This document shows, in pieces, positions 1 through 38,963 of a DNA stretch of 38,963 bases. The notes beneath the pieces were generated by a model. The model was not told the DNA's origin, did not search any database, and was given only the letters and a program-made list of their open reading frames with translations. The DNA is taken from NCBI GenBank assembly GCA_964488755.1, contig CAZAWS010000001.1, forward strand, positions 1 through 38,963, read 5' to 3'. Position 1 is the stretch's first letter; every line of letters starts with the position of its first letter. Made by a program: the position numbers and the translations under genes. The stretch is from an uncultured Anaerolineaceae bacterium. GTDB taxonomy: Bacteria > Chloroflexota > Anaerolineae > Anaerolineales > Villigracilaceae.

Positions 1-198
1 GAAAAAAGCGTTAAGGGCGCATAGAAAAGCGGAACAAGAGTTGCGGTATAAGCTTTCTCAAATATGAATGATTTTTTATCGCCTTACCCAAACAAGTGCG
101 TGGCGTAAACAGAGAAGTTTGTTTCTGTTGGGCAGGTGTTGATGTTTGAGGGCACTCAAGTTTGGGTCACGTTCGCCGCGGTGTTTTTTATCCCAAGA

Positions 199-1149
199 TT
201 AAGTGTGTGGTCCCCAAGGAATATCTGGCGGTACTTGGTGCGGGGCACGAATCCAACTGAGCCATCCGCCGGGTTTTTTTCGGTCTTCATGTTTTTCAAA
301 GCGAACAAGCAAAAGGCTGGTAATTAGCCCCATAACGCCAATCCACTGGAAGAAGCTGAGTTCTTCTCCGAGTAAAAGGTAGCTGGCTGTGATGGTGATA
401 ACCAACTCGCCCAGCCCAAGAAGCGCGGTTTGCATTCCGCCAATATTTTTTACCCCTAAGAAAAGCGTTAGCCGAGATAAAAAGGTAACGAGGGTTAACC
501 CGATGATGGGACTCCAATCGGCGGTGCTATCGGGAAGTTGGGGGTCAAAAATAAAATAAGCAGAGACGACGACTACACTCATCGAAATTAATGTGTATAG
601 CGTAACTGTTGGGGCGGGGACTTCGTAGAGAACACGTTGGTTGATGGGGAGGTGAAGCGCATATAGTGCCGAGGCGATCAACATAAAGGCTACGCCAATG
701 AGGTCAATTTCTCCGCTATCAAAGGAGGTAATTAAAATTACGCTGGCTATAGCTAGGCTGATGCGTAAGATGGTTAATTTGCTTGGGCTTTGGCGATCTA
801 AAAATGACCAAAAGACAACGAATACGGGGTATAAGGAATAGAGCAGTTGTCCTACGTTTGCGTTTAGCCGTTCAAGTGACATATAGTAAAAAAGAGAGCC
901 AATTCCGTTGATCGCCCCCGCTAGAACGCATCCGAGTAGTCCAAGTGAAAAAATATAAAAGTATTTTCGTTTAAATATGAGAAGGAGTATGAGCAAAAGC
1001 CCTGCCGCCATGCTCGTTCTTAAGGCTACAACTGCAAAGGGTGAAAATCCGGCTAGAATAGCTTGTTTTCCAAATATAGGGGTGAATCCTAAGAAAAGCG
1101 CGGAAACAATTGCTGCAAGGATGCCTTTGTTTTTTTTCCCTATTGTCAT
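199..1149 (-). CDS. EamA/DMT-superfamily permease (about 10 TM helices)
   Basis: 316-aa ORF with an ATG start (cat at 1147-1149). It is almost entirely hydrophobic, with helix-length segments in two similar halves. The N-terminal 'ILAAIVSALFLGFTPIFGKQAI' and second-half 'LIASALYALHLPINQRVL' resemble EamA repeats. Confidence 0.8.
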   Translation of the reverse strand: MTIGKKNKGILAAIVSALFLGFTPIFGKQAILAGFSPFAVVALRTSMAAGLLLILLLIFKRKYFYIFSLGLLGCVLAGAINGIGSLFYYMSLERLNANVGQLLYSLYPVFVVFWSFLDRQSPSKLTILRISLAIASVILITSFDSGEIDLIGVAFMLIASALYALHLPINQRVLYEVPAPTVTLYTLISMSVVVVSAYFIFDPQLPDSTADWSPIIGLTLVTFLSRLTLFLGVKNIGGMQTALLGLGELVITITASYLLLGEELSFFQWIGVMGLITSLLLVRFEKHEDRKKPGGWLSWIRAPHQVPPDIPWGPHT

Positions 1150-1461
1150 ATCAATTGTCTCGTCTTAGGTTATTTCTATGTTTGGGACGATGGTTTCTGG
1201 AGAGTACGAAAGGAATTATATAATAGTTTGTCCCCTTCTGTGCGACTATCTTCTCTGCTTTTGGGCAGGGGTGGGCAGTGGGGTAGTAGAAGAGTGCGTT
1301 TTTTTGTTTACCGATTTGATTGTTTAGTTGCAGGTTTTAAGTAAGTGATGGTTCAGAGTCCGAAAACTTCTGTTTTGGGCTTCATAAAGTGCCAAAGTCT
1401 GGAGATTTTTTATCCCAATTTTGCAGGAAGGGGTAGTGCTTATTTAGGAATTGCCATCGTT

Positions 1462-3141
1462 TTATGAAATGATAGCATGAACTTCATCAAGAAATTCATC
1501 ACTCATAAAGTCACCTTTTTGAAGGAGTGCTTGTATTTGGCCTTTAAGCCTATTTTTTTCTTTTTTAGTTAGTATTTTTGCTGTAGAAACGATCACAGGG
1601 ATATTGGCAGTTTTGGCATCTGCTTTGAGTTCGTCTAATACGCCGAAGCCATCTAATTCGGGCATCATTAAGTCGAGGATGATTAAATCAGGGTTTTCGC
1701 GTCTAATAACGCGTAAGGCTTCTTTGCCGTCTTTGGCTTCAAATAGATGAAAATCACCTTGCGATTGTAGAATACGGCGAATTAATAAGCGTACTTCTGC
1801 GGTATCGTCAACGATGACAACGCGTGAGAAGCGTTCGGGAACGACATGGCTAAGGGCGGCAAGAATTCCTTCCTCGGGAGTATTTTCTGAGGCTTCTGTT
1901 TCTTTTGGTAGTTTCACGTTGCGTGCCCAATTATCTCCGAGTACAAATTTTTCTGGTGGCACAGTGTGCCCAGTGCAGTTTACCACGACTGTGTCTTCGG
2001 GTTTGATAATACCAGCACGTATGAGTTTGAATAATCCTGCAAAAGCAACAGCGGCAGCAGGCTCTGCTGAAATCCCCTCCATTTTTGCAAGAACGTGCAT
2101 GGCGCGGAAAGTTTCCTCATCTGTAACACTTTCGAAGACACCGCCAGTTTCAGCAACCAATTTTTTTAGTATTTTATAGGTATGTCCTGGGTCGCCTGTT
2201 GCCAGAGTTTCTATATATGTTCTTGGGTTGGTCACAGGCTCGGCAACTTCTAGTCCTTTTTTCCAGCTATTTACTATTGGAGCACATCCTGAGGCTTGAA
2301 CACCAACAATTGCAGGTCTTTTGTCTGTAAAACCCATTTTCTTTAGTTCTGAGAAGCCTTTATCTACGCCAATGGGACCCATCCCGCCACTTATGGCTTG
2401 AATATAAAAATCGGGCACTTCCCAATGAGGGATTTCTTCTTTCTTAGTTTCATTAGAGTCTAAGAGCAAAGTTAATTGTTCTGCGATTTCATAGGCAATT
2501 GTTTTCATTGATTCTATAGATGGGATAGAGCGTGCCCCCATATTTCTGTAGAGATTTCTTTGGCTAGCAAATTTTGCAGAGGCTTTTTTTACTAAATCAT
2601 AGGTTTCGGTCACTTTGATGAGTTGGCTTCCATAAAGTGCAACTTCTCTCATTTTAATGGCGGGGACTAGACTGGTGACAAATGCCCAGAGTTTGATTCC
2701 GGCGCGTGCGGCATAGGCTGAGTAGGCGATGGCAACATTGCCTGTTGAAGCTACTACCATCTCTGTAATACCATGTTCTTTTAGTGCCGCCATGGAAACC
2801 GCCGCTTGACGGTCTTTAAACGATGACGTGGGACCTTGTCGTTCGTCTTTTATGAAGATATTGGGGCACCCAAGCATTAATCCTAAGCTGTTTGCTTTGA
2901 TTAGCGGTGTTCCACCTTCGCCCATAGAAAGTTCTGTATTTGGGTTGTCAACAGGGAGCAGTTCTTTGTATCGCCATAAATCAAAAGGACGTTTGGGGAG
3001 TTCTTGAGGCAATGTTTTCGCGATTGTATCTAAGTCGTATTCTGCTTCACGCCATTGACTTCCACATTTTGGACAATCGCTTTCCATTGGGTGGTAGGGG
3101 GCTTTATGTCCACAGTTGGTGCATCGAAGAATAAAAGACAT
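1462..3141 (-). CDS. Threonine-synthase-like PLP-dependent enzyme fused to a C-terminal response-regulator receiver domain
   Basis: 559 aa. The N-terminal Zn-ribbon is 'CTNCGH...CPKCGS'. Threonine-synthase/TrpB-fold motifs are 'GEGGTPL', the PLP-lysine motif 'SSFKDRQ' (K109, codon 2815-2817) and 'ASTGNVA'. Residues ~440-545 are a receiver, 'VVIVDDTAEV...DLIILDLMMPELDG...IPVIVSTA...LLQKG', with the acceptor Asp at 1672-1674. The start lies 2 nt after the kinase stop and follows AAAGGA. Confidence 0.9.
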   Translation of the reverse strand: MSFILRCTNCGHKAPYHPMESDCPKCGSQWREAEYDLDTIAKTLPQELPKRPFDLWRYKELLPVDNPNTELSMGEGGTPLIKANSLGLMLGCPNIFIKDERQGPTSSFKDRQAAVSMAALKEHGITEMVVASTGNVAIAYSAYAARAGIKLWAFVTSLVPAIKMREVALYGSQLIKVTETYDLVKKASAKFASQRNLYRNMGARSIPSIESMKTIAYEIAEQLTLLLDSNETKKEEIPHWEVPDFYIQAISGGMGPIGVDKGFSELKKMGFTDKRPAIVGVQASGCAPIVNSWKKGLEVAEPVTNPRTYIETLATGDPGHTYKILKKLVAETGGVFESVTDEETFRAMHVLAKMEGISAEPAAAVAFAGLFKLIRAGIIKPEDTVVVNCTGHTVPPEKFVLGDNWARNVKLPKETEASENTPEEGILAALSHVVPERFSRVVIVDDTAEVRLLIRRILQSQGDFHLFEAKDGKEALRVIRRENPDLIILDLMMPELDGFGVLDELKADAKTANIPVIVSTAKILTKKEKNRLKGQIQALLQKGDFMSDEFLDEVHAIIS

Positions 3142-3143
3142 AG

Positions 3144-6100
3144 TTATTTGTTTCCTTTAGCTTGTTTAAGATGGTTTAGGCTACGCTCTAGCGTTGCGAG
3201 TAAATCTTCAGTGTTAAGAGACCCTTTTTGTAGTAGGTGTAGATTGAGTGAATTGAGTTTTTCTTGTTGTGTCGTGCTCAGGTCCCCACCACTGATGACG
3301 ATTACAGGGATTTCTCTTAGATGGTGAGATTCTTGCATTGATTCCATAATTTCAAATCCATTCATTTCTGGCATGAAGAGATCGAGGATGACAGCTTGTG
3401 GCGTGTGGGCGGTAATTGCGTCCCAGCCTGCGGGTCCACTATTAGCTAAAATGGGGTTATAAATTTTGCTTTTTGCAAGAAGTTTTTCGAGAAGCCGTAA
3501 ATCATCATAATCATCGTCTATGAGCAATATATCGTAAATTTTCCCGTCATCGTTAATACGATTTAATACGCCGAGTAAATCATCATCAAGAATGGGTTTA
3601 AGAAGATAGTCTGTTGCACCCAAGGAATAGCCTTTCTCGGTGTCTTCAATAATGCTACAAATAATTGTTGGGTAGTGTTGTGTTTCTGCATCAGATTTTA
3701 AATCTTCTAAAACTTGCCAACCATCATAATTGGGCATCATAATATCGAGTGTGATGGCATAGGGTTTGAGTTCTTTTGCGCGTTCAACAGCTTTTTGAGG
3801 GTCGGTTAGAGCAACCACTTGATAGCCTTGTGAATTTAGGTAGCGTTTATATAAATCAATAACTTTTTCATCATCGTCAATGGCAAGAATAATGGGGGTG
3901 TCGTCTAGCTTTTCTATTTTTTTGCTTTCCACAATTTTTTGTTGAGATTTAAAGAAGGGAAGTGTGAAATAGAATTCACTGCCTTTGTTTATTTCACTAT
4001 TTAGCCCGATTTCGCCGCCGTGCATGGTGACCAATTCTTTGGAGATAGAAAGCCCTAGACCAGAACCACCTGTTGCACGAGTAGCAGAAGCGTCCACTTG
4101 CGAAAATGCTTGGAAGAGTTTTTCTTGATCTTTTTTTGAGATGCCAGGTCCGCTATCTTTGACACCGATACGAACAAAACTTCCTTTTGCTTTGGCGGTG
4201 ACTTTGATGGTGCCCTCATCTGTAAATTTAGCCGCATTTGAGAAGAAGTTGATGAGGATTTGGCGCACGCGCATCGAATCGGCTTTGACTGGTGGGAGAT
4301 TGGCTTCGATTTCGTCCTCTAGGCGCACCGGTTTATCTTTAACCAAGCCCATTACCGTAGACATGACGCTTTTAATTGTCTTTTCTATATCAACTTCATC
4401 AAAGGTTAGCTCCATCTTTCCAGCTTCAATCTTCGATAGGTCAAGAATATCGTTAATTAGTCCAAGAAGGTGTTGTCCTGAGTTATAGATTGCTGTTAGG
4501 TCTTGTTCTTGCAGATCGGTTACAGGTCCGTCAATGCCTTTGAGAATAACGCGTGAGAAGCCGATGATAGAGTTTAGCGGTGTTCGTAGTTCATGGCTCA
4601 TATTGGCTAAGAATTGGCTCTTAAGTGTTTCTAGTTCTTTCATCTCAAAAAAAGCATCTTGCGCCAATTTATAGGAACGAGCGTTGTCAATGGCGGTGGA
4701 GAACTGGTCTGCTAGTACCTCTAGGACAGCGATATCTTCTGGGGTGAAGGCATCTACTTCGGTTGCTTGCAAATCTAATGCGCCAATGATTCTGCGTCCG
4801 ATTTTGAGAGGGATGGCGGCTTCCGCTTTTGTTTCAGGCAGAAGTGGGTTGATATGATGATTTGGGTCTTTGGAGACGTCGTTGACAATATAAGGTTTTC
4901 CCTCTCTGTCTCTGTCTGTTGCCATCCCTACAACAGATTTTGAGCCAATTTTTAGGGCGTGTTTGTTTTTCTTCATTTCTTCACCGGCTTTGCCGGTTGC
5001 TTCTCGAACGATAACTTCTAGTCCGGCACCAGCTTCTTCGGTGGTGAAGATTGCGGCATGGTAATAGCCAAAATGGTCTTGAAGAAGATTGACTGCGCGC
5101 TTGAAGAGAATGCCTGTATCTAGGGTTGAGGTCACTAGGCGTCCGACTTCGGCGGCGGCTTCCATATATTCGTTTTGGCGTTGTAGGGTGGCTTCGGTTT
5201 TTTTTATATCTGTAATATCTATGACCGTACTTAGCCAGGCGTCTTGACCTTTATACTCAAAGGTTTGGGTTGATGATAGCCCCCAAAACATTTCACCATT
5301 ATCGCGTATATAGCGATTTTCGATGTTAATAAAGCCGCCTTGCTTTTGAACTAGGTCATTGAATTCTTCTCGTTCTTTATCTGAGTAATAGAAGCGGCCT
5401 GCGGGGGTGCCTAAAATTTCATCTAGGGGTAAGCCTAATGTATCGGAAACGGCTTGATTTGCATATAAAAAGGTGCCATCGGCGGCACTGGTGATGTGCA
5501 TTGGGACGGAGGCTGAGTCTAGAATAAATTGAACGCGTGCGTGGGCACTTTCTAGTTCTTTTTCGGCTTCTTTGCGCTCGGTAATATCGCGTGCTACCCA
5601 ATATACTTGGTTTTCACTTAATTTTGAAAGACTTGCGTCAAACCAAATTTCTTTTCCGTCAATTTCTAGGGGATATTCGATCTTGATGGTTTCATCACTT
5701 GCTAGTGCTCTTTGAATAGATTCTTGAAAAAAGGTAGCGGTTTCTTCGGGCATGATTTCGTCCATACGTTTGCCGAGCAGTTCTTGGGGGAGGCGGTAGA
5801 GACCATCCGTTTTTGTGGGGGCAATTCGTAGGTAGCGAGTGTCTTTATCGACTACGAAGATCACATCTTCCATTGCGGCAAAGAGAGAGCGAAATTCAGC
5901 TTCGGATGATTGTGTTTTATCAAAAAGACGCGACGTTTCAATAGAGGTGCTAACTTGAAGTAATATGGTTTGAATTAAATCGGTTTGGTTTTCTGTAAGC
6001 GTTTTTGTAGGGGAGGCAAAATCGACACCAAGGGTGCCAATGGTTTCGTTGCCAGCAATTAGAGGAAAGATGATGAGACTCTCTGTTTTTCGTTCTTTCA

Positions 6101-6797
6101 TAATATCTTTGATGCCTGTTGTTAGTGGATTGTTTTGAACATCAAGAATTGAAAGCGGTTGTTGATTTTCTAATACGATTACGCTGGTTGGGTTGTTTTC
6201 TAAAGGAATTTTTATTCCCAAGTCTTCTGGGGTTGGTGGGAAATCAGCGGTTAAAATTAGGTTCTTTTTTTCTTCATCAAGCAAGGTTATGCCAACGTGG
6301 AGTGCATTGCTTATTTTGGCAATTTCTTTTGCTATATACTGTAAATCGTCTTGCATATTTAGTGTGCTAGAGATCTGTGTAACAATTTTATTTACAAGGG
6401 CTAATTCTTTTCTACGTCTTTCTGTTTCTTCAAAAAGGTGCGCGTTTTCTAGGGCTAGCGAGAGTTGTTCTGTTACTTGTTGTACAAGCATCTGTTCTTC
6501 GATATCCCACTCACGTTTGGGGGTGTCATCAACGATCTGAAGTGTCCCCCAGCGATCTGTATCCATGCGAAGAGGCAAGCTCATCGTCGCGTAGGTATCG
6601 GTTATATCCACCTGTATATCAAGTGAATCGGGTGTTGTTTTTCTGTGCCGTTCCGATGAGAGTGCTACGTCCAATTGGGGTAGTTTTTGTGTAACACCAA
6701 GCTTAGGCGCGCGTAGAGGGTGCTTTATTGCTTTTTCTCTTTCTTTGATATTATCAAAGAGTTTATTAAGCCGGTTGTCTATTTGATTCTTTGACAT
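3144..6797 (-). CDS. Soluble hybrid sensor histidine kinase (tail-like module, GAF, PAS, PAS, GAF, HisKA, HATPase_c, REC, REC)
   Basis: No hydrophobic TM segment is present. The H-box is 'SHELRTPLNSIIGF' (His codon 4593-4595). Other kinase motifs are the N-box 'QILINFFSNAAKFT', G1 'VKDSGPGI' and G2 'GGSGLGLSISKELV'. The two receivers are 'ILAIDDD...TLDIMMPNYDG...YLLKP' and 'ILLIDDD...ILDLFMPEMNG...LLQKG'. The PAS-like stretches are 'FRSLFAAMEDVIFVVD' and 'RVQFILDSASVPMHITS'. The second GAF is 'YYHAAIFTT...LPETKAEAAIPLKIGRRIIGALDLQA'. The ORF track starts at a TTG (6803). I prefer the ATG at 6795-6797, which has AGGAG 10 nt upstream. Confidence 0.95.
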   Translation of the reverse strand: MSKNQIDNRLNKLFDNIKEREKAIKHPLRAPKLGVTQKLPQLDVALSSERHRKTTPDSLDIQVDITDTYATMSLPLRMDTDRWGTLQIVDDTPKREWDIEEQMLVQQVTEQLSLALENAHLFEETERRRKELALVNKIVTQISSTLNMQDDLQYIAKEIAKISNALHVGITLLDEEKKNLILTADFPPTPEDLGIKIPLENNPTSVIVLENQQPLSILDVQNNPLTTGIKDIMKERKTESLIIFPLIAGNETIGTLGVDFASPTKTLTENQTDLIQTILLQVSTSIETSRLFDKTQSSEAEFRSLFAAMEDVIFVVDKDTRYLRIAPTKTDGLYRLPQELLGKRMDEIMPEETATFFQESIQRALASDETIKIEYPLEIDGKEIWFDASLSKLSENQVYWVARDITERKEAEKELESAHARVQFILDSASVPMHITSAADGTFLYANQAVSDTLGLPLDEILGTPAGRFYYSDKEREEFNDLVQKQGGFINIENRYIRDNGEMFWGLSSTQTFEYKGQDAWLSTVIDITDIKKTEATLQRQNEYMEAAAEVGRLVTSTLDTGILFKRAVNLLQDHFGYYHAAIFTTEEAGAGLEVIVREATGKAGEEMKKNKHALKIGSKSVVGMATDRDREGKPYIVNDVSKDPNHHINPLLPETKAEAAIPLKIGRRIIGALDLQATEVDAFTPEDIAVLEVLADQFSTAIDNARSYKLAQDAFFEMKELETLKSQFLANMSHELRTPLNSIIGFSRVILKGIDGPVTDLQEQDLTAIYNSGQHLLGLINDILDLSKIEAGKMELTFDEVDIEKTIKSVMSTVMGLVKDKPVRLEDEIEANLPPVKADSMRVRQILINFFSNAAKFTDEGTIKVTAKAKGSFVRIGVKDSGPGISKKDQEKLFQAFSQVDASATRATGGSGLGLSISKELVTMHGGEIGLNSEINKGSEFYFTLPFFKSQQKIVESKKIEKLDDTPIILAIDDDEKVIDLYKRYLNSQGYQVVALTDPQKAVERAKELKPYAITLDIMMPNYDGWQVLEDLKSDAETQHYPTIICSIIEDTEKGYSLGATDYLLKPILDDDLLGVLNRINDDGKIYDILLIDDDYDDLRLLEKLLAKSKIYNPILANSGPAGWDAITAHTPQAVILDLFMPEMNGFEIMESMQESHHLREIPVIVISGGDLSTTQQEKLNSLNLHLLQKGSLNTEDLLATLERSLNHLKQAKGNK

Positions 6798-7551
6798 ATT
6801 CAATTAGCTCCTGTGCCAAAATACGATATTGTTCGGCTCCGCGGGTATTGGATTTGTACTCGGTGATTGGCAAGCCAAGAATGGGGCTTTCGCGTAGTTT
6901 TGTATCTATTTCGATAATGCTTTTGAAGAGACCTTCGCCGAAGGTGTTTTCTAGCTGGGCTTGAATGGTGCGGTGTGATTTATTGCGACGGTCGAGCATG
7001 GTAATTAGGATGCGGTAGGCTAAGGGGGAGTTGTTGCTATCACGCACTTTTCGGACAAGTGACATCATATTTCGTAGGGCGTAGGCTGAGAAATATTCTG
7101 CTTGCGTGGGGATGATGAGTAGGTTGGACGCGTTTAGCGCGTTTAGTGTGACTGCGCCAAGTGCGGGGGGGCAATCGATGAGCACAAAATCGTATTTCAT
7201 TGGTTGGGATGCAAAAATGGCGTCTGTGAGGCGTGTGGCATAATTTAGATGAATGGGTAAGAGTTGTTCGGCGCGTTCCATTTTTTTGCTGGATGGCACA
7301 ATTTCTAGGTGGTTGATATTGGTTTTTTGCCAGACATTTTCTAGGGGGACGTTTTCAAGCAAAATATCACTTGAGGTTAACGCCGCCCCCCCCGGCTCGA
7401 AACCTACTGCTAGGGTTAGATTGGCTTGCGCGTCTAAATCTACTAGGAGGACTTGGTATCCTTTTTCTGCTAGGGCGGCACCAAGGGATAGGGTGGTGGT
7501 GGTTTTTGCTACGCCACCTTTTTCGTTCGAAATTGCGATTGTATAAGTCAT
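6766..7551 (-). CDS. ParA/Soj/MinD-family P-loop ATPase (orphan, no ParB partner in the window)
   Basis: 261 aa. The deviant Walker A is 'SNEKGGVAKTTT', A' is 'LLVDLDAQAN' and Walker B is 'FVLIDCPPALG'. It has an ATG start with GAGG upstream. Its 3' end overlaps the kinase start by 32 nt. Confidence 0.9.
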   Translation of the reverse strand: MTYTIAISNEKGGVAKTTTTLSLGAALAEKGYQVLLVDLDAQANLTLAVGFEPGGAALTSSDILLENVPLENVWQKTNINHLEIVPSSKKMERAEQLLPIHLNYATRLTDAIFASQPMKYDFVLIDCPPALGAVTLNALNASNLLIIPTQAEYFSAYALRNMMSLVRKVRDSNNSPLAYRILITMLDRRNKSHRTIQAQLENTFGEGLFKSIIEIDTKLRESPILGLPITEYKSNTRGAEQYRILAQELIEYVKESNRQPA

Positions 7552-7666
7552 TTCTCGCCTCGCTTTTTATTTGGGCTTGCTACCGTTGATTGGGCGGTTT
7601 TTGTGTGTTGTCATTTTTGCTAATTTTGCTTTGTTTCTGTGGTTCTTAGGAATGAGAATTAAATAA

Positions 7667-7695
7667 CTTATACATTTGAAGCATACTTCACTCAA
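7667..7695 (-). promoter_or_regulatory. Candidate sigma70-type internal promoter upstream of the ParA-kinase-PLP enzyme genes
   Basis: On the minus strand the sequence reads TTGAGT (7690-7695), a 17-nt spacer, then TATAAG (7667-7672). It sits in the 177-nt gap between sensor P1 and the ParA gene, the largest gap in the cluster. Confidence 0.25.
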
Positions 7696-7728
7696 ATTTC
7701 GCCTCATTAATGGGTAATTTATTTCTTC

Positions 7729-9354
7729 CTAAGTCCTTAGCTCTACTTTTGTTACGCCTAAAGCCTCTTTAAGTTCTGCTAGGGCTATGTCTATCATGGC
7801 TTGAGGTGTATTCTCTCTACGAATTTTTGTGGTAATTTCTGTAACTTTGCGTTCACGCCCTGCTTTACGAGATTCTTTTACTAAGAGGCGGGCGTTGTCT
7901 AATGCTAACCCTGTGCGGGTGGCAATTGCTTCTACTAAGTCTAAGTTGTCACCTTTTAGACCTTCTAAGTTTTCGTTTTTACGAATGTCAAGGTAGCCTA
8001 TTATTTCATCTCGTACTTTTACAGGGAAAGTAATCATTTCTGCATTGTTTGTGGCTTTGTCTTTTGAGATGATTTCTATTTCTTCATCTATATAACGATA
8101 GTTTAGGTGATGTTGAGTAGAGGCAAGTTGCGACCAGGCTTGTTGTGTGTATTGACGGGAAATCTCTTGTGCTTCTTCAAGGGCATTTTTTGTAATTTCT
8201 ACTTGATGAGCGTTTTCTATGGCAATAGCTATTTGGTTTGCTAAGGTTTCAAAAATTTTGGCATCTTCTTTTGTAAATGCAGATTTCTTTTTGCTTTGTA
8301 CATCTAAAACACCAATGATGTCATTTCTAACTTTTAGGGCTAATGCCATTTCGGAGTGAGTTTCGGGAAGGTTGGGGTTATCAAAGTAAACGGCAGATTG
8401 CCCGACGTCTAAAGCGACGCGGGTTTGTCCATCACCGGCGGTGCGTCCTACAATGCCGACTTGCCCAATTTCAAGTTGGTGTCTGCGGGCTAACATTTTT
8501 CTGCCACCGGGGCTGTTGGTGGCTTTTAGTTGAGCAAATTTATTGTTTTTGCTGAGCAAAAAAATACCGACATGGTAAAAATCAAAATCTTCGGAAATTC
8601 TTAGGGCGATTTCAGGTAGAAGTGTATCTAAGTTTTGATTGAGTGCGATTCTTTGCGATACTTTTGCAATAGTTTCTAGGCGAGTGGCACGAAGTTTTGA
8701 TTTTTTTGAGGCTTTTTCTATGGCTTCAACGTGTTCTTCTAATTCTTTTTGTGTTTTTAGAAGTTCTTTGTTGTATAGAGCTATTTTTTCTTCACTTTTC
8801 TTTGTTGTGCCGATGGTTTTCTCGAGGTTATTAACTGTAAGAATAATGATTGCAGTGACGAGAAGAATAACTGTAGATATTGCTAGTGCCGCGGCTGTTG
8901 CGTTATCTTCTATAGGATAGATGATTCCTTGTGCTTCGGCGTAATATAAGACCCAAAGTGATGTTATGCTCATTGCCGTTAGCATCAGGGCTTTTTGTGT
9001 ACCACTTAATAAGCGAGCTAAAAAGATAAGGATAATATAAGTATATATGCCAATATCTTGAAAGCCGTTACCAATCCAAGCCAAATAGGTCATGATTGAC
9101 CAGACTATTGTTATGTAAAGAAATGAGGTTAAGGTAACTTTTCCTGAATATAATAAAAAGCGTAATCCTATAAAAATGATTAAAAGTATACCGAATATGA
9201 GTGTAACTTCTGGGGCGAAGGAGCCACTTGGGATTAAAAAAATTAATGCAATTGTGCTGATATTGAGAAGTGCATTTATATATTGAGCTGAATTTGTTTT
9301 TTCTTTATCATCAAAAATCGGGGGGGCAAGTAAGTTTTTAATTTTTATTAGCAT
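7729..9354 (-). CDS. Membrane-anchored GAF sensor paralogue P1 (short class: polytopic TM, coiled coil, GAF, conserved tail; no output domain)
   Basis: It has about 5-6 N-terminal TM helices and a coiled coil 'KELLKTQKELEEHVEAIEKASKK'. The GAF is 'FYHVGIFLLSKNNKFAQLKATNSPGGRKML...GIVGRTAG...LPETHSEMALALKVRNDIIGVLDVQS...LANQIAIAIENA'. The tail is 'FPVKVRDEIIGYLDI...LALDNARLL...RERKVTEITTKIRR...ALAELKEALGVTKVELRT'. ATGs occur at 9360 and 9354. The latter gives the paralogue-conserved N-terminus 'MLIKIKNLLAPPIF' and better AGGA spacing. Confidence 0.9.
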   Translation of the reverse strand: MLIKIKNLLAPPIFDDKEKTNSAQYINALLNISTIALIFLIPSGSFAPEVTLIFGILLIIFIGLRFLLYSGKVTLTSFLYITIVWSIMTYLAWIGNGFQDIGIYTYIILIFLARLLSGTQKALMLTAMSITSLWVLYYAEAQGIIYPIEDNATAAALAISTVILLVTAIIILTVNNLEKTIGTTKKSEEKIALYNKELLKTQKELEEHVEAIEKASKKSKLRATRLETIAKVSQRIALNQNLDTLLPEIALRISEDFDFYHVGIFLLSKNNKFAQLKATNSPGGRKMLARRHQLEIGQVGIVGRTAGDGQTRVALDVGQSAVYFDNPNLPETHSEMALALKVRNDIIGVLDVQSKKKSAFTKEDAKIFETLANQIAIAIENAHQVEITKNALEEAQEISRQYTQQAWSQLASTQHHLNYRYIDEEIEIISKDKATNNAEMITFPVKVRDEIIGYLDIRKNENLEGLKGDNLDLVEAIATRTGLALDNARLLVKESRKAGRERKVTEITTKIRRENTPQAMIDIALAELKEALGVTKVELRT

Positions 9355-9364
9355 AGCCATTTCC

Positions 9365-11017
9365 TTATTTTTCTTCAGCTAGAATTTCTGCATTTTGCGA
9401 TTCGTTTAGACGAAAAGCAATTTCTGGGCTATCTAAGATATTGGCTAATTCTTTAAGGGTGGTTTGAATAATTGTCTCCATACGCATTGATGTGCCAATT
9501 TTATTGGAGACTTCACCAATTAGTTGTTCTTTTGTTGCACGGCGTTGGCTATCATTGAGTAAGCGTGCATTTTCTAAAGCTAGTGCGGCTCTGTTGGTAA
9601 CAGATTCTATTAGTGCTTTGTTTTCTGCGTTAAGTGCAACTTCGCCTTGTTGAATTTTCAAAAGCCCTATTTCTGCACCATGCACGTTTACGGGGACTGA
9701 GAGTGTATTTTCTTCATCATCAGAAAATACGCTTGCCTGCTGAATGGGGTGTACGCTTTCGTTATAATAGCTATATCCATGCTGTGGTTGGGTGTTGGCA
9801 AGTTCGTTCCATGCTTGTTGCGTATATTGTTTGGATATTGCACGTGCTTCTTCTAGTGCGGCTTGCGTTATTTCTGCTTGGCGAGCGTTTTCTATTGCGA
9901 TAGAGACTTGGTTGCCTAAAGCTCTGAAAATTTCAAGATCGTTTTCAGAGAAAGCACCTTCTTCTTCGCTTTGCACATCTAAGACTCCGATAATTTTTGA
10001 GCCTATTTCTAAAGGAAGTGCCATTTCTGAGCGGGTGTTGGGGAGGTCGGGGTTGTTGAAGTAAGCGGCATCCTGCCCAACGTCAAGGGCGATGCGGGCG
10101 GTTCCATCGTAGGCAACACGTCCAACGATACCGCTGTGTCCCACTTCCAGTTGATGTTGACGGGCTAACATCCGTTTTCCACCTTCGCTATTTGCCGCTT
10201 TTAGTTGAGCAAATTTAGTATCTTTACTTAGGAGGAATATTCCAACGTGGTAAAAGTAAAAGTATTTGCTAATTAATGAGACAATTTTTGGCAAGAGTGT
10301 TTCCATATTTTGCACTAAGGCGATTGCTTTAGATGTTTCTGCTATAGCCAATAGTTGAATGGATTGCGTATTTAGCTCTGCTGTGCGCATATTGACACGT
10401 TCTTCTAATTCGTTTTGTAATGTTAAGAGTTCTTTATTACGTAAAAGAACTTCTTTTTCGCTTTTTTTTGTGAGAGATAAGGCATTATTTGTATTTTTTG
10501 TTGTAAGATAAATAACTACTGCTATGAGAATAAAGATGACTGATAAATCGCGAGCGAGATTGCCTATAGTGTCTAGGCTGGGGGTGATGGTGCCATTTTT
10601 CTCGGCGTAAACAAGCCCCCAGAGCATAAGGATACTAGAAATTGTAAAGAAAATAAAAATACGCGGGTTACTTAATAAGCTGGTTAAAAATATCAAAAGG
10701 ATATACACAATAAGTGAAGCATTGCGAATACCGTCACCATGCCACGCCATATAGGTCATGGCAATCCATGCTAAAGAAATTAAAAGAATAGTCGCTAGTT
10801 GCACCCTACCTGTTCGCATTAGCACTTGCATAACTATCGCGGTTAGAAATACGAAAATAAGTATGTTTCTAGAGGCAGGCTTGTCTTCAACTAAAATTAA
10901 TAAGCCAACTAAAAAAATAGTTGTATAAAGAATGGCATTAAGATATTGCGCCGCACGCATTTTCTCTTCATCTTCATAGATGGGAGGAGCAAGTATCTTT
11001 TTTATTGAATTAAGCAT
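9365..11017 (-). CDS. Membrane-anchored GAF sensor paralogue P2 (short class)
   Basis: 550 aa with a polytopic N-terminus. The GAF is 'FYHVGIFLLSKDTKFAQLKAANSEGGKRML...GIVGRVAY...LPNTRSEMALPLEIGSKIIGVLDVQS'. The tail is 'VPVNVHGAEIGLLKI...LALENARLLNDSQRRATKEQLIGEVSNKIG...TLKELANILDSPEIAFRL'. A 4-nt gap separates it from P1. Confidence 0.92.
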   Translation of the reverse strand: MLNSIKKILAPPIYEDEEKMRAAQYLNAILYTTIFLVGLLILVEDKPASRNILIFVFLTAIVMQVLMRTGRVQLATILLISLAWIAMTYMAWHGDGIRNASLIVYILLIFLTSLLSNPRIFIFFTISSILMLWGLVYAEKNGTITPSLDTIGNLARDLSVIFILIAVVIYLTTKNTNNALSLTKKSEKEVLLRNKELLTLQNELEERVNMRTAELNTQSIQLLAIAETSKAIALVQNMETLLPKIVSLISKYFYFYHVGIFLLSKDTKFAQLKAANSEGGKRMLARQHQLEVGHSGIVGRVAYDGTARIALDVGQDAAYFNNPDLPNTRSEMALPLEIGSKIIGVLDVQSEEEGAFSENDLEIFRALGNQVSIAIENARQAEITQAALEEARAISKQYTQQAWNELANTQPQHGYSYYNESVHPIQQASVFSDDEENTLSVPVNVHGAEIGLLKIQQGEVALNAENKALIESVTNRAALALENARLLNDSQRRATKEQLIGEVSNKIGTSMRMETIIQTTLKELANILDSPEIAFRLNESQNAEILAEEK

Positions 11018-11028
11018 GGCTTGTATTC

Positions 11029-13812
11029 CTATTTTTCTTCAGGAGAAAGTAGTTCAAAACTTACCTTGGGACTTCCTAGTGCTTGTCCTAATTCTTTTAC
11101 TGTGGTTTGTAAAATGGCATCTATTTGAGAAGAATTGCCTATTTTTGCTGAAATATCAGAAAGAATTGCCTCGCGTTGGGCTTTTCGCTGTGTTTCATCA
11201 AAATGCCTTGCACTGTCGAGAGCTACGCTGAGGTGCTCAGAGATTGCGGCGGTTATTTCAAGTTCTTCTGGTGTCCATGGTTTTTCATTTTCACCTTTGC
11301 GAATTTTGATACCACCTAGTATATACCCGCGGTTTTTGATGGGGATGATGGCTGTGCGTTTGTCATCTTCTAAGATTTTTCCTTCTTCTGTTATTTGTGC
11401 AAGGTTATTGTTTTTCTCCGATGCGCTAATTGGATGGGGTTTTCCTTTCTCATCAACAATAAATCTTGAAATGGTTTGGCTTTCTGTTAGTTCGCGCCAT
11501 GTTTTTTGGCTAAACTCACCGTAGGCTTTGCGCTCGGCTTTTAGTGCATCTTCTGATTTGGCGAGCAGTTCTGCGTTGTCAAGTGCTACTGCAACTTGGT
11601 CTACCATTGTTTGCAGAGGAATGATATTGCTTTTGTCAAATGCAGATTTCTCGGTGCTTTGGACTGTTAGTGCGCCAAGCACGCGTCCCCGAGACCGAAG
11701 TGGTAAGGCACTTTCAGAGTGGGTTTTTGGTAAATCGGGGTTTTTAAATTGAACAGCGTCTTCACCAATATCCAATGCTATGCGGGCTTGTTTATTTTCA
11801 ATACACCAACCGATCATTCCTTCGCCGATTTTAATTTTATGTTCTTTATCTAGCATTTTTTGCCCAGCTTTGCCGGTCGCAGCTTTGAGTACAGCTTGTT
11901 CATTTTCTTCATCAACTAGGAATAAACCCACATAATAGAAATTGAAGCGTTCCTTGATTATCTCTACAACTTCTTGGATGAGTGTATTTGTATCCAGCAT
12001 TTCGGATGCCGCTTGTGCTACCTTAGATGATGCTTCTAAATATGCGGTGCGTTGTTCTAGGGTTTGTGTGCGTTCTTCAATACGATGCTCTAGGGTGTTG
12101 ATGGTTTTGTTTAGGCGTGAGACGAGATCATTAAATGTGCGGGCTAGGGCACCGATCTCATCATCTGCTTCAATGGTTGCGCGGGCTTCTAGGTTACCTT
12201 TTGTAAATTCTTGTGCTGTGTTTTCCAACCGAATAAGGGGAGCTACCAAGATATTTGCCAAGCCAAAACTGGTAAAGACGGCTAAAATAATTAGGGCTAA
12301 AGATGAGATAACCATCCTACGAATTTGTTGTTGTACAGGGGCTAAAAAAATATCATTAGGTTGTGCAGATAGGATAAGCCAGGGGACAGTATTGAGTTGT
12401 GTTACCGCGCCAGAAACAGACTTGTCTGATTCTGTTTCATCGCTTGTGAAGTAGGGTGTCGTGACGAAATTAGTTAATCCTTCTTCTATTTTTGTGAAAT
12501 TATGCGATATTTCATTATCTTTTCGATATGCGGGAACAAGAAAGTTCTCTTTAAGGCTTTTAATTTCATCTGCGCTGGGGGAATAGATTGTTTTTCCAAT
12601 TAATTGAGGGCTTAAAGCATGGGCAAGAATAATATGGTTGCTGTCGAATAAGACTGAGAAAGAGCCTGCACCAGCAATGCTTTTTTCATTGACAATCATC
12701 TCTTGTAATGCCGAGGCACTATATTTGGCACGCAGAACGCCTAAGATACTGCCCATATCGTTATGAATGGGGGCACTGAAGAATAGGACACTTTCGTCTT
12801 CGTCTGGAAGGTATAGCACGGGTGAAATATAGCCTTTGCTAGAGTCAATTGGGCGTTGAAAATAATCTTGTTGGGATTCATCTTGACCAATTTGGGTTTT
12901 ATTTGAATCTATGATATTAATGCCGTTCACATCAAGAATTGCAAAAGAAAGAATATCGGTACTATTGCCACTTAAAGAAAAGAGAAGGTTTTGAACTTGG
13001 CTCTCTGTTGATGAATTTTTTCTTTCTTCTGGTGAGAGTAATAAATAGGAACTGATGTTTAAATATGTAGAAGTTGTTTCTACAAAGTTAAGATTGTATT
13101 TCAAAAAATTATCAATGTTTTTTGCAGAGAGTGATGCATTGGCGAGTAATTTCTCCTGTGCATTAGCGGTTATGGTATTGCGCATATTTAGACTAATAAA
13201 AGTAAAGGTAACGAGAACGATAGAGCTACTTAGGAAAAGAAAAGCGACAGCTAGTTTTGTACGTAGGGTATAAGAAGGATATTGTCTAAAAATGAGAACA
13301 AAAAAAACAAGAACGAAAAAACCTATGATATACGGTGATGCATCGTTATAAGCTACTAGGGGAGTGCGTTCAAATGGTTCTACAAGATAGAGAAATAGAA
13401 GATAGAAAACAACAGCCGCATTTCCGTACATGGCTTTTTTTGTTTCTGTAGAACTTAGGGTCATACTGGCTACACCAAAGGTAACGATACCACTTAGTAT
13501 AGCGAGCATAATATCTAAACCACTCGTTACGAGAGTTGTGATTAGCATAACCACATTGGTTGCGATAATCATTAGAATAACGGCTCTTTTGCCTTGTCCT
13601 TTACGAACAAGAAATGCAGAGAGTATGTAAATACCAGAGAGAATAGCTAATTGGACATTGGCATGGAAAAAGGTTATCGGTATTTCTGTAAGTGGTGAAA
13701 AATAATATAACGACGCAAAGGCAAGAATAATAGACATTGCTACAGCAACGAAAAAAGCATTTTTCTCTTGTTGAGGAGAAAATTGATGGGGGTGAGATGT
13801 GTTTTCTATCAT
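11029..13812 (-). CDS. Membrane-anchored GAF sensor paralogue P3 (long class: polytopic TM, double-Cache-like domain, TM, HAMP, GAF, tail)
   Basis: 927 aa. The Cache-like stretch is 'DYFQRPIDSSKGYISPVLYLPDEDESVLFFSAPIHNDMGSILGVLRAKYSASAL'. The HAMP is 'APLIRLENTAQEFTKGNLEARATIEADDEIGALARTFNDLVSRL'. The GAF is 'FYYVGLFLVDEENEQAVLKAATGKAGQKML...GMIGWCIE...LPKTHSESALPLRSRGRVLGALTVQS'. The tail is 'IPIKNRGYILGGIKI...ALDSARHFDETQRKAQREAILSDISAKIG...VKELGQALGSPKVSFEL'. Confidence 0.93.
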   Translation of the reverse strand: MIENTSHPHQFSPQQEKNAFFVAVAMSIILAFASLYYFSPLTEIPITFFHANVQLAILSGIYILSAFLVRKGQGKRAVILMIIATNVVMLITTLVTSGLDIMLAILSGIVTFGVASMTLSSTETKKAMYGNAAVVFYLLFLYLVEPFERTPLVAYNDASPYIIGFFVLVFFVLIFRQYPSYTLRTKLAVAFLFLSSSIVLVTFTFISLNMRNTITANAQEKLLANASLSAKNIDNFLKYNLNFVETTSTYLNISSYLLLSPEERKNSSTESQVQNLLFSLSGNSTDILSFAILDVNGINIIDSNKTQIGQDESQQDYFQRPIDSSKGYISPVLYLPDEDESVLFFSAPIHNDMGSILGVLRAKYSASALQEMIVNEKSIAGAGSFSVLFDSNHIILAHALSPQLIGKTIYSPSADEIKSLKENFLVPAYRKDNEISHNFTKIEEGLTNFVTTPYFTSDETESDKSVSGAVTQLNTVPWLILSAQPNDIFLAPVQQQIRRMVISSLALIILAVFTSFGLANILVAPLIRLENTAQEFTKGNLEARATIEADDEIGALARTFNDLVSRLNKTINTLEHRIEERTQTLEQRTAYLEASSKVAQAASEMLDTNTLIQEVVEIIKERFNFYYVGLFLVDEENEQAVLKAATGKAGQKMLDKEHKIKIGEGMIGWCIENKQARIALDIGEDAVQFKNPDLPKTHSESALPLRSRGRVLGALTVQSTEKSAFDKSNIIPLQTMVDQVAVALDNAELLAKSEDALKAERKAYGEFSQKTWRELTESQTISRFIVDEKGKPHPISASEKNNNLAQITEEGKILEDDKRTAIIPIKNRGYILGGIKIRKGENEKPWTPEELEITAAISEHLSVALDSARHFDETQRKAQREAILSDISAKIGNSSQIDAILQTTVKELGQALGSPKVSFELLSPEEK

Positions 13813-13906
13813 AAGTATTCTCTTATTTGGAGAAATTAGGACATTATCTTAATATCTTGGGGAAAAAACTTCCGAAGTTTAGTGCCTGAGTAGTTACCTT
13901 CTCTTT

Positions 13907-15565
13907 TTATTCTGCATCTATCCAGACTTCTGTTTCAGCATTCCCAAGAATTTTATGCAATTCGATTGCGGCAGCTTCAAGGACTTTTTCAATATCTAAG
14001 CTCTCGCGGATGCGGGCAGAGCTTTCGCTAATAATATGTTCACGTGCGCCACGCCGCCGGCTATCTTCAAAAAGTCGGGCACTTTCTAGTGAAATGCTAA
14101 GGTGTTCGGACAGTGTCTCGGCTAGGGCTATTTCTTCTGTTGTCCAGATGCCGTGCTTAGGATCTTTTTTGATTTGAATGTTACCAAGCACTTTCCCATG
14201 ACTTTTAATAGGGAGTAAAGCAGTCCCGTCTTCTTTGACTAATACACTTTCGAGGGACGTGTTTTTTTCATTTGCGATGCTGTAAGTTTCTCCATCTGTG
14301 TTGATTCCATAGGCGGGGATGGCGCCAGATTTTATTAGTTTCTTCCATGCGCTATAGCTCAACTCTCCATAGGCTAGGTGTTCAGATTCTAGAGCGGCTT
14401 CACTTTGTGCAAGCAGTTCTGCGTTATCAAAGGCGATGCCAATTTGGTCTGCCATTGTTTGTAGGGTGGTAATAATTTCTGATGAAAAGGCATTTTTTTC
14501 TTTACTTTGCACGGTAATAACGCCCAAAATACGTCCACGAGAGCGAAGAGGAATAATTGCTTCAGATTGTGTTTTGGGTAGATAGGGGTTTTGGAACTCA
14601 ACAACATCTGTTCCTACTCCTGTAGCAATGTGTGCTTTATTTTCTTTGATTGTGCTCGCTATTATGCCGTCTTCAAGGGGATATTTATGCTTTTGTCTGA
14701 GCATTATTTTTCCTGCATCACCAGATCCAGCCTTTAGCATTATCCATGTATTGTCGCTATTTATAAGAAAAAGCCCGACATAATAAAGATTAAAATTCTC
14801 TTTAACTAATTCTACAATTTCTTTTGATAGTTTGTCTGTATCGGTAAAACTTGCTGCGACTTGGCTTATTTCAGCGGCACCTTTGAGATAGGAAGACTGG
14901 GTTTCTAGTTTGCGTGTGTTTTTATCTAGTTCTTCAACTTGTTCTTCTAACTTATTGCTTAAGTTTTTAAGCCTGATATTGGTTTCCGTTGCGTCTTTGA
15001 GGCGTTCTTTTTTTGTATTTTCTTGGAAGACAGAGGCTATAATTAATCCGATGCCTAAAAATAAAAGAGAAAGTATATCTCTGATATAGTCTCCGCCAGT
15101 TGTGGGAATCAAGATGAGTGAAATGGCGATTATGTCAACCAGAATTAAGGCGATGAGACTAGAGGATGTAAATAAAATACTACCAATAATAAAGGCGAGT
15201 GGGAAATTTGCGAAAAGTGTTGATGTAACGTCAGTGACCCCTCGCATTAAAGAGCTTAGGGTGACTAGCGATATGGTGCCAACAAGAATGATGCTTCCCC
15301 AAGTATAATGACGGCTTCGGCTAGCAAGATAAGCAAATATAAATACAACTGTAGACGTAAGAATAATCAGGAGAGTTGATAAATCGCCTTGACTAGCAAA
15401 AACAGAAACAATCCCCATCAATGTCCAGATAACCGCCACAATAGAAAGAATGGCAGAAAAGCGCGCTTTGCGTTGCGCTCCAATTCTTTGAATAGAAGGA
15501 TGTGGGCGAATCAGCTTTTCAAAGAAGGTTGTTTTATCTTGCGTTATTTCTTCTGAATTAGTCAT
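13907..15565 (-). CDS. Membrane-anchored GAF sensor paralogue P4 (short class)
   Basis: 552 aa with a polytopic N-terminus and a coiled coil 'LKNLSNKLEEQVEELDKNTRKLETQSSYL'. The GAF is 'LYYVGLFLINSDNTWIMLKAGSGDAGKIML...LPKTQSEAIIPLRSRGRILGVITVQS'. The tail is 'LPIKSHGKVLGNIQI...SLESARLFEDSRRRGAREHIISESSARIRESLDIEKVLEAAAIELHKILGNAETEVWI'. The start overlaps the P5 stop by 8 nt (ATGACTAA). Confidence 0.93.
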   Translation of the reverse strand: MTNSEEITQDKTTFFEKLIRPHPSIQRIGAQRKARFSAILSIVAVIWTLMGIVSVFASQGDLSTLLIILTSTVVFIFAYLASRSRHYTWGSIILVGTISLVTLSSLMRGVTDVTSTLFANFPLAFIIGSILFTSSSLIALILVDIIAISLILIPTTGGDYIRDILSLLFLGIGLIIASVFQENTKKERLKDATETNIRLKNLSNKLEEQVEELDKNTRKLETQSSYLKGAAEISQVAASFTDTDKLSKEIVELVKENFNLYYVGLFLINSDNTWIMLKAGSGDAGKIMLRQKHKYPLEDGIIASTIKENKAHIATGVGTDVVEFQNPYLPKTQSEAIIPLRSRGRILGVITVQSKEKNAFSSEIITTLQTMADQIGIAFDNAELLAQSEAALESEHLAYGELSYSAWKKLIKSGAIPAYGINTDGETYSIANEKNTSLESVLVKEDGTALLPIKSHGKVLGNIQIKKDPKHGIWTTEEIALAETLSEHLSISLESARLFEDSRRRGAREHIISESSARIRESLDIEKVLEAAAIELHKILGNAETEVWIDAE

Positions 15566-18287
15566 TTTTCTTCTCTGTATCTAACCATATTTTTGTTTCA
15601 GCACTACCAAGTGCTTTGTGTAATTCTCTAGTAGCGGCTTTTAGTACACTTTCTATATTGAGTGTTTCTCGCATTTTGGCAGATGCCGCACCGATAACAC
15701 GCTCACGTGCTACGCGGCGTTGACTTTGGTCAAAGAGTCGTGCGCTTTCGAGTGAGATGCTAACTTGTTCGGCTAAGGTTTTTGCTAATGCCAACTCTTC
15801 TTTTGTCCAGTGGCCTTTTTCTTTTTCTTTGCGTAGCTTTACACCACCTAAGACATGTCCGTGAATCTTTATGGGGAGTGTTACGGTTAGCTCATCATCT
15901 TGGATGGTTGTTTTACTTTGATGCGTTGATGCACTTTCTGTTTTTTCAAGCGGATAAACGCTGTTCGGGGCATCAGAGAGATAGTGAGGGATATTCGTTT
16001 GGTGGAGCAAGGCAGTCCAATCTTCTTGGCTTAATTGCCCGTAGGCTTTGCGTTCTGCTTTGAGAGCCACTTCACTTTTGGTAAAGAGTTCTGCGTTATC
16101 AAGGGCAATTGCGATTTGGTCTGCCATTGTTTGTAATGTGGCGATGATTTCTGGTGTAAAGGCTGATTCTTCACTGCTCTGAATTGTCAGTGCGCCAAGC
16201 ACGCGTCCCCGAGAGCGAAGCGGGAGTGCACCTTCGGAGCGGGTTTCTGGTAAAGTTGGGTTGTCGAAGCGAGTTGCGTCCTCGCCTACGTCTAGGGCTA
16301 TCCGAGATTGGGCATTTTCTATGCTCCAGCCGATCATACCTTCGCCAATTTTGAGTTTGTGCTTGCGTGCTAACATTATTTTTCCTGCTTCACCTGTACC
16401 AGCTTCTAAGTTTGCCCATTTGTTTTTGTTGTCGACAAGGAAAAGCCCAACATAATATAGGTTGAAGCGTGCTTTGATTAACCCTACGACTTCTTCTATT
16501 AGTTTGGTGGTATTTGTTATAGAGGCAATTCTTTGGCTAACCTCTACAGAGCTTTCGAGGTATGTGGCTTGAGCTTCAAGTTTTTGGGTGCGTTCAGCAA
16601 TAATGTCATCTTGGTTTTTTAGGGTCGTGTCAAGATCTTTAGCTAGGGTATTTAGTGTGGATCCAAGCTTTCCTAGTTCATCTGGTGGGAGATTTTCAAC
16701 ACGAGCAGAGAGATTTCCTGCGATTTGCTTTTCTGCAATTGCAGTGAGATTTTGGACAGGACGTAATACTACATAAGTGATTGCACCGCTTAAAATAATT
16801 AGGCCAATAAATGCTAATAGGGCGGCGGGGATTAAAACAGCGCGTCTACTCTGGTTGATTGTCTCTAACGTTTTTGCTCGGGGCTGGATGATTTCTACAA
16901 TGCCAATCACTCGTCCTTCGTAAGCCAACATGGGAGCAATAAGTACAGCGTATTCTTCGTTTTCAAGAGAGATAAATACTATTTCTGGTATTTGTGTTTC
17001 TAAAACACGGTTATATACATCGGGAGAAATAGAAAGCGAAATTAAATCTTCATTCGAGCTGGCATAATGAGAAAGTTCTGCTGTAGGTGTTTCGTAGTCA
17101 AAATAATGTTTTAATCCTGAAATTTGTGCAGCTTCGTAAGTTATCCATAGGTTATAGTCTGCTGTGGTACGCGCTGCCAAATTATCTACAAAGGTTTGAT
17201 CGTAATCTAAGCCTACTTCAATCATGCCTATGAACTCGCCATCTCTCCAGAGTGGTGAAATGCTACGCACGCCTATACGATCGGTACCAACTTCTACCCC
17301 AGCTACAGTTTCTTGTGTTTCTAAAGCGGTGGCGGCGGTATAACGGTAAGTAATATCATCGCCAAATCTGTTTTTATTATGAACACGAAGAAAAACTGTG
17401 CCATCAGGATTTTCAATATAGAGATGCCGGATATTATTTTCCTCTTTTAGCGTTTCAAAAATCGGAGAGAGGAGTGCGTATAAAGCAGTTCTGTCTTTAG
17501 CAAGATATAAGTCTTTGATATCGTCTCTGTCGGCATAACTTAAAGAAAGAGCGGATGATGCAAGAGCTTGACTATCTGTATAGTTGTTATAGGATTCGTA
17601 AAGAAATTCGAGATGCTTTATTTCTGCTGTTTCACTGAGTTCTCTGGAAATACGTAAATTTATACCAGTTTGGAAGAAAACAACGATACTAATTACTATA
17701 AATATGATGGAAAGTAGCTTCGGTCTGATGTGTCTATACCACACTTGCCATAGAAGCAAAACAAAGAAGGCTAAGCCCATTATGCCAATAATGAAAGGGG
17801 CAAAACGCTCAAGCCCGCTTGTTCCTAATTGGAAGGGTGGGTTCAGTACATCTGCTAGTACGGAAATTGTTATGGCAGTGCTTCCCACCCATATAGCCAA
17901 AGAGCGAGTTTTTTGTGGAAGTATCCAGCGATAGAAAAAGAAGGAAGTAAGGAGAATATGTACAGAAGCAATGAGAGAAAAATCTTGGAGGATAATTGAG
18001 GTTATTGTGGGAGGCAGGATATTGATGAGATACATCAATGCAGTACCAAATATATAGCGTCCTTGACGAATTAAAGCGATGCCTATAAAGCCTGAAATCC
18101 AAGCAAAGCCAGTTATGATCATTAATAGAGAATCTGTCCAATAAAAATAACCTTGTTGAATAACTATATAGATAGAAAAACCAAAGAATATCAAATAGAC
18201 AATGCTACCGACAAGCCCTGTCCAAATTCCAAGGCGGGGATTTTTTTCTTCTTGAGAAGGAGGAGGTGATGCTAAATTATCGTTCAT
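15558..18287 (-). CDS. Membrane-anchored GAF sensor paralogue P5 (long class: polytopic TM, Cache_3/Cache_2-like domain, TM, HAMP, GAF, tail)
   Basis: The extracytoplasmic stretch 'IRHLYIENPDGTVFLRVHNKNRFGDDITY' resembles the Cache_3-Cache_2 motif. The HAMP is 'RPVQNLTAIAEKQIAGNLSARVENLPPDELGKLGSTLNTLAKDL'. The GAF is 'LYYVGLFLVDNKNKWANLEAGTGEAGKIML...GMIGWSIE...LPETRSEGALPLRSRGRVLGALTIQS'. The ORF-track start at 18329 is a TTG. The ATG at 18285-18287 forms an ATGA overlap with the P6 stop and is preferred. Confidence 0.92.
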   Translation of the reverse strand: MNDNLASPPPSQEEKNPRLGIWTGLVGSIVYLIFFGFSIYIVIQQGYFYWTDSLLMIITGFAWISGFIGIALIRQGRYIFGTALMYLINILPPTITSIILQDFSLIASVHILLTSFFFYRWILPQKTRSLAIWVGSTAITISVLADVLNPPFQLGTSGLERFAPFIIGIMGLAFFVLLLWQVWYRHIRPKLLSIIFIVISIVVFFQTGINLRISRELSETAEIKHLEFLYESYNNYTDSQALASSALSLSYADRDDIKDLYLAKDRTALYALLSPIFETLKEENNIRHLYIENPDGTVFLRVHNKNRFGDDITYRYTAATALETQETVAGVEVGTDRIGVRSISPLWRDGEFIGMIEVGLDYDQTFVDNLAARTTADYNLWITYEAAQISGLKHYFDYETPTAELSHYASSNEDLISLSISPDVYNRVLETQIPEIVFISLENEEYAVLIAPMLAYEGRVIGIVEIIQPRAKTLETINQSRRAVLIPAALLAFIGLIILSGAITYVVLRPVQNLTAIAEKQIAGNLSARVENLPPDELGKLGSTLNTLAKDLDTTLKNQDDIIAERTQKLEAQATYLESSVEVSQRIASITNTTKLIEEVVGLIKARFNLYYVGLFLVDNKNKWANLEAGTGEAGKIMLARKHKLKIGEGMIGWSIENAQSRIALDVGEDATRFDNPTLPETRSEGALPLRSRGRVLGALTIQSSEESAFTPEIIATLQTMADQIAIALDNAELFTKSEVALKAERKAYGQLSQEDWTALLHQTNIPHYLSDAPNSVYPLEKTESASTHQSKTTIQDDELTVTLPIKIHGHVLGGVKLRKEKEKGHWTKEELALAKTLAEQVSISLESARLFDQSQRRVARERVIGAASAKMRETLNIESVLKAATRELHKALGSAETKIWLDTEKKND

Positions 18288-19957
18288 TCTTTTTCCTCCG
18301 TGCTTTGTCTTTCGTTGGCGTTTAGCCAAACCTCTGCCTCTGAAATTTTTAAGGCATTGCGAAGTTCTTGGGCGGCTATCTTTAAAACCCCTTCAATTTC
18401 AAGTGTTTCTCTCAGGCGGGTTGCTGTTTGCCCGATAATATGCTCTCGCGCTACGCGGCGTTGACTTTGGTCAAAGAGCCGTGCGCTTTCGAGTGCTACA
18501 CTAATTTCTTCTGAGAGTGTTTCTGCTAGTTCGAGCTGCGATTTTGTCCAGACACCGCGTTTGGGGGATTTGTGTAATTTTATGCCGCCAAGAATGGTGC
18601 CGCGCATTTTTATGGGGACGATAGCTGTATAGCCATTATCTTCTAAAATAAGATGCTCTTGTGGGGTTTCATTTATAATAGCTTCTTTTGATATATGCAC
18701 TTTATCTAAGGAATCAGCAGTATATTTAGGCAGTTTTTTGTTTTGCAATAAGGTGACCCAATCTTCTTGGCGTAATTGCCCGTAGGCTTTTCGTTCAGCT
18801 TCTAAGGCAAGTTCGCTTTTTTCAAACAGCATGGCATTATCTAATGCTATTGCAACTTGGTCTGTCATTATCTGGAGCGTGGTAATAATTTCATTGGTAA
18901 AAGCTACGGGTTGGGTACTCTGTATGGTGAGGGCACCCAAGACGCGCCCACGCGAGCGAAGCGGAATTGCTCCTTCGGAGCGGGTTTTTGGCAAATAAGG
19001 ATTTTCAAAATGGACGGCATCCTCGCCTACATCCAAAGCAATTCGAGATTGTGCGTTTTCAATAGACCAGCCAATCATCCCTGATCCAATTTTAAGGCGA
19101 TGTTTTGCCTTAAGCATTTCTTTGCCCGCTTCTCCCGTTCCAGATTTTAAGATTGCCCATTTATTTGTCTCATCCACAAGAAAGAGACCCACATAATATA
19201 AATTGAACTTCTCTTGAATAAGTTGCACAATTTTTGAAATTAATATATTGGTATCTGTAACTGAAGCAATGCTTCGGCTAATCTCAGCAGAGGTTTCTAA
19301 ATATGAAGCTCGTTCCGCCAATGCCGATGCTCTTTGTTCTAGCTCTATTTCTAGCCCAAGATTTTTTTGGGCTAGCTCGGTTTCATGCTGGGCGTTTTTG
19401 AGTGCTTCATTTAATTTTTTTATAGCAAGGTTTAAAACAATAGCCGCTAATAAAGATGCCGCGGCAAAAATAATTGCAGGTTGTGCGCTGGGGGTATAGG
19501 TAGGAGCGGGGAGTTTTCCCGTGTTTTCTGCCCAAAGTAGAGCAAAAACAATCAAGGTATTGAGCGTGCTTGTAACATACATAGCATTGCGGCTAATAAT
19601 TACGCCGCTAATAATGCTTAGAAGAATGTAAAAAGAAAGAGAAGAAACCCTAATTGTTCCTCCCGCAGCAATCGCTGCGGTCAAGATGATTGTGACGATT
19701 GTTATGAGCGAGTATGTGGCTGGTTTTAGATAGCCCAATTTCAAAATAATATGTATAAAAAAGAATAAAAAGAAAAGAATAACAACAGGAATGACCATTG
19801 CCATTATTGCGTTGCCAATTATGAAAGCTATAAGAATAAGAAGAATCAACAAATAACCATTTACCAAAATGGTATTAAGCAATTCTGCTGAACGAGTTTT
19901 TTCTTCATCATCTTCAAATATAGGCGCAGAAAAGAAGTTTTTGATTGAATTAAGCAT
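18284..19957 (-). CDS. Membrane-anchored GAF sensor paralogue P6 (short class)
   Basis: The GAF is 'LYYVGLFLVDETNKWAILKSGTGEAGKEML...GMIGWSIE...LPKTRSEGAIPLRSRGRVLGALTIQS'. The tail is 'VPIKMRGTILGGIKL...ALESARLFDQSQRRVAREHIIGQTATRLRETLEIEGVLKIAAQELRNAL'. The ATG at 19955-19957 gives 'MLNSIKNFFSAPIFEDDEEK', matching the P1/P2 N-termini. It has GGAG 10 nt upstream and an 8-nt overlap (ATGCTTAA) with the P7 stop. The track start at 19990 adds 11 non-conserved residues. Confidence 0.92.
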   Translation of the reverse strand: MLNSIKNFFSAPIFEDDEEKTRSAELLNTILVNGYLLILLILIAFIIGNAIMAMVIPVVILFFLFFFIHIILKLGYLKPATYSLITIVTIILTAAIAAGGTIRVSSLSFYILLSIISGVIISRNAMYVTSTLNTLIVFALLWAENTGKLPAPTYTPSAQPAIIFAAASLLAAIVLNLAIKKLNEALKNAQHETELAQKNLGLEIELEQRASALAERASYLETSAEISRSIASVTDTNILISKIVQLIQEKFNLYYVGLFLVDETNKWAILKSGTGEAGKEMLKAKHRLKIGSGMIGWSIENAQSRIALDVGEDAVHFENPYLPKTRSEGAIPLRSRGRVLGALTIQSTQPVAFTNEIITTLQIMTDQVAIALDNAMLFEKSELALEAERKAYGQLRQEDWVTLLQNKKLPKYTADSLDKVHISKEAIINETPQEHLILEDNGYTAIVPIKMRGTILGGIKLHKSPKRGVWTKSQLELAETLSEEISVALESARLFDQSQRRVAREHIIGQTATRLRETLEIEGVLKIAAQELRNALKISEAEVWLNANERQSTEEKE

Positions 19958-21569
19958 TGTTTTCTTTCTCCTCGCCCTCATAATTTTCATAAAGCCAAAT
20001 TTCGCTTTTATCTATATCTAAATTCCTTCTCAACTCTTGTACGGCTGTTTTTAATACTTTTTCGATATCCAAGTTTTCTCGTACTCGGCTTGAAGTTTTG
20101 GCAATAATTTCTTCTCTTTTAGCGCGCTCTTGCGCCTCTTGATAAAGCCGTGCACTATCTATAGCGGTTTCTAAACGAGAAGCTAAAATACTTAATAACT
20201 CTTTCTCTGCGGCAGTCCAAACCCTGTTTTTAGCTTTACGGGCATCAATATGCCCAATAATTTTGCCGCGCACTTTAATAGGGACTGCCTCAGTTTCGGC
20301 TTTTTCTTCTTGTGGCGTATAGGTCTCTGAAGGCATATGGCTTAAGCCTGCGGAATCTCGTCTATAACTTCCATACGATTGTTCTGCAATAAATTCTCGC
20401 CAAGCTCTTTGAGCAATTTCGCCATAAGCGCGGCGTTCGGTCTCTAAAGCACTTTCTTTTTGAGCCAATAAAATGGCATTTTCAAGCAAAACGGCAATAT
20501 GGTTGGCAAGCATTTGCAAAACAGAAATTCGTTCTGCGCCAAAAGCCTGTAAGTCATTGCTTTCTAAGAAAAGAGCACCGATTGTTTTTTCTTGTCCCTG
20601 CATAGGGATTGCGAGATAAACCTGATTTTCATCGTCTGGATTAAGATTTGTTTCTGCGTATGCTTTTTTGTCGGAGATAGCTCTGTTGAGCAATTGATTT
20701 TCTTTGGACGAGAGCGATTCACGCGTGTTTTGGGCTTGGGATGCCCTTTTTTGACGGGATGCCTGATAAAGGGCATCTTCTGCATCAAAAAGAAAGACAG
20801 ACGACATGCTCAGCCGTAGCGTATTATTAAAGAGCACAGGCACACGATCAATAATCGTATCGTAATCGGTAAAGATTGCTAATTCTTGGCTGATACTTGC
20901 AAATGCTTCTAAGGTTTTGGAGCGTTTTTCAGCTATATCGTGTTGTTCTTTGAGGGTGATGTTTTGTCGCTCTGCTGTTTCCATCAGACTAAAATTATGT
21001 TCAATTGCTTTATTTAGACTGCTCAAAAGATTAGATGTTGTCAAAGTGATAATAACAGCAACAATAGCTGCCGATATAGCCGTGCCTACCCAAAGAGTGT
21101 TCGCAATAGGACTAAAGGTAGGTGATGGAATAATGTGGGCGTTAAAAAGATACGCTACTAAAGCCCATATTAGTAGAAAAGCAACGCTAAAAATGATACC
21201 AGCTCTTCGCCCTACAAAAACGGTTGCTAAAAATATAGCCAGAAAAAACCAAGCTCTAGAGTCCCCAGCTGTAGAAAAATCTAAAGCAGATTGAATACCA
21301 ACAATAAAAATAATTATGGCTAGTATTGTGGCTCGCACTTTAGGAGAGAGGCGTGGGTAGTAAGCGGCAAAGAGAAGAGATACAAGAATTACTGTGTATC
21401 CTACAAGTGTAAGTATGTCTAAAGACGCGTAGTTAGCCGCCCAATTAGCAATATAGGCAATGACCGCGGCTATGCTGATAATCCTGGTTAAGAAATTGAT
21501 GTTTTTTTCTCGCCAAGCTTGCAAGGTATTTGTGTTTTTGGGGGGACGGGATGTTGAGAAATTTGTCAT
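19950..21569 (-). CDS. Membrane-anchored GAF-like sensor paralogue P7 (short class, divergent first GAF)
   Basis: 539 aa with a polytopic N-terminus. The first GAF-like region, 'LSMSSVFLFDAEDALYQASRQ...YLAIPMQGQEKTIGALFLESND...LANHIAVLLENA', lacks the family 'LPxT[RH]SE' and 'G[IM][IV]G' motifs. The tail is fully conserved: 'VPIKVRGKIIGHIDA...AIDSARLYQEAQERAKREEIIAKTSSRVRENLDIEKVLKTAVQELRRNL'. An ATGA overlap joins it to the P8 stop. Confidence 0.9.
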   Translation of the reverse strand: MTNFSTSRPPKNTNTLQAWREKNINFLTRIISIAAVIAYIANWAANYASLDILTLVGYTVILVSLLFAAYYPRLSPKVRATILAIIIFIVGIQSALDFSTAGDSRAWFFLAIFLATVFVGRRAGIIFSVAFLLIWALVAYLFNAHIIPSPTFSPIANTLWVGTAISAAIVAVIITLTTSNLLSSLNKAIEHNFSLMETAERQNITLKEQHDIAEKRSKTLEAFASISQELAIFTDYDTIIDRVPVLFNNTLRLSMSSVFLFDAEDALYQASRQKRASQAQNTRESLSSKENQLLNRAISDKKAYAETNLNPDDENQVYLAIPMQGQEKTIGALFLESNDLQAFGAERISVLQMLANHIAVLLENAILLAQKESALETERRAYGEIAQRAWREFIAEQSYGSYRRDSAGLSHMPSETYTPQEEKAETEAVPIKVRGKIIGHIDARKAKNRVWTAAEKELLSILASRLETAIDSARLYQEAQERAKREEIIAKTSSRVRENLDIEKVLKTAVQELRRNLDIDKSEIWLYENYEGEEKENNA

Positions 21570-24487
21570 TTTCTTTTCTCCTCATCACGCTCATCAGCAT
21601 TTAGATGGATAGAAAGTTCTTCTAAATCAAGCAATTTATAAAGTTCCTCTGTTGCTAAGCGAATTACTGATTCTACATTCATGGTTTCTCTCATTCGGTT
21701 AGAAATTTCGCCGACAACACGTTCGCGGTCTGCTTGTTTCTTTGTTTCATCAAAAAGGCGTGCGCTATCCATGGCTCTGCTTATTTCGGCTGTTAGCTTT
21801 CTTGCTAAGCTTAGGTCTTTTTGATTCCACTTAAGATCATGTTCTGATTTCGAGAGTTGAATGGCACCTACAGATTCTCCGCGTACCATAATGGGGATGT
21901 TGGCAACGAGATCGTTTTCATTGAGCAATACTTGGTTTTCTTGCATCGCCTGCTCAAGTTTTTGGTCAGCCTCTGTTACAAGTGGATAGATACTGCCATC
22001 GGCACTACTTCTGTAACCATAATTGGTTGATTGGTGAATAAGTTCTTTCCAGCCAAGTTGGCTTTGTTCTCCATAAGCACGCTGGGCTGTTGCGAGGGCT
22101 TTTTGGGATTCATCGAAGAGACGGGCATTTTCGATGGCTATTGCTATTTGATCGGCTAAAACTTGCAAAGAGACAATATCTGCTTCGTTAAAGGCTTCAC
22201 TTTCTATGCTTTGAATATCGAGCGCACCAAAAATTTTGCCACCTGCGGTGAGTGGGAGTGCCATTTCGGAGCGGGTGTCGGGGAGCAGGGGGTTGTTGAA
22301 GTAAGCGGCATCATGCCCAACGTCAAGGGCGATGCGGGCTTCTCCTGTCGCAGTGACGTAGCCGACAATCCCTTCTGCGCCTACTTCTAATTTATGCGCG
22401 CGGGCTAACATTCTACGTCCACCTTTGCTATTTGCGGCTTTGAGGATGGCGTATTTTCCGTAGGAATCAACGAGAAAGATGCCAGCATGATAGAAACCAA
22501 ATTCCGCGCTAATTAGGTTGGTGGTTTGTGCAAGTAGTTCGTCTAGGTTACGTAAAGATGCGGCTGCTTTGCCAACTTCAACTGCGGCACGAAGTTGGCG
22601 GGTATTTCGCTCTAAGGCTTGGGTGCGTTCGGCGATGCGAGTTTCTAATGTGGTTACGAGGGTGTCTATTTGGTCTGCCATACTGTTGAAGGCGTAACCA
22701 AGTATACCTATTTCATCTTCTGTACCAATATCAGCACGAGCGTCTAGGTTTCCCTGTGCTACTTGATTGGCGGTGTCTGTGAGGCGTACAAGTGGGGAGA
22801 TGAGGTATTGACTTCCATAATAAGCCGAAACTGCCGCGGCGATGGCGATAAGAACGGCTAAGAATATATTTATATTACTTTGTTGGGAGATATAGGCGTT
22901 GTAATTGTCGAGGTCTTGAGATACAACTACGATCCAAGAGAGGGATTCTTCTTCAACATCGGCAGTTGCTATTATGTCTAGGGGAGTATTGGAGTGAACT
23001 TCTCGCGGGAAGGCTTGGGCTTCAAAAACGGGGTCGGTGTGGCGGTTGCGCAAGTGCTCGTCAAAATTGGGGACATCTAATGAAAGCTGGGCAGTGCTTC
23101 CAACGGGAAGGATATGGGCTATTTGTAGGGGAGTGATTACATTTGTAGTTAAGGGCGTTATAGATGTCAAGTTTAGGTCTATATCTTGGCTATTTGCGGC
23201 AATGATATAAACAGATGCAGGGTCTTCGGGGTCTATAGCTTGTTTGCTGACATTTTGCTCTGCAAGCAATGCCGCAAAAACGGTTTTATTGCCGCTCCCC
23301 TCTATTTCTATATAGTTGTTAATATATTTTTCTATGGCAGATATACTATATTTTGCACGAAGAACACCTATTGCTTCACCTGTAGTTTTGTGGAAAATAG
23401 GTGCGCTAAAATAGATAAAAAGATTATTGGTGCTGTCTCTGCTGATATCCGAAACAAAGGGTGCTCCGGTTTCTATGGCTTGTACAAAATAATCTGTGTC
23501 ACCTTCATTGTTGCCACGATTTTCTAAAAATGTATCTAGCACATTTTTGCCGGATATATCTAAAATTGCGTAGGAGTTAATATTCGCAATATCTTTTCGC
23601 CTTATTGAGCGAAGGCTGTCTAGCGTGTTATTCTCTAATTCGCTGTGTTCAAGATCTCGAACACCTTCAAGGGATGATAGATATTCAGAAAAAAGTGGAT
23701 TTTGACCGTCTGCGTTGATTATGGTTTTTGTAGATTGAAGAAAGACGTTTATATCATCTGCGAGAAAAGTGGCTTTTATGCGCATTTCATCATCTAAGCG
23801 GGGGCTTAAAGTTGCTTTTAAAGATCTAGTTCCAGCTACACTTAGAAGAACGCTGGGAAGAACAACAAAGAAAATGATTACAATTGTGATTTTAGGTGAA
23901 ATCAGTAGATATTGTCTCTGTAAATAGAGCGCAACTAGATAAATGAACGCAACAGCGATTACCAATACTGTGGTTGCCCTTACCAATAGTTCTGCATTTT
24001 CAGCTAACTGACGATAAATAGCTAGAGATGATGAGGCGGCAAGGATGTCGAAAACAAGATAAAAAGAGCTAAGAAGAAGCCCTAAGATTAATGTGCGATT
24101 AAAGTATTTCGCTTCTAAAGTTAGCAAACCGATTAGTGGGACGGCAGTAATTGCTAGAAAACCAAGAAGTATACTTAAGCCAGCTGTGAATGCATTGCGA
24201 AACGCTAAAGTGATAGCAAAGGAAATTAGCAGAATCACAATCCCTTTTCTTTTTTCTCCATTTCGTATGACGATCGCACTGACGATAGTCATAATAAAGA
24301 AAAGAAAAACAACAATGGTGTCGGCAAAGGAAATCAACGCTTGCGTTTCCAGACTTATACGAAGAGAAACAATGAAGCTGATCAATGAAGCGACAGTAAA
24401 TAATATAGCCGTAGCAAAGGCATTACGCGTTTGTCTGCTAATCGTCATATCTTCTGGTGTTTGTTGTTTATAATTTTTCTCGCTCAT
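21566..24487 (-). CDS. Membrane-anchored GAF sensor paralogue P8 (long class: polytopic TM, double-Cache-like domain, TM, HAMP, GAF, tail)
   Basis: 973 aa. The Cache-like stretch is 'DTDYFVQAIETGAPFVSDISRDSTNNLFIYFSAPIFHKTTGEAIGVLRAKYSISAI'. The HAMP is 'SPLVRLTDTANQVAQGNLDARADIGTEDEIGILGYAFNSMADQI'. The GAF is 'FYHAGIFLVDSYGKYAILKAANSKGGRRML...GIVGYVTA...LPDTRSEMALPLTAGGKIFGALDIQS'. The tail is 'IPIMVRGESVGAIQL...AMDSARLFDETKKQADRERVVGEISNRMRETMNVESVIRLATEELYKLL'. Confidence 0.93.
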   Translation of the reverse strand: MSEKNYKQQTPEDMTISRQTRNAFATAILFTVASLISFIVSLRISLETQALISFADTIVVFLFFIMTIVSAIVIRNGEKRKGIVILLISFAITLAFRNAFTAGLSILLGFLAITAVPLIGLLTLEAKYFNRTLILGLLLSSFYLVFDILAASSSLAIYRQLAENAELLVRATTVLVIAVAFIYLVALYLQRQYLLISPKITIVIIFFVVLPSVLLSVAGTRSLKATLSPRLDDEMRIKATFLADDINVFLQSTKTIINADGQNPLFSEYLSSLEGVRDLEHSELENNTLDSLRSIRRKDIANINSYAILDISGKNVLDTFLENRGNNEGDTDYFVQAIETGAPFVSDISRDSTNNLFIYFSAPIFHKTTGEAIGVLRAKYSISAIEKYINNYIEIEGSGNKTVFAALLAEQNVSKQAIDPEDPASVYIIAANSQDIDLNLTSITPLTTNVITPLQIAHILPVGSTAQLSLDVPNFDEHLRNRHTDPVFEAQAFPREVHSNTPLDIIATADVEEESLSWIVVVSQDLDNYNAYISQQSNINIFLAVLIAIAAAVSAYYGSQYLISPLVRLTDTANQVAQGNLDARADIGTEDEIGILGYAFNSMADQIDTLVTTLETRIAERTQALERNTRQLRAAVEVGKAAASLRNLDELLAQTTNLISAEFGFYHAGIFLVDSYGKYAILKAANSKGGRRMLARAHKLEVGAEGIVGYVTATGEARIALDVGHDAAYFNNPLLPDTRSEMALPLTAGGKIFGALDIQSIESEAFNEADIVSLQVLADQIAIAIENARLFDESQKALATAQRAYGEQSQLGWKELIHQSTNYGYRSSADGSIYPLVTEADQKLEQAMQENQVLLNENDLVANIPIMVRGESVGAIQLSKSEHDLKWNQKDLSLARKLTAEISRAMDSARLFDETKKQADRERVVGEISNRMRETMNVESVIRLATEELYKLLDLEELSIHLNADERDEEKRK

Positions 24488-24502
24488 GGGCGTTTCCAGT
24501 GC

Positions 24503-26158
24503 CTAATTTTCTTTAGGTGTATTTAATCGTACTTCTACTTTTTTTAGGTCAAAAGTATTTTTCATTTCTTTGATGGCAGTTTTTAGAACCATATCCATAT
24601 CTAGTGTCTCGCGCAATTTATTTGAGAATTCAGAGACAATTTGGTCTCTATTGGCTTGTTCCCGTGTTTCATCTACGAGCCTAGTATTTTCTATTGCCAG
24701 CCCTACCTGATTGGCAACTTCTGAAATAAGTTCTTTCTCTTTTCCACTCCATTTTTTTATTTTTCTTTTTAATGCGATTTTACCAATTGCTTGCTTTCGG
24801 AGTGAAATTGAGATATTGGCTTCTTCATCATTTTTTTCTATATTCAAACCGTCTCGATTTTTAGCTTGTTTAATACTAAGGGGTGTATACCGAAAGCGGT
24901 GAGATTGTCGCTCTAAATGTGCTTTCCAGCGCAGTTGAGATTGCTTTCCTGTAAGTGTTTCTAGCTGAGAGATATTTTCTTGGGCATTTTCAATGAGCTG
25001 TGCGTTTTGAATAGCTAAGGCAATTTGATTAGCAAGTGTTTGAAAAATCTCAATATCCTGTTGGCTAAATGCCCGTGTTTCAATTGACTGGATATCAAGA
25101 ACGCCGATAACATGCTCTTGAGAAAGAAGCGGGAGCACCATCTCTGAGTGTGTTTCTGGTAAATCGGGATTGTTGAAGAATGTGGCATCTTCACCTACAT
25201 CCAGTGCGATATGAGGACGTTTCTCTGCCGCGGCAACTCCAACAATGCCTTCGCTCCCGACCCGAAGTTGGTGCCCGCGTTTCAGCATTTTTTTACCCCC
25301 ATCGGATGATGCGGCATGCAAAATAGCATATTCGCTCTTATCATCCAATAGAAAAACGCCCGCGTGATAATAATCAAATTTTTCAGAAATTAAAGAAGTC
25401 AAATTATTTAATAGTTCATCTACGTTCTGAAAAACAAGTGCCTGATGAGCCACTTGAGCAATTGTTGTGAGTTGCGATGCGCGGTAATCTAGTGCTTGTG
25501 TTCGTTCATCAATGCGTTTTTCAAGATTTTCTTGTAGCTTTCGGAGCCTTTTATTTGCCTCCTTCAGAGAAATTTCATTTTTTTTGGCTTCTTCAATAGA
25601 TTTTGTTAATAACCTGGTTGTTAGAAAAACAATTGCACCCGTTGTGATACTAAGTACTATAAGAATATTAATATCGGCTGAAAGATTTTTTTCAAAAGAT
25701 GCGTAATCAACAATAAAAACACCAGTTTGTTGGGCATAACCGACAGCACCTATAGTTATTGAAGTTAGAAGTCCGAAAAGAACTGCGCCATATTCTCCTA
25801 AAAAAAGCCCAGCCAAAACAATAGCTGCAGGAAAACCGATAACTACTGGATGATGTATTCCAATTCCATCATACCCAAAAATCATAAAATAGGTCATTGC
25901 GAAAAACACAAAAAACGGAATGATAACTCGTGCAGGAAGTAGGTTGCCTCGATATGTAAAGAAAAAAGTACTTATAATCGCTAAGGAAAGAACACCTAAG
26001 ATTACTTTGTTTGTGTTGGTATGAATTATGCCAGAAGAAATGAAAATGATAATCGCTAAGATAATGGCACTAGAGATTATAAGTATTATCTCGCGAAGAT
26101 ATGTATTATCGGGGCGAGCCTCTTTTCTTTTTTCTTTGGGAGAAGTTTCTTTTATCAT
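24503..26158 (-). CDS. Membrane-anchored GAF sensor paralogue P9 (short class)
   Basis: 551 aa with a polytopic N-terminus and a coiled coil 'LKEANKRLRKLQENLEKRIDERTQALDYRASQL'. The GAF is 'YYHAGVFLLDDKSEYAILHAASSDGGKKML...GIVGVAAA...LPETHSEMVLPLLSQEHVIGVLDIQS'. The tail is 'ISISLRKQAIGKIAL...AIENTRLVDETREQANRDQIVSEFSNKLRETLDMDMVLKTAIKEMKNTF'. Confidence 0.92.
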   Translation of the reverse strand: MIKETSPKEKRKEARPDNTYLREIILIISSAIILAIIIFISSGIIHTNTNKVILGVLSLAIISTFFFTYRGNLLPARVIIPFFVFFAMTYFMIFGYDGIGIHHPVVIGFPAAIVLAGLFLGEYGAVLFGLLTSITIGAVGYAQQTGVFIVDYASFEKNLSADINILIVLSITTGAIVFLTTRLLTKSIEEAKKNEISLKEANKRLRKLQENLEKRIDERTQALDYRASQLTTIAQVAHQALVFQNVDELLNNLTSLISEKFDYYHAGVFLLDDKSEYAILHAASSDGGKKMLKRGHQLRVGSEGIVGVAAAEKRPHIALDVGEDATFFNNPDLPETHSEMVLPLLSQEHVIGVLDIQSIETRAFSQQDIEIFQTLANQIALAIQNAQLIENAQENISQLETLTGKQSQLRWKAHLERQSHRFRYTPLSIKQAKNRDGLNIEKNDEEANISISLRKQAIGKIALKRKIKKWSGKEKELISEVANQVGLAIENTRLVDETREQANRDQIVSEFSNKLRETLDMDMVLKTAIKEMKNTFDLKKVEVRLNTPKEN

Positions 26159-26167
26159 GTTATTTTA

Positions 26168-28093
26168 TTAGGATTGTTGGTCTTCAACATTAAGTTCAAT
26201 AATTGCCTCTGTTGCGCCCAGTGCATTTCCAAGTTCTTTGATTGCAACTTTAAGGATGCCATCAATCGTATTTGATGACCATATTTTGCTGGTAATTTCA
26301 GCAATTAGTCTCTCTTGTAGGGCAACTTGTTGACTGTCTTCGAGAAGGCGAGCATTTTCAAGAGCAATTGCGGCTTGTGTGGCAACCGCTTCTATCCAAT
26401 CGCCATCTTCTGCCGTCCACTCAGCATTTCCCTCAAGCATAATCTCACCGATAACCTGATCTCGTAAAGCTAAGGGAACATTTAGTATTGTGCTTTCCTC
26501 GGTAGATTTCTTGCCCGTTGAAAAACTAAGTTCTCCTTGTGTTTCTAGTTTCTCGGACCAAGCGGCAGAAAGTTGAGCTTGCTGGCTAGCGCGAATTTCT
26601 CTGAGAGCTTGTTGTGATTCTTGAAATAAACGAGCATTTTCGAGCGCAACAGCCACTTGATGCGCCATGCCTTGTAGTGTCTCTACAACATTCTCTCCAA
26701 AAGCGTTTTCCTCTGTAGACTGTGCGTCCAATGCGCCTAAAATGTGTCCGCCAGCAATTAGGGGGAGTGCGATTTCGGAGTGAGTGTGAGGAAGCAAAGG
26801 GTTATTAAAGCGAACGGCTTCGCTCCCAACATCGTGTGCAATATGAGCCTCTCTAGAGCTAATCGCAGAGCTGACCATACTTCCTCCGCCAAGTGAGAGG
26901 CGATGTTTTTTTGCTTTTAATGCAACACCTGCTTCACCAGTAGCCGCTTTTAACTCCGCCCATGAGCTATCAGGCGATATGATAAAAATAGCCGCATAAT
27001 AATAGCCTAGGCGCTCAGTGATTAGATTAACGACTTCGTCAATTAATTCATCTGGATCAAGAATTGAACTTATAGCACGTCCGACATCAGAGGTTGCTTT
27101 AAGTTGTTCTGTGCGTACTTCTATTTCTGCTTCAAGATGGCTTTGTAAGTCATCAAGGCGAGAAACCATACTGTTAAAGTAAATGGATAATTCCCCGATT
27201 TCATCAGGGGCAGTGACGGTTGCTCGCTGTTTCAAATCGCCTTTTTCAATTTGATTAAAGGTTTGTATAAGATCGGCAAGGGGGGTGTACACAGAGCGTG
27301 CAAACAAGGCTGAAAGCAAAAAACCGAAGATTATAATTAGTATAGCAACAACCAACGATTGAATTTGCATAGTCTGTAGCACGGCTGGGTCGTTGGTTTC
27401 TAATGCTTTGGTTGTCTGGTGATACCCGATGGGGGCAATCAAAAGAATACTGGTTACAATTAAAGCGAAAATAACGCTTTGTAGTTTTATAGATATACCA
27501 ACGCCTCTCGTTTTGATATGCTTTCTTTTAGTATCGCGGGGGAGCAGTATTTCGTAAGTGGGTTTAAGAAAATTATCGAGGAGGAGCAAAGATAGGGTTG
27601 AGCTACCTAATATCGCGGCAGAATTTCCAAGAAGGGTATATATAACTTGGTCTTTGTCTGCACCTAATTGGAATATCTGGAAAAGTGTTTCTGGAATAAT
27701 AAAAAAGACGACGGTAAGGGAAAGAAGGATGAGACTATAACGCCAAGCAAGAGAGGTGATCTGGTTCCAAATACTAATATCATCGCGCGTTGTTAACGCG
27801 GGTTCTTTATTATCCCTCCAATCATTAAGCTTTTTACGCACATTACTATATAAAAAGTAGACAATAAGAAGAGCAAGGAGGTTTGTGAGTAAAAGAGCTA
27901 CAGCAATAAATTTTATCGTTGCTATCGACTGCGCTGTTGAAAATTCGGCATTGACATGGATAGAGTAACGCGCAGCTACAACCCCAAAGATAGAAAAAAT
28001 TTGCGTGACGAATATCACAATAATTAGATACCACCCGCCTGTGCGTTGGAGTATTTTGAGATAGGGGGAGTTCTTTTCTGAAGAATTATTCAT
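26168..28093 (-). CDS. Membrane-anchored GAF sensor paralogue P10 (polytopic TM, HAMP, GAF, tail)
   Basis: 641 aa. The HAMP is 'TPLADLIQTFNQIEKGDLKQRATVTAPDEIGELSIYFNSMVSRL'. The GAF is 'YYYAAIFIISPDSSWAELKAATGEAGVAL...LPHTHSEIALPLIAGGHILGALDAQS'. The tail is 'VPLALRDQVIGEIML...ALENARLLEDSQQVALQERLIAEITSKIWSSNTIDGILKVAIKELGNALG'. The start overlaps the P11 stop by 8 nt (ATGAATAA). Confidence 0.92.
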   Translation of the reverse strand: MNNSSEKNSPYLKILQRTGGWYLIIVIFVTQIFSIFGVVAARYSIHVNAEFSTAQSIATIKFIAVALLLTNLLALLIVYFLYSNVRKKLNDWRDNKEPALTTRDDISIWNQITSLAWRYSLILLSLTVVFFIIPETLFQIFQLGADKDQVIYTLLGNSAAILGSSTLSLLLLDNFLKPTYEILLPRDTKRKHIKTRGVGISIKLQSVIFALIVTSILLIAPIGYHQTTKALETNDPAVLQTMQIQSLVVAILIIIFGFLLSALFARSVYTPLADLIQTFNQIEKGDLKQRATVTAPDEIGELSIYFNSMVSRLDDLQSHLEAEIEVRTEQLKATSDVGRAISSILDPDELIDEVVNLITERLGYYYAAIFIISPDSSWAELKAATGEAGVALKAKKHRLSLGGGSMVSSAISSREAHIAHDVGSEAVRFNNPLLPHTHSEIALPLIAGGHILGALDAQSTEENAFGENVVETLQGMAHQVAVALENARLFQESQQALREIRASQQAQLSAAWSEKLETQGELSFSTGKKSTEESTILNVPLALRDQVIGEIMLEGNAEWTAEDGDWIEAVATQAAIALENARLLEDSQQVALQERLIAEITSKIWSSNTIDGILKVAIKELGNALGATEAIIELNVEDQQS

Positions 28094-31000
28094 ATCGGCT
28101 CTTGTTTTCTTGGTTCTTCATCACGGCCATTTTGACCTCAGTGTGCTCTGCCCCAGTAGCTTTCGTTAATTCTTTTGCCGTAGTAGAAAGAATGGTTTGG
28201 ATATTGGTGGAACTACGGATTTTTCCTGTAATTTCATAGAGCACTCGCTCGCGTTCAGCTTGTTTACGAACTCGTTGAACAAGGCGGGTATTTGCGATAA
28301 TTGCTGCCAAACTACCTACAAGTGTTCCGAGCATTTCCTCATCGTGTTCATCGTAGGTGGCGATTTCTTCGCTTTCCACATTTAGAACACCCAATAATTC
28401 TTTTCTAAAAATCAGCGGTATTGCCAATTCAGAGCGTGTGTTTATGCTAACGGGAACATATCGTGGATCAGCACTTGTATCGTCAATTCTTAAGAGTTTT
28501 TGGTTTCTTGCTACCCAGCCAGTTATACCACTTGTTATGGGGACATGAATGAGAGCCTCATCTTCTTCTGAATAGCCAACGGAGGAACTAACTACTAGAT
28601 TTTCCTTTTTTGCGTCTAGCAGAAGTATAGCTACACGATCACCGCCTAAGATAACTTGGATTCCCTGAACGGCACCTCGCAGAGATTCTTTTAGCGTTGT
28701 TCCTGATGCTGCCGAAGTAGTAATATGATGAAGAAGTCGATGCTGAGAAAGATGTTCTTGAGTTTCAGCAAAGAGTTTTGTGTTAATAATAGCAATGGCT
28801 AGTTGATCGGCAAGAATGCTAAGCGTTTGTAAAACTTCTTCATGAAAAGCGTAAGGGGTAACACTCTGAACATCTAAAACGCCAAGAATCCGCTCCCCGA
28901 CTTTGATAGGGATGGCTGCCTCCGCGCGTGTTTCTGGCAATAGTGGATTAGCATAATAAGTTGCATCTTTGCTCGTGTCTTCAATGACAAGATTTTCTCC
29001 ACGGCTAGAAACATAGCCAACAATAGATTTTGAACCGATCCCAAGTTTATGCCCATTTCTTTTTAGTTGCACGCCTGCCTCACCGGTCGCTTCGCGAATG
29101 ACGGCGTATTCACCCAAAGAATCAATAATGAAAACGGAGGCATGATAAAAGTCAAAGCGATCTCGAATCAAAGTAACGGCGTTGCCTAATAACTCATCCA
29201 GATGGAGTGAACTGCTAATATCACGAGCAATCTCAGCCGCACTCTCTAATTGAAGTGCTCTGCGGCGACTATCTTCTAGTAACTGGATATTATGGATAGC
29301 CCCAGATACCTGAGATGCTAAAGTGTTGATAAAGCGGAGTGAGTTCTCATCAAAACTTTGTTCTTTTTCTGTATCTTGTATAATAATTGCTCCAATAACT
29401 TTCCCTTTGACCTTCAATGGAGAGCCAAGCCATGATTTAGCAGACGAGCCTGTCCCGGCTAGCTTTGCGCCTAAGGCGGCGGCACGTTCTTCTGTATTTT
29501 CAACAATCATCAACGATTGCCCTGAGTGAATGATAATAGAAGTAAGCCCTTCACCTAAAGGGAAAGATGCAATGCTCGTAACTTCACCATTTTCGTAAAA
29601 ATAAGGAACATCAATGGTGTCGCTAATATCATCATATAGTGCGACAATAAGGGGATAATCGCCTAAAATTTGGCGTACCTGTTCATGCAGTATCGGATAC
29701 AAAGAATTAAGGTCTTGTGCCGCCGCTGTTGCTTGATTGGTAATTGAAATAGCATCCATTTCAGCTAAGCGTTTTTCTGTTGCTTCCGATGCCCGTATTT
29801 TATCAAGGGAAATTATAACCATCTCGATAAGATTGATATAAGGTTGTATCGCTGTATAGGTCAGGTGCTTTTTGTGTCTTGCGCCTATCATTATTAACGC
29901 TTCTAGATTATTTAGATGCATTATCGGGATCAGCGCGATCACTTCTACGCCCATTTTTCGGGGGACATCAACAAAAGCCCTTGGGAAGGATGTTTGAGTA
30001 TTCAAATCAATAATTTCAATATCTTCTTTTATTGATTTAATAATTGAAACAGGCGATATATCTAGGTACTCAGGTAGCTTAAAGCGTATTATGTCATAAT
30101 CGGGGTCTGACGCGGCGTATATCTTAAATCCATTGTCTTTGGCTGTAAAAAACACCGTACTAAAAGGGGCGTCTTTTAAAATATGACTAGTTGTTTCAAA
30201 CACACCTTCTCGAGTCTTTTCTTGAGCAATTTCTTGACTTGTACGATATAAGCGATCAAGTTCATGGAGATTAACATCTGATGATTCGAATAAGCTGACG
30301 TTTTGGATAGCAGTAGCAATTTGGTTAGAAAGTGTTTGTAATACCGCGATAGTCGCCTCGTCAAAGGCTTCTGGGAATGTGCTTTGTACATCTAGCACGC
30401 CAAGAACAGTCTCGCCAACAGAAATAGGAATGCCAACTTCTGCATGTGTATTCGGCAGAAGCTCATTTTTGAAATGGATAGGATCGTCACCGACATCAGA
30501 TGCGGCACGGTACTGGTTATTCGCGGATACCCAGCCCACGATAGAATTAGACCCAACAGTAAGACGATGCTCGTCTGATAGCATCTTTTTTGCAGAGGGG
30601 CTATGAGCCGCTCGCAAATAGGCTGTTTTGCCCGTTTGTCCTATCATGAAAATCCCCACATGATAGTAGTTTAGTCGTTCTGCGATAAGGCGAGTTGTTT
30701 TTTCGAGTAACTCGTCTAGATTAAAAGTTGCCACAATACTTTGAGCAACATCTGAAGCGGTACGAATATATTCAGTTCGCTCTTCAACCTGCTGTGTGAG
30801 TGAGTTATATAAGGTGGATAATTCCTCAGCCATTTGGTTGAAAGAGTATTCCAGTTTTCCAATTTCATCATAGCGTTCTACAGGGGCACGCTCTTGCAAG
30901 TTGCCCTGTGCAAATTTATGTACCGTTTCAGATAATACTTCTATAGGGGCAATAATCCTCTTGCTTGCAGAGAGAAGAGCGATGCTTAAGAAGAATAAAG

Positions 31001-31976
31001 TAGCTATAAAAAGACCAACTGTAAAGGGAGCAAGTCCCCTTAACTTTCCAAAGGCAATTTTTTTCGGAACCTCAAGAACAACCTGATTACTATTAGATTC
31101 CAGCGGGTGAGCTTGTGCGATAACGTCTACACCAAGATTGTTTTCAAAGGATAATAAAGAGGTTATTGTATCTTCTGTAGAAGTAGGATTTGTTAAAAAT
31201 GAAGAAATCTCACTTCGCTGTTCTTCGGTGGGCGTGAAAGGAGTTAAGTCTTCTACGTGGGGGTCTATCCCTAAATATACATCGTTTGCTGAGATGATAT
31301 AAGCAGTTGCATCGGGGCTGAGAAGCATGGTTTCTTTAAGAAAATTTTCTGTCATTTCGTCATCAGTTACGCCCACCAAAACACCAATATCTTTCCCTGT
31401 GCTAGTAAATAGAGGCGCGATTGTAAAAATAGCAAACTTGTCAGGAAATAGTACGTCTAGTCCATATATCCCCACAGAGCCTTCTTTTTTATTTGTTTGC
31501 TCTAAAAGAAACGGATCTTCAATGACCGTACCTTGCCATGTACTATCCGACCCTGCATAAATAACACCCTCCGGGCTAAGAAGAAAGAAGTCATCAAAGA
31601 GTGGGGTGATTCTTGAATTATTGATTTGCTCAAACCTTTCGTATAATTCTTTTTCGTACTCAGTCGAGCTTTTTTCAGTAAGATTCTCAGCGACACCTTG
31701 AAACTCAGAAATCTGGCTTATGCGCTCCAACCGAATTTCTCTGGTTTTCATAGATTTATCAAATGAGTTCGTTTGATTGTATAAGGTATTATGAATACCA
31801 GATGCGGTTTCTTCTTTCAGAAGGGAATACGCGCCTAAATACCCCACTAGTGCCATAATAGAAACAGGAATTATGGTAAAAAGAAGTAAAGTGATTGTAA
31901 TAGAACGCGCCAGACTTTTTTTGAATTTTGGGTCTTCGGGTACACCTTCTATAGCATGAGATTCTTCGATAGTCAT
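28086..31976 (-). CDS. Membrane-anchored multi-GAF sensor paralogue P11 (TM, Cache-like extracytoplasmic domain, TM, HAMP, about five GAF domains, tail)
   Basis: 1296 aa. Two TM segments, 'ITITLLLFTIIPVSIMALVGYLGAYSLL' and 'FTVGLFIATLFFLSIALLSA', bracket a ~290-aa domain. The HAMP is 'APIEVLSETVHKFAQGNLQERAPVERYDEIGKLEYSFNQMAEEL'. Family-type GAFs are 'YYHVGIFMIGQTGKTAYLRAAHS...LPNTHAEVGIPISVGETVLGVLDVQS' and 'FYHASVFIIDSLGEYAVIREATGEAGVQL...LPETRAEAAIPIKVGERILGVLDVQS', plus three more divergent GAF-like repeats. The tail is 'IPLIFRKELLGVLNV...IIANTRLVQRVRKQAERERVLYEITGKIRSSTNIQTILSTTAKELTKATG'. Confidence 0.93.
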   Translation of the reverse strand: MTIEESHAIEGVPEDPKFKKSLARSITITLLLFTIIPVSIMALVGYLGAYSLLKEETASGIHNTLYNQTNSFDKSMKTREIRLERISQISEFQGVAENLTEKSSTEYEKELYERFEQINNSRITPLFDDFFLLSPEGVIYAGSDSTWQGTVIEDPFLLEQTNKKEGSVGIYGLDVLFPDKFAIFTIAPLFTSTGKDIGVLVGVTDDEMTENFLKETMLLSPDATAYIISANDVYLGIDPHVEDLTPFTPTEEQRSEISSFLTNPTSTEDTITSLLSFENNLGVDVIAQAHPLESNSNQVVLEVPKKIAFGKLRGLAPFTVGLFIATLFFLSIALLSASKRIIAPIEVLSETVHKFAQGNLQERAPVERYDEIGKLEYSFNQMAEELSTLYNSLTQQVEERTEYIRTASDVAQSIVATFNLDELLEKTTRLIAERLNYYHVGIFMIGQTGKTAYLRAAHSPSAKKMLSDEHRLTVGSNSIVGWVSANNQYRAASDVGDDPIHFKNELLPNTHAEVGIPISVGETVLGVLDVQSTFPEAFDEATIAVLQTLSNQIATAIQNVSLFESSDVNLHELDRLYRTSQEIAQEKTREGVFETTSHILKDAPFSTVFFTAKDNGFKIYAASDPDYDIIRFKLPEYLDISPVSIIKSIKEDIEIIDLNTQTSFPRAFVDVPRKMGVEVIALIPIMHLNNLEALIMIGARHKKHLTYTAIQPYINLIEMVIISLDKIRASEATEKRLAEMDAISITNQATAAAQDLNSLYPILHEQVRQILGDYPLIVALYDDISDTIDVPYFYENGEVTSIASFPLGEGLTSIIIHSGQSLMIVENTEERAAALGAKLAGTGSSAKSWLGSPLKVKGKVIGAIIIQDTEKEQSFDENSLRFINTLASQVSGAIHNIQLLEDSRRRALQLESAAEIARDISSSLHLDELLGNAVTLIRDRFDFYHASVFIIDSLGEYAVIREATGEAGVQLKRNGHKLGIGSKSIVGYVSSRGENLVIEDTSKDATYYANPLLPETRAEAAIPIKVGERILGVLDVQSVTPYAFHEEVLQTLSILADQLAIAIINTKLFAETQEHLSQHRLLHHITTSAASGTTLKESLRGAVQGIQVILGGDRVAILLLDAKKENLVVSSSVGYSEEDEALIHVPITSGITGWVARNQKLLRIDDTSADPRYVPVSINTRSELAIPLIFRKELLGVLNVESEEIATYDEHDEEMLGTLVGSLAAIIANTRLVQRVRKQAERERVLYEITGKIRSSTNIQTILSTTAKELTKATGAEHTEVKMAVMKNQENKSRYE

Positions 31977-32002
31977 TCACTACTCCGAAAATAGGGCAAA
32001 AC

Positions 32003-32434
32003 TTAATGCAATTCCCAAACTTCTTCACCTTCTAAAATGCGCTGTATTTGTTCGGGGAAACGATCAGGGTCAAGAGGTTTTCCAAGAAAACCATTAAAAC
32101 CTGCTGCACGAGCTTTTCTAATTTGCTCAGAACTGGCTTCAGCAGTAACAGCAACAATAGTTGTGTCTTTCAAGCGTTCTGATTGTCGAATTTTTTTCAG
32201 CGCGCCATATCCATCTTCGTAAGGTAAACGAATATCCATCAAAACTAAATCGAGTCTGGGGAGTGTATCGGCATACTCCACAACCTCGTAGCCCGATGTT
32301 TTCCATTCGCAATGAATGCCTAAATACCCTAACATTCGTGCGATTAGTACAAAATTAGAAACATTATCTTCAACGACTAAAACAGTCGCATCTTTCATTA
32401 CAGATTCTTCGATGGGGTCAGCATTTGGTATCAT
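32003..32434 (-). CDS. Stand-alone CheY-like response-regulator receiver protein
   Basis: 143 aa: 'VLVVEDNVSNF...LVLMDIRLPYEDG...IVAVTAEA...FLGKP' (acidic pocket, acceptor Asp, Thr, Lys). There is no output domain. AGGA lies 7 nt upstream of the ATG, and the gene ends 26 nt upstream of P11. Confidence 0.93.
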   Translation of the reverse strand: MIPNADPIEESVMKDATVLVVEDNVSNFVLIARMLGYLGIHCEWKTSGYEVVEYADTLPRLDLVLMDIRLPYEDGYGALKKIRQSERLKDTTIVAVTAEASSEQIRKARAAGFNGFLGKPLDPDRFPEQIQRILEGEEVWELH

Positions 32435-32479
32435 AATTTTTTCCTGAGAGATAGTAGTTTTATTGGCAAAATATCAAAA

Positions 32480-32857
32480 TTAGCTTTTTCTATATCGTTC
32501 AATTTGTTCAGTTAGAATATCAATATCAATTGGTTTTTGAATATAACCATCGCATCCCGCCTTTAGCGCACGTTCTTTATCGCCGCGCATAACATTGGCG
32601 GTAACAGCAATAACAGGAATATCCTTATGCTCTTGCTTTTCTTTAATTTTAGCGGTTAAGGTATACCCATCCATATCGGGCATATTAATATCCATCAAGA
32701 TTAAATCAGGAATATCCGTCTCAATTTCTTTAAAAGCTTCTTCAGCTGTGCTTGCCTCAGTCATTTCATATCCTTCGGATTCGAGAACACGGCGAATTAA
32801 AACCCTGTTTTCGAAGTTGTCTTCCACATATAAAATTTTAACGGGCTTTTTTTTCAT
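32480..32857 (-). CDS. Stand-alone CheY-like response-regulator receiver protein (first gene of the cluster)
   Basis: 125 aa: 'ILYVEDNFENR...LILMDINMPDMDG...VIAVTANV...YIQKP'. A strong GAGGAG lies upstream of the ATG. Confidence 0.93.
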   Translation of the reverse strand: MKKKPVKILYVEDNFENRVLIRRVLESEGYEMTEASTAEEAFKEIETDIPDLILMDINMPDMDGYTLTAKIKEKQEHKDIPVIAVTANVMRGDKERALKAGCDGYIQKPIDIDILTEQIERYRKS

Positions 32858-32902
32858 AAATTGCTCCTCAATGCACTTATTTTACCTATGCTTATCATTT
32901 TT

Positions 32903-32930
32903 TACATAACAGCAACCTTGCAAAATTCAA
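32903..32930 (-). promoter_or_regulatory. Candidate sigma70-type promoter for the signalling super-operon
   Basis: On the minus strand the sequence reads TTGAAT (32925-32930), a 16-nt spacer, then TATGTA (32903-32908), ~45 nt upstream of the first receiver ATG. It lies in the AT-rich interval between the terminator at 32979-33021 and the gene. This is a motif match only. Confidence 0.25.
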
Positions 32931-32978
32931 AAACAAAATACACCTAAAATTCTAACACATCCGCGCTTAAATTAATTG

Positions 32979-33021
32979 AAAAAAGAGATAACCACCTTGC
33001 AATATGGTTATCTCTTTTTTT
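32979..33021 (-). terminator. Rho-independent terminator (symmetric A-run/T-run, potentially bidirectional) downstream of the ABC exporter genes
   Basis: A perfect 11-bp stem pairs agagataacca (32984-32994) with tggttatctct (33005-33015) around a 10-nt loop. It is flanked by aaaaa on one side and tttttt on the other, so the minus-strand transcript ends in a U-tract. Confidence 0.7.
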
Positions 33022-33060
33022 GAGGAATTTTACCTTTAGCCAGCGATGGAAGGATAAATA

Positions 33061-33190
33061 GCCTCGCGACGCGCGTGGTTTCAACTTGCGTGCTCTCAAT
33101 TAGCCTTTGTGCGGCGTAGAGCAGAATTCTGTTTACGCCGCACATCTGCTTGGGCGCGCACTCAAGCTAAAAACACGCGCGTCGCGGTGC
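33061..33190. repeat. GC-rich ~125-nt imperfect palindrome (long hairpin or cruciform-capable element) directly after the ABC gene stop
   Basis: Outer arms: cgcgacgcgcgtg (33065-33077) is the exact reverse complement of cacgcgcgtcgcg (33174-33186), and the arms extend imperfectly to about 33093 and 33156. Inner arms: tgtgcggcgta (33108-33118) pairs with tacgccgcaca (33134-33144), with cagaattctg at the centre. Both share the same symmetry centre near 33126. Confidence 0.6.
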
Positions 33191-33195
33191 TTCCC

Positions 33196-35019
33196 TTACG
33201 CAGTCGTTGGCACTAATCCATCTCGTCCATATTTCTTTCCCAAATCTTGCCTAAATTGTTGGGTGTAGAGCCGATAATAATGCCCGCGCTCGCGCAATAA
33301 CTCGGTGTGACTGCCCATCTCGCTAATTCTGCCATCTTCGATGACTAAAATGCGATTTGCGCGCCGAATTGTGGAAAGCCGATGCGCCACAACAAAGCTG
33401 GTGCGACCGCGCATGAGATGCTCCATACCCTGCTGAATGAGAGATTCTGTGAGCGTATCCACGCTAGAAGTGGCTTCATCCATAATAAAAAGTTCGGGCT
33501 GGGAGAGCACTGCACGGGCGAGACTGATGAGCTGTTTCTGTCCCGTTGAGAGCAAATCGCCGCCTTCGCCTACTTTTTCAGCATAACCCTTTGATAAGGT
33601 TTCGATGAATGGATGCGCACCCGCTAATTTAGAGGCTTCTAAAATTTCTTCTTCGCTCGCCGCTAAATTTCCGTAGCGGATATTGTCCATAATTGTGCCA
33701 GAGAAAAGATGGGGCGTTTGTAGCACAATGCCAATGCGCTCGTGGATGCTTTCAAGCGTGTAGTTGGTATAGTCTTTCCCGTTGATTGATATTCGCCCGC
33801 GTTTGGGTTCATAAAAGCGGCAGAGCAAGTTCACGATGGTCGATTTTCCGCCACCGGTGGGACCGACCAACGCAATCGTTTCACCAGCCTGTACTTTTAG
33901 CGTGAAATCTTGCAAGACGGGTTTTCGTTCTTCGTAGTAAAAATCTACGTGGTCAAATTCAATTTCGCCTAACAGTGTTTTTGCATCAACAGCACCTTTG
34001 AGATTATGCACATCGGGGGGCGTATCAACCAGCGTGAAAATCCGTTCGGCTGAGGCAATAGAGTGTTGCATTTCGGCGTAAACTCGCGCAATATCTTGGA
34101 TGGGCCAAAGCATAAAGGTTAGATAAGACACAAAAGCGTAGATTCCGCCAATGGTTAATAATCCTGTTTGAGATTGAATGCCGCCGTACCAAACGATTGC
34201 GCCTAGCGCAATGGCGGCGATAATTTGCACAATAGGGAGGAAGAGTGCAGAAAGCCACGCGGCTTTATAAGATGAGCGGTACATCTCACTTGTTAAACCC
34301 TGAAATTCGTGCAAATTTTCCTTCTCGCGCCCTAACGCCTTGACGATGCGTACACCACTGATATTTTCATTATATGCGCCAGTGATTTTTGAGTTGGCGC
34401 GCCGTGATGCACGAAATTCAACCAAAATTCGTTGACGAAACTTGATTCCGACTACTATCAAAACGGGGATAATGGCAAAAACAATCAATGCTAAACGCCA
34501 ATTTATGATTGCCATAAAAATTACTGAAGTGGCAATGTTGGTCACAGCCCAAGTGACATCAAGCAAGCCCCAGGTCATTAAATCTGCTACACGACCTGTA
34601 TCGGATGTCATCCGAGACATGAGGCGTCCCACCGATGTTTGACTGTAGAAAGAGAGTGATAAGTCTTGTAAATGTTCAAACATCAACTTTCGTAAATCGT
34701 ATTGAATGCGTTCCCCCAAAACACCGGCAAGATAAACGAAGCCGAAAACCATAACCGCTTGCACAATAATAAAGCCGCCATAAATTTTGGCAAGCTCGTG
34801 CATACGTTCCACGTCTCCGGGGATGATGCCTTGATCGATGATATTTTTATTGATAAAGGTGAAGACGCCATCTAACGCAGATGTTGCGGCAATCGCAATG
34901 AAAAAACCGATCACCCACATTTTATGCGGTTTCAGCAAGCCCAAAATTCTTTTGAAAACGGGCATGGTCAACTGGCTGGTGTATTCTTCTTCTTCGAATT
35001 CTGTTTTTTCTTGGCTCAT
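33196..35019 (-). CDS. ABC exporter half-transporter (TMD-NBD), subunit with consensus catalytic Glu and non-canonical signature motif
   Basis: 607 aa with an N-terminal 6-TM ABC_membrane-type domain. Motifs are Walker A 'GPTGGGKST', signature 'LSTGQKQL' (deviates from LSGGQ), Walker B 'LFIMDEATSSVD' and H-loop 'VVAHRLST'. GGAGA lies upstream of the ATG. Confidence 0.93.
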   Translation of the reverse strand: MSQEKTEFEEEEYTSQLTMPVFKRILGLLKPHKMWVIGFFIAIAATSALDGVFTFINKNIIDQGIIPGDVERMHELAKIYGGFIIVQAVMVFGFVYLAGVLGERIQYDLRKLMFEHLQDLSLSFYSQTSVGRLMSRMTSDTGRVADLMTWGLLDVTWAVTNIATSVIFMAIINWRLALIVFAIIPVLIVVGIKFRQRILVEFRASRRANSKITGAYNENISGVRIVKALGREKENLHEFQGLTSEMYRSSYKAAWLSALFLPIVQIIAAIALGAIVWYGGIQSQTGLLTIGGIYAFVSYLTFMLWPIQDIARVYAEMQHSIASAERIFTLVDTPPDVHNLKGAVDAKTLLGEIEFDHVDFYYEERKPVLQDFTLKVQAGETIALVGPTGGGKSTIVNLLCRFYEPKRGRISINGKDYTNYTLESIHERIGIVLQTPHLFSGTIMDNIRYGNLAASEEEILEASKLAGAHPFIETLSKGYAEKVGEGGDLLSTGQKQLISLARAVLSQPELFIMDEATSSVDTLTESLIQQGMEHLMRGRTSFVVAHRLSTIRRANRILVIEDGRISEMGSHTELLRERGHYYRLYTQQFRQDLGKKYGRDGLVPTTA

Positions 35020-35040
35020 TATATTTCTCCAAACTTTTTA

Positions 35041-35118
35041 AACACAAAGGTCACAAAGGTTCTCTAAGGAAAAACAAAAAAGGTTTTTCTTTGTGCCTTC
35101 TTCGTGTCCTTCGTGTTT
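35041..35118 (-). repeat. Intergenic heptamer-repeat element, copy X (CACRRAG / CTYYGTG repeats around an AAACC-T-rich core)
   Basis: The plus strand reads aacacaaagg tcacaaagg ... aaaaacaaaaaaggtttttctttgtg ccttcttcgtg tccttcgtg. It has two cacaaag copies and three ct[tc][tc]gtg copies in inverted orientation. It shares a core with the element at 37021-37093. Confidence 0.55.
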
Positions 35119-35128
35119 AAATTATTTA

Positions 35129-36964
35129 TCATTCAACATTCTGAATTTCGCGTTCTAGCTCATCATCAATCCGCGTTTGTATCTCGTAAATCTCGCGGTA
35201 CATTCCATCTTCGACAGCCAGCAGTTCTTCGTGCGTACCGGCTTGAATAATTTGCCCGCCATCTAGCACTAAAATCAAGTCTGCTACCATCACAGATTGA
35301 ATACGGTGAGCGATGATGAAGGTCGTCCGATTTTGCATTAGATTATTCAGCGCAGTGCGGATTTCGGCTTCAGTTTCTGTATCTACAGAGGATGTTGAAT
35401 CATCCAAAATTAGGATATGCGGATTTTTCAGCAATGTCCGTGCGATGGCGATGCGTTGCTTCTGCCCGCCAGAGAGGGTGACTCCCTTCTCACCGACCAG
35501 AGTTTGGTAGCCATCTGGGAATTCCGTGACGACCGTGTGGACGCTTGCCGCGCGTGCTGCTTCTTCTATTTCTGCGTCTGACACCTCGCGCCCTACGCCG
35601 TAGGCGATATTCTCCCGAATCGAGCGAGAAAATAGGAAGGGTTCTTGCTCGACAATACCGGTTTGGTCACGCATATATTTTCTTGAATAATCGCTCAACT
35701 CAACCCCATCTACGCGGATTGAGCCTTCGGTATAATCGTAAAAGCGGGGCAATAAGTTGACCAACGATGTTTTGCCTGAGCCAGTTGACCCAAGCAAGGC
35801 AACAGCCGCACCCGCGTTGCAGTTAAAGGAGATGTTTGTGAGCACGCGCGTCCCCTCTGCTTTTTCATCGGGATAGGCAAAGGAAACATTCTCAAAGACT
35901 ACATCGCCGCGCAGGTCGCCATCTGGGGTAATCTTCCCATCATTTAGCGGTTCTCGAATTTCTTTAACAATATCCATCAGGCGGCCATAAGAGACCAAGC
36001 CTGTTGAGGTTTGAACGATGAGCCGCCCCAAGTTGCGGATGGGCCAAATTAGCCATGCTACTAGCCCGACATAGGTGAGATAATCGCCAATTGTGATTTC
36101 ACCGTTAATGGTCATGGTTGCGGCGTAGACAAAACCAAAGAGCATTTGTGCCCCCAAGATAAGGTCTGAGAGGGGCCAAAATAGTGAGTGCATGAGAAGC
36201 AGGTGCTTGCCCCGCTTGAATTTCTCCCAGTTATCGCCTTCAAATTTGGTTTTTTCGTATTCTTGTTTAGCAAAGGCTTTAACGACGCGCACGCCTGTTA
36301 AGTTTTCTTGAAGCGTAGTTGAGAGAACGGTGCCTTGTTCTTGATATTTTTCATAGCGTTTGGTAACACGCTTGAAAAACCACAGTGACATGAGAAGCAT
36401 AAAGGGGATGACGATAACCGATATCCAGGCTAGTTTTGCATTGAGGTTGAGCAAGGCGGCAAAGTTAATGAAGAAAATAAGCACAATGCGCCCAACGCCA
36501 ATGGCTTGCTCGTTGAAGAAACGGCGGACGGCATCTACATCGGATGTGACGCGCTCAATCAAATCGCCAACAGCGGTATTGCCGTGATAGGAAAAACTGA
36601 GGCGTTGAATATGATCGAAGAGAAAATCGCGCAGACGGCGTGCAATTCCTTCGGCGGTATATGCGGCTAATTTGCCAGAGATGAAGGAAAATCCACCTTG
36701 AAAGAGGGATAGCCCTACAAATCCTAACGCGATCCAAAAAAATGAGCGCGAAAGATTGCCGTTGATTGGCTCAGCATTCCCAGCAACCAAATCGGCAAAA
36801 TAGCCAAGTAGCAGGTAGGTAAGCATTTTAGATGTCGCTGAAACTGCCAGTGCAAGCGTTGCTCCGAGATAGGGCAGGCGGTAGTCCACCATCATTAGCC
36901 AGAGTCCTTTTAGGCGATTCTTGGAGATGGTCTTGCGGAAGTCGAAGGTGAGTGGTTTGTTCAT
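35129..36964 (-). CDS. ABC exporter half-transporter (TMD-NBD), subunit with degenerate Walker B (catalytic Glu replaced by Asp)
   Basis: Motifs are Walker A 'GSTGSGKTS', canonical signature 'LSGGQKQRIAIAR', Walker B 'ILILDDSTSSVD' (Asp where the catalytic Glu is expected) and H-loop 'IIAHRIQS'. The ORF-track start at 37024 is a GTG inside the repeat element. The ATG at 36962-36964 ('MNKPLTFDF') has AGGA 8 nt upstream and is preferred. Confidence 0.92.
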   Translation of the reverse strand: MNKPLTFDFRKTISKNRLKGLWLMMVDYRLPYLGATLALAVSATSKMLTYLLLGYFADLVAGNAEPINGNLSRSFFWIALGFVGLSLFQGGFSFISGKLAAYTAEGIARRLRDFLFDHIQRLSFSYHGNTAVGDLIERVTSDVDAVRRFFNEQAIGVGRIVLIFFINFAALLNLNAKLAWISVIVIPFMLLMSLWFFKRVTKRYEKYQEQGTVLSTTLQENLTGVRVVKAFAKQEYEKTKFEGDNWEKFKRGKHLLLMHSLFWPLSDLILGAQMLFGFVYAATMTINGEITIGDYLTYVGLVAWLIWPIRNLGRLIVQTSTGLVSYGRLMDIVKEIREPLNDGKITPDGDLRGDVVFENVSFAYPDEKAEGTRVLTNISFNCNAGAAVALLGSTGSGKTSLVNLLPRFYDYTEGSIRVDGVELSDYSRKYMRDQTGIVEQEPFLFSRSIRENIAYGVGREVSDAEIEEAARAASVHTVVTEFPDGYQTLVGEKGVTLSGGQKQRIAIARTLLKNPHILILDDSTSSVDTETEAEIRTALNNLMQNRTTFIIAHRIQSVMVADLILVLDGGQIIQAGTHEELLAVEDGMYREIYEIQTRIDDELEREIQNVE

Positions 36965-37020
36965 GGTGTTTGTCCTGTTGCTAAAGTGAAACGTGAAGGC
37001 GTGTTGCGTGATTTTTTTGA

Positions 37021-37093
37021 ACACGGAGCTTCGCGGATTGCACGGAGAAAGATTTTATAGTTACGGAGCAAAAACAAAAGGTTTCTCTCCGTG
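37021..37093 (-). repeat. Intergenic heptamer-repeat element, copy Y
   Basis: The plus strand reads acacggag ... cacggag ... acggagc aaaaacaaaaggtttctctccgtg. The core aaaaacaaaa(aa)ggttt(t)tct is shared with copy X. The flanking inverted heptamers are cacGGag/ctCCgtg here and cacAAag/ctTTgtg in copy X. Confidence 0.55.
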
Positions 37094-37111
37094 TTCAAAA
37101 AATGTCAAAAT

Positions 37112-37147
37112 TAAACAAAAAGCCACGATGCTGTGCGCACCGTGGCT
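37112..37147 (-). terminator. Rho-independent terminator between the 24-codon ORF and the ABC exporter genes (possible attenuator)
   Basis: The minus-strand RNA reads agccacggugc-gcaca-gcaucguggcu, an 11-bp stem including one G-U pair with a 5-nt loop (37121-37147). It is followed by UUUUGUUU (37113-37120). Confidence 0.7.
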
Positions 37148-37174
37148 AAAAAGACGAGAATATAGATTCTTTCT

Positions 37175-37249
37175 TTAAAGAGGGATAGGCGCACTACGGT
37201 TGAGTGAGTTATCAACAATAACAGGGATAAAAAGTTTTTGAATTGTCAT
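37175..37249 (-). CDS. Candidate 24-aa leader peptide / small ORF (MTIQKLFIPVIVDNSLNRSAPIPL)
   Basis: This ORF is below the size cut-off of the ORF track. It runs from ATG at 37247-37249 to TAA at 37175-37177. GGAG lies 9 nt upstream (AAAAGGAGCGCACTAAA-ATG), and a terminator hairpin follows ~27 nt after the stop. There is no homology evidence. Confidence 0.4.
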   Translation of the reverse strand: MTIQKLFIPVIVDNSLNRSAPIPL

Positions 37250-37296
37250 TTTAGTGCGCTCCTTTTAAAAATTTACTTCCGAGAAAGTATGTAAAG

Positions 37297-37325
37297 AGTC
37301 TATCATTTTGGGAGGGGGGAGTCAA
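37297..37325 (-). promoter_or_regulatory. Candidate sigma70-type promoter for the leader ORF / ABC exporter transcript
   Basis: On the minus strand the sequence reads TTGACT (37320-37325), a 17-nt spacer, then TAGACT (37297-37302), ~48 nt upstream of the small-ORF ATG. Confidence 0.3.
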
Positions 37326-37356
37326 ATGGAATCTGTGAAGAAAAGGCAGGCACTTT

Positions 37357-37785
37357 TTATGCTTTCAGTGGCTCTGTAATTTTCATGAAAATTTTCTGCA
37401 CGAGAAAGCCAACTCCGAATCCGACCGCCATGCCCGCAAGAATGCCTGCTAAACTTGCGCTGAGCGGAGTCGAAGCGATGCCCCAACTTGCCCTCGCGTA
37501 ACCGCCCGCAAGCCTGCCGAGCCACATCGCAGCCCCCATAACCAGAGCCAGACCGAGCAAATCAATGATGGTGTTCCGAATGGACTCAGAGCGGGTTGTT
37601 TTGCCTTCTTTGTGCGGTTGCCAGTTTCTATGAACGGTGAAAATGATGGCAGTCCCAATACCGAAAACGATAATTATGGTTGAAAGCACGCGCGAAGATG
37701 GCGGGAAGAAGAATAGCGCGATTAGCAATGCAACGAGTAGCAGGATAGAGATAGTGGGGGCGTGTTTTTGGAAGATTTTTAACAT
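37357..37785 (-). CDS. Small integral membrane protein (about 4 TM), function unknown
   Basis: 142 aa with an ATG start. Hydrophobic segments are 'ISILLLVALLIALFFF', 'LSTIIIVFGIGTAIIFTV', 'IIDLLGLALVMGAAMWLG' and 'LAGILAGMAVGFGVGFLV'. It begins 11 nt after the upstream lipoprotein gene stop. Confidence 0.7.
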   Translation of the reverse strand: MLKIFQKHAPTISILLLVALLIALFFFPPSSRVLSTIIIVFGIGTAIIFTVHRNWQPHKEGKTTRSESIRNTIIDLLGLALVMGAAMWLGRLAGGYARASWGIASTPLSASLAGILAGMAVGFGVGFLVQKIFMKITEPLKA

Positions 37786-37796
37786 GGAATATACTC

Positions 37797-38753
37797 TTAT
37801 TTATTTGTATCTTCACTTGGAAGGCATTGTTCTCCCAAATAGGATAATTTGCTGAAATTGCTCCCGTCTTGATTGATCATATAAAGATATGTGCATTTTG
37901 TGTCGTCGTATAGGTTTGCAACAAACACAATTTCATTTCGAGTAATAATAATAGGAGATGCTCCCATAAATCCAGAAACTAGAGATTTATTTTCTGTTCT
38001 ATCAACTTTAGAACGCATAATGCTTGAGGGGGTATTAAATTTCTTCCTGTGTCCATATACTATATGTTTGCTATCAGGAGTGAATTTTACAGAACTATAC
38101 CAACCTTCCTCATAAATTAAGCACTTAACATCCTGTTCTTCCAAATCAATTAAAAGACAAACTCGTTCGCCCTGAGTCACCTTATCAGACACAACCCATT
38201 TACCATCCATGGAACTTTCAATGTTGAAGAAGGTTGTCCCCAAGTTATTTATCTCCAGTTCTTCGATTTCACCTGTTGCAATATCTACTGTCGCCAACCT
38301 TGTATGTGTTCGGCTATTTTCATTCCAAGTAAAAGCGAGGATGATTTTATTATCGTTTTCCGTAAAATCAATACCGCTAAGGGTTGCATCGTAAGGTACG
38401 TCTTCTGATGTGTTCACTAATTCTTGGTGTGTCTGTGTTCTAGTATCCCATATACCTATTTTGTTGCGAAAAAACCCATATTCATAGGCGATATAACGAT
38501 GATCATGGGAAATTTTAAAAAATGATGCTCTTAGCTCATCTAGGAATTGTTCGCTTGGTGCGTTGATCATGGGAGTTCCATCAAGATAAATAAACCTGTC
38601 TTGCCAGTAAAGTGGTTGAGAAGCTAACTCTTCTGATAAATCATCTGAAGAAGTTATTTCTCTGGGTTCGGGATTCAAAACAACATTTTCGGGAAAAGAG
38701 GGTGTACATCCTGCTAAGAATAGGAATACTCCTAATAACAGCATTTTTTTCAT
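37797..38753 (-). CDS. Lipoprotein with TolB/WD40-like beta-propeller-type repeats, function unknown
   Basis: 318 aa. The signal peptide plus lipobox is 'MKKMLLLGVFLFLAGC'. Recurring 'S.D.+.I.Y'-type blade motifs occur ('SHDHRYIAY', 'SMDGKWVVS', 'TPDSKHIVY', 'NQDGSNFSKL'). Confidence 0.75.
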   Translation of the reverse strand: MKKMLLLGVFLFLAGCTPSFPENVVLNPEPREITSSDDLSEELASQPLYWQDRFIYLDGTPMINAPSEQFLDELRASFFKISHDHRYIAYEYGFFRNKIGIWDTRTQTHQELVNTSEDVPYDATLSGIDFTENDNKIILAFTWNENSRTHTRLATVDIATGEIEELEINNLGTTFFNIESSMDGKWVVSDKVTQGERVCLLIDLEEQDVKCLIYEEGWYSSVKFTPDSKHIVYGHRKKFNTPSSIMRSKVDRTENKSLVSGFMGASPIIITRNEIVFVANLYDDTKCTYLYMINQDGSNFSKLSYLGEQCLPSEDTNK

Positions 38754-38765
38754 AAGATTATTCCT

Positions 38766-38963
38766 TTAATGTGCAAAGTTTGCGGATAGAGATGTAAAAT
38801 AAGCTCCAATTGTTGTTGCTGTTTCCATTAAAAATACAGGTATTACCGGTGCTACTTCAGCAATAGCGGTAAAAATGCCAGCCTCAACTCCAGCCATGAC
38901 CAAAGCTCCTGCGGCCAACACTGCTCGAGGCCAGCGATGAATACTCACTTCACCTTTGATTAT
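38766..38963 (-). CDS. Partial ORF (3' end), small hydrophobic/Gly-Ala-rich protein, function unknown
   Basis: The frame stays open to the window edge, and the track start at 38948 is a GTG. The C-terminal sequence is 'AVLAAGALVMAGVEAGIFTAIAEVAPVIPVFLMETATTIGAYF'. The stop lies 12 nt upstream of the lipoprotein gene start. Confidence 0.35.
   Translation of the reverse strand: MIKGEVSIHRWPRAVLAAGALVMAGVEAGIFTAIAEVAPVIPVFLMETATTIGAYFTSLSANFAH

Follow-up and report, generated by a model that had tools for sequence, protein, structure and literature searches.

A conserved Anaerolineae operon of membrane receptors that lack output domains, and a soluble hybrid histidine kinase proposed to serve them

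Organization of the operon

The window, a stretch of 38,963 nucleotides from an uncultured Anaerolineaceae bacterium, contains an operon of about 31 kb with 16 closely packed genes in the order REC, REC, receptors, ParA-type ATPase, hybrid kinase and ThrC-like enzyme-REC, and an EamA gene lies 312 bp further on as gene 17 (Table 1). On its 5' side the operon is bounded by a terminator-like hairpin, which separates the first REC gene from an ABC exporter gene further upstream. ORF calling recovered the eleven consecutive minus-strand receptor reading frames (G1 to G11; 539–1,296 aa, positions 7,729–31,976) exactly where the initial annotation had placed them, and these genes are co-directional and closely spaced. 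The true starts of some are likely slightly downstream of the longest-ORF starts (called gene lengths are 541 aa for G1, 909 aa for G5 and 557 aa for G6, whose start would then be at 19,957).

Table 1. Features of the operon, listed by descending position
Feature	Position	Strand	Length	C-motif	Description
Terminator-like hairpin	32979..33020	-			17-pair stem and T run
REC1	32480..32857	-	125 aa		Single-domain receiver
REC2	32003..32434	-	143 aa		Single-domain receiver
G11 receptor	28086..31976	-	1296 aa	28128-28271	Periplasmic domain (weak dCache_1), HAMP, four GAFs
G10 receptor	26168..28093	-	641 aa	26192-26335	TM segments, HAMP, GAF, reduced GAF
G9 receptor	24503..26158	-	551 aa	24524-24667	Multi-TM block, GAF, reduced GAF
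G8 receptor	21566..24487	-	973 aa	21602-21745	Multi-TM block, periplasmic domain without assignment, HAMP, GAF, reduced GAF
G7 receptor	19950..21569	-	539 aa	19992-20135	MASE11, degenerate GAF, reduced GAF
G6 receptor	18284..19990	-	568 aa (ORF)	18323-18466	Multi-TM block, GAF (18833-19249), reduced GAF
G5 receptor	15558..18329	-	923 aa (ORF)	15582-15725	Multi-TM block, dCache_3, HAMP, GAF, reduced GAF
G4 receptor	13907..15565	-	552 aa	13919-14062	Multi-TM block, GAF, reduced GAF
G3 receptor	11029..13812	-	927 aa	11050-11193	Multi-TM block, dCache_1, HAMP, GAF, reduced GAF
G2 receptor	9365..11017	-	550 aa	9407-9550	Multi-TM block, GAF, reduced GAF
G1 receptor	7729..9360	-	543 aa (ORF)	7732-7875 (protein end)	Multi-TM block, GAF, reduced GAF
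ParA-type ATPase	6766..7551	-	261 aa		Soj/ParA-type P-loop ATPase; deviant Walker A EKGGVAKTT
Hybrid histidine kinase	3144..6797	-	1217 aa		Soluble
Kinase N-terminal basic peptide	6738..6797	-			MSKNQIDNRLNKLFDNIKER
Kinase N-terminal half GAF	6414..6614	-			QVTEQLSLALENAHLFEE; last strands and last helix
PLP enzyme-REC	1462..3141	-	559 aa		ThrC-like, C-terminal REC; CxxC N-terminus, SFKDR lysine motif
EamA-family transporter	199..1149	-	316 aa		Conserved last gene of cluster

The best NCBIfam matches of REC1 were receivers of hybrid kinases. The ATPase matched AAA_31 (4e-45) and CbiA in Pfam, its closest solved structures being a ParA family protein (8ray) and a Soj-type segregation protein (1wcv), and it fell below every NCBIfam equivalog cut-off (ParA partition, MinD and BcsQ). 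The PLP enzyme matched PALP (4e-60) and Response_reg (8e-19) in Pfam, and scored 264.6 bits against the NCBIfam threonine synthase NF006050, under the cut-off of 303.

Receptor inputs and the shared GAF cassette

All receptors follow a common plan, in which a variable N-terminal input leads via a HAMP domain or signalling helix to a conserved GAF. Hydrophobic N-terminal segments in 11/11 receptors bear out the membrane anchoring proposed initially. Inputs comprise dCache_1 (G3 and, weakly, G11), dCache_3 (G5), MASE11 (G7) and blocks of 5–6 TM segments without domain assignment. Pfam further identified HAMP in G3, G5, G8, G10 and G11, and GAF in every receptor (E 1e-12 to 4e-61), with four copies in G11. 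Alignment of the eleven proteins confirmed the previously described junction helix, as E..RTQ.LE.R...L, and the GAF signature (FxxYYVGxFL; G.GmIG; NPxLPxTxSExAxPL...G.L..QS; LADQxAxAxxNA), of which the LPxTxSE segment is degenerate in G7.

Conservation between paralogues peaked in the GAF, with a mean identity of 44% versus about 24–34% for other cytoplasmic segments, whereas the membrane and periplasmic domains at the N-terminus are of different types. The initial description of these proteins as GAF sensors therefore needs revising: the GAF resembles a constant transmitter, and the variable sensing part would be the N-terminal module.

No transmitter or output domain was found in any of the eleven receptors, and here Pfam, NCBIfam, PDB profile searches and Foldseek all agreed with the initial annotation. 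Pfam gave no HisKA, HATPase_c, GGDEF, EAL, HD, cyclase, PP2C, STAS or HTH match at E ≤0.01, motif expressions for output domains did not match, and no DNA-binding domain was detected. PDB profile searches returned GAF-containing sensor proteins and otherwise two chance-level matches (E about 0.3), and GAF or tandem-GAF folds were among the Foldseek matches listed for a model of the cytoplasmic part.

Receptor proteins end inside a GAF domain

The receptors had been described as closing with a separate conserved tail of ~105 aa. The measured post-GAF length is instead 154–185 aa (230 aa in G11), and alignment, profile searches, models and Foldseek resolve the tail into pieces of GAF rather than a unit of its own. 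A reduced GAF comes first; two helices and one strand, equivalent to the beginning of another GAF, come next and precede the stop codon, so there is no new fold. That is, the second GAF lacks the pocket-forming middle and the third ends after its first strand. This C-terminal GAF start (the C-motif) aligned in a PDB profile search with the opening helices and strand of GAFs of the cyanobacteriochrome and phytochrome type (8w26, 6oap and 6bhn). The succession of last strands, helix and next GAF start is a generic junction of tandem GAF proteins, and the top matches of the tail profile were giant proteins with 10–21 such GAF-GAF junctions each. Foldseek searches with the tail model returned GAF pieces of about 50–70 residues, with no match at E ≤0.001, and neither HMM nor structure searches detected a known catalytic or DNA-binding fold in the tails.

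In an AlphaFold2 monomer model of G6 residues 205–568 (mean pLDDT 83), the final strand folded in cis with low confidence (pLDDT about 50–74), and this strand was unstructured in a tail-only model; a cis cap is therefore possible. The C-motif lies 0–13 aa from the stop codon in 11/11 window receptors and within 80 aa of it in about 425 of 437 occurrences across 82 loci, so the receptor ends are not frameshifts.

The soluble hybrid histidine kinase

The window contains a single kinase core according to Pfam, as first described, and the start proposed for its gene (6,797) fits the called 1,217-aa product. This gene overlaps the ParA stop codon. Its domains run N-peptide, linker, half GAF, GAF, PAS, PAS, junction helix and GAF, HisKA, HATPase_c, REC, REC. 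The basic N-peptide (family consensus M[SP]KKKxxx[KN]RLxKLFxD[IV]xxEE, present in 74/80 loci) is followed by a disordered linker and then by the strongly conserved half GAF. Partner proteins of ParA/MinD ATPases are recognised through a basic N-terminal peptide (PMC10241942), a description that the kinase peptide and linker fit.

The half GAF matched the receptor-tail profile (positions 57–172, 54 bits) and complements the GAF start at the C-termini of the receptors. Its signature occurred only in ParA-adjacent kinases, once in each and near the N-terminus (19/19). Across nine genomes, the half-GAF helix was 73% identical, compared with 69% for the kinase catalytic core; conservation on a par with the core is expected of a hub fitting many partners. 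The domain after the half GAF varies between relatives (GAF or PAS). The last GAF and junction helix of the kinase are of the receptor type (130–140 bits versus window receptors, and 117 bits versus the cassette of the fusion protein described below).

Conservation across Anaerolineae and fusion proteins

The gene set (two RECs, receptors, ParA, soluble hybrid kinase and REC-fused PLP enzyme) recurs in dozens of Anaerolineae (Chloroflexota) genomes and metagenome contigs, with 3–12 or more receptors per operon. Genome loci are co-directional throughout, in the order REC REC [HK] S × n ParA HK-REC PALP-REC EamA (S, receptor). At least 12 related loci begin the array with the REC-REC pair, and at least 12 loci have the PLP enzyme-REC gene after the kinase. 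Among 80 metagenome loci retrieved through the kinase half GAF, ParA was directly upstream of the kinase in 70/72, and a receptor gene directly upstream of ParA in 61. Some arrays have no nearby ParA or kinase within the contig DNA examined, and arrays of some other loci include genes for periplasmic solute-binding proteins. The receptors keep a collinear order from genome to genome, and orthologues are 40–70% identical; for example, G11 has positional orthologues of 1,287 and 1,295 aa (L056:2248-6111 and L050:1482-5369). A literature search found no description of this operon or gene set, in keeping with the novelty claimed for it at the outset.

One relative joins receptor and kinase in a single protein (L021:4303-8889), in which dCache-HAMP and the whole receptor cassette, C-motif included (276 bits), are followed by a completed GAF and then by HisKA-HATPase-REC-REC. 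The cassette is thus joined to a complete GAF, not to a kinase-type half GAF, and no protein with the C-motif directly joined to a kinase-type half GAF was found. In five loci, the array is headed by a dCache-HAMP-GAF-HisKA-HATPase membrane kinase, with the same front end as the receptors and a homologous junction helix and GAF.

Proposed mechanism and alternative explanations

Since the receptors have no enzymatic output, their most likely mode of action is direct contact with the one hybrid kinase. The initial idea of a receptor bank signalling through a separate kinase gains indirect support from the head-of-array kinases, the fusion protein and the complementary GAF fragments, although its casting of the GAF as the sensor does not stand. 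Building on the observed domain anatomy, termination point, synteny, fusion protein and conserved kinase N-terminus, we favour, with moderate confidence, a scheme in which eleven kinase-less transmembrane receptors dock on one shared soluble hybrid kinase via a split GAF, with ParA positioning and REC outputs; we infer every protein-protein contact in it, the direction of control and the output. All eleven receptors would probably report to this kinase. The receptors' GAF start and the kinase half GAF may pair in trans, which would restore a continuous helical path from sensor to DHp as in the fused relative. With GAF and PAS sensors of its own, the kinase might also be autonomous, perhaps not needing the receptors. 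Also counting against the scheme are the possible cis cap, the generic character of the GAF-GAF junction, the complete GAF (not a half GAF) in the fusion protein, and the arrays with no ParA or kinase nearby in the contig DNA examined.

An unlikely alternative is that the receptors, being paralogues of membrane hybrid kinases in truncated form, are decoys or dominant negatives. They would form heterodimers with complete kinases, using either the common HAMP/GAF spine or the GAF type that they share with the kinase-proximal GAF of the soluble kinase, and thereby silence or retune the kinase instead of activating it. Genuine kinases (the fusion and head-of-array proteins) do have a front half homologous to the cassette, and the receptor-type last GAF of the soluble kinase would suit such pairing. 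However, the window has no membrane kinase as a pairing partner, and eleven collinear, long-conserved paralogues with distinct inputs exceed what decoys need; moreover, this explanation differs from the shared-kinase scheme mostly in the sign of the effect.

It is rather improbable that the receptors are autonomous ligand binders, which would recognise one and the same small molecule with their GAF (for example, a nucleotide or whatever the ThrC-like enzyme makes) and serve as sinks, scaffolds or transport regulators, leaving the kinase untouched. Conservation is highest in the GAF pocket region (NPxLPxTxSE), and ligand-binding GAFs (PtsP, fRMsr, Lcd1 and PDE5) are among the Foldseek neighbours of the cytoplasmic model. 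Nonetheless, ligand motifs of the NKFDE or Cys-based type are absent from the receptors, whose 8,063 residues include one Cys, and the invariant stop inside a GAF start, the tight linkage to ParA and the half-GAF kinase, and the cassette fusion to a kinase core would all be left unexplained.

Least expected of the functional readings, and very unlikely, is that the receptor tails regulate the cycle or localisation of the ParA-type ATPase (e.g., positioning a structure along a filament), with the kinase as a passenger. The ParA gene does lie between the last receptor and the kinase, a subset of receptors has a conserved N-terminal peptide (M..IKK.LAPPIF.DEEK), and receptor C-termini are charged. 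Yet it is the kinase, encoded directly downstream of ParA, that bears the clearest partner-type tag (a basic N-terminus with a disordered linker), and in at least one locus (L031) the array, kinase, PLP enzyme-REC and EamA are present although ParA is missing. Lastly, frameshifts or assembly errors cutting larger kinase genes, or decaying pseudogenes, as proteins ending inside a GAF might at first sight suggest, were rejected as exceedingly improbable given the identical end point in about 425 independently assembled relatives, the collinear orthologues, the membrane domain that each downstream gene has at its own start, and two independent assemblies in which the kinase-proximal half of the locus encodes an identical ParA protein in matching gene architecture.

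Comparison with known systems

Sensors that lack a kinase or do not phosphorylate, and instead govern a partner histidine kinase, include RetS and LadS, acting on GacS, and H-NOX or NosP with their kinases. Sensing and phosphorylation lie on separate polypeptides with control by contact in those systems, as proposed here. They differ from the operon in its 3 to 12 or more paralogous receptors with a dedicated shared C-terminal module, the matching fragment on the kinase and the ParA ATPase, features known here from sequence.

The parallel drawn at first with chemosensory arrays (MCPs, CheW and CheA, placed in the cell by ParA-type ATPases as in ParC/ParP and PpfA/TlpT) appears reasonable. Both combine varied Cache/HAMP receptors with one soluble kinase, a ParA/MinD-type ATPase and CheY-like single-domain receivers, and the ParA-type ATPases of such arrays have a partner with a basic N-terminal peptide (PMC10241942), for which the kinase is the candidate here. 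In contrast to these arrays, the operon encodes no MCP signalling domain, CheW, CheA (HPt/P5), CheB or CheR, its transmitter would be a GAF cassette, its kinase is a HisKA-type hybrid, and its output would include a PLP enzyme instead of a motor. The cargo-positioning systems ParAB, McdAB and MinDE likewise resemble the operon in having a Soj-like ATPase (deviant Walker A) and a directly downstream gene for a protein with a conserved basic N-terminus and disordered linker. In the operon, however, a hybrid histidine kinase would take the partner role, and the ATPase scores under the equivalog cut-offs noted above.

In NarX/NarQ-type membrane kinases, HAMP, signalling helix and GAF(-like) domain lead to DHp (PMC8199190). 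The receptors resemble these and the Anaerolineae head-of-array kinases from periplasmic sensor through TM, HAMP and junction helix to GAF, but have a reduced GAF and a GAF start in place of DHp and catalytic domains. They also share the GAF-long helix-GAF arrangement of tandem GAF modules (PDE2A, PDE5A and phytochrome/cyanobacteriochrome kinases; Foldseek 3mf0, 3lfv, 1mc0 and 6oap), with matching junction sequence in the phytochrome- and cyanobacteriochrome-type multi-GAF kinases; unlike these, their second GAF lacks the pocket middle, the third is cut after its first strand, and no effector follows.

Under the shared-kinase scheme, the ParA ATPase would keep the kinase at receptor clusters or spread it among them, and the kinase would pass phosphoryl groups both to the REC-only proteins and to the PLP enzyme's REC; the product of this enzyme may leave through EamA.

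Organization and conservation of the operon

Twenty-one minus-strand genes were worth naming in the window. Sixteen of them, from 32857 down to 1462, are spaced by -46 to +177 bp with many stop/start overlaps and follow the order REC1, REC2, receptor genes G11 to G1, a ParA-type ATPase, a hybrid histidine kinase, and a PLP enzyme carrying a receiver (PLP enzyme-REC); an EamA transporter gene lies 312 bp beyond. A terminator-like hairpin of 17 pairs divides this block from two upstream ABC-exporter genes. A scan for sigma-70 promoters was uninformative, as sites were no more frequent than expected by chance. The exporter genes are adjacent, encode ABC_membrane and ABC_tran domains, probably form a heterodimer, and were found beside the array in none of the other loci. 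Two further genes, the products of which match no Pfam or NCBIfam family, encode a membrane protein of 142 aa and a putative lipoprotein of 318 aa with an LAGC lipobox-like N-terminus; they precede another terminator-like hairpin, a strong one (11 pairs, 7 of them GC).

Coordinates of features in the window and of solute-binding protein genes in related loci
Feature	Position	Strand	Remarks
EamA-family transporter gene	199-1149	-	
ThrC-like PLP enzyme-REC gene	1462-3141	-	
Hybrid histidine kinase gene	3144-6797	-	
ParA-type ATPase gene	6766-7551	-	
Receptor genes G1 to G11	7729-31976	-	G11 first in operon, G1 last
Degenerate receptor gene G7	19950-21569	-	
Conserved peptide at cytoplasmic N-terminus	9354 (G1), 11017 (G2), 19957 (G6)		M..IKK.LAPPIF.DEEK.R.A
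170-aa ORF antisense to G3	11942-12454	+	Probably spurious
REC2 gene	32003-32434	-	
REC1 gene	32480-32857	-	
Terminator-like hairpin upstream of operon	33020-32979		
ABC exporter gene pair	33196-37024	-	
Second terminator-like hairpin	37121-37147	-	
Membrane protein and putative lipoprotein genes	37357-38753	-	
Solute-binding protein genes inside arrays of other genomes	L020:1541-2725, L020:6801-8570, L018:16167-17219, L075:9289-10392, L081:7786-8505		

A search of one genome per species with the GAF and tail alignment returned at least 467 stretches encoding relatives. The 77 loci kept were all from Chloroflexota MAGs, mostly Anaerolineae (Anaerolinea thermophila among them). Labeling of their ORFs with the window proteins revealed a recurring co-directional order of two receivers, an optional membrane histidine kinase, a variable number of receptor genes, ParA, the kinase-REC, the PLP enzyme-REC, and EamA. 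In a second, independent sample, for which metagenomes were scanned for the N-terminal fragment of the kinase (80 loci), 72 loci extended far enough upstream to show the preceding gene, and in 70 of these ParA immediately preceded the kinase; in 61 loci, ParA was itself immediately preceded by a receptor gene ending in the C-motif (the terminal motif of the receptor tail, described below). The co-occurring gene set that the initial annotation had proposed to survey is hence a recurrent one, and the receptors are evolutionarily inseparable from the ParA ATPase and hybrid kinase. Arrays typically comprise 3–10 receptors per 20-kb locus, and L037 and L020, which share a contig, together hold at least 12. 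Two loci (L055 and L007) contain collinear positional orthologues of the window receptors (40%–70% identity). Duplications specific to the window are few: G4 and G6 resemble G5 in their cytoplasmic part, and G1 resembles G2. Where the family is named at all, it is annotated only as "GAF domain-containing protein" or "hypothetical". Arrays of other genomes also contain genes for periplasmic solute-binding proteins (Peripla_BP_6, SBP_bac_1, ABC_sub_bind, and Peripla_BP_1), none of which occur in the window; their presence is compatible with receptors for external chemicals.

Receptors with diverse inputs and no output domain

The eleven GAF paralogues had been read from the sequence as membrane-anchored sensors without an output domain, and this description was upheld. 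All have hydrophobic segments at the N-terminus, and all contain at least one Pfam GAF domain (four in G11), with scores above the gathering cut-offs of the GAF models (GAF, GAF_2, or GAF_3). In an AlphaFold2 model of G6, mean block pLDDT was 89–98 across most of the GAF, and the Foldseek matches listed for this model were GAF folds (TM ~0.75–0.8 on target); a phmmer search of PDB with the G6 GAF alone gave no matches. Pfam identified HAMP after the last TM helix of G3, G5, G8, G10, and G11 (E 2e-10 to 7e-6) and did not detect it in the six short multi-TM receptors. Inputs recognized by Pfam are dCache_1 (G3; weak in G11), dCache_3 (G5), and MASE11 (G7), while G8 has a periplasmic input domain without a family, and G1, G2, G4, G6, and G9 have blocks of 5–6 TM helices without a family. 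The N-terminal peptide conserved in three of the short multi-TM receptors (see table) is found in 17 of 371 complete relatives, and its basic-hydrophobic-acidic pattern loosely recalls the N-peptide of the kinase.

At E ≤0.01, Pfam detected no kinase, cyclase, phosphodiesterase, phosphatase, STAS, or DNA-binding family in the eleven receptors. HisKA was absent at this threshold and by H-box regex, and Pfam found no match to HATPase_c (N, G1, and G2 boxes), GGDEF, EAL, HD-GYP, or cyclase domains. Motif regexes, among them those for c-di-GMP and cNMP enzymes, were likewise negative, except for one chance EAL-like pentapeptide in G2. The MCP signaling domain (PF00015) was found in 0/11 receptors at E ≤0.01, and an MCP-like PDC sensor sub-match occurred only in G3, under its cut-off. 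Together, the receptors contain a single cysteine in 8,063 residues (0.012%), compared with 1 in 1,217 residues in the kinase and 0.19% in relatives from other loci, which argues against bilin attachment or thiol catalysis of the fRMsr type.

The initial annotation had described the proteins as GAF sensors, a view that the paralogue comparison corrects: mean pairwise identity is 44% in the GAF versus 24%–34% in the remaining cytoplasmic segments. Since the GAF is the best conserved segment and the inputs come from different families, the GAF more likely serves all receptors as a shared transmitter, or binds a ligand common to them, and is less likely to be what makes their sensing diverse. The expected junction helix and GAF signature were visible in the paralogue alignment, but the signature is degenerate in G7, the GAF of which lacks the NPxLPxTxSE segment (an 8-residue deletion) and the FYYVG motif. 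G7 retains the reduced GAF and C-motif of the tail, and has orthologues in L055 and L007 (41%–44% identity).

Receptor tails end inside the start of a GAF domain

A conserved tail does close each protein, although at 154–185 aa past the GAF (230 aa in G11) it is longer than the ~105 aa first estimated. It consists of a reduced GAF followed by a conserved C-terminal motif of ~48 aa (the C-motif). The tails of G1–G10 align with the complete fourth GAF of G11 minus the middle part of that GAF, and several contain sub-threshold GAF_3 or SpoVT_C stretches (Pfam). AlphaFold2 modeling of G6 residues 205–568 with a 100-sequence alignment (mean pLDDT 83) predicted a GAF with high confidence, then a helix of 50 residues, a reduced GAF with five strands, a helix of 38 residues, another helix, and finally a weak strand, which this monomer model builds in cis at low confidence. 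The C-motif (consensus QRRAxRExxIxEISxKIRExLxIExVLKxAxxELxxALGxxExxVxL) mapped in a profile search of PDB sequences to the opening helices and strand 1 of GAFs of the cyanobacteriochrome and phytochrome types (e.g., 8w26 residues 11–53 and 6bhn residues 3–41). In all eleven window receptors, the stop codon falls 0–13 residues past strand 1 of a GAF whose remainder is missing. The 6–13 residues past the C-motif are Glu/Lys-rich in G2, G5, G6, G7, G8, and G11 (EEKE, EGEEKENNA, DERDEEKRK).

Two explanations that would have undermined this architecture were rejected. A hidden catalytic or DNA-binding fold in the tail was sought by HMM and PDB profile searches and by Foldseek with two AlphaFold2 models, which returned essentially GAF proteins or pieces: structures listed for the long model were GAF or tandem-GAF proteins (PtsP GAF, fRMsr, Lcd1, PDE5, and PDE2), and those for a tail-only model (mean pLDDT 71) were GAF pieces of ~50–70 residues, none at E ≤0.001. 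The tail thus has no such fold. Behind their varied inputs, the receptors share one constant cytoplasmic cassette that is devoid of enzymatic output. The second, that sequencing errors had split or frameshifted larger kinase genes, conflicts with the shared end point of the family, as the C-motif HMM matched 437 ORFs in related loci and lay ≤80 aa from the stop in ~425 of them. Collinear orthologues and two independent assemblies also speak against it: the EamA-to-G5 half of the locus recurs in GCA_029933645.1 and in an ENA metagenome contig, both with a ParA protein identical to that of the window and unchanged gene architecture. The genes are therefore real, and termination inside a GAF start is a family feature, not damage.

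A search of 1.84 billion representatives with the tail profile was dominated by giant multi-GAF proteins, which shows that the junction motif is generic and does not indicate family size. These proteins (P0155–P0304) reach 3,952 aa, with most exceeding 1,500 aa, and match the GAF-GAF junction profile up to 21 times each. A word-indexed search with the tail returned only short fragments.

The hybrid kinase carries the other end of a GAF

The kinase is a hybrid histidine kinase with HisKA, HATPase_c, and REC in one chain and sensors of its own. It is not an HrmK orthologue, since this closest NCBIfam model scored 310 bits against a cut-off of 725. Three N-terminal features are common to the kinases that lie downstream of ParA. 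The first is a basic peptide (M[SP]KKKxxx[KN]RLxKLFxD[IV]xxEE in 74/80 metagenome loci; MSKKKINNRLDKLFDDIKEE in the window), a candidate ParA ligand; the second is a low-complexity linker of variable length. The third is a conserved fragment reading W.TL.V.DE...R.WT.DEQLLV.QVTDQLSLALENARLFQE, which carries a signature helix and can be aligned (54 bits) to the final strands and final helix of the receptors' reduced GAF. Because this fragment consists of the last strands and helix, and is followed by a variable domain (GAF or PAS), it lacks the N-terminal half of a GAF, and we refer to it as the half GAF. The signature helix is confined to ParA-linked kinases, once each and always near the N-terminus (19/19, and ~79/83 in a further set), and is 73% identical across nine genomes versus 69% for the catalytic core. 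The half GAF is nearly invariant among kinases, and the receptors are paralogous. A word-indexed search with the half GAF returned short fragments only. An apparent stand-alone 75-aa half-GAF protein (P0307) was rejected as a real small protein, as the genes of its contig are fragmented by frameshifts; in L083 (ENA contig_77286), a related operon is chopped into many short ORFs, probably by frameshift errors, leaving spurious stand-alone half-GAF proteins in the protein database.

Three observations tie the receptors to kinases. Five loci have, at the head of the array, a gene for a dCache-HAMP-GAF-HisKA-HATPase kinase whose junction helix and GAF are homologous to the receptor ones. L021 encodes a protein of 1528 aa that joins dCache-HAMP to a full receptor cassette with its C-motif (276 bits, profile positions 2–336), completes the GAF that the C-motif begins (residues 888–1015), and continues into HisKA-HATPase-REC-REC orthologous to the window kinase. 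Moreover, in the window kinase, the last GAF and the helix leading into it, which sit immediately ahead of HisKA, belong to the receptor type. On this comparative evidence, the receptor architecture is that of a membrane hybrid kinase cut just after strand 1 of its kinase-proximal GAF. An unsplit ancestor, with the C-motif directly joined to a kinase-type half GAF, was found in none of the 77 and 80 loci.

The ParA-type ATPase and its predicted partner

The ATPase has a deviant Walker A motif (NEKGGVAKTT, fitting xKGGxxK[ST]) and is a P-loop NTPase according to Pfam (AAA_31, 4e-45; CbiA); among solved structures, it is closest to 8ray, a ParA family protein, and 1wcv, a Soj-type segregation protein. 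It reached none of the cut-offs of the NCBIfam equivalogs ParA_partition (97.9 vs 180), MinD (54.8 vs 212.9), and BcsQ (77.1 vs 157.85). Partner proteins of ParA/MinD ATPases interact via a positively charged, disordered N-terminus and, in the systems treated in the same paper, are encoded next to the ATPase gene, often immediately downstream (PMC10241942). The kinase start overlaps the ParA stop, and the adjoining position, conserved basic peptide, and low-complexity linker are all present, such that the kinase, a putative partner, fits this description in gene position and N-terminus.

Proposed mechanism

On balance, we lean toward the kinase-less receptors acting through the shared hybrid kinase, which they would control by contact. 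That the kinase has its own sensors is a caveat to this reading. A plug-and-socket version, in which many receptors dock onto one kinase via a split GAF, is a doubtful proposal that we consider rather unlikely. In such docking, two proteins would share one GAF: its N-terminal third (two helices plus strand 1) would come from the receptor and its C-terminal third (last strands plus last helix) from the kinase, where it follows the ParA tag and a flexible tether. Folding together in trans, these pieces would rebuild the helical spine of the fused L021 relative. In PAS/GAF sheets, strand 1 adjoins the C-terminal strand and the first helix packs alongside the last, so the two fragments would be predicted to form a contiguous sub-structure. 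Against trans docking stand the low-confidence cis placement of the last G6 strand, the lack of an unsplit fusion among the loci, and the generic character of the junction motif. Under the split-GAF proposal, 3 to 12 or more alternative receptors would take turns on one kinase or occupy it jointly. In the mechanism as a whole, the N-peptide of the kinase would be bound by the ParA ATPase, which would control where the kinase is located, and the targets of phosphorylation would be REC1, REC2, and the ThrC-like enzyme-REC; Pfam found no HPt domain in the window.

The PLP enzyme is ThrC-like, with a CxxC N-terminus, SFKDR lysine motif, and C-terminal receiver, and scored 264.6 bits against a cut-off of 303 for threonine synthase (NF006050). 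At least 12 related loci have this enzyme and the following EamA gene as the last genes of the operon, and the pair suggests phosphorylation-controlled synthesis and export of an amino-acid-derived compound.

Relation to known systems and implications

Two links between receptors and kinases are well understood, namely one-chain fusion in two-component sensors and the coupling of many receptors to one kinase via CheW/CheA in chemosensory arrays. The operon resembles the latter in its many receptors, single kinase, ParA positioning ATPase, and CheY-like receivers. Unlike chemosensory arrays, however, it has no MCP signaling domain and, as the initial annotation had stated, no CheA, CheW, CheB, or CheR; every membership test for that family was negative. 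The receptors' front end is that of HAMP-GAF sensor kinases, although both defining kinase features (HisKA/DHp and HATPase_c) are missing. The gene set had been thought undescribed, and a literature search, which largely missed subscription journals, found no description of it.

The operon suggests a third receptor-kinase arrangement, with GAF pieces and a ParA ATPase as its building blocks. Split-GAF docking, if it occurs, would exemplify naturally evolved domain-fragment complementation for signal routing, offer a modular part for synthetic receptor-kinase wiring, and amount to a receptor-array architecture without MCP or CheA/CheW that is specific to Anaerolineae. The REC-controlled ThrC-like enzyme and EamA exporter hint at regulated production of an amino-acid-derived compound. 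Anaerolineae are abundant, poorly studied filamentous bacteria of sediments, sludge, and subsurface habitats, and the operon is conserved across the whole class under the mere label "GAF domain-containing protein". The system, a form of two-component signaling with separate receptors, is class-wide in Anaerolineae and could represent a new coupling principle.

Follow-up and report, generated by a model that had tools for sequence, protein, structure and literature searches.

Why should eleven sensor proteins, encoded one after another, all break off shortly after a further GAF domain has begun? The DNA analyzed here, a stretch of 38,963 nucleotides referred to as the window, carries a minus-strand array of paralogous genes at 7729-31976. 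All 11 genes are co-directional, and each following gene begins inside or just past the stop codon of the preceding paralogue. The initial annotation regarded the common end of these proteins as a GAF "stub" consisting of helix 1 and strand 1, conserved for function and perhaps completed in trans. The genes, with their tails and the terminal stubs within them, are as follows.

7729-9360, minus strand: paralogue 1; tail 7729-8037, stub 7732-7881
9365-11017, minus strand: paralogue 2; tail 9365-9712, stub 9368-9556
11029-13812, minus strand: paralogue 3; tail 11029-11355, stub 11032-11199
13907-15565, minus strand: paralogue 4, modeled at full length as a replicate; tail 13907-14224, stub 13910-14068
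15558-18329, minus strand: paralogue 5 (P5), 923 amino acids, stop codon 15558-15560; bases 15561-15884 encode its final 108 residues
18284-19990, minus strand: paralogue 6; tail 18284-18628, stub 18287-18472
19950-21569, minus strand: paralogue 7 (P7), with a MASE11 N terminus and a divergent GAF; tail 19950-20297, stub 19953-20141
21566-24487, minus strand: paralogue 8; tail 21566-21907, stub 21569-21751
24503-26158, minus strand: paralogue 9; tail 24503-24829, stub 24506-24673
26168-28093, minus strand: paralogue 10; tail 26168-26497, stub 26171-26341
28086-31976, minus strand: paralogue 11, with four GAF domains; tail 28086-28433, stub 28089-28277, following a complete GAF

A tail of approximately 108 amino acids does end all 11 paralogues. 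The tails align almost without gaps, and the alignment shows that the consensus pattern originally given for them is essentially right. Residues G14, R50, and E88 of the tail are invariant across the 11 proteins, and P5, L51, E62, and L89 are conserved in at least 90% of them. Mean identity among the paralogues is 33% in the stub and 19% in the input regions, and even the divergent paralogue P7, which had been singled out as retaining the tail, shares 37% identity with paralogue P5 there, compared with 28% across the wider region.

The two halves of the tail correspond to opposite ends of a GAF domain. Tail residues 2 to 45 match positions 92 to 133 of the 133-position Pfam GAF profile (E value of 4e-7), and GAF_2 and GAF_3 match this half likewise (PF01590, PF13185, and PF13492 were tested), in agreement with the proposal that it represents the last two strands and the last helix of a GAF domain. 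It closes a GAF in all of the genes, although this GAF is complete only in 28086-31976 and is a reduced, four-stranded version in the other ten. The last ~57 residues open a further GAF domain, from its linker helix through helix 1 to the strand-1 segment. When compared with the N termini of the family's own GAF domains, the stubs proved to be colinear (residues 3 to 50 against 2 to 49; hhalign E value of 1.5e-4), and a profile built from the stubs alone and searched against PDB sequences retrieved 12 solved GAF sequences, always through their first ~40 residues (the matches span residues ~3 to 58), with E values of 4.8e-10 to 5e-3. This PDB search settles the homology of the stub to GAF domains and the reading of the tail end as a GAF opening. 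It also emerged that the stub is closer to the N termini of cyanobacteriochrome/phytochrome-type GAF domains than to the GAF domains of its own proteins. A Pfam search with the stubs alone gave no usable hit, with one stub matching GAF at an E value of 0.19; this has no bearing on the homology, as helix 1 is hardly represented in the Pfam GAF models. For paralogue P5, the elements of the tail are as follows.

15732-15887, minus strand: strand 4-strand 5 hairpin and α5 of the reduced GAF ("mini-GAF"), residues 815-866 (Pfam GAF, AlphaFold model)
15666-15731, minus strand: inter-domain linker helix of the stub, D867-E888, continuous with α5 and carrying the near-invariant A59/R61/E62 signature (AlphaFold model, column statistics)
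15612-15656, minus strand: equivalent of GAF helix 1, I892-A906, after a three-residue break at T889-N891 (AlphaFold model, match to solved cyanobacteriochrome GAFs)
15579-15599, minus strand: strand-1-equivalent segment E911-D917, ETKIWLD, amphipathic, aligning with the DRVxV β1 of solved GAFs
15558-15578, minus strand: final six residues, TEKKND, and the stop codon, with an 8-nt overlap with the start of the next paralogue

The extent given earlier for the stub thus requires two adjustments, as a linker helix of ~22 residues precedes helix 1, and the chain stops early but not right after the strand, with 2 to 15 residues following the strand segment. The protein therefore ends well short of a complete GAF, in which a central antiparallel sheet (strands 1 to 5/6) is joined by helices 2 to 4 that form the ligand pocket. 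AlphaFold (AF2) models show no sheet in the stub, which is a GAF fragment rather than a GAF domain.

A profile of the 11 tails matched 82,153 proteins at an E value of ≤1e-3, and in giant poly-GAF proteins it matched at 7 to 21 sites each, with a period of ~172 amino acids, at every GAF-GAF junction. The tail is an ordinary GAF-to-GAF junction of such proteins, cut just past strand 1. Where a poly-GAF protein has kinase modules at its end, the match stops near position 60 of the profile, which bears on another reading of the stub, namely, that it is a decayed helix 1 of a DHp/HisKA domain without the histidine and that the receptors are pseudokinases heterodimerizing with a real kinase. By eye, SAKMRETLN in the stub resembles, with a shift of seven residues, the H-box SHELRTPLN of the kinase encoded in the window, and an NCBIfam GAF-kinase model weakly matches the tail over its GAF-to-DHp region. 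However, all significant matches are to GAF N termini, the second helix of a DHp hairpin is absent before the stop codon (the models have one helix after the break), and none of the 11 stubs matched Pfam HisKA, even at an E value of ≤10. We therefore rejected a DHp/HisKA identity, which is highly improbable.

To follow the tail in its genomic setting, 75 loci were scanned with a closer alignment of seven sequences. In about 63 of them, the open reading frame ends 0 to 53 amino acids past the tail, and except for one small contig, all loci with a terminal stub carry a Chloroflexota label. The tail is thus typically terminal at these loci and also internal at the poly-GAF junctions described above. 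Stubs end hundreds of Anaerolineae proteins from independent assemblies, and up to ten stub-terminated open reading frames are found in tandem within 20 kb. The input domains of these receptors vary (dCache, MASE11, or five transmembrane segments), and no output domain is present. Family members are annotated merely as "GAF domain-containing protein," and no description of the family, the stub, or the operon was found in the literature.

The stub is also constrained in sequence. Its dN/dS ratio is 0.127 (0.088 to 0.186), compared with 0.136 for the stretch that runs from GAF helix 1 up to the tail and comprises GAF1 and the linker. The sensor/transmembrane part has a ratio of 0.272. When 209 terminal stubs were compared with 147 internal junctions, column entropy was lower in the terminal stubs at A59, R61, E62, K/R71, L82, A85, E88, L89, and L93; E88 is present in 199 of the 209. 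The terminal stubs carry R61-E62-R/Q63 followed by a hydrophobic residue and have no conserved histidine. Function rather than decay, as originally argued, is upheld by the low dN/dS ratio together with the terminal position in most of the scanned loci, and purifying selection maintains the tail as the C terminus of a large family of Anaerolineae membrane receptors. A nonfunctional remnant or an artifact, arising from a recent truncation, a frameshift, or a gene-calling error, has nothing in its favor beyond the oddity of a partial domain. It is refuted by the position of the stop, which is shared by the 11 paralogues and by hundreds of homologues that were assembled independently, and by the dN/dS of 0.13; the start of the next gene within or right after the stop codon also speaks against it, and we give it practically no credence.

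What, then, does the stub do? AlphaFold monomer models were available for a 344-amino-acid segment of paralogue P5 and for the full-length protein encoded at 13907-15565. The former has strands at 236-243 and 246-254 and helices at 264-309 and 313-327, and both models show a long helix, a break of two to three residues at the same place as in GAF1, a helix of 15 residues, and then low-confidence coil. The pLDDT values are 42 to 70 across the stub and 42 to 56 for the strand segment of P5, which is modeled as coil. The helical portion of the proposed stub is therefore modeled, but the strand appears in neither monomer. The segment is nonetheless hydrophobic at alternate positions (98, 100, and 102) according to the column statistics of terminal stubs. 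In both paralogue models, the stub does not appear to pack onto the preceding module, and the full-length model brought no gain in confidence for the stub over the shorter P5 model. Covariation was analyzed in ~210 to 280 related sequences without phylogenetic correction; under these conditions, the covarying pairs within the stub connect positions of the strand segment to the RETL(D/N) turn, and none were found between the stub and the mini-GAF. Packing of the stub in cis on the mini-GAF was rejected on the basis of the missing inter-region covariation and the unchanged confidence of the full-length model. A fold search with the model matched GAF and tandem-GAF structures, including PDE2A and PDE5A, and nothing specific to the stub.

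These observations could be accommodated by a purely structural cap, that is, a leftover of the native junction that has no partner and whose only role is to stabilize the terminal GAF helix and the spine of the homodimer. The receptors would then work via their GAF modules, for instance, by buffering ligand or by influencing neighboring receptors laterally. The stub simply prolongs α5 in both models, covariation is confined to its interior, and inter-GAF helices are the dimer spines of the solved tandem GAFs PDE2A and PDE5A. A pure cap would have no need, however, for the near-invariant charged residues R61, E62, and E88 or for an amphipathic end segment conserved across several Anaerolineae orders, and it leaves unexplained why elaborate inputs lack an output and why the arrays are associated with one soluble kinase. 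On balance, we consider the cap unlikely, if still a serious contender.

The kinase in question is encoded just downstream of the array, and the relevant features of this region are as follows.

6766-7551, minus strand: ParA/MinD-like ATPase between the last sensor gene and the kinase gene, with conserved synteny
3144-6803, minus strand: soluble hybrid histidine kinase (mini-GAF, GAF, two PAS, GAF, HisKA, HATPase, two REC), candidate common partner
6264-6584, minus strand: kinase residues 74-180, the same tail module (53.4 bits, profile positions 2 to 108), here continuing into a complete GAF

Kinase residues 74 to 180 are the nearest relative of the tail within the operon and serve as an internal control. 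The gene order is conserved as sensors, ParA-like ATPase, hybrid kinase, PLP-REC (a fusion of a PLP enzyme and a receiver), and EamA, and about two dozen of the scanned loci have the ParA-like ATPase, the soluble hybrid kinase, and PLP-REC behind the array. Of 21 kinases, 11 have their best tail match at the first junction. About half of the kinases examined, among them those of loci L018, L020, and L038 to L040 (L040 being from the cultured Ornatilinea apprima), start with a PAS-like region, and their first junction does not reach through the stub positions; it is therefore not evident that all kinases offer a matching surface.

The same kinases are of interest with regard to completion in trans, whereby helix 1 and strand 1 of the stub would insert into a partner GAF lacking these elements to form a split GAF. 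The stub retains residues of a complete GAF N terminus (the E88-L/V/I pair and an SLD-type turn), and at the start of the kinases encoded by close relatives of the window, only the C-terminal part of a GAF is detectable by HMM (residues 67 to 124). Yet the hairpin of the kinase N terminus is preceded by a spacing of 66 residues, as in the complete mini-GAF of the sensors, and this N-terminal mini-GAF is therefore probably complete. Moreover, a full-GAF HMM search over all open reading frames of the window and the 75 loci returned contig-edge fragments and kinase N termini, with no genuine open reading frame starting with a GAF minus helix 1 and strand 1, and strand 1 is a central strand of the GAF sheet, which would be hard to donate in trans. 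The earlier suggestion of completion by another protein thus found no suitable candidate in these loci, and we regard it as very unlikely.

Our tentative preference, which we hold at somewhat less than an even chance, is that the stub is a dimeric output or docking end common to the receptors, through which many of them would be coupled to a single kinase. The docking role is inferred from gene context, a sign of association rather than of interaction, and from the similarity between the tail and the kinase junction. The receptors would be helical dimers in which the stub extends the α5 signaling helix and then forms a small helix-turn-helix unit, with the amphipathic end segment folding back on its own turn. 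This common end would be the output and docking surface of the family, informing a shared partner of the state of the GAF modules. This partner is most plausibly the single soluble hybrid kinase encoded with the ParA-like ATPase right after the arrays, and many receptors would thereby feed one kinase, as chemoreceptors feed CheA. A more elaborate version, which is speculative and in its entirety improbable, is a many-to-one architecture of the Anaerolineae in which up to a dozen output-less receptors with different inputs would share one soluble hybrid kinase as the docking site for their partial-GAF ends. Docking could take the form of a bundle of helices from both partners, or the stub could complement the first GAF junction of the kinase with its strand or helix. 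A dedicated ParA-like ATPase would position the kinase through a conserved N-terminal peptide, and the pathway would end in the receiver-controlled PLP enzyme, giving a GAF-based analogue of chemoreceptor arrays.

A partial domain at a protein end is commonly put down to decay or noisy annotation; the stub is a clearly selected case that is restricted to one phylum and diagnostic of a large family of receptors with sophisticated inputs and no recognizable output. The association with the kinase, the ParA-like ATPase, and the receiver-PLP protein yields a testable hypothesis about a defined element of ~50 residues. If the docking role is true, it would represent a new wiring of many receptors to one kinase and indicate that fragments of domains can be co-opted as interaction modules; should the stub be only a cap, the finding would be a modest structural footnote on GAF arrays.

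Several known systems are instructive in this regard. Like chemoreceptor/CheA arrays and accessory membrane co-sensors of histidine kinases, the locus encodes paralogous membrane receptors with divergent inputs and one conserved cytoplasmic end, next to a single soluble kinase gene, and a ParA-like ATPase occurs in some chemoreceptor clusters. Unlike in those arrays, no MCP signaling domain, CheA, or CheW was found in the window (by Pfam in six array proteins, the ParA-like ATPase, PLP-REC, and EamA), and the resemblance would be one of functional analogy only. The S-helix described by Anantharaman, Balaji and Aravind (2006, PMC1592074), which lies between two signaling domains and has a central ERT signature, is likewise a conserved helix of ~40 residues that follows a sensory domain in dimeric receptors and has polar, core-like positions; the stub, in contrast, is C-terminal with nothing after it and has R-E-R/Q in place of E-R-T. 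A true ERT-type S-helix (AERTQKLE) is present in these proteins in the linker from HAMP to GAF1, the only place where ERT occurs.

The first ~40 residues of cyanobacteriochrome/phytochrome GAF domains (2LB5 NpR6012g4, 6BHN, 6OAP, 6OZA/B, and 3W2Z AnPixJg2) match the stub, with the common motif RE..I..I..KIR.SLD.E.IL.T...E.R..L...RV.V. The solved domains are cyanobacterial, whereas the hosts here are Anaerolineae, and of the domain the stub has only the N-terminal ~45 residues; as the bilin-binding body is absent, no chromophore site is possible. The closest counterparts are the junctions of tandem and poly-GAF proteins (PDE2A, 1MC0/3IBJ; PDE5A, 3MF0/3LFV; CyaB2, 1YKD; and a cyanobacterial kinase fragment, 8W26, whose residues 152 to 242 are aligned by the tail profile with an i-E value of 1e-11), which share with the tail the order of strand hairpin, α5, continuous linker helix, helix 1 of the next GAF, and strand 1. 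Unlike at these junctions, the chain of the tail stops after the strand-1 segment with no next domain, and the terminal stubs have residues of their own that are more strongly conserved than those of internal junctions.

The eleven sensor genes, P1 to P11 (numbered from low to high coordinate), all lie on the minus strand in one direction and are closely packed or overlapping. The segment at 15558-15884 consists of the stop codon and final 108 codons of P5. Genes and segments of the array named here are as follows.

7729-9360, minus strand, P1
13907-15565, minus strand, P4
15558-18329, minus strand, P5
15888-16100 region, minus strand, mini-GAF of P5 (equivalents in other sensors)
16580-16640 region, minus strand, ERT linker of P5 (P5 residues ~570-600; equivalents in other sensors)
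19950-21569, minus strand, P7
28086-31976, minus strand, P11

The called start of P5 (TTG at 18329) gives a 46-nt overlap with the upstream gene (18284-18329), and that of P6 gives one of 41 nt (19950-19990). Internal ATGs may be the true starts of both, in which case the overlaps would be 4 to 8 nt, as at other junctions. The linker from HAMP, or from the last transmembrane (TM) helix, to the first GAF domain has the canonical S-helix "ERT" signature (e.g., IAERTQKLE and IEERTQTLE), which the C-terminal end does not.

According to Pfam, the input domains are highly diverse, with dCache_3 plus HAMP in P5, dCache_1 plus HAMP in P11, and MASE11 in P7, while the N-termini of P1 and P4 are five-TM bundles without a Pfam match. 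The initial annotation held that the last ~105 residues of all eleven proteins align easily, and indeed ~125 C-terminal residues are nearly gapless across the family. Within the tail, here the last ~108 residues, G14, R50, and E88 (tail numbering) are invariant, and P5, L51, E62, and L89 come close to it. Pairwise identity averaged over the 11 paralogues is 19% in the input regions, 42% in the first GAF, 23% in the linker plus the front half of the module that follows, 31% in the hairpin and last helix that open the tail, and 33% in the remainder, here called the stub (50 to 63 residues).

The first half of the tail is the end of a GAF domain, as proposed: Pfam GAF positions 92 to 133 of 133 fall on tail residues 2 to 45 (E value of 4e-7), and GAF_2, GAF_3, and SpoVT_C, which has a GAF-like fold, agree. 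In P11, the hairpin and last helix close a complete GAF, and in P1 to P10 they close a reduced module, modeled by AlphaFold as a four-strand sheet flanked by two long helices ("mini-GAF"). This module repeats every ~127 to 134 residues, compared with ~172 in a full GAF, and contains the conserved helix AYGELSxxAWxxLL; Pfam GAF models detect only the last third of the module. It recurs in the sensors, at the N-terminus of the kinase (residues ~1 to 124), and in the interior of giant poly-GAF proteins.

The stub had been likened to the opening of a GAF, and four independent tests link it to the GAF start. When the 11 stubs were aligned, profile to profile, with 12 N-terminal segments taken from complete GAFs of the family, the match was colinear over 48 columns (E value of 1.5e-4; probability, 52%). 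A stub-only profile searched against all PDB sequences gave 12 matches (E values of 4.8e-10 to 5e-3), all cyanobacteriochrome/phytochrome-type GAF domains and always within the first ~40 residues of the GAF sequence (2LB5, 13-53; 6BHN, 3-41; 6OZA, 14-54; 6UV8, 5-45; 6XHG, 2-40; 3W2Z, 23-58); the match in 6OAP is the helix leading to the GAF. The next hits were unrelated (E value of ~0.3). Stub identity is 35 to 45% to cyanobacteriochrome-type N-termini versus 6% to GAFs of the same proteins. The whole-tail profile matched 82,153 proteins among 1.84 billion representatives, and the best 150 of these are giant poly-GAF proteins of 1,140 to 3,952 residues with 7 to 21 full-length matches each. 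Because these matches are ~172 residues, that is, one GAF, apart, the tail is a generic GAF-to-GAF junction. Residues 74 to 180 of the hybrid histidine kinase (3144-6803, minus strand) are likewise a tail module (53.4 bits, profile positions 2 to 108), which continues directly into Pfam GAF_3 at 150 to 289. The stub is thus homologous to a GAF junction cut after strand 1.

Of the predicted helix 1 and strand 1, the helix appears in two AlphaFold models and the strand does not form. The stub comprises a long helix, a break of 2 to 3 residues, a 15-residue helix, and coil, paralleling the entry to the first GAF of the same models minus the strand. Fold searches with the whole model returned GAF and tandem-GAF structures, and the stub itself is predicted in the monomer to extend freely as a helix with a flexible end (pLDDT, 42 to 70) rather than to pack onto the preceding module. 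Mutual information recovered the expected hairpin and hairpin-helix contacts as well as several pairs joining the strand segment of the stub to its RETL(D/N) turn, and none from the stub to the mini-GAF. This pattern is suggestive of a compact helix-turn-helix-strand unit that folds by itself, either in cis or between the subunits of a dimer, rather than of a stub that completes the mini-GAF in cis. These models and covarying pairs are also the basis for a reading in which the stub caps a dimer or helix and has no partner, which we consider unlikely. That it completes a split GAF in a partner protein is improbable, as a candidate partner was looked for in the window and in 75 related loci and none was found.

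The earlier argument for function over decay was borne out. Against the syntenic array of an Anaerolineales genome (L001, MAG BB38; nine orthologue pairs, 74 to 91% identity), dN/dS is 0.127 in the stub (bootstrap, 0.088 to 0.186), 0.109 in the hairpin and last helix, 0.136 from GAF helix 1 up to the tail (the first GAF plus linker and mini-GAF front half), and 0.272 in the sensor/TM region. The best 120 homologues of the cytoplasmic region of P5 are Anaerolineae "GAF domain-containing proteins," mostly of 550 to 600 residues, and all but two of them likewise end in the stub, with at most a short disordered polar tail after it. One genome per species was scanned, and in ~63 of the 75 loci obtained the ORF stops 0 to 53 residues past the tail. 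The stub is under selection, and with this constraint and these recurrent ends, decay or artefact is hardly credible.

Stub-terminated loci are labeled Chloroflexota (including Anaerolineales, Thermoflexales, Ardenticatenales, Promineifilaceae, Ornatilinea apprima, and Candidatus Villigracilis) except for L032, a contig of 1,095 bp that was binned as Candidatus Omnitrophota. Its tail is nearly identical to those of two Anaerolinea loci (L020 and L031), and the label is probably a binning error. As to whether the tail is always C-terminal, this held for most scanned loci and best homologues but not for the poly-GAF proteins, where it is internal. Junctions running on into GAF or HisKA were also found in a few Betaproteobacteria, Verrucomicrobiota, and Archangium hits and a few within Chloroflexota. 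Among the 150 poly-GAF proteins (P0121 to P0270; up to 3,952 residues and 21 GAF junctions, the one of named source being from Anaerolineales), 27 also terminate in a full tail, and others terminate in kinase-sized C-terminal regions. Within the same loci, 209 terminal stubs are markedly more conserved than 147 internal junctions at A59, R61, E62, K/R71, R73, L82, A85, E88 (kept in 199 of 209), L89, and L93. In the terminal stubs, the strand segment is amphipathic, with hydrophobic residues at 98, 100, and 102 and polar ones between them, unlike a buried strand 1, which is hydrophobic along its whole length.

In nearly every Anaerolineae locus, ORFs that end in the stub stand in tandem and in one orientation, with up to ten such genes per 20-kb locus. 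The order of the genes downstream of the array is conserved.

199-7551, conserved downstream gene order in Anaerolineae (also loci L003-L044, e.g., L040, Ornatilinea apprima, 10417-16652)
6729-6803, minus strand, kinase N-terminal peptide (residues 1-25; also kinase ORFs in L003-L067)
6766-7551, minus strand, ParA-like ATPase

In about two dozen scanned loci, the array is followed by a ParA/MinD-like ATPase (AAA_31) that is 43 to 92% identical to that of the window and in many loci starts within ~100 nt of the stop of the last sensor. The ATPase precedes a large, soluble GAF/PAS hybrid histidine kinase, which has two receivers, and a threonine-synthase-like PLP-dependent enzyme with an N-terminal zinc ribbon and a fused receiver; an EamA transporter ends the series in eight loci. 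Of the 21 kinases examined, 11 have their best match to the sensor-tail profile at the first GAF junction, over the full length of the profile, and the remaining kinases start with a PAS-like domain. The conserved N-terminal peptide of the kinases encoded after the ParA-like gene, MSKKxLNNRLDNLFxDL, is present with either a mini-GAF or a PAS-like domain next. Partner proteins contact ParA-type ATPases through short basic N-terminal peptides, which this peptide resembles.

The stub marks a receptor family that lacks output domains and is linked genetically to a single kinase. A conserved end and a single downstream kinase, shared by paralogues of divergent input, suggest that this end may serve as a common output or docking surface. 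We are confident of what the stub is and hold the docking role only tentatively; the combined reading, a selected GAF-junction fragment that is also such a surface, is plausible, if short of an even chance.

A literature search for the module, the receptor family, and the operon found no description. Among known modules, a GAF domain was rejected, as the fold is incomplete, and so was a DHp; a degenerate DHp helix is very improbable. The S-helix (PMC1592074) was rejected by its definition, as the stub is terminal and lacks the ERT signature. By itself, the partial domain is of modest interest; for signaling specialists, the part worth testing is the arrays of output-less receptors wired to one ParA-associated kinase. 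In comparison with these known modules, the stub is a fragment of a GAF junction kept as a terminal module.
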